In this document: one piece after another, positions 1 through 64,000 of the stretch | Position numbering within the stretch: position 1 is the stretch's first letter | Layout of the letters: every line of letters begins with the position of its first letter | NCBI GenBank assembly: GCA_041665465.1 | Contig: JBAYIU010000001.1 | Span: 1,213,873 to 1,277,872 of the forward strand | DNA: 64,000 nucleotides | Origin: Candidatus Woesearchaeota archaeon | GTDB lineage: Archaea; Nanobdellota; Nanobdellia; Woesearchaeales; GW2011-AR9 | Direction of reading: 5' to 3' | Position numbers and translations under genes: made by a program | Notes under the pieces: generated by a model | What the model saw: only the letters and a program-made list of their open reading frames with translations | What the model was told of the DNA's origin: nothing | Database searches by the model: none

Positions 1-278
1 ATCCGGGCCTATTATCAGCATCTTTAGATGAAAATGTAAATCTGATGATCAGTAACGATCTAAGTAGTTGCAGAGACGGAACTTATCATACTTCAGTAGA
101 ATTTGTTGCTGGATATAGAAATTTAGTTGGAGAAGATGCTTTCCAAGTGAGAAAGGAATGGTATCAAAAAGGAAATAAACTTGAAGGTAAAGAACCGTGG
201 TATTTTGGTCGTCCTGATTATAATTCTCGATTAGAAAGGGTTGTTGGACGAGATGTAACCGATGGAGATGTATTCTAA
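1..278 (+). CDS. hypothetical protein, 5' end cut by window edge; paralog of C-terminal domain of next gene
   Basis: Frame open from nt 3 to stop at 276-278; nt 57-203 encode DLSSCRDGTYHTSVEF..GKEPWY, repeated at nt 682-828. Confidence 0.5.
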   Translation, partial: PGLLSASLDENVNLMISNDLSSCRDGTYHTSVEFVAGYRNLVGEDAFQVRKEWYQKGNKLEGKEPWYFGRPDYNSRLERVVGRDVTDGDVF

Positions 279-894
279 AATGTGTGAACCAATAATTTGT
301 GGATCAGTATTAACCCTTTATGCTCTAGGTTTTGGTGGAATGGGTTTATTATCAGTGAGTAGAAATAGAAGATCTCGATTGAAAAGAAATATTCATTCTT
401 TAGTTTCAAGGTATTATCGTCAAGGAATAAGTTCTATTAACGTTGATGAAGTATTAAACGAAGATTTACAACTTGGATGGCAAGCAAAAAGAGTTGTTCG
501 TGATGCTCATTCTGCCCGAGACCAGATTTTATTTGGAGATGTTCCTCCCAATGTAAAAAGTGCGGGAAAGTATGTTACTGCTCAAAGAACTATTAGAAGG
601 TTAGATGATCGTTTATTGTACGTATTAGACCCAATGTTATTATTAGCAACACAACGAAGTGAGCCGTTATTGATGAGTTCCGATCTAAGTAGTTGCAGAG
701 ATGGAACTTATCGTACTTCAGTAGAATTTGCTGCTGGATATAGAAACCTAGTGGGAGAAGATGCTTTCCAAGTAAGAAAGGAATGGCATCAAAAAGGAAA
801 TAAACTTGAAGGTAAAGAACCTTGGTATGCAGAAAGAGCAGATTATCTTTCTCGTTTAGTTAATTCAACTACTAATGGTAAGGACATATTTTAA
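262..894 (+). CDS. hypothetical membrane-anchored protein with conserved C-terminal DLSSCRDGTY..KEPWY domain
   Basis: 210-aa ORF, N-terminal hydrophobic segment IICGSVLTLYALGFGGMGLL, tandem paralog of preceding partial ORF. Confidence 0.55.
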   Translation: MEMYSKMCEPIICGSVLTLYALGFGGMGLLSVSRNRRSRLKRNIHSLVSRYYRQGISSINVDEVLNEDLQLGWQAKRVVRDAHSARDQILFGDVPPNVKSAGKYVTAQRTIRRLDDRLLYVLDPMLLLATQRSEPLLMSSDLSSCRDGTYRTSVEFAAGYRNLVGEDAFQVRKEWHQKGNKLEGKEPWYAERADYLSRLVNSTTNGKDIF

Positions 895-900
895 TCTAAT

Positions 901-1461
901 TTATACCTTAAATACTTGTTTAGAAGTTGATCTTAAAGTTTTAAGATACATTTTATCCAACATTCTTTGATACTGTGCCGGTTTAAGTTCTTTAAGATTA
1001 AGTGAATCCATAGTATTCTTAACTTTTCTGTTTAACTTTGAGATCTCTTTCTTTTTGGTGGTGATAGCTTCAATTTCCACTATCATTCCTAGATGTTCAA
1101 TCTGGTTTAATTCTATCTTTAACCCATTATAACGATAAGAACGTCTTTCACTTCTAATACAAGAGCATTGTTTAAACCCTAAATGATTGATAAGGGAGAT
1201 AAAGCTAGAAAGTTGATTCTTATTTAATTCTAATTCTATCTCTTCTCTGGCAGGGTCATAATAATCTCCTGATTTATGGGTTATAACAATCTCCGGTTCA
1301 TTCTTGATTAATCTAATGCGTAGATAAGATGGGGTTCTGAACAAGAAGGTTTTCATATGTTTAGTACCAAGGTACTTAAAATTAGATTGTAAATGAGTTT
1401 TTAATTTATTAAAATCAGATTTCGATGCAATCAACGACCGCTTTTCAATCTCATAGGCCAT
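901..1461 (-). CDS. CYTH-domain protein (triphosphate tunnel metalloenzyme / CyaB-like)
   Basis: N-terminal YEIEKR acidic-basic motif resembling ExExK plus alternating-Glu strands (EIELEL, VEIEAI, LRIRLI); 186 aa, typical size. Confidence 0.6.
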   Translation of the reverse strand: MAYEIEKRSLIASKSDFNKLKTHLQSNFKYLGTKHMKTFLFRTPSYLRIRLIKNEPEIVITHKSGDYYDPAREEIELELNKNQLSSFISLINHLGFKQCSCIRSERRSYRYNGLKIELNQIEHLGMIVEIEAITTKKKEISKLNRKVKNTMDSLNLKELKPAQYQRMLDKMYLKTLRSTSKQVFKV

Positions 1462-1546
1462 AAACTAATCTAAGAACCATTTATTTATAAATATGTTGAA
1501 ATGAGTTTATTCTAGTGTAATAATCTTTTTAAATTCAGTACTTCTT

Positions 1547-1771
1547 TTGAGGGGAATGTATCAATTAATAGTTTATTATACTGGCCCTGAGATTAAGAAA
1601 GGATGGTTTAAAGAAAAACATCTCTGGTATCTTAATCCTCAATTGTATGATGAACGCTCCAGTGGTCCTATCTGGAACGGGGGAGTTGTTTCAGTAACAG
1701 TTAGTCCTAAAGAGAACGATCTACAATCAGTACTAATGAAAGAAGCAAAGAATATTGTGGGAAGGGGATAA
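1547..1771 (+). CDS. hypothetical small protein
   Basis: 74-aa ORF only; non-ATG start in track (ATG at 1556); no motif. Confidence 0.3.
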   Translation: MRGMYQLIVYYTGPEIKKGWFKEKHLWYLNPQLYDERSSGPIWNGGVVSVTVSPKENDLQSVLMKEAKNIVGRG

Positions 1772-1902
1772 CTGTAGATAGGCATGCCAATTTTATCGTT
1801 GAACCGGATAGAATTAAAATTTCTCTAGAAAAGCAGGTTGAAGATTAGAAACGAGGCATACTTTTAATTAAATTTATAAATAGGAAGTGTTAAACTAAGT
1901 TT

Positions 1903-2205
1903 ATGGGGATTTTATTTAAGACTTATAACGGTAAACACCAACTTCACATCTATCGTGAAGTGTGGATAGCTAAAACTAAAAAAGAGTTAGATGAAATTCT
2001 GGCTCTGTTCAGTAAGAAGGAAGTGGTCAAAGCCAAGATAACTCCTACTGAAGATATTATTGAAATCGAACTTAATGGTTTGATAGTAGATTGCCGTGAT
2101 GTTACTGATCTTAAAAATAAGTTTGCTCTTATCGTAGACATGAAGGATAAGTATCAGAAGGTTACTCCGGAAGTAAAAGAAGTTAAAAAACCCAAAAAGA
2201 AATAA
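1903..2205 (+). CDS. hypothetical small protein with Lys-rich tail
   Basis: 100-aa ORF preceded by TATA-like tttataaata at about 1873; no recognisable motif. Confidence 0.4.
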   Translation: MGILFKTYNGKHQLHIYREVWIAKTKKELDEILALFSKKEVVKAKITPTEDIIEIELNGLIVDCRDVTDLKNKFALIVDMKDKYQKVTPEVKEVKKPKKK

Positions 2206-2224
2206 AAATACTTTTTCTAATTAA

Positions 2225-3106
2225 TTATTTCTCTTTCTTTAATTCATTAACTAAGATTGAGCTAACATCAATTCTATTGGTTTCATGCTCAATACAATTA
2301 GTGGTAATAACCTTTTTAACTCCCGCTTTCTTTAATTTATCGAAAGCATTCTCTACCAATAGTCCATGTACTCCTAAAGCATAAACATTTCTTGCTCCAA
2401 GTTTCTTAGCGCTTTTAGCTGCTTCACAAAGAGTGTGTCCGGTAGAAATGATGTCATCAATAATTGCTACGTCTTTTCCTTTAATAGTAATGGGATGAAT
2501 CATCTTCTCAGTAACGTGGCGAGAATTGTAACGAGTTTTCTCTAATACGGTTACTTCCGCTCCGATTTTATGAGCTATATCCTCTGCCCATTGATAGGAT
2601 TCCCAATCTGGACCTATAATAACCACCTTCCTTAAGTTCTTCTTTAGATAATCTACTAATAACCCATCAGCAGTAAGTCGTACTGCTGGAACGGTAAATA
2701 CTTCTTTTAAGGATTTATAACGATGAAGATGGGGATCGATGGTTATAACCTTATCCACACTATGGTTAAGCAGTTTAGCCATAACTCTACTAGAAACACA
2801 TTCTCCCGGATTAAAGCGTTTATCTTGTCGCATATATCCAAGATAAGGGGAAACTAGAATGACCTTTTTAGCGCCTAAGTCTTTAGCCGTATTTGCGGCG
2901 AAAACAATGTCAAATAGAGACTGATCCGGATGAGGATGAAATGATTGAACGATAACTAACGTTTGCTTCTTAACTTCAGTATTAAACTTTAAGTACAGTT
3001 CTCCATCTGGAAATGCTCCGATAGTTAAAGGAGAATATTTAACTTTAAGTTGTTTAGCCAATTTTTGGGCTAGAAGTTCAGAATTTCCACCAGTAGTAAT
3101 GATCAT
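2225..3106 (-). CDS. prs: ribose-phosphate pyrophosphokinase (PRPP synthetase)
   Basis: 293 aa; PRPP-binding loop VAIIDDIISTGHTL, RQDKRF flexible loop, VVIIGPD; typical archaeal Prs length. Confidence 0.9.
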   Translation of the reverse strand: MIITTGGNSELLAQKLAKQLKVKYSPLTIGAFPDGELYLKFNTEVKKQTLVIVQSFHPHPDQSLFDIVFAANTAKDLGAKKVILVSPYLGYMRQDKRFNPGECVSSRVMAKLLNHSVDKVITIDPHLHRYKSLKEVFTVPAVRLTADGLLVDYLKKNLRKVVIIGPDWESYQWAEDIAHKIGAEVTVLEKTRYNSRHVTEKMIHPITIKGKDVAIIDDIISTGHTLCEAAKSAKKLGARNVYALGVHGLLVENAFDKLKKAGVKKVITTNCIEHETNRIDVSSILVNELKKEK

Positions 3107-3174
3107 TACAGTTCACCTCTTTTAGAATAAGAAAGAAAATGGAGTTTATAAAATATTCTGAATAGTAATTGTTC

Positions 3175-4230
3175 CTAATTGGGGTGTGCTGCAGTCATGG
3201 TCCTAACTTGTCTGGCAAACTGTCTAGGGGTTGTTCCTCCAAACATGCCCCCTGCATATTCTAAACGGGTAGTAGGAAAATTAATCGGGTTAGTGTTTGC
3301 TCCAAGATAAAGAGAATTGTCACAACATCCAATCTTGGTTTCAAAGTCTAGCTTTTCAATAATCTGGGCAATTTGCTCTGCTACTTCTCCTGAACTAAGT
3401 GGTCTGTTCGTTCCTTCTTCTATTTCCCTTTCCATTTTTCTGGCATACAAGGTTTCTGGGTGCGCCATGATAGTCGTAAGATTCACAAAACTAGGTCTAA
3501 GTCTATTAAGAATTCTAACTGTTCCTTCTACGTGATCTTGAGAATGTTTTACTCCTCCTAAACCGGGCATGACAAAAGCAGATACTCTTATTCTGGAAAC
3601 TCCACTGAAAAATGAACCAGCTCCTACTCTATGAAGAATATCAATGGCATGATATACATCGCTAAGATCATATCCTTTCTTAATCTCTTTAAGCAAGGTT
3701 TCACTTCCGGTTTCTAATCCCAAATAAATTAATTCTAAACCTAATCTAGTTCCTAGCCAATCTTTAGAACATCCTTGACCGCATTTACCTCCGCAGTGTA
3801 ACTCCTGTAGATTATCTGCTCCTGCATCAAGAATATTATTTATTGAAGCATACATGGATATTCTACGAGGAACTTTCCCCGTATATTCTTTAAACCGGCG
3901 GATAGCATGCGATATGTCTACTTTTAGTTCGCCGGGATTTATACTTAAGGCATCTCCGCCTCCTAAATATATTCTCTCTAAGTCTCCAAGTTCACTTCTT
4001 CTTTCCAATTCTTCCATCACATCGTCAACGTGCCTTTTGAAATCTTGTACCGGACGAGCATGATATTTCACTCCTCCGAATAAATCACAGTAACTACAGG
4101 CATTATGAGAACATCCGGTAGTTAACTCAAACTGAACCACATTAGGGGTTTGTTCTGCCAGAGGTGCATTCATATTTGTAGAAAGATACAATTCAGGAAT
4201 CCTTTCATATATAGGATTAAGTGCGGGCAT
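3175..4230 (-). CDS. radical SAM protein (function unknown)
   Basis: Cys cluster GCSHNACSYCD (Cx4Cx2C, verified on DNA), YLGGGDAL glycine-rich SAM motif, TIM-barrel-size 351 aa. Confidence 0.65.
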   Translation of the reverse strand: MPALNPIYERIPELYLSTNMNAPLAEQTPNVVQFELTTGCSHNACSYCDLFGGVKYHARPVQDFKRHVDDVMEELERRSELGDLERIYLGGGDALSINPGELKVDISHAIRRFKEYTGKVPRRISMYASINNILDAGADNLQELHCGGKCGQGCSKDWLGTRLGLELIYLGLETGSETLLKEIKKGYDLSDVYHAIDILHRVGAGSFFSGVSRIRVSAFVMPGLGGVKHSQDHVEGTVRILNRLRPSFVNLTTIMAHPETLYARKMEREIEEGTNRPLSSGEVAEQIAQIIEKLDFETKIGCCDNSLYLGANTNPINFPTTRLEYAGGMFGGTTPRQFARQVRTMTAAHPN

Positions 4231-4357
4231 ATATCTTCAGAAAGGGTATTATTTATAAACTTTTCGTTGTTTTGTCACTTCTAAGTACTAACATAACCGA
4301 GAACTCTTCGGATGAATATGGGCTGGTCGTAACCAGAAAAGCGAAATAAAAAGAAAG

Positions 4358-4367
4358 CTTTATAAAA
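4358..4367 (+). promoter_or_regulatory. archaeal TATA-like box upstream of L41e micro-gene
   Basis: ctttataaaa about 25-33 nt upstream of ATG 4391 (leaderless-type spacing). Confidence 0.45.
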
Positions 4368-4390
4368 CCCCCCTTTATTTTGAAAGAAAG

Positions 4391-4498
4391 ATGAAAAGAA
4401 GCTCAAGACGTTGGAAGAAGAAAGGACAGATGCGCTGGAAGTGGCAACGTAAGAAGATTAAGAAAGCCAAGCGCAGAAGAAAAATCCAAGCAGGTTAA
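4391..4498 (+). CDS. rpl41e: ribosomal protein L41e-like basic micro-protein (35 aa)
   Basis: ATG..TAA translates MKRSSRRWKKKGQMRWKWQRKKIKKAKRRRKIQAG; matches my recollection of archaeal L41e (KRSSRRWKKKG.MRWKW); not in supplied ORF track. Confidence 0.65.
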   Translation: MKRSSRRWKKKGQMRWKWQRKKIKKAKRRRKIQAG

Positions 4499-4655
4499 GT
4501 TTAATTAATTTAATTTTCTGATCATTAATTTCTTATACTCTTGTTTGTTTTAATGCTTTTATTTGATTAAATAATTTAATTTCTGCTAAGTATGGTAACT
4601 TGTAACTTTAGAGTTGTTGTAAATCTTTAAATAGGAATTCATTCTTGCAAATTTG

Positions 4656-4880
4656 ATGGCAATTAAGGTGTATACGACGGCAACGTGTCCGGAATGTAAA
4701 GTCGTGAAAAGCTATCTTAACGCGATGAATATTAACTTTGAAGAAGTGTTGGTAAATACTCCTGAGTTGATTGATGAAGTGGTTACTTTAACCGGCCAAA
4801 GAAGAGTTCCAGTAATTAGAACTGAGAGTGATGTGGTGGTTGGCTTTGATCGCGATAAGATTAAGACTTTAGTTTCTTAA
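4656..4880 (+). CDS. glutaredoxin-like / NrdH-type thiol-disulfide oxidoreductase
   Basis: CPEC active site in YTTATCPECK, downstream RRVPVI cis-Pro loop, 74 aa; ATG at 4656 preferred over TTG 4653. Confidence 0.8.
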   Translation: MAIKVYTTATCPECKVVKSYLNAMNINFEEVLVNTPELIDEVVTLTGQRRVPVIRTESDVVVGFDRDKIKTLVS

Positions 4881-4939
4881 AAATATTTATTTTTTACTTT
4901 TAATTTGTATTTTACTTTTAATGGGTGTTTAATCCTTTC

Positions 4940-7900
4940 TTAATCACTTTTCCATAACAGGACAGTATAAAGAGAAAGAAGAGCAATAATTAAGCCGCCG
5001 ATGATATATAACGCTTGTTCTTGTTTAGTGATCTTGGTCTCTTTGACATCATTAGTCCAATTTACTGGTTTAGTCTGAGTGGTAAGAAGGGTACTTTCTG
5101 TAGCAACAGAAGAGGTAGTCAAAGGTTGGTTTACTTCTGTTGATTGTATGCTGATCTTAGGGGGTTCGGGTATAGTTTCTGTTATGGCAGTTACTGGAAC
5201 TTCGACTACCGCAGCAATAGTGCAGTTTGCACAATGTCCTCCACAATCTGTTCCAGTTTCATCACCATTCTTAATGCCATCACTACATGAGGTAACAGTG
5301 AAGTTGTAAGTGAAGTTCTGTCCATGTTTAATGGTAAAGTTATCTATTGCTTCTAATCGTAACGAATAGTTTCCTGCAGTTAAAGAAGTTAAGTTCCAAA
5401 TATAATTTGAACCATTCTGAGTAGTTAAGGTCTTTAATGCGCCATTCAAGTACAATCTAACTGAAGAAAGTCCCGAATAATCAAAGAAGGTAGCATTTAC
5501 TTGTTGATGATTTCTCTCTCCCAGATGGAAAGTATTCAGATAAGTTATACTTTGTACCTGAGGAGGATAAGTGTCATTAACGGTGAAGAGATTAACCAGA
5601 AGGAGAGACTGGTTTATACTAGAGATGTTCAAAGTAAGATTATAACTTCCAGTAGAATTATACTGTTTGTATCCAGATGTTCCGTTAAGAATAGTTCCAT
5701 CTCCAAAATTCCACTCGTAACTTAAGTTGGATGGTCCACTCGCATTGGCATTATAAAAAGTGAGATTGCCCACTTCTATCATCGAATTATTAAGGGGCGT
5801 TAATATCTGTCCGGAAAGAGGTTGAGTTGAATTATCGGTGTTATTTGATGGAAGGGTTGGATTTAAAGTCTGCCAAGTGATGTTTTGGATTGGGGTAAGA
5901 TAACTATTTCCAGCTAAGTCTTGTGCAGAAACAGAATAATATGTTGTAGAGTTCTGATTCTCTAAGTGATATTGATACAATCCCTGTTCAGTAAGGTTCA
6001 TAGAATAAAGAGTAAGGTTATTACTGAGGTTGATTGAAATAAACACTGAACTTTGATTTAGGTGGACATCGCTTACGTTTGCTAGAATCTCTTCAGATTC
6101 ATTTATAGTGGAAATCTCTAAAGAAATATTTGGTGAAGTTTGATCTATTGTAAAGAAGATGCTTTCTGAATAATTGTTCCCAACTAAATCTCTTGCTTCT
6201 ATGTTAAGTAAATATTCTCCTTCTGATAGAACGATCTGTTCCAACACTTCCTCTCTAGAATTGTTAAGCAATTCACTAAAATTATTAGCTTGTTCTTGAA
6301 GTGAGTTATTAATGGAGTAACTCCAGAAAGTTAGGTTTTGGCTGAGAGTTAAGTTTAAGGAAAGATTTTGAGAGAGATAAGAATTATTCTGCGGAGAGTG
6401 AATTATAATCAAGGGAAGAATTGTTTGATTGTGGGGAAGGTCTTCTGGGACAGAAGTTAGATTTATTAGCAGGGTACGAGTTTCTGTAGTTGCATTTAAT
6501 CCTAGGACATCTGTTCCAATAACATAATAAGAATATTCTCCAGAAGTTAAATTATCTAAAACCTTATTAAATTCTTGGCCTTGTTTTACTAAATCTAAGA
6601 TGGTTTGATTTGCGTCGGGAAAAGTTAAGAACAGTTGCGCTGAAGCTAAAGGAAGTTCCGAGTTAATCTTAATTTCAACGGAATCGTTAGTTATGATTGA
6701 ATTGTTAAGCGAGTTATCTGAACTAAAGATTATCTTTGGCAAGATAGAATTATAGATATCAATCCGAGAGAAGTTTAATCCTGATCCGGAGTCGTAAACT
6801 GTTTTCCCTCGGTTAAATAGAAGAAGTTGTAATTGAGAGGGAGAGGTGGGCTCTCCAGTAGACTGTTTCCAGTATTGTTGTAACAATGCTGCTGATCCTG
6901 CAGCGTGAGGAGTAGCCATAGAAGTTCCACTCAAAGAACGCCAACCACTGTTTAAGGTGGTGGACATAATGTTCGTTCCCGGAGCTAGAATCTTTAATAA
7001 ATTTCCTCGGTTGTAAACGATGGCATCATTCTCATTTACTCCACCTACGGGAATAGCATTAGGGACGCAAGCAGGATTAGAGATGCCGTTAGTCCAGCCA
7101 GAATTTCCTGCAGCGATAAATACCGATATACCTCGTTGATAAGATTGATTAATTACTTGGGAAGTTAAATCTTGAGTACAATAATCTTGATAATGAGTAC
7201 ATCCATATCCATCACACCCTAAACTCATACTAATAATGGAAATTCCATATTTTTGAGCATTACCGTTGCACCAATCTATCCCGGCAACCACATCAGAAGA
7301 ATAACCACTGCCACTAGCGCTGAGCGCTTTTACTGCTACTAATTTAGCTCCAGGAGCTACTCCTCTATAAACTGGATCTTCAGAAGCAATTATCCCGGCA
7401 ACGTGAGTTCCGTGTCCATGATCATCTTTAGGGTCAGCATCGTTATTATAGGTGTCCCATCCTCCAATGACCTTACTACAATTGTTCCAATTCATCTCGG
7501 TATTGGTAGTTCCATCCAAAGTTTGGTCAATGACAAATCCATTAAGAACAACAGACTCATCACTTACTAAACGAACATAAATAGTGTTTCCTTCTCCAGA
7601 AGGGGTCCAGATATCTTCTAATGACCCTTTATAGATCGCTAAAGTTCGATTGTATTGATCATAAACATAAACTCGATCTAAGGTGTCCCCTTGTCCAGAT
7701 GTTTGTTCTAAATGAATGTAAGAAAAATGAACAGCAATATTAGTATAGTTTTCTTGGGTTATGGTCCAGGTGTGATCAAAATTATTAGCATAAGGATGAT
7801 CCGATTCGATTGAAGTTTCCAATGAAGCAGGGGTTCCATCTAATTGGTAATAAGAGGGACTACAATTTCCTAATGCTGGATGAGTGTAATCTATTCCCGT

Positions 7901-8623
7901 GTCGATGATACACACCGTTTCCCCATTTCCATCAATAGGGGTTCCGTTAACAGAAAGGTTCCATACTTTCGGTGCACCAATCTGAGAAGTACTTTGGTCC
8001 AAACTTACTGAAACGGGATAATCTAAAAGAATCTTTTCTACCTGATCATTGTTAGTTAATTCTATTAATGTTTGGGGGTCTTTAACCTGGCCAGCTAAAG
8101 CGTTTACAGTATCGTATTGTTGGGTAATCTCAAATCCACTGTTGTCCTGAATGATCTCTTTCGCATCAGGTAACTTATCTTCTTGAATCTCTCGGTTAAT
8201 TTGTTCTTCCGATGCTGTTCCTTCTGAGGTGAGTATCTCTGTGGTATCTTGAGGTAAAGAGACGGAAATTTCTTGTTCTAAGAAAGAGATTACTTGCTGT
8301 TGAATCTCTTGAATTGCTTCTTTACGTTGTTCTAAATCTGGAGAATCAGTGAGACGGTCCTCTTTTAGGATCACCACCACTTTAGGTTCATTATTCCCTG
8401 AATTTATTTCTTGAACCAAAGCAGGGTCCATCTTTTCTGTACTTACTTGGGTTCCTCCTTCAAACACTACATACCCGGTCATAGAAGAGGGGGAAGAATT
8501 ATGATAATTTGTGATTAGAACGAAACTAAAGAATAAAGCTAGAAATAAGTAACCTCCTACTATCTTAGCATGCGTTCTATTTATCTCGTATCCCATCTCT
8601 TTTTTCAAAGAGAAAGAAAGCAC
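4940..8623 (-). CDS. S8 subtilisin-like serine protease, surface-anchored, multi-domain (PKD-like, Cys-rich module, C-terminal TM)
   Basis: Catalytic triad motifs IIDTGIDYTHP, HGHGTHVAGII, SGTSMATPHAAG; WNFGDGT PKD motif; N-terminal signal/TM and C-terminal TM; very many N-x-S/T sequons. Confidence 0.9.
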   Translation of the reverse strand: MLSFSLKKEMGYEINRTHAKIVGGYLFLALFFSFVLITNYHNSSPSSMTGYVVFEGGTQVSTEKMDPALVQEINSGNNEPKVVVILKEDRLTDSPDLEQRKEAIQEIQQQVISFLEQEISVSLPQDTTEILTSEGTASEEQINREIQEDKLPDAKEIIQDNSGFEITQQYDTVNALAGQVKDPQTLIELTNNDQVEKILLDYPVSVSLDQSTSQIGAPKVWNLSVNGTPIDGNGETVCIIDTGIDYTHPALGNCSPSYYQLDGTPASLETSIESDHPYANNFDHTWTITQENYTNIAVHFSYIHLEQTSGQGDTLDRVYVYDQYNRTLAIYKGSLEDIWTPSGEGNTIYVRLVSDESVVLNGFVIDQTLDGTTNTEMNWNNCSKVIGGWDTYNNDADPKDDHGHGTHVAGIIASEDPVYRGVAPGAKLVAVKALSASGSGYSSDVVAGIDWCNGNAQKYGISIISMSLGCDGYGCTHYQDYCTQDLTSQVINQSYQRGISVFIAAGNSGWTNGISNPACVPNAIPVGGVNENDAIVYNRGNLLKILAPGTNIMSTTLNSGWRSLSGTSMATPHAAGSAALLQQYWKQSTGEPTSPSQLQLLLFNRGKTVYDSGSGLNFSRIDIYNSILPKIIFSSDNSLNNSIITNDSVEIKINSELPLASAQLFLTFPDANQTILDLVKQGQEFNKVLDNLTSGEYSYYVIGTDVLGLNATTETRTLLINLTSVPEDLPHNQTILPLIIIHSPQNNSYLSQNLSLNLTLSQNLTFWSYSINNSLQEQANNFSELLNNSREEVLEQIVLSEGEYLLNIEARDLVGNNYSESIFFTIDQTSPNISLEISTINESEEILANVSDVHLNQSSVFISINLSNNLTLYSMNLTEQGLYQYHLENQNSTTYYSVSAQDLAGNSYLTPIQNITWQTLNPTLPSNNTDNSTQPLSGQILTPLNNSMIEVGNLTFYNANASGPSNLSYEWNFGDGTILNGTSGYKQYNSTGSYNLTLNISSINQSLLLVNLFTVNDTYPPQVQSITYLNTFHLGERNHQQVNATFFDYSGLSSVRLYLNGALKTLTTQNGSNYIWNLTSLTAGNYSLRLEAIDNFTIKHGQNFTYNFTVTSCSDGIKNGDETGTDCGGHCANCTIAAVVEVPVTAITETIPEPPKISIQSTEVNQPLTTSSVATESTLLTTQTKPVNWTNDVKETKITKQEQALYIIGGLIIALLSLYTVLLWKSD

Positions 8624-8641
8624 CTAGATTTATAAAGTTAT

Positions 8642-11600
8642 TTATGGTTTAAGTGGCCAAAAAGGAGAAGTTCTTTTTCTTTTCTTATGCATTTTCCAAT
8701 ATCCAATTACCGATCCCAGAAAGATAACTATTGCTATCCCCAATAAAGTAAGGATGAGACTAAGAGAAGTGGCTTTTGAAGAAGATACTTCTTCCTGTGA
8801 CTGGTTTGATCTGGCAATGCTGATATTTTCAATTAGGGAGGAATTTGAAGTAGAAAGATTTAGGTTCAGGGTTTGATTCAACGGAATTGTGCTTGGGGTG
8901 GTGGTCCTCTTAATAAGTTCATGGATGTTCTTTAAAGTAAAACCTGCCTTAATCTGAGAAGTGTTGATGCTGTTCAAAGTAACACTTAAATCATAATATC
9001 TGTCCTCATCTAAATCAAATTTTAAAGTGTCATTAACTGAAAAGAGAGCCCGAATGGTTCGACTTTGGATAATAACATTCACTACATGACTAGTCATGCT
9101 TTCGATAGATAAGTTATGTTCCTCTTTTTCTAAAGTGAATTTAATCCGGTCTCCTTTGGCAATAACTGTTGTATATCCGGTAATTAGTTGTGATTCAGTA
9201 GCGATGTAAGTAGTAGTAGTTGTTCCTCCTCCACTTCCCCCTCCACCAGAAGAACTTCCTCCTCCAGAAGAACTGCTGGAAGAAGAGCTAGAACAAGAAT
9301 TACAAGAACCTCCACAGTCTGTTCCAGTTTCATCTCCGTTCTGAGATCCATCAGAACAAGAAGTTACACTGAAAGAGTAAGTTGAAGTATTAGTATGAGG
9401 GGTAGTAAAATTGTCAGTGATATTTAATGTAAAGTTATAATTTCCAACTGATAAACCGTTCCAAGACCAGCTACAATTCCAAGTAGTAGAGGTGGTGTTA
9501 CAAGTTGAGTTCATTAAAGTATTATTAAAGTATAAAGTTACGTTTGATATTCCGGAATAATCAGAAATATTAGCAGTAATACTTTGATTTATCTCCTGTT
9601 GTAAATGGACTGAACTGTCATAAGAGAGGGAAGCAATACTCGGAGCAGCAGTATCATTCACAATGATAGTGAGATTGGTAGAATTGAAACTATATCCATC
9701 GGTAACAAATAGGGTGATTAAATAATCTCCGGTGAGGTTGAATTGATAAGTGAAGTTCTGCGCACTGGAAACTACGGTTCCATTAACGGTCCAATTATAA
9801 ATTAAAGTGTCTTCATCTGGGTCTATAACTACGGAAATAAAATTGGTCAGGTTGCCAAGTTCTAGAATGCTCCCATTAAGGGGGGAGGTAATATTGAAAG
9901 TAGAGATATTTCTGTTCTGGACAGTAAAGTTGAAAGTGTTGCTATTATCAATGTTTCCAGCTAAATCCGCAGCGTGGAACTGATATGCAATATTTCTTTG
10001 ATTGCTTAGGTTAGTGATCCCGGTGAGAGTGAAGTTGAAGGTTATATTATTTTCATTAGTCATAGAGTAATTGGTCCAGTTGGTGGAGAAGTTGGATTCA
10101 AAATATATCTCAGAGGTGTTTAAGTTTAGTTCAGTAATGTTGATCTTAAAGATAATGGTGTCGTTGTTGTAGACAGGTTCAGACTGATTTTGGATGATAA
10201 GAATGTCCGGAGAAGTTTTGTCTAATATGAAATTAACAGAAGAATTGGCTAAATTTCCAACAGAATCATTTGTTATAACTCTGAATGTGTAATTATCATC
10301 ATTAAACGTAGAATTTGAAAGGTTGACTAAATCCACCCAAGTATAGCTGTTTAGATTAATGGAATTGTTCTGATTACTTTGGATGATGTTACCGGAAGAG
10401 TTAGTGAGGTCGTATGAGGAATAACTTAGTTTATTGTTAACATCAATAGAGGTTAGAAGAAGTGAAGAATTAATTAAGAATTGACTCTTGTAATAAGAAT
10501 TGTTAATGGGTGAGACAAAAGTAATATTTATTTGATCAATGGATTCTATTGCAGCATAAACATCAATTCTAGAAAAATTTAATCCAGATCCAGAAGTGTC
10601 ATTGATGGTTTTACCAGTGTTGTTTAAGATTTGTTTAATCTGGTTGGGAGTTAGTGTTTCGTTATGGGTTAAACGATAATATTGTTGTAGTAAGGCAATA
10701 GACCCGGCTACATGGGGAGTAGACATAGAGGTTCCTGTTTTGTATCCAACAGTATTCCCGGGAATAAGTGAAATGATATCTGATGGAGCAAGCAATGATA
10801 ATAAACTACCTCGATTATACTTGATAATATCTGAACTGCTAACTGCGCCAACAGGAGTGGCATTAGCAATACACGCCGGATCAGAAATACCATCTGTCCA
10901 GCCATCGTTTCCGGCAGCAACAGTAACCGAGATGTTCTGAGCATAAGCAGCATTAATTGCAGTAGCAACAGAACTATAATTAGTATCACAATAAGTCTGC
11001 CAATGAGTACAACTTCCCCCATCGCATCCGATACTCATAGTAATAACAGAAATGTTATACTGTGCGACTCGAGTAGAATTAGCACACCATTCAATTCCAG
11101 CCACAATATTACTGTACGAAGTACTTCCTGAACTGCCACTGAATACTTTAGCTGCTAAGAGTTTAGCATCTGGAGCTACTCCGCGATAAGTTGAATTCTC
11201 TGAAGCAATAATCCCCGCTACGTGGGTTCCATGACTGTTTGAATCAATAGGGTCCGGGTCGTTATCTGCAAGATTGTACCCGGAAAGAACTTTACTACAA
11301 TTCCCGGCCAAGAACGAAGTGTTGGTGCAATTACCTAATCCTGGATGAGTATAATCTATCCCTGTATCTACTACACATACCGTTTCTCCTGCTCCGGTGA
11401 TGTTTATCCCGTTAACTGTTAATCTCCACACTTGGCTGGCATTGATCTGAGGTACACTTTGATTTAATAATATTTTTACCGGTTGATCGTATTCTATTCT
11501 CTGTACTTGGAGGTTAGAACCTAATTTATCCAGTCCTTCTTTAGTTAAGGTTCCGCTAAAACCGTTAATAATGGAGTATTGGTGTTTTAAATCTAAATCA

Positions 11601-11839
11601 TAATCCTCAGATTGTATCCCTTGTTTCTGGTTCTTATCTCTAATCTTTAATTTACTTAACACTTCATCGCTAGAAGAAGTAATCCCTATCCCTTTAGCGG
11701 GGGTCGATTTAAGGACTACAATTACTGAAACTTTACCCTCATTAGAGATCTTTTGAGTGACTTCTGGAGAAATATCTATGGCATAAATTAAGTTAATCAC
11801 TAACAATAATGCTACTATCCACCACATCCCTCTTCTCAT
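8642..11839 (-). CDS. S8 subtilisin-like serine protease paralog, surface-anchored, with Ser/Gly/Thr linker
   Basis: VVDTGIDYTHP, HGTHVAGII, TGTSMSTPHVAG; signal peptide; poly-S/G/T linker; C-terminal TM + basic tail. Confidence 0.9.
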   Translation of the reverse strand: MRRGMWWIVALLLVINLIYAIDISPEVTQKISNEGKVSVIVVLKSTPAKGIGITSSSDEVLSKLKIRDKNQKQGIQSEDYDLDLKHQYSIINGFSGTLTKEGLDKLGSNLQVQRIEYDQPVKILLNQSVPQINASQVWRLTVNGINITGAGETVCVVDTGIDYTHPGLGNCTNTSFLAGNCSKVLSGYNLADNDPDPIDSNSHGTHVAGIIASENSTYRGVAPDAKLLAAKVFSGSSGSTSYSNIVAGIEWCANSTRVAQYNISVITMSIGCDGGSCTHWQTYCDTNYSSVATAINAAYAQNISVTVAAGNDGWTDGISDPACIANATPVGAVSSSDIIKYNRGSLLSLLAPSDIISLIPGNTVGYKTGTSMSTPHVAGSIALLQQYYRLTHNETLTPNQIKQILNNTGKTINDTSGSGLNFSRIDVYAAIESIDQINITFVSPINNSYYKSQFLINSSLLLTSIDVNNKLSYSSYDLTNSSGNIIQSNQNNSINLNSYTWVDLVNLSNSTFNDDNYTFRVITNDSVGNLANSSVNFILDKTSPDILIIQNQSEPVYNNDTIIFKINITELNLNTSEIYFESNFSTNWTNYSMTNENNITFNFTLTGITNLSNQRNIAYQFHAADLAGNIDNSNTFNFTVQNRNISTFNITSPLNGSILELGNLTNFISVVIDPDEDTLIYNWTVNGTVVSSAQNFTYQFNLTGDYLITLFVTDGYSFNSTNLTIIVNDTAAPSIASLSYDSSVHLQQEINQSITANISDYSGISNVTLYFNNTLMNSTCNTTSTTWNCSWSWNGLSVGNYNFTLNITDNFTTPHTNTSTYSFSVTSCSDGSQNGDETGTDCGGSCNSCSSSSSSSSSGGGSSSGGGGSGGGTTTTTYIATESQLITGYTTVIAKGDRIKFTLEKEEHNLSIESMTSHVVNVIIQSRTIRALFSVNDTLKFDLDEDRYYDLSVTLNSINTSQIKAGFTLKNIHELIKRTTTPSTIPLNQTLNLNLSTSNSSLIENISIARSNQSQEEVSSSKATSLSLILTLLGIAIVIFLGSVIGYWKMHKKRKRTSPFWPLKP

Positions 11840-11892
11840 TGTTGTATAATGTTACAATAATGTTTATAAATGTTTTCAGCCTAGAGAAGAAT

Positions 11893-13095
11893 ATGGGGGA
11901 AGAAAGTCATCATTTGGAACAGATCTATGTTTTAGCAGAGAGTAATCCTGCAGAATTGCTTAACCAAGTAGCTAAAATTAGAGAATTAAGACTTAAAGGA
12001 AAAGATCTTCCCGAGAAACTTCTTTCTCTTGCTCCCTACGTATATCCCCTAGAGATGTTGCAGCGAAGAGGGTTTGCAGAATTCATGCTTTTAGATGAGT
12101 ATTCTTTAAGTTATGCTACTCCTCAGAAATTTGCTCGACATCGTGCTCAGAAGATCTCTGCATATTATCCCGATTGTTCTGTAGCAGACATTAGTTGTGG
12201 TGCGGGAGGACAATTGTTAGAGTTATGTAAAGAAGGTTCAGCGATAGGGATAGAAAAGGACCAAGTAAGATATTGGCTAGCCAAGATTAATCTTGCCTTA
12301 GCTCATTATCTTAAGATTATCCATTTCAACCCAGCGATTTATAATGAAGATGCTCTTAATTCATTAAAGGTTCTCCCCCTCTTGAATGAAATTAAAGTCA
12401 TTTTGTGTGATTCATGGCGTGATGCAGGAACATACTCTCCCGATTTACACGAATTGTACCAACTATATTCCGATAAATATCTTGTTTATGAATTTAAACC
12501 GTTAGAGCAAGTTGGGAAAATATTTCAGAAATATCCTTTTCTCTTCGGGAAATGTGTGTTAGAATATTACGGTGAAGAAGATCGTTGCAGCAGGCTTACT
12601 GCTTATCATGGTCGAGGGAAAGCAGTAGAATTTCTTCAAGAAGAAGGAATGAACTGGAACTTAAGCATGTCTCATGAACGAGCAGAAGGGGCAGTCGATC
12701 AAGCTAAAGAGAAGTTGATTCAAGGATTTCCTACTCATGATTTCTTTGTGTTAAACAAAGGGATAGTAGAAAAAGGATTTTCTTCACTACTTAACTTTCC
12801 GGTCTTTCAGGTAGACCGAAAACGTTTTTTGGTAGAATTAGGTTCAGCTTCTTCTATTAAAGTGGTTAAGTTCTTCTCTCCGATTGTTTCTTCAGCTGAT
12901 ATTGTTGAGATCTCCACTTATTTACAAGAGAATTATGATGATTATCATGTTACTTTGCGTTTAGAAATACCTTCTGAAGAGTATTGGGGTTTTGTTCAGG
13001 ATAATCATCTGTTAACTAATAAAGAAAGTCCCAATCGGTTTAGTTTATTCAGGTATAAGGACGTGTTTCATTTAGTAGAAGAAAAGAAAGTATAA
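11893..13095 (+). CDS. class I SAM-dependent methyltransferase-like protein
   Basis: Motif I VADISCGAGGQLLEL; start moved to ATG 11893 (MGEESHH) because track start 11809 overlaps the protease start. Confidence 0.55.
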   Translation: MGEESHHLEQIYVLAESNPAELLNQVAKIRELRLKGKDLPEKLLSLAPYVYPLEMLQRRGFAEFMLLDEYSLSYATPQKFARHRAQKISAYYPDCSVADISCGAGGQLLELCKEGSAIGIEKDQVRYWLAKINLALAHYLKIIHFNPAIYNEDALNSLKVLPLLNEIKVILCDSWRDAGTYSPDLHELYQLYSDKYLVYEFKPLEQVGKIFQKYPFLFGKCVLEYYGEEDRCSRLTAYHGRGKAVEFLQEEGMNWNLSMSHERAEGAVDQAKEKLIQGFPTHDFFVLNKGIVEKGFSSLLNFPVFQVDRKRFLVELGSASSIKVVKFFSPIVSSADIVEISTYLQENYDDYHVTLRLEIPSEEYWGFVQDNHLLTNKESPNRFSLFRYKDVFHLVEEKKV

Positions 13096-13101
13096 AATCT
13101 A

Positions 13102-13401
13102 TTACTTATTTAATACGCTGGCATAATCCATAGCCCACCCTTCGGCATCTGTTCTAATTGCATATTCTCCTTCTTTGTCGATGGTTTTGGTGTTAGGATT
13201 AAAGACATAGGCATGATAAGGATGTTGAGCTCCTTCAACTATCAACAATCCGGGTTTCCAAGCTTTACCAGTAAAGTCTCTTTTGCATGATCTCCAGTCT
13301 ACTTTCCGTCCGGTCATTGCACTAAGCGCTGTTGCTTCTAATTTTAGTTTTTCTTCCGTCCGGTTATCTACAACTTCGATTAAATCAGTTAGCTCTACCA
13401 T
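13102..13401 (-). CDS. hypothetical protein
   Basis: 99-aa ORF, host-like composition, no motif. Confidence 0.45.
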   Translation of the reverse strand: MVELTDLIEVVDNRTEEKLKLEATALSAMTGRKVDWRSCKRDFTGKAWKPGLLIVEGAQHPYHAYVFNPNTKTIDKEGEYAIRTDAEGWAMDYASVLNK

Positions 13402-13440
13402 AATTACTTTTCAGAAGGGGGTATTTATAAATCTTATTTC

Positions 13441-13851
13441 TCATTTCTTACTTTTAGATAATCGTCTAATCCCTGAAGTTACAAATAATACTATCATCGT
13501 ACTATCAATCATTAAACAAGTTGAACAGGCTTCTTTTAAGACAAATATTTGTACTAGGATAAGATAAGCAGAAGCTGCTGCTCCAATTATTGTTCCTAAG
13601 AAAAATACTTCTGAATTGATGAAGTAAGTTACTAATAAACCGATGAACGCGAATAGAGCTAAGTAAGGAAGTTTTATCCCAAACAATGTTCCGTAACTGC
13701 TGCCTTGGACATCAGAACACCTAGTGGGTTGTCCCAACAGACAGGGGGTAGAGGAATTAAGGTTTTGGTATACTAATACTCCAGATAGAATCACTTCTAG
13801 CAAGACTAGAACTAAAATGGTCCAATCCCAAAAATTTAATCTCTTAATCAT
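13441..13851 (-). CDS. VKOR-like (vitamin K epoxide reductase family) membrane protein
   Basis: Four hydrophobic segments, loop Cys pair PCLLGQPTRC, CSTC (CxxC) at start of last TM; start taken at internal MIKRLNFWDW. Confidence 0.5.
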   Translation of the reverse strand: MIKRLNFWDWTILVLVLLEVILSGVLVYQNLNSSTPCLLGQPTRCSDVQGSSYGTLFGIKLPYLALFAFIGLLVTYFINSEVFFLGTIIGAAASAYLILVQIFVLKEACSTCLMIDSTMIVLFVTSGIRRLSKSKK

Positions 13852-14236
13852 GATGTTCGTGCTTTTCTGCTTCCTCAGCTTCTTCCTTGTTCTTGTGGAC
13901 GGTTCCATCAGGATGATTTGGCGGGGAATAAATAGTATAAAGTTTTACCTGTTTGGTGTTAGAGTTGTTAATTACATTATGATAAGTTCCTGCCGGAACA
14001 ATTACTGCGTCTCCCTCTTTAGCCAGATGAGTTTCTTTTCCGTTAAAAATAAACTTTGCTTCTCCTTCTTCTATCCGGAAGAATTGGTCTACTTTCTGGT
14101 GGACTTCATTTCCGATCTCTTCTTCCGGTTGTAAACACATCACTACCAATTGGGCATGTTTTCCGGTGTATAACACTTGCCGGAAGAAATTATTGTTCAA
14201 AGTTGATTTTTCTATCGCTCCTACGTATCCAGTCAT
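13844..14236 (-). CDS. cupin-domain protein
   Basis: GNEVHQKVDQFFRIEEG and GDAVIVPAGTYHNV cupin motifs 1 and 2; His-rich tail. Confidence 0.75.
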   Translation of the reverse strand: MTGYVGAIEKSTLNNNFFRQVLYTGKHAQLVVMCLQPEEEIGNEVHQKVDQFFRIEEGEAKFIFNGKETHLAKEGDAVIVPAGTYHNVINNSNTKQVKLYTIYSPPNHPDGTVHKNKEEAEEAEKHEHHD

Positions 14237-14328
14237 ATTCGCATCCTCTTTCTATTATATATTATAATTACTAGAAAACAGATTAAGAACTTTATAAAGA
14301 TATTCCTCGCTGTCAAAGATGGTTCTGT

Positions 14329-15585
14329 TTAACTGGGAGGAACTAATCTTTCTCCTAAACCATTAAAATAAGTTGCTCTTGCTGAACTTACCATCTCGTC
14401 ATACTGTGCCTTAAGTCCGGGCATTCCCTTGTGCCATGTACCTAAAGCTTGTTCAGTGAGTAGCAAGTCATTACCTAATCGCTTGGCAAATTTATGCAAT
14501 TCAGTATCTTTCGCTCCGGTTCTAATCGCTTGATCTACTAGATGTGCATCTCTTAATACGAAAGTCATATTATAGGTAGTAGGGTCTTCTGCAGTTAAAG
14601 TGTAATGTTTCTGTAATTGTTCTTGCACCGCTAGTTTGAGTGGTTCAATCTCTCCGTCTCCTTTTGGGAAGTATCCATGAATCTGAACCATAAATTTCAT
14701 TACTGCATCGTATCCTTGATCAGTCTTAGTGATTTCTATCGGGCTACCTCTCATCAAATAAATCGGACGAGATTCACCTTCGTTTGATCCAAAATTTCTA
14801 GTTGTGGCCTGTTCTAATTCTAGAGCTAAGGCTCCTTCTAGTGCTCCTGGACGATAAAATGATTTTAATGCCGTTGGTCCTTCTTCTAATCGAGTGTCTG
14901 GCAACATTTGTACAAAGAAGGGATAAGCAGCATCTTTTCTGGAACGCATATTCTCGCCATCTTTGTATTTCTTTGCGGCGAGATTGCCCCATTCTATAGC
15001 CAGTTGTGCTCCGATATGATCGGCACAGCTAACCGCCATCGCTCTAAACTTCTGCCACTGATAAGCTGCTTCAAAACCGGCTAAGGCTTCTCTTCTGATA
15101 CTGGTCTGAATGGGAATTACTCTTTGTCCTTCACGAACATTATCTTTGTTGATCCATTCGTTTCCGAGATGAACATTTTCAGGAAAGGTTCCGGTTTTAA
15201 CCCAGCCTCGTTCTCCATTCTCAACTCTAACCTGAATATAATTTGCGGTATCGAAAATTCTTGGTGCACTATTAAAAGTGGTCATCTCTGGTAATCGATG
15301 TTCATGTAGAAGAGCATTATCAAGATCTTTAATCTTCACTTTCTGAGGAAAACGTAAATCCCAGGTAACATGATCCACGGATGGTTTTAAATGAAAATCA
15401 TGTTGTTCTGAACTGCCTTCAACTACCATTCTTTCAAATCTGGAAGGGACAGCATCTTCTGCAAAAGATTGGCGAGCGATCCAGGCATCGTATCTTTGAT
15501 TGATCGCTTCAACTTGTTCTAAACCGAAGTCGACGTAACTTTGTGTTGGAGGAAATTGTGATAGTTTATTTTCGTAAGGTATCAT
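14329..15585 (-). CDS. hypothetical protein (418 aa)
   Basis: Long uninterrupted ORF, relatively GC-rich coding; no motif recognised. Confidence 0.6.
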   Translation of the reverse strand: MIPYENKLSQFPPTQSYVDFGLEQVEAINQRYDAWIARQSFAEDAVPSRFERMVVEGSSEQHDFHLKPSVDHVTWDLRFPQKVKIKDLDNALLHEHRLPEMTTFNSAPRIFDTANYIQVRVENGERGWVKTGTFPENVHLGNEWINKDNVREGQRVIPIQTSIRREALAGFEAAYQWQKFRAMAVSCADHIGAQLAIEWGNLAAKKYKDGENMRSRKDAAYPFFVQMLPDTRLEEGPTALKSFYRPGALEGALALELEQATTRNFGSNEGESRPIYLMRGSPIEITKTDQGYDAVMKFMVQIHGYFPKGDGEIEPLKLAVQEQLQKHYTLTAEDPTTYNMTFVLRDAHLVDQAIRTGAKDTELHKFAKRLGNDLLLTEQALGTWHKGMPGLKAQYDEMVSSARATYFNGLGERLVPPS

Positions 15586-15668
15586 AAACGTTCAAGGGGT
15601 TAAATCGATTTATATACTTAATTGTGCTGTAGTAGTTATTTTCAAATAAAAGGTAAAATTGCCAGAGA

Positions 15669-15920
15669 TTAAGCGCCTAAGAATTTTAATAGGTAGAATA
15701 CTAAAAACGCTGGCCAGATCAATGCTTTCAATATTCCCAATACTCCTGTCCAGAAGGTGGTGGCAGTGGAAATATAATAAACTAACGCTCCAATGAAACC
15801 TAATCCATAAATAGCACTGCCGGTGTGACAATAAGGTGTTTTATCTTTAACTTTGTTTTTAACCTTCTTCTTTATCATCTTAAGAAGAGGGATTATAGTT
15901 TGGTTTAAAAAACTTTTCAA
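15669..15920 (-). CDS. small membrane protein
   Basis: 83 aa, two hydrophobic helices after Lys-rich N-terminus. Confidence 0.45.
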   Translation of the reverse strand: MKSFLNQTIIPLLKMIKKKVKNKVKDKTPYCHTGSAIYGLGFIGALVYYISTATTFWTGVLGILKALIWPAFLVFYLLKFLGA

Positions 15921-15936
15921 CTACTCTAGAATAATA

Positions 15937-16389
15937 TTATTTGTGGTGAGTGTTAGAAGCTAATTTTAATAACCGTTGATATTGCCAATCTCTTTCTTTG
16001 GTTTCAGATTTGTTAGCTCTATAAATGGCCTGTTGTGCATAAACTGCTGAACCATAAGCATGTCTAGCAACGTGTGCTGTGGCTACTGCTTGACCGGCAG
16101 CTCTGGCAGCAGATCTCGCAGGGGTGTCTTCTCCTACTTCTCTCGCCGCGGCATGAGCATCAAGTGAAGCCTTGCGGATAACTTTCATACTGAAGATTCC
16201 CGTACGTATCCATTCTTGAAGCGTTTCTAACGCTTTTCTTGGTCGGTTATCTTTTGGATAGTTTTTTTCAAAGTAAGGTAGTACTCGCTTGGCACAGTCA
16301 ATAGCCCAAACAGCTAAGATCTTCTTATCTGTTTTTTCGACTAGTTCTCGTAGTGGTTCATCCTTGTGGGCAATGGAGAACTTTTTCAT
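15937..16389 (-). CDS. all-helical protein, Imm5-like (putative immunity-type) family
   Basis: WAIDCAKRVLPYFE and Ala-rich helices AARAAGQAVATAHVARHA; family assignment from memory only. Confidence 0.4.
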   Translation of the reverse strand: MKKFSIAHKDEPLRELVEKTDKKILAVWAIDCAKRVLPYFEKNYPKDNRPRKALETLQEWIRTGIFSMKVIRKASLDAHAAAREVGEDTPARSAARAAGQAVATAHVARHAYGSAVYAQQAIYRANKSETKERDWQYQRLLKLASNTHHK

Positions 16390-16482
16390 TTATTTTAGGA
16401 AGAGATTTAGATTTATAATCTTATTGATGAGGAATAGTAAATCTGCTCGGAGAAAAGTTGATTACAACATTTGAGAATAGAC

Positions 16483-17145
16483 TCATTTTAATTCAATCGA
16501 TTGAAGGTTCAATCCTTTTAACCGGGGAATTTCAATAAGTTTTTCTAATAGTATTGCTCTATCTTCTTTCGAATCGGGAGTTATTCTTTTAACTAATGGC
16601 ACAATAACTTCTTGGTAATATTTTCTTAATTCTTTTTCATGAGGGATTGCTTCAAAGAATTCCCATTCACAATTGGTCCATCGATATATCCCCGCATAAA
16701 CATGGGTTTGATCGTAAACAGTCTGAACGAATCTCTCCGGGTATGTTCCTCGTGGATAATTCAGTATTTCCCATCTCATGGAAGTACTTCCGTAGAAAGA
16801 ACACCAATGGTCATCCATAACCACTTTATCCCTGGTTAAGAGATAATGAGGTTGGTGAAAGTAAGCAATCCCTTCAATGTTTTTCTCTCCAATTTTTTCT
16901 TCATGTTGTAATTGATAGGTGTTCTCTCCTGGTTTTTTACTGAGATTTTTCCAATAAGCAGAATTAACCATACCAAAACAATTCATAGTAACTCCACTCA
17001 AATAACCCGATGCTTTTCTTCCGTGATCTAAATCCATGGAAAAAACTTGTTCTTTATTTTGAGATTTTACCGTAGTAGTACAATGTATAGAAACTGCCTG
17101 TTCTAAAGCTACGGATGGGTCCCAAGTTATGGTGGTAGTGATCAT
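16483..17145 (-). CDS. hypothetical protein (220 aa)
   Basis: ORF only. Confidence 0.5.
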   Translation of the reverse strand: MITTTITWDPSVALEQAVSIHCTTTVKSQNKEQVFSMDLDHGRKASGYLSGVTMNCFGMVNSAYWKNLSKKPGENTYQLQHEEKIGEKNIEGIAYFHQPHYLLTRDKVVMDDHWCSFYGSTSMRWEILNYPRGTYPERFVQTVYDQTHVYAGIYRWTNCEWEFFEAIPHEKELRKYYQEVIVPLVKRITPDSKEDRAILLEKLIEIPRLKGLNLQSIELK

Positions 17146-17215
17146 ATTTTAAGTGATGAATTATTAGTTGAGTTTATTTATAAAATGTATTCTAATAAAC
17201 CATTATTTTTGTTCC

Positions 17216-17229
17216 ATAAAGAAAAGTAA
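17216..17229. repeat. degenerate copy of tRNA-Gln(CUG) 3' end (outermost att-like remnant)
   Basis: taatcccgcgcgcg matches tagccccgcgcgga at 10 of 14 positions. Confidence 0.35.
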
Positions 17230-17405
17230 TCCCGCGCGCGCAATCGTCAATCGTGGCATATCTCAGAGTCCATCTTTTAACTACAAGATAAGAGAACGTA
17301 TTAACTCTTTCTGATCAAATCAACTCAGAATGGGCAGCAACGTCAAGAGTGCGGTTAAGTATTTGATATAAATGGTTCACTTTTTCGTAGAAGTAACGGA
17401 AAAGC

Positions 17406-17413
17406 TTATAAAT
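17406..17413 (+). promoter_or_regulatory. TATA-like box upstream of candidate precursor peptide
   Basis: ttataaat 25-32 nt upstream of ATG 17438. Confidence 0.4.
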
Positions 17414-17437
17414 TTCAATAAGTAGCAAGTAGTTACA

Positions 17438-17602
17438 ATGGGTTTAGAAGATCAATTTGAGGTAAAGACGCTTAGAATTGAGAGTGAGTTAGAACCTAAA
17501 GATGTTTTAAGAACCCCTGAAAGAGAAGTAAAACCGTTGTATCGCCAGCTTCAGGATGAAAAAACAACTAAATATGACACTTGGTGTCAACACTCTGATT
17601 AA
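17438..17602 (+). CDS. candidate RiPP precursor peptide (54 aa)
   Basis: MGLEDQFEVKTLRIESELEPKDVLRTPEREVKPLYRQLQDEKTTKYDTWCQHSD; acidic leader-like N-part, K-Y-D-T-W-C-Q-H core-like tail; ends 15 nt before rSAM/SPASM gene; not in ORF track. Confidence 0.45.
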   Translation: MGLEDQFEVKTLRIESELEPKDVLRTPEREVKPLYRQLQDEKTTKYDTWCQHSD

Positions 17603-17616
17603 AGAAGTTCTTTAAA

Positions 17617-18864
17617 ATGGACAATTTTCTATTTTTCCCTGCTAGTTCTATAATTCAAACAGACAAAGAGAAATTTAGGTTAGTTAACATTTATGGTGGA
17701 GTCTTTAACCTTCAATTTCCACATATTGCAGTATACCTTTCTCAACCAGAAGAAATTGATAACCCTGAAAATTTAGAACATTTGGGAATCTCGCCAAAAG
17801 ATTATCAATTTGTCTTAAGAGATTTATTGGATCATAAAGTGGTCTATCCTTCAAGAATAAAAATGGATCTGCCCTTTGATAAGAGTCAAGTTCTATCGCA
17901 AATCTTAAATTTCCCATTTACACAATCAAGAACCTTAAATATTGGGGATGTAACTCTTGAGCTTACCCAAAGTTGCCCGTATTCTTGTGAAGGTTGTTTT
18001 AGGGAGATTAATGAAGATCAATTAACTAATTCCGCTAGGCTAGAAGGATTGGTAGATGAATTATCTCTGATGGGTTTATCAAAAATTTCGTTAAGTGGTG
18101 GCGAGATTACCTCTTCCGAGAGATCATTTGATAGATTTAAACAACTGGCCAAATATATTCGACAACATCCTCAAATAAAGATAAGATTACTTACTACTGG
18201 ATTCAATCCAGAAAGAGTTAATGAAGCATTAGATTATATTGATGAAATACAAATTTCTGTTGATGGTTTGGAAGCCGCACATGACTCTTATAAACGAGTA
18301 GGTGGAGCATTTAGGAAAGCTATAGACTCTATTGAATCTTGTCAAGAAAGCAAAGTGACGTTAACAACAAATACTGTTGTTAGCCAAAGGAATATCGGAG
18401 AAGTTTCTTCTCTGATAGATTATTTGTCTCGGTTTAAGATTGACACTTTACGTATAACTAAGATATTATCTGATAAAGAACATCTCAGGTTGGGAGTTAA
18501 AGAAGCTCAAGATTTATACGGTGTGGTTCAGAGAAAACAGAAAGAACATCCTAACCTTAGAATTATTAATGCTTATGGAAATTGTACAGATGTTTTGAAT
18601 TGTGTTGGGGGAATGGTTTATGCGCATATTGGGGCAACAGGTAATGTCTTTCCTTGCGATTATGATATTCATAATTCTGGTGGGAACATAAATAACTCTC
18701 CTTTTCAAGATATTTGGACCAATTCTGAAGTATTCCACGCTTATAGAAATGTAACTGGAATACAAGATGGTTGCATAGACTGTCAATCAAGAGTTTTTTG
18801 TTTTGGAAATTGTCGGATAGATCAACAATATGTTGAAATAACTAAGATGTGTGAGAACAAATGA
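17617..18864 (+). CDS. radical SAM / SPASM-domain peptide-modifying enzyme
   Basis: CPYSCEGC (Cx3Cx2C), SLSGGE, C-terminal CIDCQSRVFCFGNC (Cx2Cx5Cx3C SPASM signature); about 100-aa N-terminal extension that could be an RRE. Confidence 0.85.
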   Translation: MDNFLFFPASSIIQTDKEKFRLVNIYGGVFNLQFPHIAVYLSQPEEIDNPENLEHLGISPKDYQFVLRDLLDHKVVYPSRIKMDLPFDKSQVLSQILNFPFTQSRTLNIGDVTLELTQSCPYSCEGCFREINEDQLTNSARLEGLVDELSLMGLSKISLSGGEITSSERSFDRFKQLAKYIRQHPQIKIRLLTTGFNPERVNEALDYIDEIQISVDGLEAAHDSYKRVGGAFRKAIDSIESCQESKVTLTTNTVVSQRNIGEVSSLIDYLSRFKIDTLRITKILSDKEHLRLGVKEAQDLYGVVQRKQKEHPNLRIINAYGNCTDVLNCVGGMVYAHIGATGNVFPCDYDIHNSGGNINNSPFQDIWTNSEVFHAYRNVTGIQDGCIDCQSRVFCFGNCRIDQQYVEITKMCENK

Positions 18865-19385
18865 TAACCACTGAATTGATTTGTTCAAGAACTTATTCTC
18901 AGACCTTGAATACACAACTTAATGATTCAGATTGGGGTAGAATTGTTGATGCAGGAAAAAGATTGGATGCCCCTTATCAACAGAACATGCCTTATTTTTT
19001 AGAGAGAATCCCCATTTATACTGGATTTAATTGGGACAATGGTCTTTCCATCCCCATTTATCTTGCTGATTTTGATGGACCTTCTAGAACAAACCCAGTT
19101 ACTATCAAAATTGGAGCTGTTGAAGATATGCTTGTAAAGATAATTCATGAATTAATTCATCTTAATTTCCCAAACTCTATCTTTAATCTAAATGATAATG
19201 TCTATGAGGATGTTGTTAATCAAGTTACATTAAGAATTGCAGAAGACCAAGATATTAAGGGAGTTATATCTTTAGAACAAATGTTGTCTTATAGAACTTC
19301 TCTCTTGGGTAAAGAAATAGAACTTCCAGTTATTGATCTAGATAAAGTAAATGTCAGGGACTATTTCTTAAAACGTGTTTTGTAA
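18861..19385 (+). CDS. putative HExxH zinc metallopeptidase
   Basis: IIHELIHLNF motif; start overlaps rSAM stop by 4 nt (ATGA). Confidence 0.5.
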   Translation: MITTELICSRTYSQTLNTQLNDSDWGRIVDAGKRLDAPYQQNMPYFLERIPIYTGFNWDNGLSIPIYLADFDGPSRTNPVTIKIGAVEDMLVKIIHELIHLNFPNSIFNLNDNVYEDVVNQVTLRIAEDQDIKGVISLEQMLSYRTSLLGKEIELPVIDLDKVNVRDYFLKRVL

Positions 19386-19413
19386 TGATCTCTAAATATG
19401 TCCAAAATATATA

Positions 19414-19426
19414 TCTCCCCGCGTGA
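19414..19426. repeat. degenerate tRNA-Gln 3'-end-like remnant
   Basis: tctccccgcgtga matches tagccccgcgcgg at 9 of 13 positions; lies within hairpin ctccc..gggag. Confidence 0.25.
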
Positions 19427-19501
19427 GGGAGCTCAAATGATGGGATTTAGGACATTATATAAGTGATTAGGGTTTTCTCTCAGATATGGATCTGTTCTGT
19501 T

Positions 19502-19903
19502 ATGAATTCTAAGGCTGAAGGCTTGGCTGTTCGTGCAAGAGAATCATTAAGCAGTTATTGTTATAACGAATGTCTCGCATACTGTTGCAGAAAAGGCTAC
19601 CTATTATTATCTGAACCAGAAGTAAGTCTTCTTCAGATGGATATAAAGGATTTGGTAATAATGCCTATAGATAGAACTTACATATTTAACTTAAGCAAAG
19701 GTTGTCCGAACCTTAAAGAATATAAATGTTTAATACATCAGAATCCACAAAGACCAAAAGCGTGCAAAGAATTTCCGTTATTTATTTTTGGAAAAACTGT
19801 TGTGGTTACAGAAGACTGTCCGGCAGTAAAACAAAACAAATTATATCCTTTTTTAGCTGAATTCAAGTCAATGGGATATAAGTTAGTTTATAGTACTAGG
19901 TAG
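19502..19903 (+). CDS. YkgJ/UPF0153-like Cys-rich (CxxCxxCC) putative Zn/Fe-chelating protein
   Basis: CYNECLAYCC and CPNLKEYKCLIHQNPQRPKACKEFP; ATG 19502 preferred over GTG 19463. Confidence 0.55.
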   Translation: MNSKAEGLAVRARESLSSYCYNECLAYCCRKGYLLLSEPEVSLLQMDIKDLVIMPIDRTYIFNLSKGCPNLKEYKCLIHQNPQRPKACKEFPLFIFGKTVVVTEDCPAVKQNKLYPFLAEFKSMGYKLVYSTR

Positions 19904-19915
19904 GAATTAACAACC

Positions 19916-20134
19916 TCATGACAACCATGTACCAATTACTACAATTAATAATACTACAGCAATAAATAATTTTGTTGCGATTATGCTACAAAATGTAATT
20001 GGATATTTCTTTAAAGGAATAAGCATGCGAACCCCACCAAATGTGCGTGCTTCACGTTTTCTTATATCTACTATCGATGAAATAATAGCTAAAATTCCAG
20101 CACACAAGTAAAATATTTCTAATGTTAAGCTCAT
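19916..20134 (-). CDS. small membrane protein
   Basis: 72 aa, two hydrophobic helices. Confidence 0.4.
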   Translation of the reverse strand: MSLTLEIFYLCAGILAIISSIVDIRKREARTFGGVRMLIPLKKYPITFCSIIATKLFIAVVLLIVVIGTWLS

Positions 20135-20199
20135 CGTAAGTTTATAATAGGGTTTTTCTTCTTAAATTTTTCCGTGGTTATTAAGAGTAGGAATATACA

Positions 20200-20212
20200 T
20201 AGCTCCCGCGCG
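20200..20212. repeat. tRNA-Gln(CUG) 3'-end fragment (att-like)
   Basis: tagcTcccgcgcg equals tagccccgcgcg with one inserted T. Confidence 0.5.
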
Positions 20213-20254
20213 TCTATCTGGCTAAGGAGCTCGAGTGAATGACACTATCTCTCC

Positions 20255-20294
20255 TTGTCCACTTTTGGTTAACAAATACCTATTTTGTGGACAA
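20255..20294. promoter_or_regulatory. inverted repeat TTGTCCAC-N24-GTGGACAA just 3' of the Fic gene
   Basis: Exact 8-bp arms; same arms recur at the Fic promoter (21226-21255). Confidence 0.5.
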
Positions 20295-20296
20295 CA

Positions 20297-21223
20297 CTAA
20301 AGCTTGAATTGTTCGATAACCACTTCAAACATCTTCTCACAATATCCTTTGTAATCTTTACGATTATGTGTATCGATAGCTTCGTAATATTTGGGTCTTA
20401 ATCTAACCGGAACAAATAATTTTGGATATTTGGCTTGTAATAAGACCCAATTCATTAAAGTTCTTCCAGTTCTTCCGTTTCCATCCTCGAATGGGTGAAT
20501 TTCTACAAATTGAGCATGAATCAAACAAGCCAGAACAAAAGGATGAATCTTTCTCTTGTTATCATAATAGAATTCGATCATTTTCTTCAATAGTGGCTTT
20601 ACTTCTTCAGGTTCGGGCGGAACATGTTCAGCACCTTCTATCTTTACGGGAAAGAATCTTACTCTACCTGGATAAACAACTCCGGTATTTTTAGTGAGAA
20701 TTCCATTAATTTCCTCTATACATTCAATAGTTAATTTTCCTTTATATTTCTTGATGAAATCAAAGGCATCTCTTCCGTTAATGGCTTCATTATAATCTTT
20801 TGGGGGAGCTCCAGAAGGTATTTGTTTTTCTTTAATAATTAAGTAAGTGTCTCTTAAGGTTAATCTATTTCCCTCGATTGCATTAGAGTTATAAGTGAAG
20901 CGAATAATAAACTCAGACTCTTCTTTTTCAGCAACGGTTTTAGGGATTTTATTCAGATGGTTATTATAAACTTCTTTGAAATCATCAATTATTTCTAATT
21001 TATCTGCATCCAAATAATCTTTATTGTAAATTTTATATTCTTCTAATTTTAGTTCTTTTAACTTCTTGCCGATTTCTTCTCTAGTTGGTTCTTTTTCTCC
21101 TAGTTTGATGCGGATTTTTTTCCATTCACTTTCTCCGGTTCTAACTGTCTTTCCTAAATAATAGAATGTCTTCTTACCTGATTTGATACGATCTACGTAT
21201 ACCATATAAGTTATATTGTCCAC
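20297..21223 (-). CDS. fic: Fic-domain protein (AMPylase/Doc-like toxin family)
   Basis: Canonical HPFEDGNGRTGR (HxFx[D/E]GNGRxxR) motif; 308 aa. Confidence 0.9.
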   Translation of the reverse strand: MDNITYMVYVDRIKSGKKTFYYLGKTVRTGESEWKKIRIKLGEKEPTREEIGKKLKELKLEEYKIYNKDYLDADKLEIIDDFKEVYNNHLNKIPKTVAEKEESEFIIRFTYNSNAIEGNRLTLRDTYLIIKEKQIPSGAPPKDYNEAINGRDAFDFIKKYKGKLTIECIEEINGILTKNTGVVYPGRVRFFPVKIEGAEHVPPEPEEVKPLLKKMIEFYYDNKRKIHPFVLACLIHAQFVEIHPFEDGNGRTGRTLMNWVLLQAKYPKLFVPVRLRPKYYEAIDTHNRKDYKGYCEKMFEVVIEQFKL

Positions 21224-21225
21224 AT

Positions 21226-21255
21226 TATATATAAATCTTTCTGATTTGTGGACAA
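21226..21255. promoter_or_regulatory. operator-like inverted repeat TTGTCCACA-N12-TGTGGACAA spanning the Fic TATA box
   Basis: Arms flank ttatatataaat immediately upstream of Fic start (21223). Confidence 0.5.
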
Positions 21256-21321
21256 TATTATTATCACTGCGTAACTTAGAACATTTCGTTTGGTGTAGTG
21301 ATAACTTTTAGTAAAGAATAT

Positions 21322-21335
21322 TAGCCCCGCGCGGA
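21322..21335. repeat. tRNA-Gln(CUG) 3'-end fragment (att-like), 14/14 identical
   Basis: tagccccgcgcgga identical to 24887-24900. Confidence 0.7.
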
Positions 21336-21343
21336 GACGTGAC

Positions 21344-21862
21344 TTATAAACGGAACTCGGAGGACGCAATACTTCTATTCTTCCAATCGTAAACTCTTTT
21401 TTCTAATTCTAATTGTGGGGACTTTGCAAATTGTGACAGATCTTCAGAAGTTTTATCTTGAATTTTCATTCCCGTCCTTTTGATAATTTCTCTTGCTGTT
21501 TCAAGGGCGCTTTTATATGCTACTTCATCCGCTTTTCTTAAACCAAAACAAGATCCAACTATCTCATCAGTGTTATAATCAGAATCATATCTAACTTTCA
21601 CCTTATATCCTATCAAAGCAGGATTAATGAAAAACATCATTGGTGCAGTCATTGTTGCACCACCGCCAATTGCAGAGCGGGTTCCAGCTTCTCTAGTTTC
21701 AACAATTGGGTCTCTTTCTTCTTTGCTGGTTAGATATAGTCCGTACTTAGGAGAAGAAAAGGCGTCTCTTCCAATTAATTCATTTCCTGAAGAGATCATT
21801 CTAACTTGAACGGTGTCCACGCCATTTTTCTCATTGTGTTTTATCCAATCTTCAATGTTCAT
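21344..21862 (-). CDS. hypothetical protein (172 aa)
   Basis: ORF only. Confidence 0.5.
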   Translation of the reverse strand: MNIEDWIKHNEKNGVDTVQVRMISSGNELIGRDAFSSPKYGLYLTSKEERDPIVETREAGTRSAIGGGATMTAPMMFFINPALIGYKVKVRYDSDYNTDEIVGSCFGLRKADEVAYKSALETAREIIKRTGMKIQDKTSEDLSQFAKSPQLELEKRVYDWKNRSIASSEFRL

Positions 21863-21920
21863 AATTGGAATATTTTAACCTATACATTTAAATATAACTC
21901 CTACCAATTGGTAGGATATA

Positions 21921-22649
21921 ATGGATACAACTGTTTTTGAGGAACTTGGCCTAACTAGAACTGAAATAAAGATATATTTGACTTTACTAAAATTAGGTGC
22001 TTCTAGCGCAGGAATTATATTAGATAAATCTCAACTACCTAGTTCTACTGTTCATAGGGACTTAAATTCTTTAATTGCAAAAGGATTGATTAATTTCATA
22101 TTAGCTGGTAAAAGAAAGGTTTATCGAGCAACTGAACCAGAGCATTTGTTTGATTTTGTTGAAGATAAGAAAAGAAAACTTCAAGAAATACTGCCTGAAC
22201 TAAAAGAAACACAAAGGGGAACAACAAATGAAGAATCTGCTTCTGTCTATAAGGGAGTAAGGGGTATCAAAGAAGTATACAATATTATGATAAATGCTAA
22301 AGGAAAAGAATACAATACCTTTGGTGGAGGACCAATAACTTCTAAGATCATGGGTTTTACTTGGTGGCTTAATTTACATAAAAGAAGGGTCGCAAATAAA
22401 CTTCAATCAAGACAAGTTTTTGATGATTCAGTTAGAGTTGGGGGTATGAAGATTGCAGAAAACTTCTTAACAAAGATAAGATATTTGAATAAGGAATTTG
22501 CGCAATTTCAAGAGACTGTAATAGTTGGAGATCTTGTTACAATAGCAGTGTTTTCTGAAAATCCATATGCTCTTCTGATAAAAGATAAAAATGTTGCGGA
22601 TAGTTATAGGAAGTACTTTGGAATATTATGGAAGCAGGCTAAAGAATAA
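21921..22649 (+). CDS. TrmB-family transcriptional regulator
   Basis: N-terminal wHTH LGLTRTEIKIYLTLLKLGASSAGIILDKS..; paralog of 60008-60721. Confidence 0.8.
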   Translation: MDTTVFEELGLTRTEIKIYLTLLKLGASSAGIILDKSQLPSSTVHRDLNSLIAKGLINFILAGKRKVYRATEPEHLFDFVEDKKRKLQEILPELKETQRGTTNEESASVYKGVRGIKEVYNIMINAKGKEYNTFGGGPITSKIMGFTWWLNLHKRRVANKLQSRQVFDDSVRVGGMKIAENFLTKIRYLNKEFAQFQETVIVGDLVTIAVFSENPYALLIKDKNVADSYRKYFGILWKQAKE

Positions 22650-22664
22650 GTATTCTGTATGTCA

Positions 22665-22683
22665 TAGCCCCGCCGGAACTTCT
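22665..22683. repeat. 19-bp direct repeat, left copy (tRNA-3'-end-like)
   Basis: tagccccgccggaacttct; 18/19 identical to 24716-24734. Confidence 0.65.
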
Positions 22684-22773
22684 GCCTTCGGTGTTCTTTT
22701 GGCAGAAAAAGTGATAAAAGAAGTGCCGCCGTGAGCTCATTTAGATAGCCCACGAAGCGAGCACGATGACCAT

Positions 22774-22785
22774 TAGCCCCGCGCG
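22774..22785. repeat. tRNA-Gln(CUG) 3'-end fragment (att-like), 12/12
   Basis: tagccccgcgcg identical to 24887-24898. Confidence 0.6.
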
Positions 22786-22901
22786 AATCAGACACAGACA
22801 CTGCATCAGAAAGGATCCATTCCTAATATATTCTCTAGTTCCACAATCTATTTAAACAGTTGTTTCAAACAAAGTATAAATTAACCAGGGGTGGTAAATT
22901 T

Positions 22902-23504
22902 ATGGAAAAAGAAACATATGATAAAATTGTTGAAAAGATGCCAGAGATTGCAAAAATAGTCTCATCTTTTCCGGAAAAGGTTCAGGATAAAGCCTTCGAT
23001 TTGCTGATTTCTAATCTTATTGGAGAGGGTATAACTAAAGGAGTAAGTCCGAAAACAACTGATGTTCCTAAGGCAATTCAGAATTATGCAATGTCTTCAT
23101 TGGCTGGGATAGCTATGAAAACAAGTGATGGAAATTTTCATCTCTCAATAAGAGACCTTAAAGCAACTTCTGCAAGTGATGCTGCTAAACGTTTAACTTA
23201 CGTAATAATAAGAGCCTATAACAAAATAATGGGTGAGGCTGCTGTTTCTAGAAAGGAAACAATAAACCCCCACATAGAATCTTGGAGGCTAAATTCTGGT
23301 AATACTAGAAATTTTTTAGCTAATGATCCGGGAATTATTAGAAACGGAGATAAATATTCACTAGATATTCACGCCGAGGCAGAAGCAGATGAATTCATAA
23401 AAGAAATTCAAGATTCAAATGTCTCCGGAAATTGGAAGCCTAATAGTAGAATTCCAAAAAAGAAGAACTCAAATATAGAGGAAAAAAATGAATCAACCGT
23501 TTAA
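22902..23504 (+). CDS. hypothetical protein, first gene of three-gene module
   Basis: ATG 22902 preceded by ggggtgg SD-like and TATA-like ctatttaaac; overlaps the next gene by 17 nt. Confidence 0.55.
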   Translation: MEKETYDKIVEKMPEIAKIVSSFPEKVQDKAFDLLISNLIGEGITKGVSPKTTDVPKAIQNYAMSSLAGIAMKTSDGNFHLSIRDLKATSASDAAKRLTYVIIRAYNKIMGEAAVSRKETINPHIESWRLNSGNTRNFLANDPGIIRNGDKYSLDIHAEAEADEFIKEIQDSNVSGNWKPNSRIPKKKNSNIEEKNESTV

Positions 23505-24264
23505 TTTTTCCTCTGTCTTTGCGAACTTACCTGAAGAATTAAGATTTAACTTAGAGGAAAGATACGGAGAAATTATTCGTAACTTCCGAGAAAATAGATT
23601 TGAACCTTCAGAACTAAATGGGGCTAAATTTGCTGAAGCTGTTTTTAGAACATTAGAATGGTATACTTCCTCAACTAAAGTATACACTCCTTTTGGTACT
23701 TCTATTCGGGATTTTGAGCAGGCATCAAGAAAGTTTGAAAGCATGTCCAGTTTTCCAGATTCAATGCGTTTTCATATCCCCAAATTGCTTGCTTCTATTT
23801 ATTCTCTGAGGAATAAAAGAGGTGTAGGCCATATTGGAGGAGATATAAATCCAAATCATATGGATGCTTCATTAGTTGTTTCAATAAGCAAATGGATTTT
23901 AGCTGAGTTAGTGAGGATATTTTATGCAGTAAACTTACAAGAAGCAAACACAATTGTAGAACACTTAGTTGCAAAAGAATTCCCCATCGTTTGGGATGTT
24001 TTGAATAGAAAAAGAATACTTGATACTTCCCTAGATTTTAATAAGAAAGTATTAGTGCTTCTACATTCTTGTTATCCAAATCCTGTAAATGAAAAAAATC
24101 TTTTGTATTGGGTTGAATATTCTAATCCATCTTTCTTCAGAACAAAAATCTTAATCCCGCTTCATGAAGAAAAGATGATCGAATATGATAATAATTCAAA
24201 ATACATTTTAATTTCTCCAAAGGGAATTAAATTTGTAGAAGAAAAAGTGCCTTTAAAATTTTAA
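23488..24264 (+). CDS. hypothetical protein with Rx6H (HEPN-like) motif
   Basis: LRNKRGVGHIGGD at nt 23809-23832; helical composition; HEPN assignment tentative. Confidence 0.5.
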   Translation: MNQPFNFSSVFANLPEELRFNLEERYGEIIRNFRENRFEPSELNGAKFAEAVFRTLEWYTSSTKVYTPFGTSIRDFEQASRKFESMSSFPDSMRFHIPKLLASIYSLRNKRGVGHIGGDINPNHMDASLVVSISKWILAELVRIFYAVNLQEANTIVEHLVAKEFPIVWDVLNRKRILDTSLDFNKKVLVLLHSCYPNPVNEKNLLYWVEYSNPSFFRTKILIPLHEEKMIEYDNNSKYILISPKGIKFVEEKVPLKF

Positions 24265-24278
24265 CTTGGGTGAATAAA

Positions 24279-24692
24279 ATGAATAAAGAATTAGAAGATC
24301 TTGAGAAACAATTTATACTAGATGGTGATATGGAAAATGAGGATTTAAAAACCCTCATTGAGAAATTACTCTTTTTTTGTAAGATTGACAAAAACGGATA
24401 TGTTATTGTTGATAACGGATCTACTAAAAAATTAACGACTCCCAATGGGATTCTTTTGGTTTTGTCTGCGCGATATCTGGCAAGTAAGTTGCAACAAAAA
24501 TTGGGAAAAGAATCTTCTATAAAAGAAGAAGTGGAAACGCAAGAAATTGCCCAAATGTTGAAAGAAAAGCCCGCAATAGTTACCGCAAGATTGAAAGATC
24601 TAAAGGACCAAAAATTAGTGGTTCCAGTTGAAAGAGGTACGTTTAAAATAGCATCATACGCTATAGCTGACTTATTAAACAAATTAAGATAA
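24279..24692 (+). CDS. hypothetical protein with C-terminal wHTH-like region
   Basis: EIAQMLKEKPAIVTARLKDLKDQKLVVPVERGTFKI; central region weakly resembles the first gene of the module. Confidence 0.5.
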   Translation: MNKELEDLEKQFILDGDMENEDLKTLIEKLLFFCKIDKNGYVIVDNGSTKKLTTPNGILLVLSARYLASKLQQKLGKESSIKEEVETQEIAQMLKEKPAIVTARLKDLKDQKLVVPVERGTFKIASYAIADLLNKLR

Positions 24693-24715
24693 TTTTTTCT
24701 CTTAATTTTTTACAT

Positions 24716-24734
24716 TAGCCCTGCCGGAACTTCT
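24716..24734. repeat. 19-bp direct repeat, right copy
   Basis: tagccctgccggaacttct. Confidence 0.65.
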
Positions 24735-24886
24735 CTAATACGTCAGGGTTATTACCTCCTAGCCAAAATCCCACAGAATTTTTGTATTACATTCTCACTG
24801 TGCATCTATCACGTGAAACTGGGACTAAATGAGCAAGAAAAATGGCATCCAGAAAAATCGACCCTGCAAGATGCAAAAAAGGTAAG

Positions 24887-24990
24887 TAGCCCCGCGCGGA
24901 TTCGAATTCCGTCATGTCAAAATCATTTTTGAACATCCCGCGGTCGCAAGGTTCAGAGCCTTGAATGCTAGTCCACTACAATACGGGGCT
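24887..24990 (-). tRNA. tRNA-Gln(CUG) with about 31-nt intron in the T-arm
   Basis: Acceptor AGCCCCG/CGGGGCT + A73; anticodon stem CAAGG/CCTTG, loop CTCTGAA; T-arm CGCGG-[intron]-TTCGAAT-CCGCG only after removing GATGTTC..ACGGAA. Confidence 0.8.
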
Positions 24991-25015
24991 GTTAAACTGA
25001 TAATTCAGCCCCTAC

Positions 25016-25025
25016 TTTATAAAAA
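25016..25025 (-). promoter_or_regulatory. TATA box for tRNA-Gln(CUG)
   Basis: tttttataaa on minus strand 26-35 nt upstream of the tRNA 5' end. Confidence 0.5.
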
Positions 25026-25109
25026 TTTCTCTCAACATTAATATACCTACTCTCCAGTAGTTAAAAACCAAAAGATTTAAAAAGAACTGCCCTATTTTAT
25101 ACATAAACC

Positions 25110-25259
25110 ATGTATAGAAAACAATATACTCTTCTGAAACGGATTGCCAAACATGGCAGCCAATCTATTATAGTCATACCTAAAATAATTGAGAAAGAGC
25201 TTCGTCCCGGAACTATTGTAAAGATTACCGTAGATGTGCTACAAGAGGTGAATCAATGA
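25110..25259 (+). CDS. AbrB/SpoVT-like (swapped-hairpin) small DNA-binding protein, 49 aa
   Basis: IAKHGSQSIIVIPKIIEKELRPGTIVKITVDV resembles the AbrB/MazE fold pattern; stop overlaps kinase ATG (ATGA); not in ORF track. Confidence 0.55.
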   Translation: MYRKQYTLLKRIAKHGSQSIIVIPKIIEKELRPGTIVKITVDVLQEVNQ

Positions 25260-27232
25260 ATCCAGATCAACTCTTAATGCTTCTTGGACATAAATACTCT
25301 AATCTTACTCCTTTCAAAGAAGGAGGGACTGGAAAATTATATCAGGTAAACTTTGGTCTTGGCGAAGAAAAAAGAATCGCTAAGGTTGACCGTACTCCTG
25401 AATCTCCTCGTGCTTCTAGACATGTGCAACGTGGATGTAATGTTGACAATGAATTAGCTGCTGTATCTCAAATTGATAATCCTGCTGATCATCACCTTAT
25501 GCCCCTCTTAGATTATGTTCAGACAACGGAAGGAACCATAGTAGTAATGCCTTTCTTTGCTTCTCAATCTTTAGAGGAACGAGTAGATAACAAACCTCTC
25601 TCGGAAAAAGAATTTGTTTCCGTCTTCTCTCAACTTTTGGAAGGAGTATCCTATTTACATCAAGAAGAAGAGATGTTCCATCGTGATCTTAAACCTTCAA
25701 ATATTCTTTTAGGTAAGAGAAATGGTGATTTAGAAGTACGTATCACTGATTTTGGGAATGCTGTTAAGCGATCTAAACTAAAAGAAAATGTTCTTCCCAC
25801 AGCGGGTGGACATTGGGTAATGGATCCATTACTGATTGGATTATTTACTGGAACCAGTGTTAAGTATACTGAACAAGCAGAAATGTACGCCTTGGGTGTA
25901 GATATGTATTATGCTCTTACTGGAAAGTATCTGTTTGAATATGATCCTGATCAGGAAAAAGCTAGGGTAGTTTCTAATAAGGAAAGTTTACTTGATCTGG
26001 AAGGCAAGATTGATCGTAGTAAACATAATCAAGAATTAGAGAAAGCTCTCTCCACACTTCCTCGTAATTTAAGAAAATACTCTTCTGTGTTACGTAAATG
26101 TATGACTTTAGAAGAGAGTGAACGTTACAATTCTATTCCTGAATTACAAGATGATTTTAAAGAAGTCTCTCGACAAGGTATATTACAAAGAATCGGTAGA
26201 CATCCTTTTATTGCTTTAGCCATAGCAACAATGATTGGTTTAAGCGGAACCGGAGCAGCAGTGGGATATCATCATGTTCAGAAAGAACGATTAGAACAAG
26301 AATTAGTGGAAAGTTCTAAATTTCCGGTAATACCGCAATGGAACGGTTGGGGTAATGTAGGAATAGGAAATAGTTTATTCAGAATGGATGTGAATGTTTC
26401 CGTTTGGGGTCCAAGCAGTGACAATGATTTTGCTAAACAGAAATATGTTATAGCTGAACCGGGGATGAAACTTAATGTGGATACTCGGGTAAAAGGTATC
26501 CCTTCTCAGAAAGGAGAACCTTTCTTTGGGAAAGTTTATTTTGAAGGAGAATCGGAAAGTAAATCTATTGGGGGATGGATGGAAGATTTTGACGAATCCA
26601 AATTATTTGGTTCTGATTTTGGGTATATGCCTAGTTACGTTGAGGTGGTGGTACCAGAATATTATGAAAAAGGAACACATAATTTGGTGATAGAGATATA
26701 TGCTCCATCTGAAGAAGAGCTTAAAGATAAGACTTATTATCATGGTGTGGGGGAAGTACGTTATACCTCTCCCGGTAGAGTATTATCCTTACAAAAAATT
26801 CCTGTAATTATTGGGAACCCAGAAGAGGATGGTTTATCCTTAGAGATGCTTATTTCATATATGGGGGCCAGTCATCTTGGGATTAGACGTGTTACTAGTT
26901 TAGGTAGTATAGAGCATAATCCACAGTACCAATTACAAGCATGTTTGTTGGAAGAAGGATTCTGTTCTATCTCTAGGAATGCTTATTCTGTTGATCTGGC
27001 GGATAGGATTTCTGATTTTAACGAGAAAACTTTGCAGGTAGTGGTTAGAGATCTTAACCATGGAGGAAGGGTTGTCCTTGAAACTTATTACCCGGTTAAA
27101 CGTGATTCTAGATACGAAGAAGGCAAGGCTTGGACTCATGATTGGGTGTTGTCTATCCCGGGAAGAGATTTCCAAGAACGGATTGTTCCATACTCTCGAT
27201 TACTACGTCTAATCGAGAATCAGTCCGAGTAA
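25256..27232 (+). CDS. membrane-spanning Hanks-type Ser/Thr protein kinase with large C-terminal extracytoplasmic domain
   Basis: GGTGKLY, IAKV, HRDLKPSNILL, ITDFGNA; TM FIALAIATMIGLSGTGAAVGY. Confidence 0.85.
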   Translation: MNPDQLLMLLGHKYSNLTPFKEGGTGKLYQVNFGLGEEKRIAKVDRTPESPRASRHVQRGCNVDNELAAVSQIDNPADHHLMPLLDYVQTTEGTIVVMPFFASQSLEERVDNKPLSEKEFVSVFSQLLEGVSYLHQEEEMFHRDLKPSNILLGKRNGDLEVRITDFGNAVKRSKLKENVLPTAGGHWVMDPLLIGLFTGTSVKYTEQAEMYALGVDMYYALTGKYLFEYDPDQEKARVVSNKESLLDLEGKIDRSKHNQELEKALSTLPRNLRKYSSVLRKCMTLEESERYNSIPELQDDFKEVSRQGILQRIGRHPFIALAIATMIGLSGTGAAVGYHHVQKERLEQELVESSKFPVIPQWNGWGNVGIGNSLFRMDVNVSVWGPSSDNDFAKQKYVIAEPGMKLNVDTRVKGIPSQKGEPFFGKVYFEGESESKSIGGWMEDFDESKLFGSDFGYMPSYVEVVVPEYYEKGTHNLVIEIYAPSEEELKDKTYYHGVGEVRYTSPGRVLSLQKIPVIIGNPEEDGLSLEMLISYMGASHLGIRRVTSLGSIEHNPQYQLQACLLEEGFCSISRNAYSVDLADRISDFNEKTLQVVVRDLNHGGRVVLETYYPVKRDSRYEEGKAWTHDWVLSIPGRDFQERIVPYSRLLRLIENQSE

Positions 27233-28114
27233 AGGACTGTTAGATTGATAGAAGTTTCTGATTGCTGCCAACAGATGATAGATAGCAATTCTTTCACTAG
27301 GAGCAACGGTTTTAAGCGCTTGATAGCCTTGTCCATAAATTAACTGTTTCTCTAATTGGTGTATCTGACTAAAGTTCTCTGTTTTCTTAGTAAAGAAAGC
27401 CTCTTGTATTAACCGGTAAAGTTCTTTAGTCTTTTCCAGTAGTTTAAGTACATTCTTGGGGGATAGTTCTTTTTCATCTATTATCTTATTTAGCAGATAA
27501 ATCTCTCTCTGTCCGTGATTGATCAGAGTAAGAAAGGTCCAGAAGAATTCTGGAGAGGTATGTTCTAATTTATTCTTATTTACAATCCTGCGACAGAAAT
27601 TATCATATTTAATGATCCTATTCTCTATCTCTTTATATTCTTGATCTTCAGGAGAAGTAGTTAATCTTTCCATAGTTTTATCAAACAATAAGTCGATGTT
27701 AAAAAAAATCTTTTTCAGAATGACTTCAAATTGTTCTGAAGTAGGCTCAGTAATATTCTCTACTAAACACACTCCTTTATTGTTATTAATTATCTCAAAT
27801 CCGATAAGATTATTCAATATAACCTCTTTAAGTATCTTAAACTGGGCTTCGTCCTGATAATGAACTGTAATCCGATCAAACCCTTTACGATAAGTGTTGG
27901 TGATAAGAGTACGAATGGACGATTCAGTTAAATCACTCAGTTTAATTTCAGTGTCTCTTTTAATCTTAATCAAATTAGGTGCTAGAATTATTTGGCTAGA
28001 AGATGCTTCAATTTCTACTTCGCTTCCTTTTCTAAGTTTGTGAGCTTTGATCCATTTAGCGGGGAGGCTAACCATTAAAGTTCCGCTTCCTTGTTGAACC
28101 AGTTTTCTTCTCAT
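27209..28114 (-). CDS. AbrB-domain + PhoU-like regulator
   Basis: N-terminal KLVQQGSGTLMVSLPAKWIKAHKLRKGSEVEIE (AbrB-like) followed by two helical PhoU-like repeats. Confidence 0.6.
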   Translation of the reverse strand: MRRKLVQQGSGTLMVSLPAKWIKAHKLRKGSEVEIEASSSQIILAPNLIKIKRDTEIKLSDLTESSIRTLITNTYRKGFDRITVHYQDEAQFKILKEVILNNLIGFEIINNNKGVCLVENITEPTSEQFEVILKKIFFNIDLLFDKTMERLTTSPEDQEYKEIENRIIKYDNFCRRIVNKNKLEHTSPEFFWTFLTLINHGQREIYLLNKIIDEKELSPKNVLKLLEKTKELYRLIQEAFFTKKTENFSQIHQLEKQLIYGQGYQALKTVAPSERIAIYHLLAAIRNFYQSNSPLLGLILD

Positions 28115-28263
28115 ACCCTTTTCTTCTTTCGCTTATTTAAAAATCTTTTGGATAAATATATACTTTTTACTAAGTATAAACCATTTAAACTAAAAATATA
28201 TATCTTATCCCCTTCTATGTTTGTTATCATTAAAGAGTGGTTAGGTAACAAAAGGAGGATAAA

Positions 28264-29352
28264 ATGAAATCACTACGAAAATTTGGATTATTAACTTTAT
28301 TAGCTGCGGCTATTGGATTTGCAGAACCGGTTCTTGCTGAAGAAAAACCAGCTACCGTAGCGGAAGAGAAACCGCATAACTATTTCTTTGCGGGAGAGAA
28401 AGCTACTTCTAGTACTAAGACTCTAGATACTTTAATTGATTATCGTCACGATTCTGGGGCCCAAGTATCAGTAGAGAACTTTTCTACTCCTTGGAACGAG
28501 AAGCCTGCTTACAACTTTAACGCGGGAGTAAGATCACCTAAGTTCATTAACGGATTATTTCGAGTAGATGGAGTGTTTGACTTTGATCAGAAGCTGGATA
28601 CTTGGGGTTATACTGCTTTCGCTGAAGCTTTCCCTATAAAAGATTTGACGGTAAGAGCAGGAGCAATCCAGAACGATGCTAAAGGTATCTTGGGTGGATT
28701 TGCCGGAGTTAAATATACTCATCCTCTTCTATCAGTAGAAGGTAACCTTCTTCATGATGGTAATGAAATTGGGGTAACTGGTTATGCTGCAACTCAACTA
28801 GGCAACTTATATCTAAGTGCGGGGGGGAATTTACAGACCTCACGGTTAAGTACTCTTACTGGGTGGATCAATCCCGGACAATTTGGAGTGTTCAATAAAG
28901 TCTTTGTAGACTTTGAGAAAGATGCTCAGAGCGGATTGTTCTTAGTAGCAGACAAGTCAACTAGAGACAGGTCTGTGTTTGACTTCAAGCAGCACGTTTA
29001 TACTGGAGCGGAGATGCAAGGAGTAGCTACTAGCGGAGTTTTAGATTGCTGGCCTGCTCCTGATGGTATGGCTACTGATCATCTAGCTGGCTTGGTTAAC
29101 TGGTCTAATGATGCTAAGAAAACTGTAGTTGATGGACGATTCCTTTATCATCCTGTTCCTTCCATCTTTGTAGGAGTAGGACCGAAGTACAGCTATGATA
29201 AGGTTAAAGGACAGTCTAACGCCAGTATCGAAGCAGAATTATATGTTGAGATTCCTGGAACTCCTGCTTTTGTTTACTTGACTAACGGAGTAGATGTTCG
29301 TACTGGCAATTATACTCCTTTTGTGGCTTTTGCTGCCAAGGGTAAGTTCTAA
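28264..29352 (+). CDS. secreted beta-rich protein with bacterial-OMP-like features
   Basis: Signal peptide MKSLRKFGLLTLLAAAIGFAEPVLA, alternating hydrophobic beta-strand pattern, Gly/aromatic rich, C-terminal ..AAKGKF ending in Phe. Confidence 0.55.
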   Translation: MKSLRKFGLLTLLAAAIGFAEPVLAEEKPATVAEEKPHNYFFAGEKATSSTKTLDTLIDYRHDSGAQVSVENFSTPWNEKPAYNFNAGVRSPKFINGLFRVDGVFDFDQKLDTWGYTAFAEAFPIKDLTVRAGAIQNDAKGILGGFAGVKYTHPLLSVEGNLLHDGNEIGVTGYAATQLGNLYLSAGGNLQTSRLSTLTGWINPGQFGVFNKVFVDFEKDAQSGLFLVADKSTRDRSVFDFKQHVYTGAEMQGVATSGVLDCWPAPDGMATDHLAGLVNWSNDAKKTVVDGRFLYHPVPSIFVGVGPKYSYDKVKGQSNASIEAELYVEIPGTPAFVYLTNGVDVRTGNYTPFVAFAAKGKF

Positions 29353-29364
29353 GAGGGAGTAAGA

Positions 29365-30039
29365 ATGGCTTTGGAAAATATTATTGGGAATTTAAGAGAT
29401 GCTTACAAGCAAGCAGTTCCTGGAACTGTTCTTTGTGTAGATCAGTTGATGGCAGAACGAAGAACCAATCCGGAATTGAGAGATAACTGGTTCTATACTG
29501 CTGATGGAATGGTTTATTCTATGGATGAAGGGATTCCTACTTTGAGAATCACTCGAGAAGCTACTAATCCTATTCTAAAGAATATTGATACTGCTTTTGA
29601 TCAATTCATGAATAAGGGAAATTACTTAGTGCCTTCTGCTGAATTTGAAGCAGTTAAAACTGCTGCTGATACTGTTACCATTGATTTGACTAAATTAACA
29701 TCGCAAGGAATCGACCATGAGTATCGTTTTTTAGCTGTGGATACTTCCAAACATCTTAGTAAATACAATGCCGAAGAACAGAAATTGTTAGAAAGAGTTT
29801 TCGGTGTGGGTGACGATTATACCCAAGTTATGGAAATGTTAAGAACTTCTCGGCTGAGAATTAGACAGACTAGGGTTTATGTTCTAAATCCATGGTACGT
29901 TACTATGAAAGGGGCCAATATAATTGGGCGGGCTTCGTGGCTGTATAGTCTCAACGGCAATTCCAATTTCGGCGTGAGTGATCGGGACATCCGCCTCGGC
30001 AATTTCCGTGTCCGTGGGGTACGTCGTGAGGTAAAATAG
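29365..30039 (+). CDS. hypothetical protein, paralog 1 of a four-gene array
   Basis: About 75 percent identical to paralog 2 over the first 170 aa; RASW motif; ends VRGVRREVK. Confidence 0.65.
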   Translation: MALENIIGNLRDAYKQAVPGTVLCVDQLMAERRTNPELRDNWFYTADGMVYSMDEGIPTLRITREATNPILKNIDTAFDQFMNKGNYLVPSAEFEAVKTAADTVTIDLTKLTSQGIDHEYRFLAVDTSKHLSKYNAEEQKLLERVFGVGDDYTQVMEMLRTSRLRIRQTRVYVLNPWYVTMKGANIIGRASWLYSLNGNSNFGVSDRDIRLGNFRVRGVRREVK

Positions 30040-30041
30040 AA

Positions 30042-30779
30042 ATGGTTCTGGAAAATATTATTGGGAATCTAAGAGATGCTTACCGACAGGCAGTTCCCGG
30101 AACTGTTCTTTGTGTAGATCAATTGATGAAAGAACGAATTACTAATCTTGAATTAAGAAACATCTTTTTCCATACTGCTGATGGAATGGTCTATTCTATG
30201 GATAATGGGATTCCTACCTTAAGAATAACTCGAGAAGCCACTAATCCCCTTCTAAAGAACATTGATGCTGCTTTTGGTCAATTAGTAAGTAAGGGAAATT
30301 ACTTAGTCTCTTCTACTGAATTTGAAGATGTTAAAGCTGCTGCTGATACCATTACCGTTGATTTGACTAAATTAACATTGCAAGGAACCGACCATGGGTA
30401 TCGTGTTTTAGCTGTGGATACTTCCAAATGTCTTAGTAAATATAATGCTGAAGAACAGAAATTGTTAGAACGAGTTTTTGGTGCAGGTGCTGATTATACT
30501 GCAATGATGGAAATGTTGAGAACTTCTTCGGAAAGGATTGAAGAAACTGCTGTTTTTGTTTCGGATCCTAGATACGTTTTATTTCATGCAGAGAAGAATC
30601 CAATTGGAATGGCTTCGTGGCTTTTCTCTTTTGGTAGCAATTCCGATTTCCTAGCTGTTGTTAGTGGTATTAAAGGTAATAATTATGTTCGTGCAGTGCG
30701 CAAGAAATCAAGCGACGACTTGATTTATGCGCAGGAATTAGGTACCTCTTCTAATTCCTTGCGTCGTGAGGTAAGATGA
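30042..30779 (+). CDS. hypothetical protein, paralog 2
   Basis: Near-duplicate of paralog 1; MASW motif; ends LRREVR. Confidence 0.65.
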   Translation: MVLENIIGNLRDAYRQAVPGTVLCVDQLMKERITNLELRNIFFHTADGMVYSMDNGIPTLRITREATNPLLKNIDAAFGQLVSKGNYLVSSTEFEDVKAAADTITVDLTKLTLQGTDHGYRVLAVDTSKCLSKYNAEEQKLLERVFGAGADYTAMMEMLRTSSERIEETAVFVSDPRYVLFHAEKNPIGMASWLFSFGSNSDFLAVVSGIKGNNYVRAVRKKSSDDLIYAQELGTSSNSLRREVR

Positions 30780-31501
30780 AGATGAATGAAGAGCTAGAAT
30801 ATCTGTTAATCAAAGGTAACCTTGGTGCAATAAGGGAACTGGAAGCACAAGGGTACCGTTTACAGAATGGAAGAGAATTAATGGATGCTCGTTGTCAAGA
30901 TGGTCAAGAAGAATTACAGAAAGATATCTTTTACGTTGCTGATGGCAATGTCTTCTATCGAGATCTTCATAGGGGAGCTCTAAGTTGGGCGCATACTAAT
31001 GGAGAAAATAATTTAATCCTTCCCCCCAAATATCTTGAACGAGCTTTGAGAGAATCTTGTTATAATGGACTCTTCCGTCCGAATACTTCTGATGAATCTT
31101 GGGACGCTATCTATCATCACAGTAGCGAAAGATTTGCTCTATTTGATCTAGGATTGGTTTGGGGAGATGATAAAATGTCTTATATGTCCATCATTACTAA
31201 TGGATATAATGCTTTAAACTCAGAACAGAAAAGAGCTGCTGCTGCTGTTGGTCTTACTGCAAAGAATGTAGCTTATCTTAGCCAGAAAGGAATTAAAGAA
31301 ACCCGATTATGTTTACCTAATCCTGAGTATTTAGCTCGAGTCTTTGAGAAAGAAGGAAATAATCCCTTTTGGCGGGCTTCGTGGTTTGGTACTTTCTATA
31401 GCGATTCCAGTTTCAATTTGAGGGGTCCTACTATCTACGATATTAATCTTCTTCGTGGAGTACGTGAAAGAACCGGAGATGAAAGAGGAGAAGTAAGATG
31501 A
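30776..31501 (+). CDS. hypothetical protein, paralog 3 (divergent)
   Basis: Shares FYVADGNVFY, RASWFG and LLRGVRE..GEVR with paralogs 1 and 2; 4-nt overlap at both ends. Confidence 0.6.
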   Translation: MKMNEELEYLLIKGNLGAIRELEAQGYRLQNGRELMDARCQDGQEELQKDIFYVADGNVFYRDLHRGALSWAHTNGENNLILPPKYLERALRESCYNGLFRPNTSDESWDAIYHHSSERFALFDLGLVWGDDKMSYMSIITNGYNALNSEQKRAAAAVGLTAKNVAYLSQKGIKETRLCLPNPEYLARVFEKEGNNPFWRASWFGTFYSDSSFNLRGPTIYDINLLRGVRERTGDERGEVR

Positions 31502-32199
31502 CCCTAATCCTGGACCCAGAAGTACATAAGGCTTATCACCAAACCAATGCTCCCATCGATTTACTTACAAGTATATTCTGTGAAGGAAGAGAACCCATGT
31601 TCATCTCTGACATTATGCAGAGAAGATTGGATGTAAATAAAGAAGCAAGATTAAGTTCTGTCAGAAAATCTTGGTGGGACATTTATCCTTATACCGGAGA
31701 TGTATGGTTAAAGAATCCTAAGAATGGAAGAGCTAAAATTCTTTGTAATGACCGAGATGCTTTTCATTTTATGCAAGAGTTAGTCCCAAGAGATAAGGAA
31801 GAATTTTCTTTTCGTAATGCTACTTATATTTCTGATACTTTCTTTGAAGAAGCACAAGGATTAGAGTTAACTGCTAAAGAAGTCGACAAATTACCCCAAA
31901 GATTTACTTATAGAAATGTAAAGAGATCAAGAATATGGCAATATCTGGCTGGTAGCCAAGAAAGATTAGAACAGTATGTGGAAGCGGTGCTAGAAGATCA
32001 AGATTTACGTTATGGTAGAAGAAATACTTCCATCATGGGACTTAATGCTTCAAGAGATGGATTTAATCAATCTTGTAGCGGTCAGCTTTGTTGCATCTCT
32101 GATCTAGCTACCGGAGCTTCTATGATTAATTACACCCCTGGATTAGTTTATCCTGTGATGATTGGCATCTCTCCCACAGCACACGCTAAACGAGAATAA
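31498..32199 (+). CDS. hypothetical protein, possible distant paralog 4
   Basis: Translationally coupled (ATGA); only weak similarity (SWWD..GDVW). Confidence 0.55.
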   Translation: MTLILDPEVHKAYHQTNAPIDLLTSIFCEGREPMFISDIMQRRLDVNKEARLSSVRKSWWDIYPYTGDVWLKNPKNGRAKILCNDRDAFHFMQELVPRDKEEFSFRNATYISDTFFEEAQGLELTAKEVDKLPQRFTYRNVKRSRIWQYLAGSQERLEQYVEAVLEDQDLRYGRRNTSIMGLNASRDGFNQSCSGQLCCISDLATGASMINYTPGLVYPVMIGISPTAHAKRE

Positions 32200-32294
32200 G
32201 AAAAATAAGATTAAGTAATTTTATTCCCTTTATTCCCCTTTATTGATATTTATTCAAACCCCAATTAATATACTTCTCTTTACCTCATAAAGTT

Positions 32295-33338
32295 ATGCTT
32301 GATGAAGACCAAAGATGGGAAAATGCTTTATACGTAAAATTCTCTCCAAACCATGAATCAGAATATTATTTAGAGAATAAAGAAAGAATTCAAGAACTTT
32401 TGGGAGAATTGAAATCGGGATATGGACAATTGACTGAATCCCTGCCAAAAGCAAGTAAAATTGCTAAAGGAGGAAAATATTATGTCATAGATCTTGAATC
32501 AACAGAATTAATTTCTGCTTTTAAGGAGGGCAACTGGCGGCCAGTAGAAGAAATTCACCTAACTTATATTCAACCGATTCAATACGGATTAGAAAGAGTA
32601 GTTTACCAAGTAGAAAAGGGAAGTAAGATTCTCAATCTCTGGGAAAAGAAGTATAGGGAAGCGTGGGATAAATATCGTCAAGAGACCTATTATGAGGATC
32701 ACAGAAATTTAACTTTGCCCCTCTTTCAAAAACCAGATATTCCTGACTTAAAAGACCTGGTTGACCATTTTGATGGAAAAACAATTCCTAATCATAATAA
32801 CACCGCTGTTAACCTTAGATTTAGATTCAACCAACGAAAAGGTGATGATTATTATCTCAAGACACCAGAACATCTAAAACAATACCTTTCGGAGATGAAA
32901 GCTCAATTTGAAGATTTTGCTAGCCGTTTTCCAAAACCTTTAGTAATGGAATTACATGATAATAGTGATGAAACTCTTCCCATTTCCTGTTTTGATGATC
33001 TTCTCAGGGCTAGAATAAAAAAAGAATATATCCCCCATAAAGAAATCCTCTTAAGATTCCGAGAACCAGTCTTAGGATCACCAAAAGTCACTTTTGAACT
33101 AGATTACTTAAAACTACTGCGATGGTGGGAAGAAGTTAAGGGAGAAGAGAGATGCCAATCTTGCTCTCATTACGTTCCTTACAATCCCGGAAATTCTATG
33201 TGTTGTTCCAGTGATGATGAGGATGCCTATTGTTCTAACAATAAGAGCATGCAAACCAATCCTTGCAGAATTTATGAAGGTAATTCAAATAATCATTTTG
33301 TCTCGGTAGAAAGTATCATTCAACAATTCATTAATTAA
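32295..33338 (+). CDS. hypothetical protein with internal duplication and Cys-rich tail
   Basis: Two about 115-aa segments share F..N....YYL..E..L.E.K pattern; C-terminal CQSCSHY..CCSSDDEDAYCSNN..C. Confidence 0.55.
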   Translation: MLDEDQRWENALYVKFSPNHESEYYLENKERIQELLGELKSGYGQLTESLPKASKIAKGGKYYVIDLESTELISAFKEGNWRPVEEIHLTYIQPIQYGLERVVYQVEKGSKILNLWEKKYREAWDKYRQETYYEDHRNLTLPLFQKPDIPDLKDLVDHFDGKTIPNHNNTAVNLRFRFNQRKGDDYYLKTPEHLKQYLSEMKAQFEDFASRFPKPLVMELHDNSDETLPISCFDDLLRARIKKEYIPHKEILLRFREPVLGSPKVTFELDYLKLLRWWEEVKGEERCQSCSHYVPYNPGNSMCCSSDDEDAYCSNNKSMQTNPCRIYEGNSNNHFVSVESIIQQFIN

Positions 33339-34515
33339 TAAAATAAACCGGCGGTGGAGGAAAACCATTAAAGCAAACTGAAGTATAACTGTAAGTATAA
33401 GCTCCAGTAGTAAGAATAAATACTCGGTCTCCTCTTTTAATGTCTGCAGGCAATTTACATTTATGATTCTCATACATCACATCCATGCTATCACAACTCG
33501 GTCCAGCCAGAATCATCTCCTCGTAATCATCAGCAGGTTCTTCCAAATGTCTTTCTACAAAAATAGGATATTTAATTGATTCATCAATAGTTTCAATCAA
33601 TCCTCGGAATTTTCCTACATCTAAAAATACCCAGGGGATAGAACTGTGCGTTGATTTAGTGGCTACGTTAACCACTTCAGCGATCATCACTCCAGAATCT
33701 CCAGTGATGGATCTTCCCGGTTCGATAATTATCTCTGGCAAATCACCATTAAATTCGTCTTTAAGATATTTCTTGATCGCTTCAACATATTCTTCAGTAT
33801 CGGGAGTGGGATAGATATATTTGGCAGGAAGCCCTCCTCCTAAATCGATAGCTTTTAGTTGGATTCCTATTTTCTTCAATTCGCTGAAAATGTGAGAACA
33901 TTGTCCTAAAGCGGTATCCCATTGTCCAAGGTCACGTTGTTGTGATCCCACATGGAAACATAATCCGTACGGTTCTAAACCTAGTTCTTTAGCTTTGACT
34001 ACTAAATCATAAACCATTCCTTGGTGGCAGCCGAACTTTCTGGAAAGAGGCCAGTCAGCAGTGCTTGAACCATCTAGTAGTAATCTGAAGATTATTCTTG
34101 AACCGGGAGCTTCTCTGGCTAAAGCTTCTACGTCACCAAAGGAGTCAGTCGCAAAAAGGCGAATCCCATTTTGGTAAGCATAACGAATCTCTAAATCTTT
34201 CTTGATGGGGTTACCATAACTCATCCTTTCCGGAGAGATACCCAAGCTTAAAAGTTGATGAATCTCATAAACAGAAGCAACGTCGAAATTTGAACCGCGT
34301 TGGCCTAAGAGTTGAATTACTTCGGTAGCGGGATTAGCTTTGACCGCATAATATATTTTGGCGAAAGGAAGGTTCTTCTGGAGTTCATCATACTTTCTGC
34401 CTATCTTCTTTAAATCTATAATCCAGAACGGAGCGACTTTATCTTTGGCGAACTCTTTAATTGGTTCAAGCTCTTTAGGAGGAAGGTATTCAAAAATGTT
34501 TTTTACTGGCCGCAT
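33331..34515 (-). CDS. PLP-dependent Orn/DAP/Arg decarboxylase family 2 enzyme (ornithine/lysine decarboxylase-like)
   Basis: YAVKANP (PLP Lys), DLGGGLP, EPGRSI, GPSCDSMD; 394 aa. Confidence 0.85.
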   Translation of the reverse strand: MRPVKNIFEYLPPKELEPIKEFAKDKVAPFWIIDLKKIGRKYDELQKNLPFAKIYYAVKANPATEVIQLLGQRGSNFDVASVYEIHQLLSLGISPERMSYGNPIKKDLEIRYAYQNGIRLFATDSFGDVEALAREAPGSRIIFRLLLDGSSTADWPLSRKFGCHQGMVYDLVVKAKELGLEPYGLCFHVGSQQRDLGQWDTALGQCSHIFSELKKIGIQLKAIDLGGGLPAKYIYPTPDTEEYVEAIKKYLKDEFNGDLPEIIIEPGRSITGDSGVMIAEVVNVATKSTHSSIPWVFLDVGKFRGLIETIDESIKYPIFVERHLEEPADDYEEMILAGPSCDSMDVMYENHKCKLPADIKRGDRVFILTTGAYTYSYTSVCFNGFPPPPVYFIN

Positions 34516-34586
34516 TTTCTTTTAAGTTTGTTTTGCGTTTCAATTCTGTGCCAGTATTTAAATGCTTTTATGTTTTCTAGCAGTGA

Positions 34587-34799
34587 TTAGATTCCCATTT
34601 TAACATTCTGTCCTACTACGTACTTCTGCCCTAAGTATTCTACTACATCAGAAGCGATCAATTTCTTTCCGTTCCTTTGTTCTATCTCACCATTTACTTT
34701 AATTACTCCTGAACGAATCAGTAATTTAGCCTGTCCTCCAGTAGAAGCCCAGTTGAGAATCTTCACGAAAGCGTTCAGTTCAATGAATTCAGTGTCCAT
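34587..34799 (-). CDS. S4-domain RNA-binding protein (YbcJ-like)
   Basis: 70 aa; GGQAKLLIRSGVIKVNGEIEQRNGKKL typical of the small S4 family. Confidence 0.65.
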   Translation of the reverse strand: MDTEFIELNAFVKILNWASTGGQAKLLIRSGVIKVNGEIEQRNGKKLIASDVVEYLGQKYVVGQNVKMGI

Positions 34800-34901
34800 A
34801 AGTTAGAAATTATTTAGGGGTTTATTAAATTATTTCTCCCAAAATGTTTATAAACGAGAAAGGTTATTTTAGAGTAGATATTTAATTATGAGGTTATTAC
34901 A

Positions 34902-35273
34902 ATGCCAGGATTTAAAAAATATGATCGAAGCAAATTAGGAAGAGATTCCGATAGACCAGAACGAAGTGGTTTTGGTCGCAGAGAACGTTCTGATGCTCCA
35001 AGATATGGTGGAAGAAGTTCTGATCGGCCCAGAGGCGGATTTGGAGACAGAGACAAACCTTATCAAGAACAATTTGATGTTATCTGTGATAAATGTGGTA
35101 AAGAATGTAAAGTCCCTTTCAAGCCCACTCGAGGCAAGCCCGTCTTTTGTAGCGAATGTTTCAGTAAGAAAGAAGAGGGGGGAGAATTTAGAGGCGGAGG
35201 ATCTTCTTCTCGTGATTTAGAAGAAATCAATGAAAAACTAGATAAGATCATGCGTGCTTTAAAGATTGATTAA
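34902..35273 (+). CDS. CxxC-x17-CxxC zinc-ribbon protein with RG-rich N-terminus
   Basis: CDKCGKECKVPFKPTRGKPVFCSECF; low-complexity R/G/D/S region. Confidence 0.6.
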   Translation: MPGFKKYDRSKLGRDSDRPERSGFGRRERSDAPRYGGRSSDRPRGGFGDRDKPYQEQFDVICDKCGKECKVPFKPTRGKPVFCSECFSKKEEGGEFRGGGSSSRDLEEINEKLDKIMRALKID

Positions 35274-35287
35274 TTTTTTACTTTAAT

Positions 35288-36010
35288 TTATTTTTTTCTC
35301 CATACTTGGAAACAGAGATAAGGTATTTTAACAAACATTGGATCTTGTTTTTTCCATTCTTGTTTTGGCTTATTCTCTACAAAATCCATTAAAGTAAATC
35401 CTTGTTTTAAACAGGATTGAATATAATCTTCCATGGTTCTAGGAAAATCAGGAAATTTTGCTCCGGTCTGAGCAATATTGTAATAAAGGATTTCGTGATC
35501 AAAATAATCATGGCTTGGGATAAATACACCTTTTTCAGAATTTCTGAACATATACACAATAGGATGGGGTATGGAGAATATAAACAATCCTTTTGGTTTA
35601 AGAACCCTCTTGACTTCTGCTATCCCCTTATCTAACTCTTTCACATGATCTAATACAAAAGAAGAAGTTACCAAGTCAAAAGAACCATCATCAAACTTCA
35701 ACTTATAGATACTTCCTTTTATGAAATGTGCTGTGGGACAATGTTTCTGAGCTAATTTAATCATTTCACTACTTAAATCAATCCCAGTACACTCTGCTCC
35801 TCTTTCTGTGTACTTCTTAATGTGAATCCCGGGCCCACAACCAACGTCAAGCAACTTCTTGCCTTTTAGATTTGAGGGGACAAGCTTAAACATGTTTGGT
35901 TGTTCCATCTCGCGATTTTGGAAACCCGTTATACCAACATCTTTAGTTCTAGAAATAAAATAATTATTGGATGCTTCGTCGTAAGCTTTTTCTAATTCTT
36001 TTTCTTCCAT
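35288..36010 (-). CDS. class I SAM-dependent methyltransferase
   Basis: Motif I LLDVGCGPGIH, post-I GIDLS, DLVTSSFVLDH. Confidence 0.8.
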   Translation of the reverse strand: MEEKELEKAYDEASNNYFISRTKDVGITGFQNREMEQPNMFKLVPSNLKGKKLLDVGCGPGIHIKKYTERGAECTGIDLSSEMIKLAQKHCPTAHFIKGSIYKLKFDDGSFDLVTSSFVLDHVKELDKGIAEVKRVLKPKGLFIFSIPHPIVYMFRNSEKGVFIPSHDYFDHEILYYNIAQTGAKFPDFPRTMEDYIQSCLKQGFTLMDFVENKPKQEWKKQDPMFVKIPYLCFQVWRKK

Positions 36011-36125
36011 GTTTTTAAGAAATTCTTTACACTTATAAAATTAACTGGAATTAACACTTATTCTTCTTTTAATCTCTTCAGAATATTCTTTTTGTTTATT
36101 TTCTGGGTTTAAACTTAAAAGAAGA

Positions 36126-36482
36126 TTAATAATATAAGCCCCTACCGGTTATTGGTCCACTAGCGCAATTTGGTCTGGAGAGTGGATGGACTCTTACACC
36201 ACCAACATATCTATTCTCTTCCTCAAGAGCCATCATTTTTCTATGTTCTGCTTCGGGATCAAGTCCTGCTGCTCTATATGCTGCATCCCTGGTGAATTCT
36301 CTAACAACACCGTAAACGATTGCTGCAATTGGGCCACTGACTGCAAAAGTCGCAATAGTTGTAAAAACAATTCTCTCCAATGAACAATCAGAAACAAATC
36401 GATCCAAACCTGCAACCACAGGAGGAACAATTGCTATAGCTGTGCACATAGCTCTTGAATAAAGTGAAGTTTTTATTTCCAT
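36126..36482 (-). CDS. hypothetical membrane protein
   Basis: 118 aa, two or three hydrophobic helices; TATA-like atttataaag upstream. Confidence 0.45.
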   Translation of the reverse strand: MEIKTSLYSRAMCTAIAIVPPVVAGLDRFVSDCSLERIVFTTIATFAVSGPIAAIVYGVVREFTRDAAYRAAGLDPEAEHRKMMALEEENRYVGGVRVHPLSRPNCASGPITGRGLYY

Positions 36483-36530
36483 TTTTTAATCAGTCTATTT
36501 TCTCTTTATAAATATTACCTCTGTTAATTT

Positions 36531-36544
36531 TAAGAAAAATTAGC
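36531..36544. repeat. casposon target-site duplication, left copy (14 bp)
   Basis: taagaaaaattagc identical to 53171-53184. Confidence 0.9.
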
Positions 36545-36589
36545 GGGTATATAGATATAGGCCTGTTTTTCGGACTATATCTAAACCCT
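36545..36589. repeat. casposon left TIR
   Basis: gggtatatagatataggcctgtttttcggactatatctaaaccct is the exact reverse complement of 53126-53170. Confidence 0.95.
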
Positions 36590-36681
36590 CCCTTATTTTT
36601 TAAATAATCTAAAAGTTCAAAAATAGTTATTCGCTTTTTTAATAACAAGATTTATTAAATTTAACCCTTATTAATTGTTAA

Positions 36682-37296
36682 ATGGATTTGAATAATATCT
36701 TGGAAGGACTGATTAGTGGGGTTTTGGCTACATTAATCTCTTCAATGATTATATTTCTCTTCAAGAAAGTTTTTGGGAATAAAACAAAAACTGATGACTT
36801 AGAAAAGGCAAGTTTTTCAGGTTCATTTTTTAGAAATCCATTTTTGATTTCGTTATTTCTTTCTTCTTTTGTGGTTGTCTTAACTTTTTTCAGTCTGGTT
36901 TATCAATGGCAAATATTCAAGTATGTTTATCTTATTCTTGCAGATGTAGGGTTAGGGTTTATTACCTTCTGGATATACAAGAATCAATGTCCGAAATGCA
37001 ATGTTATTTTTAAGAAGAAACTTATCAATAAGGAAACGTTGAAAGAAGAGAAGAGACCATATCATTATAGGGATGAAACTATATATTTGTACTCTGACGG
37101 CTCGGAGAAAGACCATAAATATTCTGGAGAAGAGAAAATAAAAATGGAGACATGGAGAACTGAAAAAGAGTTTTATAACTGCACCTCTTGTAACCATAAT
37201 TGGGACAAAATATTTGAAAAGAATTTAGACATTGATAATCGCCCTAAACCAAATAAAGTGAGAACACGGTTTAATCCACCTAATCCATTTAATTGA
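36682..37296 (+). CDS. membrane protein with C-terminal zinc ribbon (casposon cargo)
   Basis: Three N-terminal TM segments; CPKCN..x..CTSCNH. Confidence 0.5.
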   Translation: MDLNNILEGLISGVLATLISSMIIFLFKKVFGNKTKTDDLEKASFSGSFFRNPFLISLFLSSFVVVLTFFSLVYQWQIFKYVYLILADVGLGFITFWIYKNQCPKCNVIFKKKLINKETLKEEKRPYHYRDETIYLYSDGSEKDHKYSGEEKIKMETWRTEKEFYNCTSCNHNWDKIFEKNLDIDNRPKPNKVRTRFNPPNPFN

Positions 37297-37426
37297 TTAC
37301 AATTAAGTAAAATGAGAAACGTGAATATAAGATGGGATTTGTGAATCAAATGAGCAAGAAAAATGTAAAGACGATTGTAAGTGGTGCGGAGATAATAATT
37401 GTGATGAGATTGAAAAGGAAATATGT

Positions 37427-37672
37427 TTGATAGATTGTGGGCTGGATAATCAATCTGCTTATAAAAAGATTAATGTTGTAAGTGGACTAAACGGGTCCAT
37501 TCAAAGAATTGATGAAAATAATATTTCTTATAATGTTATTTCTATCATGGATGTTAAATTATTTGGTTTTATACACTCACAAACTAAGATTATTACAGAG
37601 ATTAATAAAAAGGAGGGTAGTATAATTCATGTGGATAAACCTTGGTGGTTAATATTTCCAAACAAAAAATAG
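37427..37672 (+). CDS. hypothetical small protein; frame open upstream to 37331 without ATG
   Basis: TTG start in track; upstream in-frame Cys-rich stretch CESNEQEKCKDDCKWCGDNNCDEIEKEIC has no ATG. Confidence 0.3.
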   Translation: MIDCGLDNQSAYKKINVVSGLNGSIQRIDENNISYNVISIMDVKLFGFIHSQTKIITEINKKEGSIIHVDKPWWLIFPNKK

Positions 37673-37693
37673 GATAGAGAAAGAAAACTAAAA

Positions 37694-37966
37694 ATGATAA
37701 ATTGCTCTAAATGTCATAAGGAAATCGAGAATACAGATAAATTCTGTAAACATTGCGGTTCGTCTCAGGAAGTTCCCGAGGAGTTCAAAAGGATAATTCG
37801 GCTTTTTTCCGAAGACCCAATGTTTAGATCAAAATTGCTGAATGCGTTTTTAGAAGTGTCAAGTAAGGATATTAATATTGCAATTAAAGCTTTTGAGGTC
37901 TTTTTTGATCGATTAGACAAGAGTGATCGGGAGATTATAAAGAAAGTATTTCACGGGAAATCATAA
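37694..37966 (+). CDS. zinc-ribbon protein
   Basis: CSKCHKEIENTDKFCKHCG. Confidence 0.5.
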   Translation: MINCSKCHKEIENTDKFCKHCGSSQEVPEEFKRIIRLFSEDPMFRSKLLNAFLEVSSKDINIAIKAFEVFFDRLDKSDREIIKKVFHGKS

Positions 37967-37998
37967 CAAATATATATTAACTCTTTTATTTAGTTATT

Positions 37999-38691
37999 AT
38001 GGATCCAGATTCACATAAAAATCCTAAGATTTGGAATTGGTGGTTTTTATCCTATTTGGTTTTAGTGATTATATTTGGATTATTATTCCGCTGGCAATAC
38101 TCAAATTGGTTAAATTTTACCTGTCTTGGTATGTTGATATTAATACAATTTGTTTTTAATATAAAGATTCAGTACGAGTTAAAATTTAAGATAATAAACT
38201 GGTTTTCTTTCTTCTTGCTTATCTTAGTGTCCATCGCTTATACTTTAACAAAGCTGAATAATGTGGGTCTTGCTCTTTTTACTTTATTAGTAGCTGTTTT
38301 TATCACTTTTCTTGTTGCCTTGATAGTTCATGTACTAAATTTGTGGAAGAGTAAGGGAGATAGAAATAAAAGAGTTATAACGACAATTACTTATTACTTA
38401 GCCCTTGCCTTTACGGGGATCATTCTTTTTGGATATATTTTCGCTTTGATAGGGATTAACCACCCCGAGAATAGTTTAAAATTCACTGGGGTTAACAATA
38501 CCTTAAATGGTCAGGATTACATTTATTTTAGTGCCGTAACTTTCTATTCCGGAGCTTTGGGAGATATAATTCCGTTAGGATACTCCAAAATGGTAATGGT
38601 GATGGAGTTAGCTTTTAGTTATATAATTCATATTATCATATTGGGGATTGTTATTTCTAAATTTGGTTATAATTCCAACGAAAGAAAGTAA
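37999..38691 (+). CDS. ion-channel (K+-channel-like pore, Ion_trans_2-type) protein with non-canonical filter
   Basis: YIYFSAVTFYSGALGDIIPLG + following TM matches the pore-helix/filter/inner-helix pattern, but filter TFYSGALGD replaces T[VI]GYGD; about five preceding TMs. Confidence 0.55.
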   Translation: MDPDSHKNPKIWNWWFLSYLVLVIIFGLLFRWQYSNWLNFTCLGMLILIQFVFNIKIQYELKFKIINWFSFFLLILVSIAYTLTKLNNVGLALFTLLVAVFITFLVALIVHVLNLWKSKGDRNKRVITTITYYLALAFTGIILFGYIFALIGINHPENSLKFTGVNNTLNGQDYIYFSAVTFYSGALGDIIPLGYSKMVMVMELAFSYIIHIIILGIVISKFGYNSNERK

Positions 38692-38719
38692 AATGCTTCA
38701 TTAAACTTTTTAGTGGTGG

Positions 38720-38944
38720 TTAATCTTTCGACATCGCATCTAGGAGTCCTCTTCCAAAAAGAAGCAATACTATTGCTACAAGGATGAAGGCTAGTACAAC
38801 CATCCATGAATAACCTGATTCAAAAGCCGTTTTATATACGGTGGTAGCCCAATAGGTGACACCAACCAGTACACTAAATTTTATAGCTACGTATATTCTA
38901 TTTGGTTTGAAAGTTTCTTTTAACCATTTTTTCAATTTGTTCAT
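38720..38944 (-). CDS. small two-TM protein
   Basis: 74 aa, two hydrophobic helices; last gene of the wHTH-HEPN operon. Confidence 0.45.
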   Translation of the reverse strand: MNKLKKWLKETFKPNRIYVAIKFSVLVGVTYWATTVYKTAFESGYSWMVVLAFILVAIVLLLFGRGLLDAMSKD

Positions 38945-38973
38945 GGGAATATTTTCTCCTGTTATGTAATTAT

Positions 38974-40029
38974 TTAACTCTTTTTGGAAAGATATATCTC
39001 TTTAAACAGGGCATCGTAAACTGTAATATATTTTAAACAAAGTTCTGGATTAAGTAGTGGGGTCTCTTTTCCGTGAATAATATCATTCCGAAGTCTTTTA
39101 GCATCTTTTAGTGTTTGTTGATCTTTAAATTGAGAAAAATCAAACGAAGACTGAATTTTACTAAATTCTTCCAACTTTTCAATGAAATTATAATCCACCT
39201 TCTTTCCTTTCTTCAAGATTTTCATTGGGAAATCTATTCCTTGGATTTCAAAATATCTTATTGTTAACAAATGTTCAATAGCTGATTGGGCTTCAGTAAT
39301 TGCAATTCGTAACAATCCCATTTTGTAAAACTCTATACTATATTTCATTATCCTTAAGGGTTCAAAAAAATGATCTTTATTATTGATAAAATCACTAATT
39401 CTTTGAGAATTATTCGCTAGCTCTAAATGATGTGCTTGATTTGGAACTGCGAATTTGCCACCACCAAACGCACCAATAATTATATTTTGGTTATTTGGTA
39501 ATTCCACTACCCTCTGATATAAACTTCTCGAATCTATGGGAAAAACAGAATATTTATTATTAACATATTGGTGGGTCTCGATCAATTGATTAACCAACTT
39601 CAAAATGTTATGAATAAAGAACTTGTTACGTTTTCCACTCATCCAATCTTCTATTTGTTCTTTAGTTTTTTCAGGATTATCCTTTGTTAATGAAACATTG
39701 TCAAGATCATCATTAAAAATATCTTTATTAAATACAAACTTTGCCTTTAGTCTCGTTTTTACATTATCACCAAACCGATCTTCTTCATTGATAAACAATG
39801 CAGTAGTACCAGTTCTATTAATTCCAGGTATATCCAAAATTCGTTCAACGATCGATAATCTTACCTCAAAATTATCATTAGAGTTATTCAATTCTAAATT
39901 TGTATCTAATTCTAAATTCCTAGGAATAGTAAACTCAAGTATATATTTCTGGAGGCTATGTTCCATAATCAAAGAGAAGGTCTTTCTTTTAATATACTTT
40001 TGGATGTTAATCTCAACAGATAGCCCCAT
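38974..40029 (-). CDS. HEPN-motif protein (putative RNase/abortive-infection-like)
   Basis: C-terminal AKRLRNDIIHG (R-N-x3-H) at nt 39073-39090; helical C-terminal domain. Confidence 0.5.
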   Translation of the reverse strand: MGLSVEINIQKYIKRKTFSLIMEHSLQKYILEFTIPRNLELDTNLELNNSNDNFEVRLSIVERILDIPGINRTGTTALFINEEDRFGDNVKTRLKAKFVFNKDIFNDDLDNVSLTKDNPEKTKEQIEDWMSGKRNKFFIHNILKLVNQLIETHQYVNNKYSVFPIDSRSLYQRVVELPNNQNIIIGAFGGGKFAVPNQAHHLELANNSQRISDFINNKDHFFEPLRIMKYSIEFYKMGLLRIAITEAQSAIEHLLTIRYFEIQGIDFPMKILKKGKKVDYNFIEKLEEFSKIQSSFDFSQFKDQQTLKDAKRLRNDIIHGKETPLLNPELCLKYITVYDALFKEIYLSKKS

Positions 40030-40044
40030 ACGGTTTATAGAAAA

Positions 40045-40317
40045 TTACTTCAAGGAATAAAGTCTCTCAGTCCTTTTAGTCTTATCATTCTTTCTTTGCT
40101 TAACGAATCCTAAAACTTCCATAGTATCCAAGGCTTTCTTAATTGTTCTCCATTGTGACTTAGTTTTAATAGAAATCTGCCTGACTGAGAGCTCACCTTC
40201 TTTCTCAAGAAGCTTTTTTATCTCCTCTATTATTTGGGTAATCGGCTTCCTTACCATATCTGCATAATAGTACCGATACATTTTTATAGCAAGTCTGCAT
40301 AATTGTGCATATATCAC
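40045..40317 (-). CDS. winged-HTH DNA-binding protein
   Basis: GELSVRQISIKTKSQWRTIKKALDTMEVLGFVKQ; possible alternative start at 40257. Confidence 0.55.
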   Translation of the reverse strand: MIYAQLCRLAIKMYRYYYADMVRKPITQIIEEIKKLLEKEGELSVRQISIKTKSQWRTIKKALDTMEVLGFVKQRKNDKTKRTERLYSLK

Positions 40318-40412
40318 AAAATGAAACCAAAAGCAAAAGAATTTGTTAGGCGTTGGTGGTTCTTCTATAGTTGGCCAATTCCACAGATTATAACATTCTT
40401 TAAAAAGAAGAA

Positions 40413-41015
40413 ATGAAAAATAAAATATTTTATCTCATAGGAATAATTTTAGTTTTGGGTTTACTAGCTTATGCACTAATGAAGATAAATTCACCAGAGG
40501 ATAACAATATTAAATCGGAAAACTCTCAAATTTATTCAGATAACAAGATTACTTTCTCAATACCCTCCGAACTAGAACCATATAAAACATCATTTGGATT
40601 AGATTATGGAATTATTTTATCCAAATTTGAAAATGATACTGCTATTATTTCAATTACTATTGTAAGCTCTTCAATAGATCCCAAATCTGTTTTTGCTGAA
40701 AATTGTGAATCTACAACTTCATGTGGTCATGAAAAAATAGCACAATATTATTTTAATATGAACTATGAGGAACTAATAAAACTCCATCCATATCTTTCTG
40801 AAATGTCAATAAAAACTATTAAAGATGAATTGAATTTGCAGAACTCTTATGAAAAGTCGGTTCTAATTGAAGATAATATTGTTTTTGGAACTAAGGTAGT
40901 ATTTGACACGAATTCAAACAATCTTGTAAGAATAGTTTATTCCTACTCAAGTGATCTAAATTCAGAATTTCAAACTGATATAAATAGCATTATCAACAGC
41001 TTAGAGTTTATTTAG
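40413..41015 (+). CDS. N-terminally anchored/secreted hypothetical protein
   Basis: Signal-anchor IFYLIGIILVLGLLAYALM. Confidence 0.45.
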   Translation: MKNKIFYLIGIILVLGLLAYALMKINSPEDNNIKSENSQIYSDNKITFSIPSELEPYKTSFGLDYGIILSKFENDTAIISITIVSSSIDPKSVFAENCESTTSCGHEKIAQYYFNMNYEELIKLHPYLSEMSIKTIKDELNLQNSYEKSVLIEDNIVFGTKVVFDTNSNNLVRIVYSYSSDLNSEFQTDINSIINSLEFI

Positions 41016-41036
41016 TTATTATCTCATTTTCCAAAG

Positions 41037-41804
41037 ATGATTCCAGATGAAATAGAACAAAAAGGTATTTTGGCAAACTTTGTAGAAGGTGTAGAAAGTG
41101 GAGCAAAAGGAGGATTAGTTCTATTAGGGTTAATATTTTTAGGATTAATATTTGCTTTGATTGTAATTTCGCAGGAGAATAATTCACCTCATTCTCAAGA
41201 ACCGACAAATCAAGTAATCACTTCTAATCAGGTTTATACTCCTACAAGCAATGAAAATATTGATAACTATCAAGACAATTCAATTATACCCCCTAATAAT
41301 TTTAACCAAGATATCTTTGATAATATTCAAGTGAAAGGTGAAGAAACATCAAAAGCATATAATCAATGTACTTCTTTAATCAAAGATAAATATTCAAAAA
41401 TAAATTTAGTTCGAGATCAATCAACTTTATATCAATTTGATAGTGATGTTAAAGATTGTATCAAAGAATATTTAATCAAAGCTAAAGAATTTACCTCAAT
41501 AATTAAAGATAATCCCAGTCAAATTACCCCTAATTCCATTATAAATATTCAAAGCTCATTAATATCCCAATCTAATTATCTTAAGCAAATTTCACAACAA
41601 TACTCTTTGGTTAGTTCTCAGAGACATTACTATATTCATGGAATTTACCAAGCAAAGTCTATTATTCAACTAGCACAGATAATCGGAGAGACAAGTTCAG
41701 CAATCTCATCTGGTAGCCCCATAGATGCGATAAATTCCTTGCAAGAGCTTAATGATTGGTGGTATTACAATGGTGGAGTTATTGACACGGGATGGAGTCA
41801 GTAA
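41037..41804 (+). CDS. membrane-anchored hypothetical protein
   Basis: TM LVLLGLIFLGLIFALIVI; Asn/Gln/Ser-rich ectodomain. Confidence 0.45.
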   Translation: MIPDEIEQKGILANFVEGVESGAKGGLVLLGLIFLGLIFALIVISQENNSPHSQEPTNQVITSNQVYTPTSNENIDNYQDNSIIPPNNFNQDIFDNIQVKGEETSKAYNQCTSLIKDKYSKINLVRDQSTLYQFDSDVKDCIKEYLIKAKEFTSIIKDNPSQITPNSIINIQSSLISQSNYLKQISQQYSLVSSQRHYYIHGIYQAKSIIQLAQIIGETSSAISSGSPIDAINSLQELNDWWYYNGGVIDTGWSQ

Positions 41805-41837
41805 ATATTTTCTAAAGAAAGATTAATATTTAACATA

Positions 41838-41873
41838 TTAATCCTAGTTAATCTTTTAATCCCATTTAATCCT
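41838..41873. repeat. four phased TTAATC(C/T) repeats at the Cas1 3' end
   Basis: Copies start at 41838, 41848, 41857, 41867 (9-10 bp spacing). Confidence 0.5.
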
Positions 41874-43077
41874 TGATCCCCACTTTCATCTTATTCCATT
41901 CTGCGAGTCTGTCTCTAACTTGCTTGTTCATCGTAAAGGGCTTGTCGGAAGCTGCGTTTTTCTTCATATAATGCAAGGTCCCTTTAGAAAAGCCCAAATT
42001 CTTCCAATCGGTGTAAGAGATACCCATAATTTTCTTGCGAATATCATCGCTATCTTGCCTTTTTAATCCTTTAATCCCTGACAAGAATGTAATCTCCTTC
42101 TTTTTACCCACCAAAAGCTGAGCTAAATTTGTCGTTTGTTCTTGAATAACATATCTCCATGCCCATTGCTGATTATTAAATTCAGCTTTTTGATTAAACA
42201 TCTTTTCAATTTCAGTTAATACTTTTTTAGCACCTGTAGATCTGAGCCTTAAATTATAATTTTCAGTCCTAATAAAGTCCTTTTTCTCCATAATATCGTT
42301 CTCAATTAAACTAATCACAACCAAATCTATTAAGAATCTAAACGGTTCTTGTAAATCATATGCCAAACTGTTCTTTCCAAGATTGGCTTCATGTAAAAAG
42401 CCTATGTGTGTGTCTAATCCGGCTGTGTTAATCGCTTTCAAACATTCAGCTTCTAATATAGCGTAACCATAATTAAGCAAGCAATTGACAGTATCTCCGG
42501 CACCCCAAGGTCTCTTTTGAAATTCTCTTGTTGTAAATTCATACTTTTTCGGTACTATTTTCCTCAATTCTTGCCAATAAAAACTCGCGATTCTTCCTTC
42601 TGTTATCATTAAATTCTTGATGGTTTTGGCTTTCCTAAAATAAGGTAATTCTTTAGAGAAATCAGTCCTTAATTCCGGATATCGTAATTTTAACCAGTCT
42701 AATGTTTCTTTGGTTCTTTCAAATTTAGCTTCAAGAAATTTTCTTGCCAAATCCATTCTTTTTTGAGGATCAGAAAATGCTTGATATTGTGCAAACTTTG
42801 TCTTTACTTGTACGCTTTCAGGCGGAAGCATGGTTGTAAGAAGTTTACCCTCCCAATTAAGAATTGAGATCTGAACATTATGCTTAATTAGCCATCTAAT
42901 GGCATCTATTGATATATTTCCACTTCTACCGTAAATTACTATGTGGTTTACATCAATTCGTTTCGGAGAGAAGATATACTCTTCATTATTTTTCCCAGCC
43001 TTATCTGTGCCGTTTTTGATATGAATTTTTGAATTATCAATCTTAATCGATATTCCATACCCATCTAACAAGAGCAT
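41866..43077 (-). CDS. cas1: Cas1-family casposase with C-terminal HTH
   Basis: NYGYAILEAE, THIGFLHE, YDLQEPFRFLID (Cas1 catalytic E/H/E region); C-terminal ISYTDWKNLGFSKGTLHYMKK HTH; ATG 43077 preferred (GTG 43083 in track). Confidence 0.9.
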   Translation of the reverse strand: MLLLDGYGISIKIDNSKIHIKNGTDKAGKNNEEYIFSPKRIDVNHIVIYGRSGNISIDAIRWLIKHNVQISILNWEGKLLTTMLPPESVQVKTKFAQYQAFSDPQKRMDLARKFLEAKFERTKETLDWLKLRYPELRTDFSKELPYFRKAKTIKNLMITEGRIASFYWQELRKIVPKKYEFTTREFQKRPWGAGDTVNCLLNYGYAILEAECLKAINTAGLDTHIGFLHEANLGKNSLAYDLQEPFRFLIDLVVISLIENDIMEKKDFIRTENYNLRLRSTGAKKVLTEIEKMFNQKAEFNNQQWAWRYVIQEQTTNLAQLLVGKKKEITFLSGIKGLKRQDSDDIRKKIMGISYTDWKNLGFSKGTLHYMKKNAASDKPFTMNKQVRDRLAEWNKMKVGIKD

Positions 43078-43079
43078 TT

Positions 43080-43943
43080 TCACTTTTTACCCTCCTCAAT
43101 TCCAAATGAAGAATCGGATATCCCTAGTAAAGTTAATGCTTTAAATCTGATTTGACTAATGAATTGTGCCGCCCCCTTTTTCTCATCTTTTCTTAGCTGT
43201 AGTTCTAAATTAAATAGTTCGGTTCTATGTTTTTCAATTATTTTAGCTGTAGGACTATGAATGTAATCGTTTTGTACTATTTCTGGAGATTCTAAGTTTG
43301 TTGCGTCCTTTCTTAGTTGATCAATAACTATATCTTGCTCATACTTTCCTAAGAAAAAGATGATGTGTGTTCGAAGATTAGGATATTCTCTTATTTTTGG
43401 AGGAATATTTTTTAGAAGAGATTTTAGGATTTCTATAAACTTAGAAGTATTATAGGGTTCTATTCCCTTTTTGAACACTTCATTGTTAGTTATTCTAAGT
43501 AACATATCGAGAAGTTCAAAATCTTTTGTACTCATATTTTTAACTAAAATATCTAGTTGTTTAGGTGAGAGAGCATATCTCTTACTATAAATTTCTATCT
43601 CCTTAAGAGCCATCTTTACTTCAATTGGAGATCCATTTTCAAGATATTTCATTATTAAGTCAATATGTTCTTTTATCCCATAAGAAATAGTAAGTGTGAT
43701 GAATGATGCTCGTTTATCTTCATTCTTAATACCAAATATTTGAAGAGCTTCTTCGGTTGTTAATCTCTTTAGAAGTCCCTCTTCTACCATTTTTGATAAG
43801 TTACTTTCAACAGTAGGTTTACTAAATCCAATAATTCCTTTATTTAATTCTACTAATTGGCTTACTAATTTCTCTCTTCTAATAACGGGCAGTTTAAATA
43901 AGATTTCTTCCACATTTGTCTTAAAGTCTGTCTGAATATTCAT
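43080..43943 (-). CDS. wHTH-containing protein immediately upstream of cas1
   Basis: LVSQLVELNKGIIGFSKPTVESNLSKMVEEGLLKR; stop lies 2 nt before the Cas1 ATG. Confidence 0.55.
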   Translation of the reverse strand: MNIQTDFKTNVEEILFKLPVIRREKLVSQLVELNKGIIGFSKPTVESNLSKMVEEGLLKRLTTEEALQIFGIKNEDKRASFITLTISYGIKEHIDLIMKYLENGSPIEVKMALKEIEIYSKRYALSPKQLDILVKNMSTKDFELLDMLLRITNNEVFKKGIEPYNTSKFIEILKSLLKNIPPKIREYPNLRTHIIFFLGKYEQDIVIDQLRKDATNLESPEIVQNDYIHSPTAKIIEKHRTELFNLELQLRKDEKKGAAQFISQIRFKALTLLGISDSSFGIEEGKK

Positions 43944-43967
43944 TTTATTTGTCTTAATTTATGATAA

Positions 43968-44006
43968 TATTGATATCATTATTGATATTAAAGTATATAT
44001 TGATAG
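43968..44006. promoter_or_regulatory. three TATTGATA(T/G) boxes in the divergent casposon promoter region
   Basis: Boxes at 43968, 43980, 43998, between the cas1-operon start (43943) and the RHH gene start (44039). Confidence 0.45.
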
Positions 44007-44038
44007 TTAATAAATATTTCGTTGATTTTGGTGTTTAA

Positions 44039-44179
44039 ATGAGAAAAAAACCAAGATTTGTCTTTACCATAAATATCCATCTGAAGGAAAAACTTTCAAA
44101 AATTGCGCAAAAACAAGGATGTTCACAAGCTGAAGTCTTAAAAATAGCACTAGTGAAGTATTTAGAGGCTGAAAGATGA
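44039..44179 (+). CDS. ribbon-helix-helix (CopG/Arc-like) protein, 46 aa
   Basis: MRKKPRFVFTINIHLKEKLSKIAQKQGCSQAEVLKIALVKYLEAER: beta-strand then two helices; overlaps the next gene (ATGA); not in ORF track. Confidence 0.6.
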   Translation: MRKKPRFVFTINIHLKEKLSKIAQKQGCSQAEVLKIALVKYLEAER

Positions 44180-44817
44180 TTCCTTTTTCTCCTACTTTCA
44201 GAACTTTTTCAGCTTGGCTTAAAGCAGAAGTTAGAACTTCAAGATATGCCCAAGAGGTTATCAAGTTTCATAAACTTAATCCGGCAGCTACGTTAAAACA
44301 GCTTCGTTCAAGAAAAAACATAATTACAAGTCTAGCAAAAGTTCCTTTTGAATTCTTAAACTCTACTCAACGATTAGAGTACAGAAGATCTATCCAAGTA
44401 TTAAGATTATTACGAAATGAAAAATATTCGATGACTAGTGCCACAAAAGAAATGCAAATTAGTATCAAAAAAGTTCTTGCAAATGTAGGGACTGCCATTA
44501 CAAAAGGTAAAAATGGAATTTACATGGCTAAAAAGTATGATTCCCTTTTTCGTAAACTTAAAATTTATGAAAAAGGGTATCTCAAAAGTATTACTGTTAT
44601 TAACTATAAGGATGCTCAACTAATTGGCAAATATCATAATGCCATTCAAAAACTTCTGTACGGTAAAGATCTTGAAGCTTTAAAAGAATTCGAAGAGGTA
44701 ATAATAATTGATTGTAACGGTATTAAGCATACACTTGAAACCGATCCTAATCAAATTTATCTCATTATGGATAGAATGGAGAACCAAGAATTTTTTGACC
44801 TATATGCGGAAGAATAA
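44176..44817 (+). CDS. HTH-containing hypothetical protein
   Basis: YSMTSATKEMQISIKKVLANVG HTH-like segment. Confidence 0.5.
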   Translation: MIPFSPTFRTFSAWLKAEVRTSRYAQEVIKFHKLNPAATLKQLRSRKNIITSLAKVPFEFLNSTQRLEYRRSIQVLRLLRNEKYSMTSATKEMQISIKKVLANVGTAITKGKNGIYMAKKYDSLFRKLKIYEKGYLKSITVINYKDAQLIGKYHNAIQKLLYGKDLEALKEFEEVIIIDCNGIKHTLETDPNQIYLIMDRMENQEFFDLYAEE

Positions 44818-44820
44818 GAA

Positions 44821-45246
44821 ATGGTCACTAAAGAATTAGAGTTAAGATTTTGGCATGAGGAAACACTTAGAGGAAATAAGCTTCCAATTAATCCTTTATT
44901 TAATCTTAACTCGGTTTTTGAAGAGCACCATATTTTTGGGAAATCAAATTCCAATAAAACAGCCTTAATCAATAAGGAAAGACACGATTTTATCACTAAT
45001 AGACTTAATCTATTGCCTATAAAATGTCGAAAAGACAAAACAGTGATCTTTTGGAGTAATGTTGCTTCAACTTTAGAATTAATGGCTTTTGAAATTCGGC
45101 ATTTCATTTTCTTATATACCCATTCTCAAAATGAAGAAGCTAATGAATTCACGTTGAGCAGAGGTTATCATCAAAAATTTATTGACAAAATTATTTTAAG
45201 CATATGGAGAAAAATAGAAAATGGAAAACAAAGAAATAATGGTTAG
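44821..45246 (+). CDS. possible HNH (His-Me finger) nuclease
   Basis: EEHHIFGKSNSNKTALINKERH fits HH..N..N..H loosely; lacks the usual Cys pairs. Confidence 0.4.
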   Translation: MVTKELELRFWHEETLRGNKLPINPLFNLNSVFEEHHIFGKSNSNKTALINKERHDFITNRLNLLPIKCRKDKTVIFWSNVASTLELMAFEIRHFIFLYTHSQNEEANEFTLSRGYHQKFIDKIILSIWRKIENGKQRNNG

Positions 45247-47884
45247 AACATACACAAAATTGAAGAATATCAAGGATAAAATAACTAATAAAAATCATAA
45301 CTATCAAGAATATAAGGATATCTTAGTCTTTGATACCGAAACAACCGCGGATGAATTCCAAAACCTTAAATTTGGATTTTTCCAGATATATTCTTTAGGA
45401 AATTTGAAATTTCAAGGCATATTTTATGAACAGATAAATATAACAGATCAGGAATTTGAAGAACTAAAAAAATATGATAAAGACTTTCTCTTTATGACCA
45501 GAGAAGACTTTGTTCATAAGGTATTTTATCCAACAGTATATGATAACAACGCTCTGTGTGTGGGTTTTAATATATTCTTTGACTTATCAAGACTAGCTTT
45601 CAGATTCCCTACCCCACGAAAAGGCGCAACACATATTCAACTTCAATTAAGTAAGTACCAAAATTACCCAGATATTGAGGTGGACCATAAAGGTGGAAAT
45701 TTAACTTTTTTTAGATTTGGAAAGGCGTTTGATTTTCATAAAAAGAAATATAAAAACCATTTTGCTGGCAATTTCTTAGATTTGATGAGTTTAGCTTGTA
45801 CATTTTCAGATAAAAAAAGAATTTCACTCAAAGATGCTTGTAAATTGTTTGATACTACTGAAAAAAAGATAGAAGATATCAAGCATGGAAAAATCACTAA
45901 AGATTATATCAGATATTGTGTGCAAGATGTAAAAGCCACTTACTCGTTATATGAAAAACTACTTGATGAATTCAAAGAATATACCATCAATAAAGATATT
46001 TGTAAAGTGTATTCTTCTGCATCTTTGGCAAAAAGTGCATTACAACAATTGGGAGTAAACCCGTGTATGAAACAACACCCAAACATCCCACATAAGCATA
46101 TAGAAAATTGGATGAAAGCATATTATGGTGGGAGATGTGAGTTAATGTACAGAAAAATTCCCGTTAAGGTAACTGTTCTGGATTTTCGTAGTATGTATCC
46201 AACAACAACAATTATAATGGATTTGTGGAAGATGATTATTGCTGAGAAAATAATTGAGGAAGATGCAACAGAGAAAGTAAAAAAGATACTAGAAACGGTT
46301 GATTTACATTATTTACAAGATAAAAATAACTGGAAAGGACTGGTGATACTTGTTAAAATAATCCCCAATGATGATTTTCTTCCTCAAAGATGTTGTTTTA
46401 AAACTAAGTCTAATATCTCAAATATAGCTTTAAATCATATTACTTACAAAGGGGAGTTATATTATGCTTTACCGGATATAATTAGTTCAGTTCTAAAAAC
46501 AAGCAGAATACCCCAAATTACAGAAGCAATTGAGTTTATTCCAATAGGGGTTCAGAAAACTTTGAGAAAAACCCCCTTATTAGGAATAAACATTGATCCA
46601 AGAGAAGATAATTTCATTAAAACAATTATTGAAAGAAGACAACAAATAAAAGATCAATTTGAAAAAGAGACAGATAAAGACAAAAAGAAATATTATGATG
46701 GGCTTCAAAAAGCACTAAAAATTTTAGCTAATTCTTTAACATATGGTATCTATGTTGAGATGAATAAGAAAGATTCTAACAACCTCCCTTTTGAATTAGA
46801 AAATTTTGATGATGAATCAGACTTTATTATGAACTCTTATGAAGAAGAAGGAGAGTATTTCCATCCCATCGTTGCAGTAAGTGAAATTGCTGGAGCCAGA
46901 CTTTTCTTAACAATGGCCCAAATCTTTGTTGAAAAGGCAGAATATCCACATTATTATACAGATACGGATAGTATGTTCGTCTCTCCTGAGATAGCTCAAG
47001 AGTTACAACACTTTTTTCAACCATTAAATCCGTATAGTTTTGATAAGCCGTTATTCAAACCTGAAAAAGAGAATCTCTTATTTTATGGAATAAGTAGTAA
47101 AAGATACGTTTTATACGAAATAATAAAAGATAAAATCGTTATTTATGGTACAGAAGAAGAGAAAGGGTACAAACTTCACGGATTAGGACATCTAACCGAC
47201 CCATTTTGTAGGAAAAACGGGGAAGATTGGCACAAAGAAATTTGGATGGATATTCTAAAGTTACATTATGGTAAAGTTACAGAATCAAATTTAGAAGAGA
47301 AATACTCTCAAAGCCATTCAATTTCAAATTTGACTGTATCAACTAAATCAGTATTTGAAAGATTTGCCAAGTATAATAAAGACAAACCGTTTGAAAAGCA
47401 AATAAAACCTGCAAATTTCTTTCACATAGGAGTTAAAGCTAACGGAGTAAAACCAATAAGCCCATTACGTGATAATCCCCAGGAAGCCCCCTATGCCCAT
47501 TTTTTGAATTATGAAACTTCAGAAACATTGATTGGAGAAGAATATTGGGGTACGCTGTGGTTATCATTACAAGATTATCTAAACCACCCAGAGAGTAAAT
47601 TTGATGGGGATATTGGTTGGCTTAAACGGAAACACATAGAAGTTACAAAAGTGGATAAAATAGGGAAAGAAATTAACGACTTGGATAAACATATCTTAAA
47701 AATAACTCTACCAAATAGATATTTAACAACAAAACAAAAAGAAGACCTAATCTTAAATATGGCGGTAGAAGAAGCTAAAAAGAGAGGAATATCCAAAAGT
47801 ACTTTATCTGACCAGAAAAAGTATATTAAAAACAACGAGAAAATTAAATGGGGTTCTAAAACGATGAGGAAGTTACTGAGTTAA
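45221..47884 (+). CDS. polB: family B DNA polymerase
   Basis: ExoI FDTETT, ExoII GFNIFFDLS, ExoIII YCVQDV, motif A DFRSMYPT, motif B KILANSLTYG, motif C YYTDTDS, KRY in SSKRYVLY. Confidence 0.92.
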   Translation: MENKEIMVRTYTKLKNIKDKITNKNHNYQEYKDILVFDTETTADEFQNLKFGFFQIYSLGNLKFQGIFYEQINITDQEFEELKKYDKDFLFMTREDFVHKVFYPTVYDNNALCVGFNIFFDLSRLAFRFPTPRKGATHIQLQLSKYQNYPDIEVDHKGGNLTFFRFGKAFDFHKKKYKNHFAGNFLDLMSLACTFSDKKRISLKDACKLFDTTEKKIEDIKHGKITKDYIRYCVQDVKATYSLYEKLLDEFKEYTINKDICKVYSSASLAKSALQQLGVNPCMKQHPNIPHKHIENWMKAYYGGRCELMYRKIPVKVTVLDFRSMYPTTTIIMDLWKMIIAEKIIEEDATEKVKKILETVDLHYLQDKNNWKGLVILVKIIPNDDFLPQRCCFKTKSNISNIALNHITYKGELYYALPDIISSVLKTSRIPQITEAIEFIPIGVQKTLRKTPLLGINIDPREDNFIKTIIERRQQIKDQFEKETDKDKKKYYDGLQKALKILANSLTYGIYVEMNKKDSNNLPFELENFDDESDFIMNSYEEEGEYFHPIVAVSEIAGARLFLTMAQIFVEKAEYPHYYTDTDSMFVSPEIAQELQHFFQPLNPYSFDKPLFKPEKENLLFYGISSKRYVLYEIIKDKIVIYGTEEEKGYKLHGLGHLTDPFCRKNGEDWHKEIWMDILKLHYGKVTESNLEEKYSQSHSISNLTVSTKSVFERFAKYNKDKPFEKQIKPANFFHIGVKANGVKPISPLRDNPQEAPYAHFLNYETSETLIGEEYWGTLWLSLQDYLNHPESKFDGDIGWLKRKHIEVTKVDKIGKEINDLDKHILKITLPNRYLTTKQKEDLILNMAVEEAKKRGISKSTLSDQKKYIKNNEKIKWGSKTMRKLLS

Positions 47885-48086
47885 TAAAATACCATCAATT
47901 CAGTTCTCCATAGGTAATGGATGGAAATCACATTTTCCGATAGATTTTTTGGCTAAATTTTCTCTACAATGTAATACGCTACACAAAGAAAAAGAAAAGA
48001 GATAAGTGGGCACTTGTCTCTCAAGGGATTCTTACTAAAATCAAATAAAAACCATTATAATCTGAGTGCCATTTTTATAAAAAAAG

Positions 48087-51000
48087 ATGTTCGATTCAAA
48101 TTATTATTCCGAATCATTAAAGAGAATAACAACCCTTGCCGGAGCTAGATATCAGTCCAATACTAATATCGAACTACCGATTATGCAACATTTTGATTTC
48201 TTCACACGAAATAGTATTTTTTATACAGATATCAGATCATTATATGGTAACTTATCGAGAAGTTTAGATAACTTTACTTTAAGTAAAGAAGTGAAATATG
48301 AAAGATATACTGATTTTATCTTCCAAAAAAAATTACTGTTAAAACGGCTGAAAAAAGTATTTCCTTATAATTCACAGATTATCCCCTGGAATATCATATC
48401 AACCCACCTAAGATTTATAAAATTTTATCTAAATCAGTATTCACATTTGTTAAGAGATTATATCTTAAAAAATAGTGAGATTAATACCTCTTTAAAAAAT
48501 GAAATTGAATCTAAACAACATTTTTTAAGAGAAGCAGATCGTTATCTTGAATCCTTGTATAACATATCTTCTGGATTGAATGGATCTCTATCTAATTCTA
48601 AATTATTATTAATTTCAGGAGGAGCGGGTAATGGAAAAACTCATTTACTAGTTGATGTATACCAGAGAAGAATTAGTGGTGAAGTGAAGCAACCAACTTT
48701 ATTTTTATTTGGAGAACAATTCTCTTCTAAAGAGAATATTTGGACTCAAGTAATAAACCAGTCTAAACTTCCATTTAAAAACCACAAGGAATTATTAGAT
48801 GAGCTGAGTGTAAGGTCATTTGAAGGGAATACGAATGGGTTAATAATCATAGATGCATTGAACGAAAGTGAACCACATCTCTGGAAAGAAAATCTTCGTA
48901 CAATAATAAATGATATTAAGGGATATCCGAATGTCTCACTAGTTATAAGTGTTAGAAATGGGTACCAAGAAGAGGTCTTTGATACCAATATAAAGGAACA
49001 ATTTATAGAAATTGAGCATCATGGTTACTCTCAAGACATACTATGGGATGTTACTGAGAAGTATTTTGAATACTATAATATTACTTATCCTGACTTCCCT
49101 TTATTAAATCCAGAATTCCAAAACCCCTTGTTCTTATTATTCTTTTGTAAAGCAAATAAAAACTCAAAGTTACCGGCTCGGCAGGAAAATGGGAACTGGT
49201 TAAAAAGTTTATTTGAAAGATACGTTATTGATGAAGGGCACGAAAAAGTATTAAAAAAGCTAAATCCTTCCTCTGTAAAAAAGTATGGGGAGGAGAATAT
49301 TTTATGGAGTGGTATAATCAAAAAAGGAATTGCTCCTTGGATGATATTTAATAACACAAGCACTATTGATGAAGAAAATTTAAAAAAGATAGTTGAAAAA
49401 TATCTCCCTGATTATAACGTTGATCAAGTAATTAAATTATTAGAGAATGGGAATATCCTTAACTCATATTGCTACTCCAAAATAAAATACTTTAAATTAC
49501 CTTTTGATAAATTTAGTAACCATATCATTGTTAGAACACTACTGGAAAATATCCCTAAGAAAGACCGTATTGATTCTTTTAAAGAAAATAATCCAGTGGG
49601 GAAATTTATATTAGCAAATAAATATAATTTTGGAATACTTGAAGCCCTTTGTATTCAAACACCGGAATTTTGCGATAAGGAATTATATAAATTAACACCT
49701 TATCTAGAAAAAAATCGATTATTATGGGATGCATTTACAGAGAGTATTATCTGGAGAAATCCAAATAAAATTAGTCCTGATTTGATTTTATTAATAAGAA
49801 ATAATCTAGAATTAAGAAAAGATTTCTTATTAAAGCCATTATTAAATCTTGCCCACATCGCAAAACATCCCCTTAATGCTGATTTTCTATGTCCAATATT
49901 AAAGAAGCAAAATATGGTGGAAAGAGATTCTTGGTGGTCAATTTTTTTACACAATAATTATGAAGAGGAAGGAGAAATCGTAAACAGAATTATTAGTTGG
50001 TCTATAAGTCACAACCAAAAACAAAAAATCTCTTCTGAAGTAATTAGATTGTATTCAATAACCTTAGCTTGGTTTTTGACTTCTTCAAATAGATCTATTA
50101 GGGATAAGGCTACAAAAGGATTAATCAATTTACTTAAGGATCATTTGATTATACTAAAATATTTATTGAATTATTTTAAGGATACTAATGATTTATACGT
50201 TTTGGAGAGATTATACTGTGTAACTTATGGATGTTGTTTATTAAATCCATCCGATTCAGAAAATGTTAAAGAAATTGCACTTCAAGTTTACAAGAACATT
50301 TTTGAGAATAATACTCCTCCCTCCCACATACTGTTGAGAGATTATGCGAGAGGCATTATAGAAACTGCAATAAATAATGGTATAAGTCTTGGAATAAATG
50401 AAGATAATATTAACCCTCCTTATAAAAGCCAATTTCCCGAGAAGCTTCCTTCAGATGAGGATATAAAAAGATATGAATTAGATTACCACTCAAAAGATGT
50501 TTATTTTAGCCAAAATAAAATTATTTCTTCAATGCAACCCGAACATACTACTCTTCATGGCAATATGTATGGGGACTTTGGAAGATATGTATTTCAAAGT
50601 GCACTATCTAATTGGGATGTTTCTAAATCAAAGATCACAATGCAACAACTAAGTAATTTATCTGTCAAAATTATCTTTGAAGATCTAAAGTATGATGTGA
50701 ATTTGTTGGGAGAATTTGATCGAAACTTAGATAGGTACTCCACATTTAATAGATCAGAACGGGACATTGAACGTTTTGGAAAGAAATATCAATGGATTTC
50801 ATTTCATATTGTTGCATCATTGGTTGCAGATAATTTTAAATTCAAACCACTACTTTTGGATACGGAATCAACAGAAATATACCGAGGTGCATGGAGTCCA
50901 CATATCAGAGATATAGATCCTAGCATCTCGATTAATTCAATCAGATTACAAAAGAAGCCAGAATTTAAAAACTTCCAAAAATATATTGATACATATGACA

Positions 51001-51794
51001 TTATGAAAGATGATTTTAGCAAATGGATTGTTTCATCCGGAGATTTATTAGATTTTGAAAAATGGTTAGATTTTAAAGATGATTCTAATCTCTTTTGGAT
51101 GAATTTAGGTGGTTCTTATGATTGGTATGAAGAAACATTACCGGAGGAAAAAGAGTATGAAAATTCGAAACGAGGTTTAAGAATTTGGTTTGAGAGTTAT
51201 CTTGTTAAAAAAGAGGAGTCTAAAATATTATTTAATTCTATTAAGGAAAAAAGTTTTTGGGGTGATTGGATGCCCAAGGGAACCACTTCTTATGAATTTT
51301 TTTTAGGGGAATATCCTCACTTTAAAGCGTGCCAAGATACAATTAGAAATTACGATTGTTGGACGGACATTAGTTCATTTGGGAAAAATTTATCTGCTAA
51401 GGTACTTCCAACATATGTAACTTACTCAACAGAAAGTAGTTTAGATTATTCTATAAATGGGGGATTTAGTATTAAACTACCCAACAAAGAAATAATTGAC
51501 AAGATGAATTTAAAATGTAATTCAAAAGGACAATCTTTTTTTGAAGATGAGCTGGTTTTCTTTGATAATTCTATAACTGAAACAGGTTTCCCAAATGGAA
51601 TTATTGCTAATAAAAAAAAGTTATTAGAATTTTTAAACAAGAATAATTTTGTTTTGTTTTGGAAGGTAATGATAGAAAAAACCATAATCGGTGGAAACAA
51701 AAATTTACAGGATTTTAAACCAAAAGAAATAAGCCTTTTAGTAATCATGAAGGATAACGGAACACTTGATTTAGTGAGTAAAGTAGAAAAATGA
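48087..51794 (+). CDS. large P-loop NTPase (STAND/NACHT-like) with helical-repeat and C-terminal domains
   Basis: Walker A GGAGNGKTH (nt 48618-48641), Walker B LIIIDALNES; HEAT-like SIRDKATKGLINLLKDH; 1235 aa. Confidence 0.6.
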   Translation: MFDSNYYSESLKRITTLAGARYQSNTNIELPIMQHFDFFTRNSIFYTDIRSLYGNLSRSLDNFTLSKEVKYERYTDFIFQKKLLLKRLKKVFPYNSQIIPWNIISTHLRFIKFYLNQYSHLLRDYILKNSEINTSLKNEIESKQHFLREADRYLESLYNISSGLNGSLSNSKLLLISGGAGNGKTHLLVDVYQRRISGEVKQPTLFLFGEQFSSKENIWTQVINQSKLPFKNHKELLDELSVRSFEGNTNGLIIIDALNESEPHLWKENLRTIINDIKGYPNVSLVISVRNGYQEEVFDTNIKEQFIEIEHHGYSQDILWDVTEKYFEYYNITYPDFPLLNPEFQNPLFLLFFCKANKNSKLPARQENGNWLKSLFERYVIDEGHEKVLKKLNPSSVKKYGEENILWSGIIKKGIAPWMIFNNTSTIDEENLKKIVEKYLPDYNVDQVIKLLENGNILNSYCYSKIKYFKLPFDKFSNHIIVRTLLENIPKKDRIDSFKENNPVGKFILANKYNFGILEALCIQTPEFCDKELYKLTPYLEKNRLLWDAFTESIIWRNPNKISPDLILLIRNNLELRKDFLLKPLLNLAHIAKHPLNADFLCPILKKQNMVERDSWWSIFLHNNYEEEGEIVNRIISWSISHNQKQKISSEVIRLYSITLAWFLTSSNRSIRDKATKGLINLLKDHLIILKYLLNYFKDTNDLYVLERLYCVTYGCCLLNPSDSENVKEIALQVYKNIFENNTPPSHILLRDYARGIIETAINNGISLGINEDNINPPYKSQFPEKLPSDEDIKRYELDYHSKDVYFSQNKIISSMQPEHTTLHGNMYGDFGRYVFQSALSNWDVSKSKITMQQLSNLSVKIIFEDLKYDVNLLGEFDRNLDRYSTFNRSERDIERFGKKYQWISFHIVASLVADNFKFKPLLLDTESTEIYRGAWSPHIRDIDPSISINSIRLQKKPEFKNFQKYIDTYDIMKDDFSKWIVSSGDLLDFEKWLDFKDDSNLFWMNLGGSYDWYEETLPEEKEYENSKRGLRIWFESYLVKKEESKILFNSIKEKSFWGDWMPKGTTSYEFFLGEYPHFKACQDTIRNYDCWTDISSFGKNLSAKVLPTYVTYSTESSLDYSINGGFSIKLPNKEIIDKMNLKCNSKGQSFFEDELVFFDNSITETGFPNGIIANKKKLLEFLNKNNFVLFWKVMIEKTIIGGNKNLQDFKPKEISLLVIMKDNGTLDLVSKVEK

Positions 51795-51879
51795 TTACAT
51801 CCATTTTTTACAGGGGAAAAATTGATTTGACAAAGTAAAGTCAGGTATTTGTAAAGTTAAAGAATCACTTCTTAAAAAT

Positions 51880-52953
51880 TTATTCATACTTTTTATGTTT
51901 AAAGTCGATCTCTAAAATAGTGGTTCTTTTATTTTCTAACTCTTTACTGAATTCGGTTTCTCCCTCAAAAAATTCTAATACATAAGGGTTGTTTTCAAAG
52001 AATAATCCGATTATCTCTTGAAATGAGGATATGCCTTTGTCAGCATCAATTCTAAATAATTTTAATCTCTTACACTCTTTTCTTATAAGGGAGTTTTTTA
52101 ATTCTAAGGAATTTCTTCTTTTGAATTTATCATAATTCCCATATACCCTTATAGCGCCATCAATATGGTTGCAAGAGGTTAAATCATTGTTTGTTATTGC
52201 ATGCAAATATCTCGTGTAAAATTTATGGTCTTCATTTTGGAAAAATAGGGTGTCTTCAAATTTAATGCCATTACTCGGAATTAACTCTTCAATTTGAAAA
52301 TGCCATTGACCATTTTGAAAGTTAAATAAAAATTCTGTTTTATCCAATATTGGGGCATCAAATGAAGAAGGTCCTTTTATTATGAATTCTTTGTCTGCTA
52401 AAGATTCTCTTACATGCTCTATTGTTTTTGGACCTTGCCAGTGAGATAAAAGCGTAGTATTTCTCCTAGTTTCAGGAATTCCTAAACAATTTGTATTGAT
52501 CGGGAGTTTTAAAGAGAAATTACCTTTCCAATTTTTAATTACCCATTCAGTGAAATGAAAATTTTTACTAAAAGCGTTTTCAAATATTAAATATTTGTTT
52601 TTGTATTTAAATCCGTTTTTATTTAAATCGGAATTATAAGGTACTTCTATAAGTCCATCTTCATCTAATTGAGATTTTAATTCAGAAAACTCATTAAAAG
52701 CATAATCTTTTTTTTCTTCTACAGCAACGTCCCATAGGTAATATTTTGTTGTTTTCATGGGATCAATTTTAATATTTTCTCCAAGAATTCTCCATAATTG
52801 GAATAGTTCTAAATCTTTATTGCTTTCTAGTTCTTTGTAAGCTTCTCTAACCTCTGCGGGTAGGAAATTGTTTTCCCATAAATTTCTTACTAGAATGTTA
52901 TTTTTACTGCAAAGTTCAACTAATTTTGCAATTTTCTGTGACAGCTCATTCAT
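51880..52953 (-). CDS. hypothetical protein (357 aa), convergent with the NTPase
   Basis: ORF only. Confidence 0.5.
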   Translation of the reverse strand: MNELSQKIAKLVELCSKNNILVRNLWENNFLPAEVREAYKELESNKDLELFQLWRILGENIKIDPMKTTKYYLWDVAVEEKKDYAFNEFSELKSQLDEDGLIEVPYNSDLNKNGFKYKNKYLIFENAFSKNFHFTEWVIKNWKGNFSLKLPINTNCLGIPETRRNTTLLSHWQGPKTIEHVRESLADKEFIIKGPSSFDAPILDKTEFLFNFQNGQWHFQIEELIPSNGIKFEDTLFFQNEDHKFYTRYLHAITNNDLTSCNHIDGAIRVYGNYDKFKRRNSLELKNSLIRKECKRLKLFRIDADKGISSFQEIIGLFFENNPYVLEFFEGETEFSKELENKRTTILEIDFKHKKYE

Positions 52954-53125
52954 GTGGCTGAAATAATGTAAGTAATATAATAAATTTGTGGAGACTGGAG
53001 TTGAACTTAAACTTTATTTGACATAACTCTCTATGTAATTAAACCTAAGTTTCAGCTGAATATAAAGGCTAACTCCTGAAACCCATTCTTCCAAAAAGAG
53101 AGTATATTTCAAGAATAAAAAGGGA

Positions 53126-53170
53126 AGGGTTTAGATATAGTCCGAAAAACAGGCCTATATCTATATACCC
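53126..53170. repeat. casposon right TIR
   Basis: Exact reverse complement of 36545-36589. Confidence 0.95.
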
Positions 53171-53184
53171 TAAGAAAAATTAGC
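53171..53184. repeat. casposon target-site duplication, right copy (overlaps the last 4 nt of the tRNA)
   Basis: taagaaaaattagc. Confidence 0.9.
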
Positions 53185-53297
53185 CCCGTGCGGATTCGAA
53201 CCGCAGTCAATGCCTTGCTTTCAAAGTGTCCAAAGGGCACTATCCCTAGACTTCCCCATTCTTAAATGGAGGAATTAGTCCGCTAGACGACGGGGCT
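53181..53297 (-). tRNA. tRNA-Gln(UUG) with two apparent introns (D-loop about 30 nt, anticodon loop about 14 nt)
   Basis: Acceptor AGCCCCG/CGGGGCT + A73; T-arm TGCGG-TTCGAAT-CCGCA; anticodon stem GTGCC/GGCAT with CTTTGG..A; D-stem GTCT/GGAT split by an insert containing hairpin CTCCATT-TAAG-AATGGGG. Confidence 0.75.
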
Positions 53298-53322
53298 ATA
53301 GTTTATGCTCCTGTCGAAGCGG

Positions 53323-53332
53323 ATTTATAAAA
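53323..53332 (-). promoter_or_regulatory. TATA box for tRNA-Gln(UUG)
   Basis: ttttataaat on minus strand 26-35 nt upstream of the tRNA 5' end. Confidence 0.5.
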
Positions 53333-53360
53333 CTTTCTCAGTTGTAAAAATAAAAACGAA

Positions 53361-53996
53361 TTAAACCACATACTTTTCATGTTTCTCTGGAAGAGCATGG
53401 CCACTGCACAAACGATAAAGTGTTTCTTTTAATCCTGAGGTATATTTAGATTCAACTTTTCCGGATCCGATTAACAAACTCGTTAACCATTCTGAAACAT
53501 TATGGCTTGTGTTTAAAGTTATTTCCGTTACCTCTGGCTTTCGATTCATAATGTGAATATCACCGAACAAACTAACTAGACCAAGATAATCATCTTCTGG
53601 TTTTGGGGAAAGTTCTCTATTTAAGAACTCTTCTATCGAGTATCTCTCTATCCCTTCTTCTGGCCAAGCTAAACAACTTGGATTCTTGCCCATGTTTATT
53701 ACTCCGTAAGCTGCTCCTACTTTTTGTAATTCTAATAACAGTGGTCTTTCTTGTTCTCCTTTCGGATTATATTGTTTCAAACATTCATGACTTATTCTTA
53801 TTAGTTCCACTCCTGATGTACGAGAGATGGTCCATCTAAAACTTAAAGTCCCTTCATATCCGATATTCTTGTCGTCAGGCCAATCGTCAAAGTGAGCGAC
53901 AATTGCGTCATCTAAAGTAATCATTCCTTGATAAGGATCTGGTGTACCGTTCACGGGAGCAATGTCTCTTTCCATCGTAACTTTTAAGTTTGCCAT
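53361..53996 (-). CDS. hypothetical protein (211 aa)
   Basis: ORF only. Confidence 0.5.
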   Translation of the reverse strand: MANLKVTMERDIAPVNGTPDPYQGMITLDDAIVAHFDDWPDDKNIGYEGTLSFRWTISRTSGVELIRISHECLKQYNPKGEQERPLLLELQKVGAAYGVINMGKNPSCLAWPEEGIERYSIEEFLNRELSPKPEDDYLGLVSLFGDIHIMNRKPEVTEITLNTSHNVSEWLTSLLIGSGKVESKYTSGLKETLYRLCSGHALPEKHEKYVV

Positions 53997-54091
53997 AACC
54001 TTAATTTTTGGTTCATTATTTAAATAAATTATGGTAATTGAACCGCTAGTTAACAGAAACCTATAAATACCTCTAAACTATACTTTAGAGT

Positions 54092-54403
54092 ATGGTGATC
54101 GGTGAAACAGCAGTAAATGCTTCCTTGCAAGCGATAGAACTAGCTGATCCGTTCTTACAAAACTTCCAACCTTTATTTGTTAAGATTACTCTTCTGTTCG
54201 GAGGGTTGTTTGGGTTGTACCTCTTTATTCTGGCCATGAATCTTTATTATAACCGAAAGAAGGTTAAGGTGTTGAAAGATATCCGTTATGATCTTGATCA
54301 ACAAAATATACATAATGGTCTTAAGTATTCTCATCATCGTAAAAAAGGAGTAGTAAAGTGGTGGAAGAAAATTGCCCATCTGGTTAAGGGAGGATCAAAG
54401 TGA
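54092..54403 (+). CDS. small membrane protein with basic tail
   Basis: One long TM LFVKITLLFGGLFGLYLFILAM. Confidence 0.45.
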   Translation: MVIGETAVNASLQAIELADPFLQNFQPLFVKITLLFGGLFGLYLFILAMNLYYNRKKVKVLKDIRYDLDQQNIHNGLKYSHHRKKGVVKWWKKIAHLVKGGSK

Positions 54404-55089
54404 AAGTCTCAGTTTCTTCGGAAGTATTCCGGAAATTTAATCCTGATCTAAAAATAGCTTTAATTTACATTCAAGATTTTAATCCTAAGGAAAATCTACT
54501 TGAGTCACAGCATTTGTTGGGAGAAGGAGAAGAATTGGTAAAGCTAGAGTTTCATCCAGACACTTTAAAGAATCATGAACTTATCTCTCCTTGGGCAGCG
54601 GCTCAGCAGGAATTCGGGAAAGAAGCTCAACATTATCATACTTCAATAGAAAGATTGTTGCGACAAGTATTAAACCATAAATCTATCTCTACTAAGGATA
54701 CTTTAACCAATCTGTTACATTATCTCTCCTTAAAATATGTGGTTCCGATTGGTGTTGATGATGCTCAGAAGATTAACGGGGAGTTACATTTTGGAATTGC
54801 TCAAGGTAAGGAAAGAGCAGGATTGTTAGCGTTAGTCAAGAAAGGTGCTTTTTATTATCATGATCAAAAAGGAGTCTTGGGAACAAAATTTGATTATTGG
54901 AAAGGTTCTCGAACTGAAGTAACTCCTAAAACCACTTCTGCTTTAATTCATGTTGAAGCGGTTCCTCCTTTAGGAAGTAAAGAACTTAACTTATTATTAA
55001 CCGAGATTAAAGCTTTAATTATTTCTTTCTGTGGAGGAAAGATTAAAGTAGTTGTGTTAGACAAGAAAAAGAGTTCTGCTGTTCTTTGA
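54400..55089 (+). CDS. B3/B4 tRNA-binding-domain-like protein
   Basis: N-terminus MKVSVSSEVFRKFNPDLKIALIYIQDF resembles stand-alone B3/4 domain proteins; GTG start after gggagga SD-like. Confidence 0.5.
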   Translation: MKVSVSSEVFRKFNPDLKIALIYIQDFNPKENLLESQHLLGEGEELVKLEFHPDTLKNHELISPWAAAQQEFGKEAQHYHTSIERLLRQVLNHKSISTKDTLTNLLHYLSLKYVVPIGVDDAQKINGELHFGIAQGKERAGLLALVKKGAFYYHDQKGVLGTKFDYWKGSRTEVTPKTTSALIHVEAVPPLGSKELNLLLTEIKALIISFCGGKIKVVVLDKKKSSAVL

Positions 55090-55806
55090 TTAGGGAACAT
55101 ACCTTATTATACTAAGAGGAAGGTCGCCAGTTTTAACTCTAATTTCTGTTCCTCCGTTACGCATACCGGAGATGATACAGGCATTAAGATAAGCTTTCCT
55201 TAATGCAAGGGTGTTAACTTCTTCTGCCGCACATCCTAGTGGAGGTGTGATAGTTATAGTGGTTCTTCTTTTGGGCATCTCTAGTCCCATTAAGGTTATT
55301 TCTTCTCCACCGTAAGTGGTGGGAAGAAGATATACCTCTGAAGGAAGAGGGTCTTGAATTCCTGTTGGAGAATAAAGTGAAGGAGGAGTTAATCGATGAT
55401 CTGGGTTGGTCCATCTATCAGAAAATAATAAGGCGTTTATCCCTCCTGCTCGTAATTGGTTAACTGTTCTGGTGGGAGCATTTAAACCAATTAAAAATCC
55501 TTCTCCGGAATCATCAATCGAAGGAACGAAATAAACCTCTCCCCCTAACGATGGAAGATTGGGATTATCTCGTAATCCCTGTAAAGCATTTGAGTTCCAC
55601 CAACTTGGGAAGGTGGGTAAGGATTTTTCCTGTTCCATAAAAATAGAGGGATTAGGATCAATTTGTTCTACTCTATTTTCTAATACTGCTTCTTTTTCTG
55701 GTGATGCAACTACAACTTCATCTTCAATTCTTGCAGGGCCGCCACATCCAGATATGGTTAAAGCTGAAAGAAAAGCTAAAGTGTGATATAATATTCTTAA
55801 TTTCAT
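55090..55806 (-). CDS. lipoprotein-like secreted protein
   Basis: Signal + lipobox-like LSALTISGCGG. Confidence 0.5.
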   Translation of the reverse strand: MKLRILYHTLAFLSALTISGCGGPARIEDEVVVASPEKEAVLENRVEQIDPNPSIFMEQEKSLPTFPSWWNSNALQGLRDNPNLPSLGGEVYFVPSIDDSGEGFLIGLNAPTRTVNQLRAGGINALLFSDRWTNPDHRLTPPSLYSPTGIQDPLPSEVYLLPTTYGGEEITLMGLEMPKRRTTITITPPLGCAAEEVNTLALRKAYLNACIISGMRNGGTEIRVKTGDLPLSIIRYVP

Positions 55807-55892
55807 CTCTTTTCCTGAAGACCCGTACTATTTAATAATTTCTCTATTTCAACCGTTATTTATTTAAACTTAGTATTAATCTCAAGATTAAA

Positions 55893-57575
55893 ATGGACTT
55901 TAAACAAGAATTGATTCACCTCTTATCACAAGAGACTAAAATACCCGAAACAGAGTTCACTACCTTAATCACTATTCCTCCTGATCCGAAAATGGGAGAT
56001 TATGCTTTTCCTTGTTTTAAGTTAGGGGGAAACCCTAAAGAAGCTGCAGAGAAATTAAAAGCTAAATTAAAATTGCCTGAGTTTATAGAAAGAGTAGAAG
56101 TATTGGGTCCTTATTTGAACTTTTATCTGAATAAAGAAGTTCTAACTAAACAAACTTTAACTAACGTACATAACCAAAAAAATAAGTATGGTCAAGGAAC
56201 TCAGAATAAAGTTATGGTGGTAGAGTTTTGTAGTCCTAACACCAATAAACCTTTGCACCTTGGTCATGTGCGTAACATGGCTTTAGGCGATGCCATGTGT
56301 AACCTTATCTCTTTTCAGGGGAATAACGTTCATCCAGTAGAGATTGTTAATGATCGGGGAGTGCACATATGTAAATCTATGCTCGCATATCAGCGTTGGG
56401 GAAATAAAAAACAACCTGATAAAAAGACAGATCATTTTGTTGGTGACTATTATGTCTTGTTCGCTCAGAAAGCTAAGGAAAATCCAGAACTGGAAAAGGA
56501 AGCGCAAGAGATGTTAATTAAGTGGGAACAAGGAGATAAAGAAGTTAAAGCTTTGTGGAAGAAGATGAACACTTGGGTCTTAGATGGGTTTAAACAGACT
56601 TATGCTCGGTTTGGAATTAACTTTGAGAAGGAATATTACGAATCAGAATTTTATGTGCACGGAAAAGAGATTGCTCAAGAAGGATTAACGAAAGGGATAT
56701 TTTTTAATGATGAAACCGGAGCAGTAATGGTAGACTTAGAAAAGTATGGGATGGGAAAAAAGGTAGTATTACGTGCTGACGGAACGTCTATTTATTTCAC
56801 TCAAGATTTATACTTAGCAGAGTTAAGACAACGAGATTACAATTTTAATCAACTATTGTATGTAGTAGCTAATGAACAGAATTTACATTTCAAACAGTTG
56901 TTTAAGGTTTTAGAATTGTTAGGACGAGATTATGCTAAAAACCTGTGTCATTTAAGTTATGGAATGGTTAACCTGCCAACTGGAAAAATGAAATCCAGGG
57001 AAGGTACAGTAGTTGATGCAGACGATATTCTAAATGAACTATCTGCTTTAGCTGAACAAGAAGTGTTAAAGAGATATGAACATTTACCCACAGAAGAAGT
57101 TAAAAAACGAGGCGAGTTTATTGCTTTAGGAGCAATAAAATTCTTTATGCTCAAGACTGACGCAGTTAAGGACATGATTTTTAATCCTCAAGAATCAATT
57201 AGTTTTGAAGGAGAAACTGGTCCTTATATTCAGTATACTCATGCTCGTGCTTGTAGTATTCTAAGAAAAGCACCAAATGCTTCTGTTAAAGTAGATTATT
57301 CTTTATTGAAAGAGAAAGAGGAGCAAGCTTTGGTAAGGTTAATATATAATTTCCCTGAACTGGCGGGTAAGGCAGCAGAACAACATAAACCCCATTTGAT
57401 TACTAATTATTTGATGAGTTTAAGTCAAGCTTTTAATGAGTTTTATCATGCTCATCAAGTTATCACCGAAGACAAAGAATTAATGTCTGCTCGCTTGTTA
57501 TTAGTTGATTCTGTCAGACAAGTTCTAGAAAACGGACTGAACTTGTTAGGAATCCATGCTCCAGAAGAGATGTGA
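55893..57575 (+). CDS. argS: arginine--tRNA ligase
   Basis: Class I HIGH variant PLHLGHVRN, N-terminal Arg_tRNA_synt_N-like region, C-terminal DALR-type anticodon-binding helices; 560 aa. Confidence 0.9.
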   Translation: MDFKQELIHLLSQETKIPETEFTTLITIPPDPKMGDYAFPCFKLGGNPKEAAEKLKAKLKLPEFIERVEVLGPYLNFYLNKEVLTKQTLTNVHNQKNKYGQGTQNKVMVVEFCSPNTNKPLHLGHVRNMALGDAMCNLISFQGNNVHPVEIVNDRGVHICKSMLAYQRWGNKKQPDKKTDHFVGDYYVLFAQKAKENPELEKEAQEMLIKWEQGDKEVKALWKKMNTWVLDGFKQTYARFGINFEKEYYESEFYVHGKEIAQEGLTKGIFFNDETGAVMVDLEKYGMGKKVVLRADGTSIYFTQDLYLAELRQRDYNFNQLLYVVANEQNLHFKQLFKVLELLGRDYAKNLCHLSYGMVNLPTGKMKSREGTVVDADDILNELSALAEQEVLKRYEHLPTEEVKKRGEFIALGAIKFFMLKTDAVKDMIFNPQESISFEGETGPYIQYTHARACSILRKAPNASVKVDYSLLKEKEEQALVRLIYNFPELAGKAAEQHKPHLITNYLMSLSQAFNEFYHAHQVITEDKELMSARLLLVDSVRQVLENGLNLLGIHAPEEM

Positions 57576-57582
57576 GTTTAAG

Positions 57583-58119
57583 ATGGGGATTTACTTTATT
57601 ACTGGTAATAGAAACAAGCTTGAGGAGGTAAAAAGCATTTTTCCTGAAGTCGAATCCTTATCTTTAGATTTACCTGAAATTCAAGAATTAAATGCTGAAA
57701 GAATAATCGAAGAAAAATTAAAAGAAGCGAGCAAATTTCATTCTGGAGAATTGTTCTGCGAAGATACTTCTTTGTACATTAATTGTCTTAACGGATTGCC
57801 TGGTCCACTAATAAAATGGTTCCTGCAGAGTTTAGGCAATCAAGGAATTTATGATTTGGTTAAATCCCACTCTGATCTTAGGGCTACCGCTAAAACCGTA
57901 ATTGGTTATGCCGGAAAAGGGAAAATAAGGTTTTTCTCGGGGGAGGTTCAAGGAAGTATCGTAGAACCGCGCGGGAAAACTCAGTTTGGTTGGGATCCTC
58001 TGTTCCAGCCAAACGGACACATTAAGACTTTTGCTGAAATGAGTAGAGAAGAAAAGAATGAAATTAGTATGCGTCGAGAAGCTCTGGAAAAGTTGAAAGA
58101 ATATTTAGAAAAAGATTAA
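57583..58119 (+). CDS. non-canonical purine NTP pyrophosphatase (RdgB/HAM1 family)
   Basis: FITGNRNKLEE, EDTSL, GLPGPLIKW, FGWDPLF; ATG 57583 preferred over the track start. Confidence 0.85.
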   Translation: MGIYFITGNRNKLEEVKSIFPEVESLSLDLPEIQELNAERIIEEKLKEASKFHSGELFCEDTSLYINCLNGLPGPLIKWFLQSLGNQGIYDLVKSHSDLRATAKTVIGYAGKGKIRFFSGEVQGSIVEPRGKTQFGWDPLFQPNGHIKTFAEMSREEKNEISMRREALEKLKEYLEKD

Positions 58120-58824
58120 TTATTGTAATCTTGGAACAGTTGTATGAAATTCTACGGTTAAATCTAAATGCGGAATGTGCTTAGTTCCTTCCACGTAATA
58201 CGCTCCTCCAACAAAGAGGTGGTCTTTTTCATCTTTGATATAAAGAGAAGCAAATAAATCTTTTCCTAACTTTCCTTTACTAGATCCCACTTGCCATTGA
58301 GAATAATCAACATTAGCAATTAAAGTTCTTCCATCATTATTTATAACTTTCTGATCCCCCCTGATTAAACCTCTCTCGCGAAGCACTTCAGTCAGACTCC
58401 AATCATTGTTGTTCATGTAATCATAATAGTTCTTTCTTTCTAGTTGTCCAATCTGTCCACAAATAGTATATACTCTAGGATAGATCAGTCCCCAATCGAA
58501 GGCTTCTTGTTCGGTTAAAACGTCTCCCATATGATAATGAATATCATCAATCTCCAACCCCGCTGGTCGAAATGGATCTGCAGAAACTATTGTTCCTTCG
58601 ACTTTTCTCCAACAATAGTTTAAGATAGGATTATATTCTCCTCTCAAGGCATGTTCCTGAGCGTAATGTAATCTTTCGCTAAGGTCCATTGCTCTCAATG
58701 TGTCTAAATTAGCTGCGTTTCGATCTTGTAAAAGCAATCCCATTCTTTCAGTATTCTCAGTACAGTTTATAGAACAACTCTCTACAACCATTACGTATGG
58801 CTTAATTAGTCCTGGGAATTCCAT
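58120..58824 (-). CDS. hypothetical protein (234 aa)
   Basis: ORF only. Confidence 0.5.
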   Translation of the reverse strand: MEFPGLIKPYVMVVESCSINCTENTERMGLLLQDRNAANLDTLRAMDLSERLHYAQEHALRGEYNPILNYCWRKVEGTIVSADPFRPAGLEIDDIHYHMGDVLTEQEAFDWGLIYPRVYTICGQIGQLERKNYYDYMNNNDWSLTEVLRERGLIRGDQKVINNDGRTLIANVDYSQWQVGSSKGKLGKDLFASLYIKDEKDHLFVGGAYYVEGTKHIPHLDLTVEFHTTVPRLQ

Positions 58825-58926
58825 TTGCTCTGATTTAGGAAGGATATTTATAAACTTTTTGTTATTTAAGAGTAGTGTCTACATTCAAACACAAATTATT
58901 TAAATCCTTCTTGTTCAAAAAGGGTT

Positions 58927-59388
58927 ATGGCTCTCTTATGCATTCTTTGTCAACTTAACGGTGGGTGTATGGGCTGTTGTGGACATAGTTTCCTTTCCAA
59001 AAAGAAAGTTATCGAAGCAATTGAAGCTAACACTCAAGAGTTTCGGTTCTTACATCCACAAACTAGAGAAGAGTTATTAAATTTTAGAGATCGTTTCCCT
59101 AAAATCGCTTTACGTAACGGAGTTTGTTACAACCTAATTCGCAAAAACGGTCAACTGTTATGTCCGCTGCATCCGTTACAAAATCAAGGTAAAGATTTGA
59201 GAGAAGGACATTGTGAGGTTGATCATCTTTGTAATACTGCAGTTCAGTTTAATTCTTGGAATTCTGATCTGCAAAAGAAGTTTTTAGAATGGATTGGACT
59301 AAAAAAGCTGGACAATGTGGATTATTCTTTAGGGATGGAAGACAATTATTGGCTGATAGAATTTCTTAAGTCTTACAAAAATATATAA
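58927..59388 (+). CDS. Cys-rich protein, possibly YkgJ/UPF0153-like
   Basis: CILCQLNGGCMGCCGH and LLCPLHP resemble 19502-19903. Confidence 0.4.
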   Translation: MALLCILCQLNGGCMGCCGHSFLSKKKVIEAIEANTQEFRFLHPQTREELLNFRDRFPKIALRNGVCYNLIRKNGQLLCPLHPLQNQGKDLREGHCEVDHLCNTAVQFNSWNSDLQKKFLEWIGLKKLDNVDYSLGMEDNYWLIEFLKSYKNI

Positions 59389-59410
59389 AGAAGTAAATTA
59401 TCCCCCTTTT

Positions 59411-60004
59411 ATGGCAGAAAAAGAGGGGAAGAATGGTAATGGTCTTACTGCGTATGAGTTTGGTAAGATTGGAGTCACTAGATCTGCACATAAAACAGAA
59501 GTAAGTTTATGGCTAGATTCTTATGGAGACATATTTTCTGATTTTGATTCCAGGCCTTTATCTCAACGAGCCATGTCTCAAGATTTCTTAGATGAAGCTC
59601 GAAGAGCTACTCAGGATCTTATTTCTGAATCATTCTCATTCAGGTTGTTAATGCCAGATAAACTTCGTAATCTTAACGATGAAAAGACTATCCGCAAAAG
59701 ATTAAAAGATCATTTTCAAAAACATTATAAGTTGTTAGAAAAAGAGCAGAAAGGGATTGTAAAAAGGGGAGCAGCCTTATCTATTTTAGGGTTTATCTTA
59801 ATGGTGGGAGCAGCTTTGATCTCTCATTATACTTTAGACGGTTTCTGGTATACTCTACTAATTATCTTCTGTGAACCGGCAGGTTGGTTTACCTTATGGT
59901 GGGGTTTAGATCATATCTTTTATTTTGGGAAAGCTAAGAAACCCGATTATTTGTTTTATGAACGGATGAATAATCATGCTGAAGTTAATTTTGGGAGTTA
60001 TTAG
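59411..60004 (+). CDS. hypothetical membrane protein
   Basis: Two C-terminal TMs. Confidence 0.45.
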   Translation: MAEKEGKNGNGLTAYEFGKIGVTRSAHKTEVSLWLDSYGDIFSDFDSRPLSQRAMSQDFLDEARRATQDLISESFSFRLLMPDKLRNLNDEKTIRKRLKDHFQKHYKLLEKEQKGIVKRGAALSILGFILMVGAALISHYTLDGFWYTLLIIFCEPAGWFTLWWGLDHIFYFGKAKKPDYLFYERMNNHAEVNFGSY

Positions 60005-60007
60005 AGG

Positions 60008-60721
60008 TTAAATCATCTTCCACATATTTTGAAAGTAATCTTGATAGATTTTGACTAATTGTTTTGACTGGATCAAATAGCCCATGGGCTTATCTTCCCA
60101 AGTGAAGAAACATATCTTGTCTTTACATAGGCTGATGTTTGAAGGTACCGGCATAGAAGTATATCTCATCTGAAGATATCTTCTTTCATTAAACCATTTT
60201 TGTTCATTTTTGGGAGCGATTCCTTTTACCCCTAATCCTTTTTCTTTTCTCTTAAGATCATAATTTAAGAAGAATTTTTGAATTTCTTCATTCTGTTCTG
60301 GAACGTTGATAGCGAAGAAAAGATATTCTTCGCCTTTTTTAGTATTATCAATTAAGATATTAAGCATAGAAATAATCCCCTTTGTTCCTTCAAAGATTTC
60401 TGCTTCTTGTTTATCTTCGGCTAGTTTCTGCTTGAGTTCTAATTCAGGCAATATTTGTTTTAATTTATTTTTCTTTTCATCAATAAAATCAATTAGTTGT
60501 TTTGGCGGAACGGCTTGATAGTGTTTGATCTTTCCCTTTTTGATATGGGTGATTAGTCCTTTATCCATCAGTGAATTAACTGAATTGTGTACGGCAGAGC
60601 TGGCCATGCCAGATTTCTCAATAATAGTTCCAACTTTAGTCGAGCCGGTTTCTAAAAGGGTGAGATAAACCCTAATCTCTCCCTGGCTTAATCCAAGGTT
60701 CTCTAAGATGGAAGTATCCAT
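60008..60721 (-). CDS. TrmB-family transcriptional regulator
   Basis: LGLSQGEIRVYLTLLETGSTKVGTIIEKSGMASSAVHNSVNSLMDKGLI. Confidence 0.8.
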   Translation of the reverse strand: MDTSILENLGLSQGEIRVYLTLLETGSTKVGTIIEKSGMASSAVHNSVNSLMDKGLITHIKKGKIKHYQAVPPKQLIDFIDEKKNKLKQILPELELKQKLAEDKQEAEIFEGTKGIISMLNILIDNTKKGEEYLFFAINVPEQNEEIQKFFLNYDLKRKEKGLGVKGIAPKNEQKWFNERRYLQMRYTSMPVPSNISLCKDKICFFTWEDKPMGYLIQSKQLVKIYQDYFQNMWKMI

Positions 60722-60842
60722 AATTATTGTTAGTCCCTGCCTCTATTTAAGCTTTTCTAATTAACTCTCTAAATTTGGAGAGTTAGTACTTAAATACTGC
60801 TCTAACGCTTTAGGTTAATATAAAAATTAAAGGTGATGAAAA

Positions 60843-61130
60843 ATGGAAATTAGAAATATAATTTTAGCAGGAATCTGTGTGATGGTAGCGGGGTGCATGG
60901 ATAAGGATAAACCAAGAGATATTCCTTACTTATACGGCCAACAATATTCACCTCCCGTTAATTATTGTATCAAAGAAGAAAACGAAAGAATTTGTTTTAG
61001 TGATGAAGTTCCTTATGGCTCTTTAGATCTTGTTATGGAAGGGGACAAGAAGATACTCCCTGGATGGACAGGATTTCAGCAATACAATGAGAAATGGGAA
61101 AAGAAGGTTAAACCGTTGTATCTGGAATGA
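60843..61130 (+). CDS. small lipoprotein-like protein
   Basis: LAGICVMVAGCMDK lipobox-like. Confidence 0.45.
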   Translation: MEIRNIILAGICVMVAGCMDKDKPRDIPYLYGQQYSPPVNYCIKEENERICFSDEVPYGSLDLVMEGDKKILPGWTGFQQYNEKWEKKVKPLYLE

Positions 61131-61311
61131 TCTTATGTTAATATCTTAACTGAAGATACTCCCTATTACTCCTTTAGTTAACTCATTAACATGAGCTTCT
61201 GGCGGGTATATTTCACTTTCCACAACTCCAGCATTTCTTGTATTTCTTTACCTTTCTTCAAAGAAACTAAGAAAGCGTTGTTTGAAACAATTTCTCCTCC
61301 AAACTTCTTTA

Positions 61312-62055
61312 CTAATCCTTTTGGAACAACTTCACATGATCCTGTCCAAAACTCTCCATCATTCTTACACCTTTAGGTAATCGCGGGGAATCCTTTTCTG
61401 AATGAACAAACATCAACCTTGCTCCGGAATGAGCATATTCTGCAAAGAATCTTAGAATATTATCTAATCGCTCCACCTGAAAGTGATAGAATAGGTCTAC
61501 TTCCGGAGGAGTTATTCCTAATGTTACATAAGGGTCTTGATCTGGTAGTTGAAGAAGGTGTTCATTTATTCTATCTCTGAAACCATCATGTCTTACGGAA
61601 GTTTTAACCTTAAACTCTTTTGGAAAGAAATTCCCCCAAGCAATTTTAGTCCTGCCCGTCGGAATTATGCCTTTCTTCTCAGCCATTTCTACAATATCAC
61701 CACTTGCTTCATAACACTCTTGATCCATATCTATTCCATAGGTTTTAAACCCGATATTTGCAGCGTTCCATAATATGTTTCCAATTGAAGAACCTAAGTC
61801 AAGGAAAGAAGTCTCTTCTAAAGGTTTTTCTGTAACTAAATGATCTGCTAGACAGTAAAGACATGCTCTGAACCAAGCATAAGTTTTTCCGTGAATCCCT
61901 GATTTGCTCCAAATCATCCCTCCATTATCAATTACATCTTGGCGTATCCTTTCTTTGGTTATTATTTTCTCAAAAATTCTTTCATCTAATGCTTTTGTTG
62001 CTTCGTAGTATTCTCTATGTCGAGCATTACAAAGATATCCTTCTGGTTGAGCCAT
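61312..62055 (-). CDS. SAM-dependent methyltransferase with Dot1-like motif I
   Basis: FLDLGSSIGNILWNAA..YGID..WGNFF compared from memory with Dot1 F(V)DLGSGVGQ..YG(V)E..GDF. Confidence 0.5.
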   Translation of the reverse strand: MAQPEGYLCNARHREYYEATKALDERIFEKIITKERIRQDVIDNGGMIWSKSGIHGKTYAWFRACLYCLADHLVTEKPLEETSFLDLGSSIGNILWNAANIGFKTYGIDMDQECYEASGDIVEMAEKKGIIPTGRTKIAWGNFFPKEFKVKTSVRHDGFRDRINEHLLQLPDQDPYVTLGITPPEVDLFYHFQVERLDNILRFFAEYAHSGARLMFVHSEKDSPRLPKGVRMMESFGQDHVKLFQKD

Positions 62056-62096
62056 GTTTTAAATCAACACCTAAGAAACCTCAAAAATAAATAAAG

Positions 62097-62227
62097 CGGG
62101 CCTACGGGGACTTTCGTTCAATTGCTTGCTTTCGAACCCCGATTTAACGGTATCTTGCAAGCACCTGCTCATCTCATAGCTAGTACTTGACCGAAGCCGT
62201 TTGTTCTATCCATTATACTATAGGCCC
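62097..62227 (-). tRNA. intron-containing tRNA, probably tRNA-Arg(UCG), with anticodon-loop (about 39 nt) and T-loop (about 20 nt) introns
   Basis: Acceptor GGGCCTA/TAGGCCC + G73; T-arm CGGGG-TTCGAA[..]T-CCCCG; anticodon stem AACGG/CCGTT with CTTCGG..A. Confidence 0.6.
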
Positions 62228-62250
62228 ACACCCATACAAAACTTAAAGCT

Positions 62251-62260
62251 ATTTTTAAAC
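62251..62260 (-). promoter_or_regulatory. TATA-like box for the tRNA at 62097-62227
   Basis: gtttaaaaat on minus strand 24-33 nt upstream of the 5' end. Confidence 0.4.
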
Positions 62261-62300
62261 TTATCTCGAACCTAGAAAGAATATAAGAATAAATAAAAAA

Positions 62301-62744
62301 TTAGAAAGAAGTGATTATTTCTGCAGCTCCGTGCTTACTAATGTAATCTCTTAATACCTCTTCAACCTTTAAAACTTTAAGGACCTTAGCATAAGTTTCT
62401 CCTAACGCATTACGAGTATCGGTGATTTGACTTGGTTGAGGAGTTCCCCACACTAGGACTCTTTCTTCCGGTTTTAATTGATAATCTAAAGCTAAAGTTG
62501 GTTCTGTTCCTTTAGAAGTATCAGATACTTTTGCCTCTAGAAAAGTGTTTCTTTCTTTACAAAAATAGAATCTTCCTCCCTCTTTAACGATTGTAACTTG
62601 TTCTAATACTTTTTCTCTACCTTCAACTAATGAACAAGTAGGACGATAATTAATACTTCTTCCGTCAACTGATCCCTCAATCTGCGGACCATTCATTTTA
62701 GCATACCTTTCTACTAATTGTGTTAATTCCATCTGTGTTGTCAT
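62301..62744 (-). CDS. hypothetical protein (147 aa)
   Basis: ORF only. Confidence 0.5.
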   Translation of the reverse strand: MTTQMELTQLVERYAKMNGPQIEGSVDGRSINYRPTCSLVEGREKVLEQVTIVKEGGRFYFCKERNTFLEAKVSDTSKGTEPTLALDYQLKPEERVLVWGTPQPSQITDTRNALGETYAKVLKVLKVEEVLRDYISKHGAAEIITSF

Positions 62745-62942
62745 TTTTTCCTTCCCCTATTTTCCTCCTATGTGCCTTTAAATAGAAGAGTTATAAAAGA
62801 ATTATCCTTCCAGAAACATTAATTATAATAACCCCTAAAGAATAAATCTTACTTTGGATGGTTATCTTACTGCATTTTTAACAACAAAAAGTTTATATCC
62901 TCTTGACTTATTTATAAGTAATCGTTTAAAGAGGTTGATTTC

Positions 62943-64000
62943 ATGAACAAAAAATTTGATTCCCTTAAATCTGAGCTTAAGAAACTTAATAGTAAAGATC
63001 GAAAATTAATTAGTTGGGTAATGAGAGAATTTGAAGAAGTAAAAGATCTAGCTCAAGATGTGGGACATCTTCTAATTTTACATCAAACTTCTGGAAAGAA
63101 CTTAAAGAGTGTTGCCGTTGCTGAAAAAGGACTTTTAGGTAAGGTTACTCATGAAGGCAGGACTGTAGCCAGATTTGAACGTAGAGTAAACCGTTTTTGT
63201 AATCAATTAGACACTGCCTTAACTAACCTCATCGGGGTTGAGAAAGAATTGGGAGAAAAAGAAAAAGCTCGTGTCTGGGAAGAAGAAAAGAAGAAAGTAG
63301 AGGTATATCAAAGAAACTTAATCAAACGATTATCTCTAACTGGGAGCTTAAAAACCTTGCTTAATACTAAGCCTGTGGTTTGGTCAAACGTTAATGGTGA
63401 AGCAGAAGCTTCCTTGACTGACTTACAAGCTTTAGTTACTTTGTGTAATGAACTAGAGAAAATGGAGGAAGGCCAATTTTCGATATTAGTCCATCAAGAA
63501 CGAATGGAAGAAGAAAACTTTAAAGCAGATTTGCAGATAGCCAAGAAAATCTCTGAAGGTATAAACTCTGCATTTTATGAAGGAGAGAGAATGATTGATC
63601 CAAAACGTTTATTTGGAGATATCCAACTAGCTAAAATTAACGAGATTGGCAGTGGGGATTATTTGGGGCACATTAAGTATGACTCTAAACTGACTGTTTT
63701 CGTGGATGGATTCTACCTTGTAGCTAGTGAAATTGTTATTAATTTCATCATCCGGACGGTTAATTTTCTGTATAGCTTCCCTTATTATTCTCATGAGATG
63801 AGAAGTTTTCCATCACAAATTATTCCTGAAGATAATTATCGTCTTGCTAGAACGAAGGTAAATTTATTTGGTCTTGCTATTGGGCGACATTGTGGTCAAC
63901 TGAAGTTAATTAATAGTTTTAGTGATTATTTCCCTGACTCTGATGCTCATAAATTTGCAAGTCAAGTTTATGTTCTATCTGAAAAGAGATATGGTCTTAA
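62943..64000 (+). CDS. hypothetical protein, 3' end beyond the window
   Basis: ATG 62943, frame open to the window end (352+ codons translated by hand); coiled-coil-like N-part; not in ORF track. Confidence 0.55.
   Translation, partial: MNKKFDSLKSELKKLNSKDRKLISWVMREFEEVKDLAQDVGHLLILHQTSGKNLKSVAVAEKGLLGKVTHEGRTVARFERRVNRFCNQLDTALTNLIGVEKELGEKEKARVWEEEKKKVEVYQRNLIKRLSLTGSLKTLLNTKPVVWSNVNGEAEASLTDLQALVTLCNELEKMEEGQFSILVHQERMEEENFKADLQIAKKISEGINSAFYEGERMIDPKRLFGDIQLAKINEIGSGDYLGHIKYDSKLTVFVDGFYLVASEIVINFIIRTVNFLYSFPYYSHEMRSFPSQIIPEDNYRLARTKVNLFGLAIGRHCGQLKLINSFSDYFPDSDAHKFASQVYVLSEKRYGL

Follow-up and report, generated by a model that had tools for sequence, protein, structure and literature searches.

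A probable tRNA-anchored accretion island of integrase-less gene cassettes downstream of an archaeal tRNA-Gln(CUG) gene

Results

An intron-bearing tRNA-Gln(CUG) gene and its 14-nt terminal core

The window, that is, the whole 64-kb stretch of DNA that was analysed, derives from an archaeon described as DPANN and Woesearchaeota-like. It encodes a tRNA-Gln(CUG) on the minus strand (24887-24990), split into exon 1 (24938-24990), a 31-nt intron (24907-24937) and exon 2 (24887-24906). No tRNA was detected in the unspliced window by ARAGORN, and none by Rfam at the gathering threshold. When the 31 nt were removed in silico, a clean 73-nt cloverleaf was obtained, which ARAGORN called as tRNA-Gln(ctg). 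The intron is located in the T-arm, separating T-stem position 53 from T-loop position 54. It is conserved in a related locus, L089 (94% over the gene), and occupies the same position in L051. The earlier note had described this tRNA gene as intact, and the cloverleaf bears this out once the intron is taken out; the gene is, therefore, predicted to be intact if spliced.

The tRNA's own 3' end supplies the reference sequence for the locus, TAGCCCCGCGCGGA (24887-24900, read on the plus strand; core B0, the putative attB/attL core). This 14-mer spans T-loop base 60 to discriminator 73, comprising the last T-loop base, the 3' strands of the T-stem and the acceptor stem, and the discriminator. It is a terminal fragment at the T-stem/acceptor junction, the 'J' sublocation where tyrosine integrases often place their crossover (PMC4383910). 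The core contains an 8-bp palindrome, CCGCGCGG. Att cores 8-26 nt long have been described in archaea (PMC6563490).

Short copies of the tRNA end delimit small blocks of foreign genes

Downstream of the tRNA gene, short copies of its last 14 bases set apart small blocks of foreign genes, each 0.8-2.2 kb long. Cassette 1 (22788-24886; 2,099 bp), next to the tRNA, is a three-gene module on the plus strand, encoding proteins of 200-214 aa (22860-23504), 258 aa with an all-alpha domain plus a wHTH (23488-24264) and 137-140 aa, wHTH-like (24270-24692); this module is widespread in a two- or three-gene form. Cassette 2 (21336-22664) encodes an unknown 172-aa protein (21344-21862, minus strand) and a TrmB-family regulator (21921-22649, plus strand). 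Cassette 3 (20214-21321) contains a Fic-domain protein matching PADLOC SoFic (20297-21223, minus strand), and cassette 4 (19428-20199) a CxxCxxCC/YkgJ-like protein (19463-19903, plus strand) and a 72-aa protein (19916-20134, minus strand). Cassette 5 (17242-19413) is RiPP-like, with plus-strand genes for a 54-aa peptide (17438-17602), a radical SAM/SPASM protein (17617-18864) and a 174-aa protein (18861-19385). This gene content agrees with what had been read from the sequence initially, Pfam recovering the radical SAM/SPASM, CxxCxxCC, Fic and TrmB families alongside unannotated ORFs. Cassettes 1-3 have significant cores on both sides and carry cargo genes only, and are thus att-flanked units without integration or transfer genes.

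A search allowing up to two edits from the 14-mer returned six matches, all on the plus strand, against 0.017 expected in Markov-2 simulations: the two tRNA-Gln genes and sites at 21322, 22774, 22665 and 24716. The copy at 21322-21335 (core B2, TAGCCCCGCGCGGA) is identical over 14/14 nt, and that at 22774-22787 (core B1, TAGCCCCGCGCGAA), a displaced tRNA 3' fragment, over 13/14 (12/12 on the first 12), as reported in the earlier note. Aligning the fragments with their flanks, which that note had suggested as a way to define the att core, gave a 14-nt core; at both sites identity ends sharply, on both sides, after these 14 nt. The copy at 20200-20213 (core B3, TAGCTCCCGCGCGT) matches 12/12 with one inserted T, again as first described, and is significant when scored as a 12-mer with at most one edit (0.03 expected per window). 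The individually significant displaced copies are those at 21322, 22774, 20200, 22665 and 24716, all on the plus strand. The last two had been missed in the original count of five recurrences. They form a 19-nt pair, TAGCCCyGCCGGAACTTCT, identical over 18/19 nt. One member, the A' box (TAGCCCTGCCGGAACTTCT, 24716-24734, plus strand), is a core variant with a 1-nt deletion; it lies 152 nt distal to B0 and carries an extension not derived from the tRNA. The other, the A box (22665-22683), forms with a 90-nt spacer the stretch 22665-22773 (plus strand), a former tRNA-proximal flank. A' and B0 are separated by a spacer that bears no relation to the one between A and B1.

The two most distal rungs of the proposed ladder fared less well. 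A fragment had been placed at 17216; the candidate core there starts at 17228 (core B5, 17228-17241, plus strand, AATCCCGCGCGCGC) and is decayed, its four edits being at chance level for a 14-mer (~25 such matches expected), and its support is the 8-mer CCCGCGCG that it contains. This 8-mer occurs five times on the plus strand, every time within 17231-24891 (7.7 kb), where 0.03-0.08 occurrences were expected, and once on the minus strand outside that interval. The putative core B4 at 19414-19427 (plus strand, TCTCCCCGCGTGAG) does not rise above chance when scored as a 14-mer, its sole support being the 7-mer CCCCGCG; it is not significant alone, and its status as a tRNA fragment is unproven. 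The staircase is, therefore, a real ladder with three of its originally named copies significant, 19414 at chance level and 17228 weak. The idea that older copies are more decayed holds in part, since decay increases with distance from the tRNA only in a roughly monotonic way. Every fragment lies between genes and points the same way as the tRNA 3' end, irrespective of the orientation of the neighbouring genes.

Beyond the last fragment, a segment at 13909-17227, which retains no surviving fragment, encodes a cupin (130 aa), proteins of 418 aa, 69-73 aa and 220 aa, and an Imm5-like protein (15937-16389). Homologues of these genes were found in none of the other tRNA-Gln loci compared. The segment ends at a VKOR gene (13441-13908, minus strand), which together with an HD-domain gene (11809-13095) constitutes the conserved distal frame of the island. 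The island thus probably extends to VKOR at ~13.9 kb, with 13909-17227 as a probable older part, rather than stopping at 17.2 kb as first proposed. The GC shift of the island is small (~0.33 versus 0.38), which we count against the island reading.

Related loci reveal an insertion at the core and different cargo in the same frame

The flank and core at window positions 22744-22787 agree with the L089 tRNA-proximal junction over 42/44 nt, and the alignment of the A box, spacer and core B1 with the L089 tRNA-proximal flank extends over 124 nt at 76%. The tRNA of the window now adjoins sequence unrelated to that flank. Since the intron-bearing tRNA of L089 abuts the same flank that abuts the 22774 copy in the window, the segment 22788-24886 is an insertion placed exactly at the core. 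In L089 itself, the tRNA is separated by 3.8 kb of cargo (Fur, ZnuABC, a VKOR fragment and DUF134) from a displaced copy ~100 nt from EncFtn, while in its relative L036 an EncFtn gene 92% identical in nucleotide sequence is found ~270 nt from the tRNA. The intergenic DNA of L036 is unalignable, which makes it an empty site at the gene level only. L046 keeps the HD/VKOR frame (55% and 49% amino acid identity), the pair being 2.1 kb from the tRNA, and holds within it two different ~1 kb cassettes with core fragments between them. The occupied-versus-empty comparison thus stands at the nucleotide level for cassette 1 and at the gene level for L089 versus L036 and for L046 versus the window. The comparison of related genomes envisaged in the earlier note accordingly gave a mixed outcome: an insertion at the core and other cargo in L089 and L046 on one side, and, on the other, no presence/absence polymorphism among near-identical assemblies of the same strain, which counts against the island.

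In a survey of 119 loci sharing this tRNA end, 20 additional copies of the core were counted downstream on the same strand, compared with 4 upstream and 2 on the other strand. Cargo genes alone were present in each of the 11 intervals bounded by fragments that were examined: five in the window, two in L046 and one each in L061, L089, L110 and L015.

Integrases are absent from the window and present at the same tRNA end elsewhere

No integrase or other recombinase was found anywhere in the 64-kb window with Pfam (including PF00589), PHROGs, precomputed Pfam calls or phmmer, in line with the initial reading. Searches of the window for integrase scars or remnants were also negative (best E-values of 0.1 in tblastn and 1 with the family HMM). 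ORFs overlapping the cores (e.g. 22604-22801 and 21211-21369) had no Pfam or PHROG match, bearing in mind that PF00589-type profiles may miss very divergent SSV-type fragments. In four other loci (L053, L056, L117 and L119), PF00589 tyrosine integrases are encoded 18-88 nt downstream of an identical tRNA-Gln 3' end. They belong to a family of more than 2,600 proteins, found mostly in Woesearchaeota/Nanoarchaeota; other members adjoin tRNA-Ser and tRNA-Glu genes, one of them heading an ICE-like element. None of the 120 best matches to the family is encoded on a contig as long as that of the window, so that a cognate enzyme of this genome is unproven. Within the family, the pair L138/L139 shows a 17-nt att block that starts at the T-loop end and stops at the discriminator, in register with the window core.

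Discussion

Origin of the ladder

We consider it likely that serial site-specific insertions at the tRNA-Gln(CUG) 3' end built up a genomic island here, spanning ~13.9/17.2 kb to 24.9 kb. On this reading it is a tRNA-anchored accretion island of integrase-less cassettes. Its pattern is one that site-specific elements inserting repeatedly at a tRNA gene are known to leave, unusual only in that no block encodes the inserting enzyme. Repeated integration at this tRNA end, as proposed in the earlier note, is supported by three independent lines of evidence: the statistics, orientation and intergenic placement of the fragments, the comparative loci and the integrases at the same tRNA end. Against it count the negative searches for an integrase or its remnants in the window, and independent clean loss of an integrase in each of the 11 cargo-only intervals would be unparsimonious.

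Under serial insertion, the 14-nt stretch that begins with the last T-loop base and ends with the discriminator would serve as the recombination core. With every insertion, a circular DNA with a core-like site would recombine with the tRNA core, restoring the tRNA and shifting the earlier junction copy and its cargo farther downstream. Because each insertion would displace the earlier ones, the cassette adjoining the tRNA (22788-24886) would be the newest and the decayed distal copies older. Accretion that displaces older elements distally and scatters partial tRNAs is documented (10.1101/2020.12.28.424599; PMC5704250). The enzyme was most likely a tyrosine integrase of the ~400-aa Woesearchaeota/Nanoarchaeota family that adjoins tRNA 3' ends. 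The cassettes may have decayed from integrase-bearing elements, or an integrase encoded elsewhere may mobilise them in trans.

A different route would be homology-driven (Campbell-type) capture, in which circular or linear DNA of a related strain enters by homologous recombination at the tRNA 3' end and the conserved downstream flank, duplicating the homology without a dedicated integrase. The absence of an integrase from the window would fit such capture, as would the L089 repeat, which is long (33/34 nt beside the core, with weaker similarity to ~125 nt including the A box) and loses identity away from the core. The interleaved order A-B-[genes]-A'-B' likewise shows that cassette 1 brought a flank from a related tRNA-Gln locus. 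However, the 14-nt identity at 21322 and 22774 is far too short for RadA-type recombination, and the unrelated A'-B0 and A-B1 spacers also count against such capture. The strict 3'-terminal, co-oriented T-stem/acceptor register is a signature of site-specific recombination, and tRNA-targeting integrases occupy the same site in other loci. We therefore regard homology-driven capture as unlikely.

The window also contains, as first noted, a casposon at the other tRNA-Gln gene. Its Cas1 integrase (casposase) could be imagined to have inserted the segments at tRNA-Gln(CUG), each time duplicating a 14-bp target and creating a CRISPR-like array with giant 'spacers'. The perfect 21322/24887 repeat has exactly the 14-bp length of the resident casposon's TSD, Cas1 is intact and located 28 kb away at the paralogous tRNA-Gln, and casposases integrate at tRNA 3' ends and build tandem arrays (PMC5137440; PMC6563490). 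Yet no cassette has terminal inverted repeats or similarity to the casposon TIRs, end alignments scoring at null level. The TSD of the resident casposon (TAAGAAAAATTAGC) comprises 10 nt of flank and only 4 nt of tRNA, in agreement with the rule from A. boonei whereby the T-psi-C portion of the tRNA acts as a non-duplicated 'leader' (PMC5137440). The ladder, by contrast, repeats this 'leader' part itself, in a register that differs by 10 nt, and neither the 19 nt shared by A and A' nor the 34-nt L089 repeat is a fixed-length TSD. A role of the casposase in the ladder is, thus, not supported and in our view very improbable; the casposon sits at the paralogous tRNA in another register and represents a separate mechanism.

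That the GC-rich motif arose by chance or serves in regulation, for example as a protein-binding palindrome (CCGCGCGG), and has nothing to do with integration is barely credible: the palindrome, the intergenic sites and the degenerate 19414 and 17228 copies would suit it, but the 14/14 and 13/14 identities include the non-palindromic TAGC, the copies are one-stranded, lie only downstream of the tRNA and bear no consistent relation to gene orientation, the downstream bias recurs in 119 unrelated loci and the L089 flank match shows a true insertion.

Relationship to known tRNA-associated and cassette systems

The accretion island shares with tandem tRNA-gene islands of the Islander signature an intact tRNA followed by co-oriented 3'-terminal fragments, a crossover at the T-stem/acceptor junction and several units stacked at one tRNA (PMC4383910). 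Islander, however, requires one integrase per unit and units no shorter than 2 kb, whereas the units here are 0.8-2.2 kb with no integrase, and the core is only 14 nt. As in the tycheposon islands of Prochlorococcus, which are seeded at tRNA genes, older elements appear pushed inward and partial tRNAs are scattered among the cargo (10.1101/2020.12.28.424599). Tycheposons own a tyrosine recombinase and a replication module and leave fragmented integrases; no such genes or scars occur here, and the two systems belong to different domains of life and involve different integrase families.

Integrons and CALINs resemble the ladder in their ~1 kb cassettes, which hold one to three genes and are set apart by a short recombination site, in the position of the (here presumed) newest cassette next to the anchoring site and in cassettes lacking a recombinase. 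Here, there is no IntI-type integrase beside the array and no attC-type imperfect palindrome; repeat scans found no recurring hairpin site, only direct repeats of 14-19 nt, and the recombination site is a directly repeated tRNA 3' end. The casposon tandem arrays of Methanosarcina and Nitrosopumilus likewise target tRNA 3' ends and have 14-15 bp repeats between units, and the window, too, contains a casposon. Unlike them, the cassettes lack TIRs, Cas1 and PolB, the register is 10 nt deeper into the tRNA and longer repeats (19-34 nt) occur.

The cassettes can also be compared with the CIMEs that accrete in Streptococcus and other bacteria, which are att-bounded units without integration and transfer genes, lined up one after another at a tRNA-type target's 3' end (PMC5704250). 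The ladder differs in its archaeal (DPANN) host, in cassettes much smaller than typical CIMEs and in having no integrase-bearing partner resident in the window. Being cargo-only and without an integrase, the cassettes are predicted to behave like cis-mobilisable elements, and, by analogy with CIMEs, an incoming element with a cognate integrase could mobilise them (PMC5704250).

tRNA-Gln genes of the window

The window has a G+C content of 34.5%, and its proteins have their best relatives, though distant ones, in Woesearchaeota/Nanoarchaeota, which marks the source as a DPANN archaeon without a closely related sequenced genome. Neither ARAGORN with default settings nor Rfam at the gathering threshold reported a tRNA anywhere in the window, and both tRNA-Gln genes were missed. 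Removing 31 nt (24907-24937) from the minus-strand interval 24887-24990 yields a canonical 73-nt tRNA-Gln(CUG), with a non-canonical intron in the T arm, between T-stem position 53 and T-loop position 54. Locus L089, whose tRNA-Gln(CUG) gene is 94% identical, shares this intron, and L051 has an intron at the same position. tRNA-Gln(CUG) is therefore a conserved intron-bearing gene and not a pseudogene, in agreement with the earlier note, which had read it as intact. The paralogous tRNA-Gln(UUG) (53181-53297, minus strand) apparently carries two insertions, in the D-loop region and adjoining the anticodon. The last 14 nt of tRNA-Gln(CUG) (hereafter the core, or B) are read on the plus strand at 24887-24900 as TAGCCCCGCGCGGA and comprise the last T-loop base, the 3' strands of the T stem and acceptor, and the discriminator.

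Fragments of the tRNA 3' end

Six sites in the window lie within two edits of the 14-mer, indels allowed, while second-order Markov simulations predict 0.017, and all six are on the plus strand. Two belong to the tRNA-Gln genes; the others are found at 21322 (exact), 22774 (one mismatch), 22665 (one deletion) and 24716 (two edits). The ladder of five fragments proposed from the sequence alone thus largely holds: its members at 21322 and 22774 fall within this set, and that at 20200 is significant as the first 12 nt with one indel (0.03 expected). The fragment assigned to 17216 actually starts at 17228 (AATCCCGCGCGCGC) and is weak, its 14-mer being at chance level. It contains the 8-mer CCCGCGCG, expected 0.03-0.08 times per window; five copies are on the plus strand, none of them outside 17231-24891, and a single copy lies elsewhere on the other strand. 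The proposed fragment at 19414 is indistinguishable from chance and so unproven, and those at 22665 and 24716 had been overlooked. These last two form a pair, the A and A' boxes, of 19 nt (TAGCCCyGCCGGAACTTCT; 18/19 identical), and the A box is lineage-restricted. A single long composite repeat running from A to B in the window was ruled out, as the spacers are unalignable.

The fragment sites are all intergenic and point in the same direction irrespective of the orientation of neighbouring genes, which argues against a promoter or terminator role. Scans of viral contigs with the tRNA end and with the A box gave no matches. In many metagenomic tRNA-Gln loci (L019/L064, L020, L023, L051, L052, L073, L074, L084 and L100), the tRNA 3' end recurs once or twice only 70-170 nt beyond the gene, sometimes in tandem units of about 70-120 nt, resembling the spacing from A' to B in the window.

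Gene content of the island

Pfam agrees with the gene calls made from the sequence alone for a radical SAM/SPASM protein (17617-18864, preceded by a 54-aa ORF), a CxxCxxCC protein (19463-19903), a Fic protein (20297-21223), which also matches the PADLOC SoFic model (2.9e-34), and a TrmB-family regulator (21921-22649). The tRNA-proximal three-gene module (22860-24692) is unannotated. It encodes a 258-aa protein (23488-24264) whose family numbers more than 1,100 sequences, distributed among DPANN archaea and several bacterial groups. This protein has no Pfam or PADLOC match; its structural model (pLDDT 88), with a predicted all-alpha domain that bears an invariant RNxRGVGH block and a C-terminal MarR-like winged helix, found no significant fold match in the PDB. 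In the nearest contexts examined, L009 and L010, a partner of about 200 aa lies upstream of the homologue, either overlapping it or next to it; in L011/L012, two ORFs of about 135 aa take the place of this single partner. The 258-aa protein and its partner are a widespread two-gene module of unassigned function. A link of this module to tRNA-Gln was considered and ruled out: the homologue contexts (L009-L012) are unrelated to tRNA-Gln, which indicates that the module is mobile but not bound to this site.

The distal part of the island also encodes an Imm5-like immunity protein (15937-16389; PF21805, 8.7e-43), with no recognisable cognate toxin beside it. Just outside the island, two adjacent genes (4940-11839) encode secreted subtilases of very large size (1,227 and 1,065 aa) that carry PKD and Ig-like repeats.

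The earlier note had recognised no recombinase, and Pfam, PHROGs and precomputed annotations across the window were likewise all without an integrase. A six-frame search of the window with an integrase family of Woesearchaeota/Nanoarchaeota gave no match (best E-values, 0.1 and 1). The intergenic sequences of the island add up to about 1.1 kb, which leaves no room for a hidden pseudogene.

Comparison with other tRNA-Gln loci

Exact-protein look-ups (flanking kinase, 258-aa protein, TrmB, ArgRS and Fic) retrieved nothing but the same strain in the same arrangement, with no presence/absence polymorphism, and a genome-collection scan with the kinase retrieved only unrelated bacterial kinases. Homologues of this kinase are at most 40% identical, making synteny via its gene impossible. 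A metagenome scan using the 20-nt tRNA end as query returned 119 loci. Core copies with up to two edits numbered 20 downstream on the same strand (345 kb searched) versus four upstream (386 kb), and two were on the opposite strand. This downstream same-strand excess is the bias expected of displaced 3' fragments.

The sequence abutting the tRNA in L089, GATAGCCCACaAAGCGAGCACGATGACCAT directly followed by TAGCCCCGCGCGGA, equals window positions 22744-22787 at 42 of 44 positions, and the similarity runs on through the A box (76% over 124 nt). The same flank in the window adjoins the displaced copy at 22774, while the tRNA of the window adjoins unrelated DNA, indicating that 22788-24886 (cassette 1) was inserted exactly at the core. 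L089 has its own 3.8-kb insert, encoding Fur, ZnuABC, a VKOR fragment and DUF134 and no integrase, flanked by a 34-nt repeat (33/34); some 100 nt separate its distal copy from an EncFtn gene. In L036, which is syntenic with the window at 77-82% nucleotide identity, an EncFtn gene 92% identical to that of L089 is about 270 nt from the tRNA; the intergenic DNA is unalignable, so L036 represents an empty site for the L089 insert at the gene level only.

L046 retains the distal frame of the window, an HD-domain protein and VKOR (55% and 49% amino acid identity), at 2.1 kb from the tRNA versus 11 kb in the window; the interval is filled by two cassettes of about 1 kb that differ from those of the window and have core fragments between them. 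None of the island proteins of the window, from the cupin to the 140-aa ORF, was found in any other tRNA-Gln locus. The island probably starts at VKOR, at about 13.9 kb, in which case 13.9-17.2 kb would be an older stretch whose fragments have disappeared.

A second variable region lies beside the same tRNA, on its 5' side: L036 lacks the block at 25030-33334, and an ornithine/arginine decarboxylase gene (33331-34515 in the window) comes immediately after its tRNA region. The block contains a 49-aa AbrB/MazE-like ORF, genes for a Ser/Thr kinase and a 301-aa AbrB-domain protein, and further ORFs: one of 362 aa, four consecutive ones of 224-245 aa, and one of 347 aa.

Integrases at tRNA genes of the clade

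Integrases at tRNA-Gln loci were sought by phmmer with a canonical XerD sequence, used only as a lead, and confirmed with Pfam; a motif prefilter for tyrosine recombinases had yielded only false candidates (a CTP synthase, a Bud32-like kinase, spurious frames). In L056 and L117, an identical tRNA-Gln 3' end is followed 18-88 nt downstream by a PF00589 integrase of about 400 aa, and L053 and L119 carry related copies; the L056 protein has a C-terminal zinc ribbon. The family has more than 2,600 members, those named being mostly from Woesearchaeota/Nanoarchaeota, and other members adjoin tRNA-Ser or tRNA-Glu. Among its 120 best matches, none was on a contig matching those of the window in length. 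The same integrase is preceded by the whole tRNA-Glu in one locus of the pair L138/L139 and by only its last 17 nt in the other, so the att block of the family spans the T-loop end to the discriminator, in the same register as the 14-mer of the window. Archaeal att cores are usually short (8-26 nt, median 17, in Thaumarchaeota; PMC6563490).

In L135/L136, a family integrase (10001-11236) heads an ICE-like element with TrbC/T4SS pilin, ParB and a VirB4/TraC-like ATPase; the adjoining tRNA is tRNA-Ser by eye and an intron-containing tRNA-Asn according to ARAGORN. L132 and L133 share an identical integrase and right-hand genes, including a reverse transcriptase, at tRNA-Ser, with two different left-hand contexts, and in L133 the tRNA-Ser gene is preceded by an additional fragment of its own 5' part.

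Origin of the array

The island was probably built by successive rounds of site-specific recombination in tRNA-Gln(CUG), at its T-stem/acceptor junction. The earlier note had likewise proposed repeated integration at the tRNA 3' end, a view supported by the statistics and shared orientation of the fragments, by the comparative loci and by the integrases found at this tRNA end elsewhere. The newest unit would adjoin the tRNA, with earlier units displaced outward, a process also described for tandem tDNA islands (PMC4383910), the accretion of cis-mobilisable elements (PMC5704250) and tycheposon islands (10.1101/2020.12.28.424599). Around the tRNA-proximal genes, the order is interleaved: A (22665), B (22774), the three genes, A' (24716), B (24887). 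This order fits one putative history, in which cassette 1 would first have been excised, via two B cores, from a related tRNA-Gln locus already bearing an A box, and then inserted at the tRNA-Gln(CUG) of the window.

No integrase or scar is present in any of the 11 fragment-bounded intervals examined, five of them from the window, two from L046 and one apiece from L061, L089, L110 and L015; all consist of gene-dense cargo. This is hard to reconcile with an independent clean loss each time. The cassettes may, then, have moved in trans. A stronger proposal, which we regard as doubtful, is that the array is no collection of decayed elements but a working integron-like platform of Woesearchaeota-type DPANN archaea, where zinc-ribbon tyrosine integrases excise small cargo-only cassettes and re-insert them at the tRNA in trans. 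A copy of the tRNA-Gln core would terminate each cassette, joined in this lineage by an A-box arm; the clade integrases would be carried on ICE-like or other elements, and tRNA-Gln(CUG) would serve as a shared docking site through which reduced genomes exchange defence and toxin-antitoxin-like genes.

Capture of DNA by homology at the tRNA 3' end and its flank could account for the long graded repeat of L089 but fails for the sharp-edged 14-nt repeats, and we consider it improbable. It is more improbable still that a casposase inserted the segments and duplicated a 14-bp target. The perfect ladder repeat is exactly 14 bp long, and a casposon is present at the other tRNA-Gln, as the earlier note had stated: a complete element (36531-53184) adjoins tRNA-Gln(UUG), with 57-nt terminal inverted repeats (36545-36601 and 53114-53170; 93% complementary), Cas1 (41866-43083, minus strand), PolB (45221-47884, plus strand), an internal 1,235-aa NACHT-like protein (48087-51794) and a perfect 14-bp target site duplication, TAAGAAAAATTAGC. 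Its target is uninterrupted in L036 (TAAGAATAAAAAG directly followed by TAGCCCCGCTCGGA), an empty site. However, the cassettes have neither terminal inverted repeats nor similarity to the casposon ends, and the 19- and 34-nt repeats of this system do not have the constant length of target duplications. Moreover, the duplication of the resident casposon overlaps the tRNA by only 4 nt, which fits the Aciduliprofundum rule that the T-psi-C part of the tRNA is the non-duplicated leader (PMC5137440), and it is to this leader region that the ladder repeat corresponds. A regulatory or chance motif can be dismissed in view of the fragment statistics, the bias to one strand and the flank shared with L089.

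Significance

tRNA-anchored accretion with displaced tRNA fragments is an already-known phenomenon; particular to this case are the DPANN host, the unusually small integrase-less cassettes and a candidate clade-specific integrase family at the same site elsewhere. Little is charted of the mobile elements of DPANN archaea, whose genomes are tiny and host-dependent. The window and its metagenomic relatives show the tRNA-Gln(CUG) 3' end to be a recurrent insertion hotspot in this clade, with cargo arriving in very small units (a SoFic-like Fic, regulator pairs, a RiPP-like cluster and metal-uptake genes) and a large clade-specific family of tRNA-targeting integrases available to serve the site. 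Without movement of the cassettes in trans, the island is an ordinary, well-documented case of accretion at a tRNA gene. If they do move in this way, it would represent a simple route of gene exchange among reduced genomes, and the 14-nt att site and the integrase family would be candidates for archaeal genome engineering.

Follow-up and report, generated by a model that had tools for sequence, protein, structure and literature searches.

We take the known family 2 casposons to include MetPsy-C1 of Methanolobus psychrophilus R15, the Methanosarcina mazei casposon (casposase structure PDB 6OPM), and AciBoo-C1 of Aciduliprofundum boonei, all of which are euryarchaeal. In this family, the C-termini of Cas1 and PolB are related (PMC4046053). 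Reported casposons are 6–16 kb in size and overlap the tRNA by 4–7 nt (PMC4046053); their targets include tRNA-Pro in A. boonei and tRNA-Leu in M. mazei (PMC9939771).

We analyzed a 64 kb stretch of DNA (the window), and we are confident that positions 36545–53170 are a complete family-2-type casposon, integrated immediately after tRNA-Gln(UUG) in the chromosome of a Woesearchaeota-like (DPANN) archaeon. The element shares with family 2 casposons the C-terminal HTH of Cas1, the divergent PolB with a related tail, and a g287–cas1 unit that faces an operon of RHH, g213, (small HNH-like), and polB. It also shares the TIRs, the 14-bp TSD, the variable cargo, and insertion downstream of a tRNA with a 4-nt overlap. 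It differs from them in its DPANN host, in its target (tRNA-Gln(UUG) instead of tRNA-Pro or tRNA-Leu), in lacking a canonical HNH endonuclease, and in its cargo, which includes a homolog of Avs2 and a HEPN-like protein. Its size, 16.6 kb, equals or exceeds the upper limit reported for casposons.

Boundaries and target site

The element is 16,626 bp long, and its boundaries are set by these features:

36531..36544, no strand: left copy of the TSD, 14 bp, TAAGAAAAATTAGC, identical to 53171–53184
36545..36601, plus strand: left TIR, perfect over 36545–36589
53114..53170, minus strand: right TIR, perfect over 53126–53170
53171..53184, no strand: right copy of the TSD, 14 bp, TAAGAAAAATTAGC, with its last 4 nt inside the tRNA
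53181..53297, minus strand: tRNA-Gln(UUG) target gene, intact, a 117-nt pre-tRNA whose spliced form is called by ARAGORN

The first-pass annotation of this DNA had described perfect 45-bp TIRs with a 14-bp TSD outside both ends. We recovered both, and the TIRs extend to 57 nt at 93% complementarity, with no mismatch in the outer 45 nt. The 21-mer at the TIR tip is restricted to the two ends even if up to 3 mismatches are allowed (chance expectation 0.00). Nucleotides 1–44 of the left TIR also form an internal palindrome (a hairpin; single-stranded DNA fold of −8.8 kcal/mol, z = −4.1). Both copies of the TSD abut the TIRs directly and are the only two in the window with at most 1 mismatch (0.19 expected; at least 2 occurrences in 0 of 100 shuffles).

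tRNA-Gln ends within the TSD: its final 4 nt, including the discriminator, are also the last 4 nt of the TSD (tagc, plus strand). This overlap had been claimed before, with the two introns of the gene missed. Intron 1 (53246–53275, 30 nt) is in the D-arm and intron 2 (53216–53229, 14 nt) is at the canonical 37/38 position; as read by hand and from local folds, both are within bulge-helix-bulge-like motifs. Because of the two introns, this tRNA is missed by both ARAGORN (default settings) and Rfam (gathering thresholds), neither of which finds any tRNA in the window. The spliced 73-nt tRNA, which has the acceptor stem AGCCCCG/CGGGGCU and the discriminator A, is called by ARAGORN as tRNA-Gln(ttg).

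The host is Woesearchaeota-like (DPANN): the flanking ArgRS is 75–76% identical to versions from Woesearchaeota/Nanoarchaeota MAGs, which bears out the earlier guess of a small AT-rich archaeon. The block of tRNA-Gln, hyp103, B3_4, and ArgRS is conserved in about 25 related MAGs, and in those MAGs Cas1, PolB, and Avs2 are all absent within 10 kb of it. Relatives have homologous tRNA-Gln genes at the syntenic place, and the unoccupied site in one of them (L023), GCTA|CTTTTTTCTTAAT, is closely like the reconstructed empty site, GCTA|ATTTTTCTTAAAA.

Related metagenomic elements (L099/L100, L093, L087, L090, and L088) have Cas1 proteins that are 59–67% identical to the one here, a common order of core genes, and the TIR tip GGG(A/T)ATA. 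The element in L087 (11,159 bp) has a 14-bp TSD, GCTACTTTTTATTA, at tRNA-Gln(ttg), and the TIR of L099 begins 10 nt past the tRNA-Gln discriminator. Thus, L087 and L099 (Cas1 62–67% identical) share both the tRNA-Gln(UUG) target and the register of the element here, and in L090 a 13-bp TSD covers the final 4 nt of a different tRNA. As two relatives share the target and the register and a third is at another tRNA, integration is site-specific. The GC content of the element is 30.2%, as compared to 36.1% in the flanks, and a deficit of about 6 points is also seen in L087 and L090. A previous estimate of 43–53% for the flanks had overstated this contrast.

The casposase and the polymerase operon

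The core module consists of these genes:

41866..43083, minus strand: casposase, Cas1 with a C-terminal HTH (PF01867, E = 2e-65; match to 6OPM)
43080..43943, minus strand: g287, conserved core protein upstream of cas1 (by homology; HTH matches are sub-threshold)
44039..44179, plus strand: RHH protein, 46 aa, first in the polymerase operon (PF01402, weak, E = 0.011)
44176..44817, plus strand: g213, conserved core protein (orthologs in related loci)
44821..45246, plus strand: g141, degenerate HNH-like protein (HH...H kept, both CxxC pairs lost)
45221..47884, plus strand: PolB, family B DNA polymerase, 887 aa, with an HTH-like C-terminal tail (PF00136, E = 6.9e-10)

Cas1 (405 aa if it starts at GTG; the source call starts at ATG and gives 403 aa) matches the crystallized M. 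mazei casposase 6OPM over residues 1–399, including the C-terminal HTH (E = 2.6e-151, 507 bits); its best match to a CRISPR Cas1 (4N06) is far weaker (E = 2.9e-34, 122 bits). In the alignment with 6OPM, the motif residues EG..A..YW, GLDTH.GFLHE, and LAYDLQEPFRF are the same. The earlier description of a Cas1 homolog with catalytic motifs and a C-terminal HTH is correct. Among profiles, generic TIGR00287 alone passes and every subtype-specific Cas1 model is below its cut-off. The first-pass annotation had also suggested a phylogeny of Cas1 against casposases and CRISPR Cas1. We can report a rough NJ tree that leaves out CRISPR Cas1 and the references for families 1, 3, and 4; it places the protein inside a clade of 37 leaves, all of which are metagenomic.

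The core module is collinear with the Cas1–PolB locus of M. psychrophilus R15, to which Cas1 is 57% identical, PolB is 42% identical over 873 aa, the RHH protein is 54% identical, g213 is 34% identical, and g287, against the protein at its position there, is 30% identical across 280 aa. Orthologs of g213 are present in 5 of 5 related loci (26–38% identity), and g287 is conserved in L088 and L090. The sub-threshold HTH matches of g287 weakly support reading it as a putative HTH protein. The translation of PolB shows the Exo I–III and Pol A/B/C motifs, and its C-terminus aligns with that of Cas1 (hhalign probability 89.7%, E = 1.9e-06).

All of the genes that had been described beside cas1 (a divergent operon of RHH, helical, and HNH-like proteins and PolB) are present. 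For the HNH-like gene, the gene itself stands, but g141 has no match to an HNH model and has lost both CxxC pairs. In the alignment, its orthologs carry C..C-HH-C..CH, and the small HNH-like proteins of the related elements retain the CxxC pairs; the zinc-binding cysteines are gone from g141. The element as a whole contains no canonical HNH.

Cargo

The cargo totals about 9 kb:

36682..37296, plus strand: g204, hydrophobic N-terminal half and CxxC...CxxC (zinc-ribbon matches are sub-threshold)
37427..37672, plus strand: g81, a gene call in the source assembly with no family match
37694..37966, plus strand: g90, N-terminal zinc ribbon (PF13240, E = 3e-06)
37999..38691, plus strand: g230, long hydrophobic stretches, no family match
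38720..38944, minus strand: g74, small hydrophobic protein (from the translation)
38974..40029, minus strand: g351, C-terminal HEPN-like domain, 330 aa in the source assembly (AF2 and Foldseek)
40045..40317, minus strand: small winged-HTH-like protein, 78–90 aa, directly downstream of the HEPN-like gene
40413..41015, plus strand: g200, hydrophobic N-terminus (from the translation)
41037..41804, plus strand: g255, one hydrophobic segment (from the translation)
48087..51794, plus strand: homolog of Avs2 (AVAST type 2), a STAND NTPase, 1235 aa (NF041813, PADLOC, 9O4E)
51880..52953, minus strand: g357, convergent with the Avs2 gene, no family match

The Avs2 homolog matches the PADLOC Avs2 model (E = 5.5e-273) and NF041813 (E = 1.8e-264; its 880.9 bits are below the cut-off of 1000). 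Its residues 16–795 align to chain residues 179–962 of PDB 9O4E (E = 1.8e-113), so that the helical extension, the STAND ATPase, and the TPR region are all covered, and the translation contains intact Walker A (GGAGNGKT) and Walker B (LIIIDALNE) motifs. Unlike Avs2, the homolog is carried by a casposon and has no recognizable N-terminal effector domain (about 165 aa); in most Avs2 proteins, this domain is a nuclease of the Mrr-like type (PMC13601566). It belongs to a subfamily of ~1230–1290 aa with this truncated architecture in common.

The AF2 model of g351 has a mean pLDDT of 70.8, with the C-terminal part at about 90, and the best Foldseek match is the HEPN protein 2HSB (probability 1.0, TMt 0.68, E = 0.025), with several more HEPN structures ranked after it. 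We found only 5 homologs, one of them named Nanoarchaeota archaeon, and R293-N294-x3-H298 is invariant among the 6 homologs compared. The g351 protein is predicted to be an RNase or toxin. The adjacent winged-HTH-like protein has only weak, sub-threshold matches to HTH regulator models (Csa3 HTH, Lrs14, Sta1, and FeoC). The first-pass annotation had overlooked these putative defence genes (the Avs2 homolog and the HEPN-like protein).

As to the other genes, g230 is probably a membrane protein, given its hydrophobic stretches, and g204 has no homolog in the related casposons. The single-sequence model of g357 is unusable (pLDDT 38.5), and a variant of this gene in another sample has a frameshifting deletion of 37 bp.

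The related elements have entirely different cargo: two C5 methylases, a BpuJI-like restriction enzyme, a Schlafen/AlbA_2 protein, and a PLD-type nuclease in L099; an AlwI-type restriction enzyme and a D12 methylase in L088; a trypsin-like protease in L090; and a PD-(D/E)xK protein in L093. Avs2 is present here and absent from all of L099/L100, L093, L087, L090, and L088.

Integration and other explanations

The casposon reading is supported by the match to 6OPM, by the M. psychrophilus R15 module, and by the TIR tip and 13–14-bp TSDs of the relatives. If the casposase works like the A. boonei and M. mazei enzymes, whose published biochemistry is reviewed in PMC9939771, its oligomer would bind the 3' ends of the element, which are tipped with GGG. 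It would recognize a leader-like determinant in the tRNA gene, namely its T-arm/acceptor end, and would join the two 3'-OH ends to both strands of the target at points 14 bp from each other. The gaps would then be filled, possibly by PolB from the element itself; this filling would duplicate GCTA and 10 T-rich nucleotides and would leave tRNA-Gln intact.

Whether the casposon still moves, as the first-pass annotation had thought possible, is a separate question. The element is at one site with 100% identity in 3 of 3 samples that hold it, which does not establish mobility in this lineage. Searches for a true empty site and for excision junctions, as the first-pass annotation had suggested, found neither, and no second copy of the element was found. 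These results could be explained if the element is an immobile casposon-derived island that integrated once, in the ancestor of the population, and was kept for useful cargo (the Avs2 homolog and the HEPN-like protein). The deletion in g357 that is already present in one population variant points the same way, and so may the loss of zinc-binding cysteines from g141 and the absence of a canonical HNH. We consider an immobile island less likely than not, though by no means negligible: no mismatch has arisen in the TSD (14 bp) or in the outer 45 nt of the TIRs, the core ORFs are all open, and the conserved motifs of Cas1 and PolB are intact. Also, the element is missing from the syntenic tRNA-Gln of relatives whose ArgRS is roughly 60% identical, which means that the insertion is not ancient.

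A tRNA 3' end as the target and short direct repeats at the flanks are features of many archaeal integrative elements. As this element shares those features and is AT-richer than its host, it might be an integrase-type integrative element or a provirus, with the 14-bp repeats as attL/attR cores and the tRNA 3' end as att. This seems highly improbable because tyrosine/serine recombinase and virion genes are absent from all of the element's ORFs, and because the direct repeats abut perfect 45-nt TIRs. Furthermore, the length (13–14 bp) and the register (the last 4 nt of the tRNA and 9–10 nt more) recur in the relatives while the repeat sequences differ, which argues for a TSD from a staggered cut and not for a conserved att core. 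We give almost no credence to another explanation, that Cas1 is the remnant of a CRISPR adaptation module from a lost CRISPR-Cas locus and is in the island by chance. It is true that the generic Cas1 models passed and that public sources label the homologs "CRISPR-associated endonuclease Cas1." The Cas1 fold and active-site motifs are shared with the CRISPR Cas1–Cas2 adaptation module, as are staggered attack beside a leader-like determinant and a target duplication analogous to repeat duplication (PMC9939771). However, the subtype-specific models all fell short, and the bit score for 6OPM is 4 times that for the best CRISPR Cas1. The linkage to PolB, the TIRs, and the TSD contradict a CRISPR remnant as well. 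Unlike an adaptation module, the element lacks Cas2, an array, and effector genes; its Cas1 has the C-terminal HTH; and what that Cas1 integrates is a 16.6-kb element, not a spacer. In agreement with the first-pass annotation, we found no CRISPR array (or CRISPR-like repeat family) in the 64 kb, no Cas2 among the element's ORFs, and no Cas family among the best 25 of the 48 PADLOC families matched by 54 flank ORFs; those listed matches are what one would expect of ordinary subtilases, a Ser/Thr kinase, and radical-SAM proteins.

As a casposon, then, the element is an ordinary example of an already known kind of Cas1-driven, self-synthesizing transposon, and it is notable for the lineage of its host and for its putative anti-virus cargo genes. 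Judging from homology, the Avs2 homolog and the HEPN-like protein plausibly give the host protection against viruses, which would favor retention of the element.

Ends of the element and its target tRNA gene

The element is bounded by a pair of terminal inverted repeats (TIRs) at 36545–36601 and 53114–53170 (57 nt, 93% identical, and perfect over the outer 45 nt). Abutting both TIRs is an exact 14-bp repeat, TAAGAAAAATTAGC (36531–36544 and 53171–53184), which is the target-site duplication (TSD). These positions place the element at 36545–53170 (16,626 bp), and the reconstructed empty-site junction reads ...GTTAATTT-TAAGAAAAATTAGC-CCCGTGCGG... Even with up to three mismatches allowed, the TIR-tip 21-mer occurs only at the two ends within the window (none is expected by chance). 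Similarly, the TSD has no third copy in the window at up to one mismatch (0.19 expected), and two copies were found in no shuffle. The first-pass annotation had described both the TIRs and an identical 14-mer flanking them, and we obtained the same repeats, unique within the window, when we derived them again. The TSD is 14 bp long here and 14 or 13 bp in relatives, and the published median for casposons is about 15 bp. GC content is 30.2% in the element and 36.1% in the flanks, so the contrast is genuine but far smaller than was implied by earlier hand counts, which had put the flanks at 43–53%.

The strand that ends 3' at the TIR tip reads …TATATACCC-3'. In each TIR, the outermost 44 nt (36545–36588 and 53127–53170) are palindromic in themselves (GGGTATATAGATATAG...CTATATCTAAACCC) and fold as a single-stranded DNA hairpin (−8.8 kcal/mol, z = −4.1). 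Internal palindromes are present in some casposon TIRs (PMC4046053), and the M. mazei casposase prefers single-stranded substrates (PMC9939771). The hairpin fold was not seen in the TIRs of two related casposons from metagenomic loci (L087 and L090). By eye, the TIR of another, L099 (GGGATAGTTACATCTC...GAGATGT), also looks palindromic.

No tRNA was found anywhere in the window by ARAGORN with default settings or by Rfam at gathering thresholds, and Rfam in E-value mode gave only weak, spurious matches. Nevertheless, a tRNA gene with two introns lies just beside the element:

53181–53297, minus strand: tRNA-Gln(UUG), pre-tRNA with two introns, read by eye and with ARAGORN on the spliced form
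53246–53275, minus strand: D-arm intron of 30 nt (4-bp helix GGAC/GUCU and 3-nt bulges)
53216–53229, minus strand: intron of 14 nt at the canonical position 37/38 (3-nt bulge, 4-bp helix CUUU/AAAG, 3-nt bulge)

By eye, the tRNA has a 7-bp acceptor stem (AGCCCCG/CGGGGCU) with discriminator A, a T-arm (UGCGG-UUCGAAU-CCGCA), and an anticodon arm (GUGCC-CUUUGGA-GGCAU). When both introns are excised, 73 nt remain, which ARAGORN calls as tRNA-Gln(ttg) with a regular cloverleaf. ARAGORN also offered two other parses of the locus: a tRNA-Leu(AAG) with one intron and a poor D-stem, in intron-tolerant mode, and a Glu(UUC) if intron 1 alone is removed. In these parses the D-stems are poor or the splice positions are non-canonical. 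We rejected both because the two introns of the Gln reading lie in bulge-helix-bulge-like motifs, the second of them at 37/38, and because of the A1-U72/A73 acceptor end, which we take to be a fit to archaeal tRNA-Gln. Also, related genomes have homologous tRNA-Gln 3' halves at the syntenic position. The gene is intact, and its final 4 nt are the final 4 nt of the TSD; this re-reading of the tRNA bears out the first-pass claim that the TSD ends in the 3' terminus of tRNA-Gln(UUG). In the 64 kb no other tRNA was detected, so further intron-bearing tRNAs may be hidden. That standard finders passed over the very tRNA that marks the integration is a warning for annotation.

The relatives are inserted in the same register. 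L087 (11,159 bp; TIR tip GGGATATATACA) sits behind an intron-less tRNA-Gln(ttg), with a 14-bp TSD, GCTACTTTTTATTA, at the 3' end of that gene. In the closest relative (L099/L100), the TIR (GGGATAGTTACATCTC) begins 10 nt past the discriminator of an intron-containing tRNA-Gln(UUG). In L090 (13,557 bp), a 13-bp TSD takes in the 4 nt that close another tRNA. The register is kept (4 nt of tRNA plus 9–10 nt) while the duplicated sequence differs, which is expected from a measured staggered cut beside a recognized tRNA end, and it agrees with the 4–7-nt overlaps published for family 2 casposons (PMC4046053). From this element and at least two diverged relatives, a clean rule for the target emerges: the 4 nt that close tRNA-Gln(UUG), followed by 10 T-rich nucleotides. 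In L099 (nt 1–470), two copies of the motif AGAATCATACAGCCCCA lie upstream of the target tRNA-Gln, separated by about 130 nt, and the tRNA promoter and 5' region thus look partly duplicated.

Casposase, polymerase operon and family assignment

The CRISPR adaptation machinery is presumed to descend from casposons. The core genes of this casposon, in an order common to the relatives' contigs that were read, include (ORFs are named by length):

41866–43083, minus strand: Cas1 (casposase; PF01867, E 2e-65; TIGR00287, E 7.3e-61)
upstream of cas1 and in the same direction, minus strand: g287
44039–44179, plus strand: RHH protein of 46 aa, first gene of a divergent operon (RHH, g213, g141, PolB)
44821–45246, plus strand: g141, a small HNH-like protein, upstream of polB

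The subtype-specific Cas1 models all scored under their cut-offs. Against the PDB, Cas1 matches the M. mazei casposase 6OPM (E 2.6e-151, residues 1–399, including the C-terminal HTH) far better than any CRISPR Cas1 (best E 2.9e-34). The alignment to 6OPM, which is presumably the structure of Hickman et al., runs to query residue 399 and includes the HTH motif G-F-S-K-G-T-L-H-Y-M-K, which is invariant across six relatives. (An M. mazei casposase structure solved by Hickman et al. 2020 is reported in PMC9939771.)

The best Cas1 homologs are metagenomic proteins (62–67% identity), and Cas1s of Methanolobus, Methanosarcina, Methanococcoides, and Methanoregula are among the 120 best (55–59% identity). 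In a rough neighbor-joining tree, built with neither support values nor reference sequences from casposon families 1, 3, and 4 or from CRISPR Cas1, the Cas1 of the window falls in a 37-leaf metagenomic clade with all of the relatives that were read and without named methanogen proteins. No Cas1 relatives were found in IMG/VR with either a single-protein or an alignment query.

This Cas1-family integrase is the sole candidate for the integration enzyme, as no ORF of the element belongs to a recombinase or transposase family, and it lies outside any CRISPR-Cas locus. The absence of Cas2, other cas genes, and arrays had been stated in the first-pass annotation and stands: no repeat family with a spacing of up to 120 nt occurs in the 64 kb, and neither Cas2 nor any other Cas is among the PADLOC families listed for the element and its flanks. 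Neither mark of a CRISPR adaptation module, a Cas2 partner or an adjacent array, was thus seen in these searches.

The polymerase is of family B (887 aa; PF00136 at 38.7 bits, against a cut-off of 23), with motifs Exo I–III and Pol A, B, and C all readable in the translation, and it is homologous to Cas1-adjacent PolBs of five other loci. Its C-terminus is related to that of Cas1 (hhalign probability 89.7%, E 1.9e-06, 53 columns). Plain BLASTP gave no match between the two C-termini, so a profile-profile comparison was needed. A Cas1-like HTH at the C-terminus of PolB is a trait of family 2.

A family 2 casposon has been described in the genome of Methanolobus psychrophilus R15 (PMC4046053). 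Identities to the core proteins in this genome are 57% for Cas1, 42% for PolB, 30% for g287, 54% for RHH, and 34% for g213. Family 2 also has two distinct conserved HTH proteins, one of them with C-terminal HEAT repeats; g287 and g213 are homologous to the M. psychrophilus R15 proteins at the same positions, and their HTH matches are sub-threshold.

The HNH component is degenerate. In g141, HH...H is retained, but none of the four cysteines that make up the two CxxC pairs of its C..C-HH-C..CH orthologs is left; those zinc-binding cysteines are kept in the orthologs from L087, L090, and another related casposon, L093. The relatives of g141 reach no better than E 0.15 against the HNH model, nothing meaningful came from searching the PDB with a profile of the HNH-like alignment, and an HNH of the PF01844 type is absent from every ORF and frame of the element. 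So, of the divergent operon that had been proposed at first, the RHH gene and the family B polymerase with its Exo and Pol motifs stand, but the HNH-like gene is without its cysteines and the HTH call is sub-threshold.

Family 2 casposons lie downstream of tRNA genes, which they overlap by 4–7 nt, and were described from Euryarchaeota only (PMC4046053). This element resembles them in the HTH of Cas1, the related tail of PolB, and its tRNA targeting (the TSD covers the last 4 nt of tRNA-Gln(UUG)), but it lacks an HNH endonuclease gene and its host is not euryarchaeal. On this balance we treat it as a casposon of the family 2 type whose HNH component is degenerate and whose host lineage is new. 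The Cas1, PolB, TIRs, and TSD that define the casposon superfamily are all present; the finding is genuine, and the first-pass reading of it as a casposon is right. It is a known kind of element and not a new family.

Cargo genes

Nine ORFs, including one for a HEPN-like protein, make up the left arm of the cargo, and the right arm holds an Avs2 homolog and a 357-aa protein (g357). Searches of the element with PHROGs and other families found no virion genes.

48087–51794, plus strand: Avs2 homolog, 1235 aa (NCBIfam E 1.8e-264; PADLOC E 5.5e-273)
38974–40317, minus strand: HEPN-like g351 and, directly downstream, a small winged-HTH-like gene

The NCBIfam score of the Avs2 homolog (880.9 bits) is under the cut-off of 1000. 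Avs2 proteins are tripartite (N-terminal effector, STAND ATPase, and TPR/C-terminal sensor), and here the ATPase and TPR parts alone match. Residues 16–795 align with residues 179–962 of the chain in the Avs2 structure 9O4E, so that the protein starts at a point equivalent to about residue 164 of that chain, at a helical extension, and the N-terminal effector is absent. In most Avs2 proteins, this effector is an Mrr-like nuclease (PMC13601566). As there are full-coverage homologs of 1233–1293 aa with the same effector-less architecture, this form of Avs2 represents a natural subfamily rather than a truncated protein. The nearest homologs (54–55% identical) are outside casposons, and one of them adjoins an integrase and a resolvase. 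We considered a conserved pairing of Avs2 with g357, which is unsupported: no homolog of g357 lies beside the nearest Avs2 homologs. A single-sequence structure model of g357 was too poor for use (pLDDT 38.5).

A HEPN protein is recognized by an Rx4-6H motif in a four-helix HEPN fold. In g351, which has few homologs (one of them from a named Nanoarchaeota archaeon), the motif RNxxxH is invariant in an alignment of six sequences. It has no Pfam match, and the best Foldseek matches of its predicted C-terminal domain are HEPN structures at E 0.025 or worse. On this weak support g351 looks like a HEPN protein, and it and the winged-HTH-like gene could be a toxin-regulator pair.

Related casposons carry other defense-like cargo:

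L090, 11191–13425: trypsin-like protease and a 264-aa partner
L088, 494–3941: AlwI-type restriction enzyme and D12 methylase
L099, 6686–16439: two C5 methylases, BpuJI-like restriction enzyme, Schlafen/AlbA_2 protein, and PLD nuclease

A PD-(D/E)xK nuclease is also among the cargo of the relatives. From these restriction-modification, Schlafen-like, PLD, and PD-(D/E)xK genes, defense-type cargo seems to be common in the clade. Methylases and one restriction enzyme were already known from casposons by 2014 (PMC4046053).

Host, mobility and possible role of the cargo

The window is part of an ENA contig of 352 kb, and its proteins recur on a contig of 1.56 Mb. The flanking arginyl-tRNA synthetase (ArgRS) is 76% identical to that of a Ca. 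Woesearchaeota MAG and 75% identical to that of a Nanoarchaeota MAG. The block of tRNA-Gln, hyp103, a B3_4-domain protein, and ArgRS is common to about 25 MAGs, mostly labelled Woesearchaeota or Nanoarchaeota, and in these MAGs no Cas1, PolB, or Avs2 lies within 10 kb of the block. In relatives whose ArgRS is about 60% identical, the tRNA-Gln is at the syntenic place and no element is inserted there. One of these host-related loci (L023) has an uninterrupted site, GCTA followed by CTTTTTTCTTAAT, that is close to our reconstructed empty site, GCTA followed by ATTTTTCTTAAAA. In the two loci with the closest ArgRS (L003 and L019, 75–76%), the tRNA-Gln/hyp103/B3_4 neighborhood is absent within 10 kb. 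As the block is missing there and present in more distant MAGs, local synteny is no simple function of relatedness. Many contigs that are Woesearchaeota-like by ArgRS and synteny bear the record title "uncultured Methanosarcinales archaeon" (they come from binchicken co-assemblies), and bacterial labels occur on a few; such labels look unreliable as a guide to the host.

Generic PADLOC matches in the host flanks are due to these genes:

4940–11839, minus strand: tandem pair of giant subtilases (S8 peptidases of 1227 and 1065 aa) that have PKD/Ig-like domains
25256–27232: Ser/Thr kinase, 658 aa
3175–4230 and 17617–18864: radical-SAM/SPASM proteins

The element is present at the same site and 100% identical in three data sets, and the site is filled in all three. 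Exact look-ups of both flanking host proteins also gave filled sites only. One copy, on a contig from JGI sample 3300037810 (L086), is 100% identical to the window save for a 37-bp deletion (window 52302–52338) that frameshifts g357 into ORFs of 208 and 146 aa, so broken and unbroken forms of this cargo gene coexist in the population. The exact 31-mer of the empty junction was not found in JGI metagenome contigs, the TIR was not found in IMG/VR, and searches of both gave no second copy or other insertion site. These negatives are weak because the TIR is known from one JGI contig that the JGI collection also missed. (Three 19-mer TIR matches in JGI metagenomes had no further similarity and were judged to be chance.) Short Logan contigs stop exactly 30 nt into each TIR, which is where a k = 31 assembly graph breaks, so these contig ends are no evidence of a free form. 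With ends that match perfectly and core ORFs that are open, the insertion looks recent, and the element may still be mobile.

The anatomy is what we observed, and the integration mechanism is drawn from work on A. boonei and M. mazei (PMC9939771). The casposase would bind the 3' ends of the element and would recognize the T-arm/acceptor region of the tRNA as a leader-like determinant. It would then attack the two target strands 14 bp apart, and gap repair would yield the TSD and leave the tRNA whole. PolB presumably performs second-strand synthesis or gap filling.

A bolder reading, which we put forward as a long shot, is that the casposons of this uncultivated clade are tRNA-targeted, self-replicating shuttles of innate-immunity genes (Avs2, HEPN, restriction-modification, Schlafen-like, and PLD nucleases). 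The effector-less Avs2 homolog, after sensing a viral protein, would not kill alone; it might instead signal in trans to a nuclease of the element or host, or to the element's excision-replication machinery.

In the literature that we searched, no paper ties casposons to DPANN or Woesearchaeota-like hosts and none joins casposons with Avs, so within that literature both the DPANN host and the Avs2 cargo are undocumented for casposons. With a structurally intact family-2-type casposon in a Woesearchaeota-like genome, DPANN is added to the host range of casposons. Judging from its gene content, casposons would also join the mobile elements that bear pattern-recognition defense genes. The element also brings to light an effector-less Avs2 subfamily. 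If the shuttle reading were true, virus sensing would be coupled to transposon behavior in genome-reduced DPANN archaea.

Follow-up and report, generated by a model that had tools for sequence, protein, structure and literature searches.

The stretch of DNA analysed here, a window of 64,000 nucleotides from a tiny DPANN archaeon (Woesearchaeota-like), contains a complete 16.6-kb casposon. As read from the sequence, its TIRs and TSD enclose two cargo genes, which we call P0001 and P0002. The features of the element and of its target site are as follows.

36531–36544: left TSD, 14 bp (taagaaaaattagc), the same 14-mer being read directly at both ends
36545–36601: left TIR, a 57-nt arm, 93% complementary to 53114–53170
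41866–43083, minus strand: casposase (Cas1-solo; PF01867, E 2e-65; TIGR00287, E 7.3e-61)
45221–47884, plus strand: family B DNA polymerase (PolB; PF00136, E 6.9e-10)
48087–51794, plus strand: P0001, effector-less Avs2 homologue, 1235 aa (PADLOC, PDB and NCBIfam matches)
48087–48611, plus strand: P0001 aa 1–175, Avs2 helical extension before the ATPase (EcAvs2 alignment)
48618–48644, plus strand: Walker A, GGAGNGKTH, aa 178–186 (motif read)
48840–48869, plus strand: Walker B, LIIIDALNES, aa 252–261 (motif read)
50682–51698, plus strand: P0001 aa 866–1204, Avs2 C-terminal (sensor) domain (EcAvs2 1111–1451, E 1.6e-25)
51880–52953, minus strand: P0002, orphan cargo gene, 357 aa, converging on P0001 at a distance of 85 nt
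53114–53170: right TIR, 57 nt, pairing with the left arm
53171–53184: right TSD (taagaaaaattagc), overlapping the final 4 nt of the tRNA
53181–53297, minus strand: probable intron-bearing tRNA, the integration target (acceptor and T-arm legible)

The element is a casposon, with a Cas1-solo and a PolB between TIRs that are flanked by a TSD. A genome-wide search identified the casposase as the sole Cas1 in the 1.6-Mb genome, and GC content is lower in the element (0.30) than in its flanks (0.36). At the right end, direct reading gives the acceptor and T-arm of a tRNA (GCGGTTCGAATCCGC, then CGGGGCTA), which abut the right TSD; T-arm and acceptor sequences likewise abut the right TSD in L093. ARAGORN and Rfam made no tRNA call at this end, where the gene is probably intron-bearing. 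We read the casposon as sitting at the 3' end of a probable tRNA gene.

The genes cas1, o287, o213 and polB recur in two related casposons, one in G132 and one in G305, and the PolB of the present element is 41% identical to theirs over its full length. Both are complete, each with its own TIRs and TSDs, and both lack P0001 and P0002. At the corresponding position, from polB to the right TIR, the G305 casposon carries a D12 MTase and an AlwI-type REase, a pair that makes up a type II R-M system; the G132 casposon has genes of unknown kind there. An earlier sequence-only reading had placed a STAND NTPase here as casposon cargo, and this is supported both by the TIRs and TSD that flank the gene and by the other cargo held at that position in the related casposons. 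P0001 and P0002 appear to be two independent, exchangeable cargo genes. Neither Cas1 nor PolB was present at any of the other 87 Avs2 loci in which a casposon link was sought, and we found no published report of an Avs-family sensor on a casposon.

P0001 matches the PADLOC Avs2 profiles PDLC02164 (E 5.5e-273) and PDLC02162 (E 7e-225), the latter up to profile position 1352 of 1379. It also aligns with EcAvs2 (PDB 9O4E, chain 9o4e_A) at E 1.8e-113, with residues 16–795 corresponding to EcAvs2 179–962 and residues 866–1204 to 1111–1451. A homologue search returned 1276 proteins, several of which carry the NCBI name Avs2. The match to NCBIfam NF041813 reaches 880.9 bits, below the curated equivalog cut-off of 1000, with a best stretch that covers only profile positions 4–840 of 1317, and the Pfam NACHT match is sub-threshold (22.8 versus 26.7 bits). 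By its sequence, P0001 is a clear homologue of Avs2 (AVAST type 2) rather than a new STAND. Residues G178, G181, G183, K184 and T185 of Walker A are invariant across 31 aligned short-form Avs2 proteins, as are D256 and E260 of Walker B in the short-form alignment, which predicts an intact ATPase switch. Both open reading frames, the two Walker motifs and the 85-nt convergent gap were exactly as the sequence-only reading described them, and the PADLOC and EcAvs2 matches support its placing of the protein among the STAND NTPases, in a family with an established antiviral role.

The C-terminal ~400 aa, previously described as unassigned, can now be counted as assigned because residues 866–1204 align with the C-terminal domain (CTD) of the solved EcAvs2. 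The residues with which EcAvs2 contacts the terminase are described in PMC13601566, and the three that could be mapped by alignment are all kept or conservatively replaced in P0001 (W1266 to Y1024, E1362 to E1116 and E1444 to E1197). The linker between the TPR region and the CTD is 71 aa in P0001 versus ~150 aa in EcAvs2, so that the ligand could differ from that of EcAvs2. A predicted complex of P0001 residues 540–1235 with T7 TerL 1–300 scored 0.35 against 0.00 for the best control, a value that possibly reflects memory of 9O4E and lies in the range (0.60 or below) that held only 7 of 80 solved complexes yet both of the mismatches that passed. The mark set for this score was reached by 58 of the 80 solved complexes and by 2 of 110 mismatches. 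At least 60% of contacts agreed in the TerL complex runs, with a partner pLDDT of at least 79. The prediction thus lends weak support to terminase recognition and, because a like complex has already been solved, shows likeness and not binding. No terminase gene of the Terminase_6N family was found in the host genome, and we know of no virus of this host.

The alignment with EcAvs2 begins at its residue 179, equivalent to P0001 residue 16, and the first ~170 positions of the PADLOC profiles are unmatched by P0001. Consistent with this, the opening motif of Avs2 (AG.RY...N.ELPI), which in long forms follows a domain of ~167 aa, lies at P0001 residues 18–32, giving an N-terminal surplus of 0 aa, where relatives with an effector have at least ~167 aa. 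An effector domain has no room upstream, since polB stops 202 nt before the ATG, and this interval holds no ORF. The first 175 residues match the helical extension described for Avs2 (PMC13601566). The "possibly new effector domain" that had been suggested for this protein is not upheld, as its N-terminal ~170 aa and C-terminal ~400 aa are both conserved parts of the Avs2 body. As judged from these alignments, P0001 has no N-terminal effector domain, a trait of many short Avs2 proteins. Among its 119 nearest homologues, 71 are short, starting no more than 25 aa from the core, and 42 carry an additional ~167 aa or more, a caspase domain among them. The three nearest homologues, at 54–56% identity, begin at the same point as P0001 and are equally long. 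Short forms are common in CPR bacteria and archaea, where they make up a large set without a name, and their clusters include one with 60 member sequences in Legionella. An Mrr-like identity was expected for the ~167-aa N-terminal domain of the long forms; Pfam returned no match to it, and we have therefore left the domain unnamed.

A 175-aa N-terminal query from a long Avs2, used without a positive control, found no orphan effector in the genome. No neighbour of short Avs2 genes is conserved across the loci compared: the three closest homologues each have different neighbours, and other short forms occur in ordinary defence-island or integrase settings. An Orc1/Cdc6-like gene is common to two archaeal Avs2 loci, and we read it as a replication gene of the element, not as a partner.

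P0002 has 33 close homologues and, by profile search, 827 representatives. It has no match in Pfam, PADLOC, NCBIfam or PHROGs, its best match to the PDB by sequence is at only E 0.25, and a scan of viral_contigs returned no relatives. Its AF2 model has a pLDDT of 92. With this model, Foldseek gave a best match of E 0.011 (TM 0.13) in the PDB and nothing in BFVD, and a wide VIA-align search gave a best Z of 5.6, limited to the N-terminal helices, for the whole model and 3.9 for the core alone. The invariant polar residues of P0002 are D204, E222, E223, H251, C261, H263, D265, R269 and K298. Its closest relatives are a ~690-aa family (e.g. Rufibacter glacialis WP_149098690.1), with which it has in common a ~260-aa core and the same invariant E-E, H, H-x-D, R, K constellation. 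Both are stand-alone genes, and the loci of the larger proteins are variable or defence regions; unlike them, P0002 is only half as long, with an N-terminal three-helix domain of its own and no equivalent of their ~300-aa C-terminal half. Members of the wider superfamily lie beside defence genes, occupying defence islands and the termini of mobile elements, and one of them stands directly upstream of an Avs1-type MBL and a 1941-aa NACHT protein. We read P0002 as a separate, stand-alone gene from a large uncharacterised superfamily that is probably enzymatic. The fold is predicted with confidence and has no solved match, and the superfamily, recurrent in defence islands, is a candidate new defence enzyme.

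The adjacency of the two genes in one cargo slot, 85 nt apart, and the absence of an effector from P0001 would suit a two-gene system in which P0001 is the sensor and the convergent P0002 is its effector in trans, as would the enzyme-like array of polar residues in P0002 and the defence-associated setting of its superfamily. The convergent arrangement excludes co-transcription. The sequence-only reading had regarded the 357-aa ORF as a partner and proposed looking for the pair in other genomes. In that comparison, relatives of P0002 were found at none of 80 Avs2 loci, 13 of them short-form (tblastn and two profiles, 6-kb flanks), and this holds for the close family and the superfamily alike. 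Conversely, none of the six loci of the P0002 close family has an Avs2 or other large STAND neighbour, a P0002-family gene is absent from all three loci of the closest Avs2 homologues, where other genes take its place, and no neighbour is conserved across 79 loci of the ~690-aa relatives. The pair was never found together elsewhere in the sample examined, an outcome that the sequence-only reading had itself named as refuting its idea, and we consider a two-gene system very unlikely.

These data support a model, to which we assign a probability of about 0.7, where P0001 is the sensor and switch only of an Avs2-lineage protein, carried as exchangeable cargo by a tRNA-targeting casposon, and P0002 is a separate gene. 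P0001 would consist of a helical extension, an ATPase, TPR-like repeats and a C-terminal domain. Judging from its homology with EcAvs2 and VcAvs2-trypsin, P0001 would use its TPR/CTD pocket to bind the large terminase of a tailed archaeal virus at the ATPase domain, and by the same homology this binding would lead to ATP-dependent tetramerisation of P0001. We favour a self-sufficient action because short forms have no conserved partner and move singly between very different hosts. The leading candidate, a purely inferred one with less than even odds, is that P0001 would trap terminase in inert complexes and so block genome packaging. That its output is instead a built-in toxic activity not yet recognised is conceivable but doubtful, and we regard as unlikely both an effector supplied in trans and the lack of any defence function. 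In published Avs systems cells no longer die once the effector is deleted (PMC13581612), and P0001, being sensor-only, may therefore do nothing alone. It is a speculative proposal, with the odds against it, that effector-less Avs2 proteins form a distinct, self-sufficient class of antiviral STAND in which terminase is locked in ATP-bridged tetramers with no cell killing. If true, protection without suicide would be at an advantage in mobile elements and in symbionts with tiny genomes (DPANN, CPR), and the casposon would bear a ready-to-use, host-independent immunity gene.

A complete Avs2 could also have lost its effector on the casposon and now be decaying, non-functional baggage. The defining effector is indeed absent, P0001 falls under the NCBIfam equivalog cut-off, and FastTree sets its small short clade amid effector-bearing forms. 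However, the frame of 1235 codons is uninterrupted and the Walker motifs are invariant, the homologues at 54–56% identity match in start and length, and the supported clade of 9 is short throughout. Short forms also make up more than half of the 119 nearest homologues, and some of their clusters are widely conserved, which fits long-term purifying selection, and there is only a slim chance that P0001 is such a remnant. The gene resides on a selfish element, and sensor-only NLR fragments can be dominant negatives in other systems, which raises the alternative that P0001 aids the casposon and not the host, for instance by poisoning a full-length host Avs2 through mixed oligomers or through addiction or competition. 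This we find barely credible: the genome has no other Avs2 to poison, casposons do not encode terminase, short forms elsewhere occupy the ordinary contexts noted above, and a related casposon uses the same slot for a plain R-M system.

The preferred reading, a sensor and switch carried as casposon cargo, bears on how immune receptors can work. Avs proteins correspond in prokaryotes to NLR immune receptors, and to our knowledge all Avs mechanisms resolved to date terminate in an N-terminal domain that kills the cell. A large, conserved and horizontally mobile Avs2 branch that lacks such a domain asks whether binding alone is enough for a pattern-recognition receptor to protect. The question becomes testable here, since the locus is a small natural case of such a gene moving as one unit on a transposon that replicates itself. 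It is also further evidence that casposons, elements thought to be ancestral to CRISPR adaptation, carry interchangeable defence genes in DPANN archaea.

Compared with known systems, the locus on its sequence belongs to the known Avs2 family and not to a new STAND family, the variant features being the lack of an effector and the casposon setting. The closest solved protein is EcAvs2 (E. coli AVAST type 2), determined by cryo-EM with the PhiV-1 terminase (PDB 9O4E; PMC13601566), to which P0001 is homologous in the helical extension, STAND ATPase, TPR-like region and C-terminal domain. In contrast to EcAvs2, P0001 is archaeal, is borne on a casposon, lacks the N-terminal effector (EcAvs2 residues 1 to ~165–178) and has ~80 fewer residues from TPR to CTD. 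KpAvs2, a Mrr-nuclease Avs2 with Avap1/Avap2 (PMC11564622), and VcAvs2-trypsin-MBL (bioRxiv 10.64898/2026.08.25.746987) have the same Avs2 core and sensor architecture, and they show that accessory or effector genes encoded apart from an Avs2 can act together with it. Each of the two has an enzymatic domain at its N terminus and conserved adjoining partners, whereas P0001 has neither. The element itself resembles Family-2-type casposons in its Cas1-solo, PolB, TIRs, 14-bp TSD and probable location at a tRNA 3' end, and accessory genes "implicated in defense" (MTase, REase, Sir2-like, KAP ATPase) have been described in that group (Krupovic et al. 2014, PMC4046053; 2016, PMC4779613). It differs from them in its DPANN host and in carrying an Avs-family sensor as cargo.

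The two genes analysed here, encoding P0001 (1235 aa) and P0002 (357 aa), lie within a casposon of 16,626 bp. The features discussed have the following positions in the window.

36545-36601, left TIR, 57 nt, 93% complementary to the right TIR
37999-38691 (+), 230-aa ORF of unknown function
40045-40317 (-), 90-aa ORF
48087-51794 (+), gene for P0001
51880-52953 (-), gene for P0002
53114-53170, right TIR, 57 nt
53181-53297 (-), probable tRNA gene targeted by the casposon, with one or more introns by reading of the sequence

The TIRs are flanked by an identical 14-bp direct repeat, taagaaaaattagc, and the casposon encodes Cas1 (PF01867, E 2e-65), the sole Cas1 of the 1.6-Mb genome, and a family B polymerase (PolB). 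With both genes inside an element so bounded and equipped, the sequence-only reading was correct in calling them casposon cargo. It had also described the convergent pair correctly, with its 85-nt gap and with Walker A (GGAGNGKTH, aa 178-186) and Walker B (LIIIDALNES, aa 252-261) motifs in P0001. The GC content is 0.30 in the casposon against 0.36 in its flanks. The right copy of the repeat overlaps the 3' end of the apparent intron-bearing tRNA gene, which was not called by ARAGORN or Rfam, even at E 0.1. Elsewhere in the casposon, the 90-aa ORF is matched weakly in PADLOC by winged-helix regions associated with CasR and CARF (E about 1e-4), and its product probably regulates the casposon as a small DNA-binding protein. 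The 230-aa ORF has homologues, 26-29% identical, in two other loci. One (L001 12519-12905) belongs to an island with an integrase and is separated by two genes' distance from a P0002 homologue; the other (L022 3974-4597) comes from a Methanosarcinales MAG, where the gene for a short-form Avs2 follows about 1.3 kb downstream. This distribution hints at an archaeal pool of mobile-element genes in common.

Searches with P0001 gave nothing in Pfam beyond a NACHT match below threshold; elsewhere the identification was unambiguous, PADLOC returning Avs2 (E 5.5e-273) and the PDB sequences EcAvs2 (9O4E, 1484 aa; E 1.8e-113). Several of its 1276 homologues in a large protein database are labelled 'AVAST type 2 anti-phage system protein Avs2'. 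As judged from alignment, homology to Avs2 extends across the whole length of the protein, in two blocks (aa 16-795 with EcAvs2 179-962, and aa 866-1204 with EcAvs2 1111-1451). In the published VcAvs2-trypsin structure the effector spans residues 1-203, STAND 204-700, TPR 701-1170 and the CTD 1171-1461, and the terminase ATPase domain is gripped between TPR and CTD (bioRxiv 10.64898/2026.08.25.746987). The EcAvs2 alignment and these divisions therefore identify both ends of P0001. The N-terminal stretch of about 170 aa is present as first described, and it is not novel, being the helical extension of Avs2; the C-terminal 'about 400 aa', thought unassigned, are the end of the TPR region and the sensor CTD. 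Neither end is thus the possibly new effector domain that had been proposed.

P0001 begins at the conserved motif that opens the core of Avs2 (…AGARY…NIELPI…, aa 18-32). In long relatives this motif is preceded by a domain of ~167 aa, by a caspase or by another domain, and P0001 leaves the first ~170 positions of the PADLOC Avs2 profiles unmatched. This short start is not a start-codon artefact, because polB ends 202 nt upstream with no ORF in the interval, the three closest homologues (54-56% identical) are equal in length and start, and most of the best homologues (71/119) are likewise short, that is, without the N-terminal effector domain. In a FastTree phylogeny of N-terminal halves, which is unrooted and drawn from a biased sample, the short state requires at least three changes, and P0001 falls within a fully supported clade of nine, all short, nested among effector-bearing forms. 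Short forms make up 13 of 80 Avs2 loci from species-representative genomes: six from CPR (Moranbacteria, Roizmanbacteria, two Paceibacterota, Saccharibacteria and Peregrinibacteria), five from archaea (Thermoplasmatota, Methanosarcinales, Pacearchaeota, Syntrophoarchaeum and one unclassified), one Mariniplasma and one unclassified bacterium. In these raw counts, uncorrected for sampling, the skew to small-genome and archaeal lineages is striking. The ATPase motifs do not vary among the aligned short forms. At two of the archaeal loci an Orc1/Cdc6-like AAA+ gene adjoins Avs2 (L009:9188-10273 (-), Thermoplasmatota MAG; L011:4525-5613 (-), unclassified archaeon); the two genes are 59% identical, differently oriented, and probably encode the replication initiator of a common type of integrated element.

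P0002 had been put forward as a partner of P0001, and this view did not survive comparison. Neither tblastn, run with seven members of its family, nor hmmsearch, run with one narrow and one broad profile, detected a relative of P0002 in the 80 Avs2 loci, and the genes around the three Avs2 homologues nearest to P0001 are unrelated. Six loci of P0002 homologues extend far enough to show their surroundings, and in none of them does Avs2 or another large STAND gene stand next to the homologue. A gene for an integrase, resolvase, recombinase or transposase is near the homologue in every one of the six, and in one the homologue adjoins a type III R-M system and a GajA-like OLD nuclease. Given the lack of co-occurrence in either direction in these loci, the two are cargo genes that have come to lie together by chance.

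P0002 has 33 close homologues and carries no annotation. AlphaFold models it with confidence (pLDDT 92.2 over its full length and 92.6 over the core), and the models match no solved or viral structure (best Z 5.6, from N-terminal helices only; core 3.9). When 1.84 billion representatives were searched by profile, 827 relatives emerged, most of them from a ~690-aa family with a P0002-like core at about residues 130-390. The invariant residues of P0002 (D204, E222, E223, H251, C261, H263, D265, R269 and K298) recur in this large family, which suggests a putative enzyme with a metal site. The ~690-aa proteins (P0171-P0294; L097-L178) have an invariant H-D pair in their first ~60 residues and are matched by none of the models in Pfam, PADLOC or PHROGs; across 79 loci no neighbour of theirs is conserved. 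They often lie beside defence genes, including an Avs1-type MBL together with a NACHT protein, GajA/GajB with SIR2 (Gabija), reverse transcriptases (Drt8 among them), E1-E2/JAB and mad3.

P0001 is thus shown to have no effector, to retain intact ATPase motifs, to sit inside a casposon and to be independent of the gene beside it. By homology it would sense terminase and would tetramerise. Mutagenesis of EcAvs2 identified W1266, E1362, E1444 and E1462 as terminase-contact residues (PMC13601566); three of the four can be mapped onto P0001, where each is either retained or exchanged conservatively (Y1024, E1116 and E1197), and the aligned short forms all have E1197. Complex prediction of P0001 aa 540-1235 with T7 TerL 1-300 gave weak support, with a median score of 0.35 against 0.00 for the best control; the mark used was reached by 58/80 solved complexes and 2/110 mismatched pairs, and scores of 0.60 or less comprised only 7 of the 80 solved complexes and both mismatches that passed. 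The runs share at least 60% of contacts, with partner pLDDT of at least 79. Because a similar complex (9O4E) is already solved, the model should be taken to show likeness, not binding. No Terminase_6N gene was found in the casposon host's own genome.

Short-form Avs2 genes travel singly among hosts that differ widely, and no neighbour is conserved beside them; self-sufficient action is therefore favoured as their output. Our leading reading, at roughly 35-40%, is that P0001 acts by sequestering terminase. Toxicity hidden within the protein itself ranks second and is rather unlikely. An effector supplied in trans we hold to be unlikely; that P0002 in particular plays this part, as its adjacency and putative enzymatic nature might invite, is highly improbable given the separate distributions of the two families. 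That P0001 has no defence function seems about as unlikely as a trans effector in general.

Two casposases from the same order, 63% and 58% identical to the window Cas1, each mark a complete related casposon, in genomes G132 and G305.

L093 6735-17893, G132 casposon, 11.2 kb, 29-nt TIRs, TSD TAATAAAAAGTAGC, at a tRNA 3' end
contig C1 about 9887-30690 (L094/L095/L096), G305 casposon, 20.8 kb, own TIRs, TSD AAAATAATGAGAC, with the 58% identical casposase

Both have cas1, two small neighbouring genes and polB in common with the window casposon, and both are without Avs2 and P0002. In G305, genes downstream of polB encode a type II R-M pair, consisting of a D12-class adenine methyltransferase (PADLOC MTase_II, E 1.6e-110) and an endonuclease of AlwI type (E 8.7e-39). 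At the same place G132 has two unknown genes in convergent orientation, for proteins of 679 and 331 aa. These proteins are not matched convincingly in Pfam, nor at all in PADLOC or PHROGs, and the geometry of their genes is that of the P0001/P0002 pair. Since the cargo after polB differs in all three, the region from polB to the right TIR is an exchangeable slot, repeatedly holding defence genes.

No paper that we found reports an Avs gene on a casposon; casposon accessory genes of the defence type were already noted in 2014 (PMC4046053). Compared with known Avs proteins, P0001 is without the tripartite architecture that is one of their defining features, and its NCBIfam equivalog score of 880.9 bits lies under the cut-off of 1000, so that we class it as an Avs2 variant rather than a regular member of the family.
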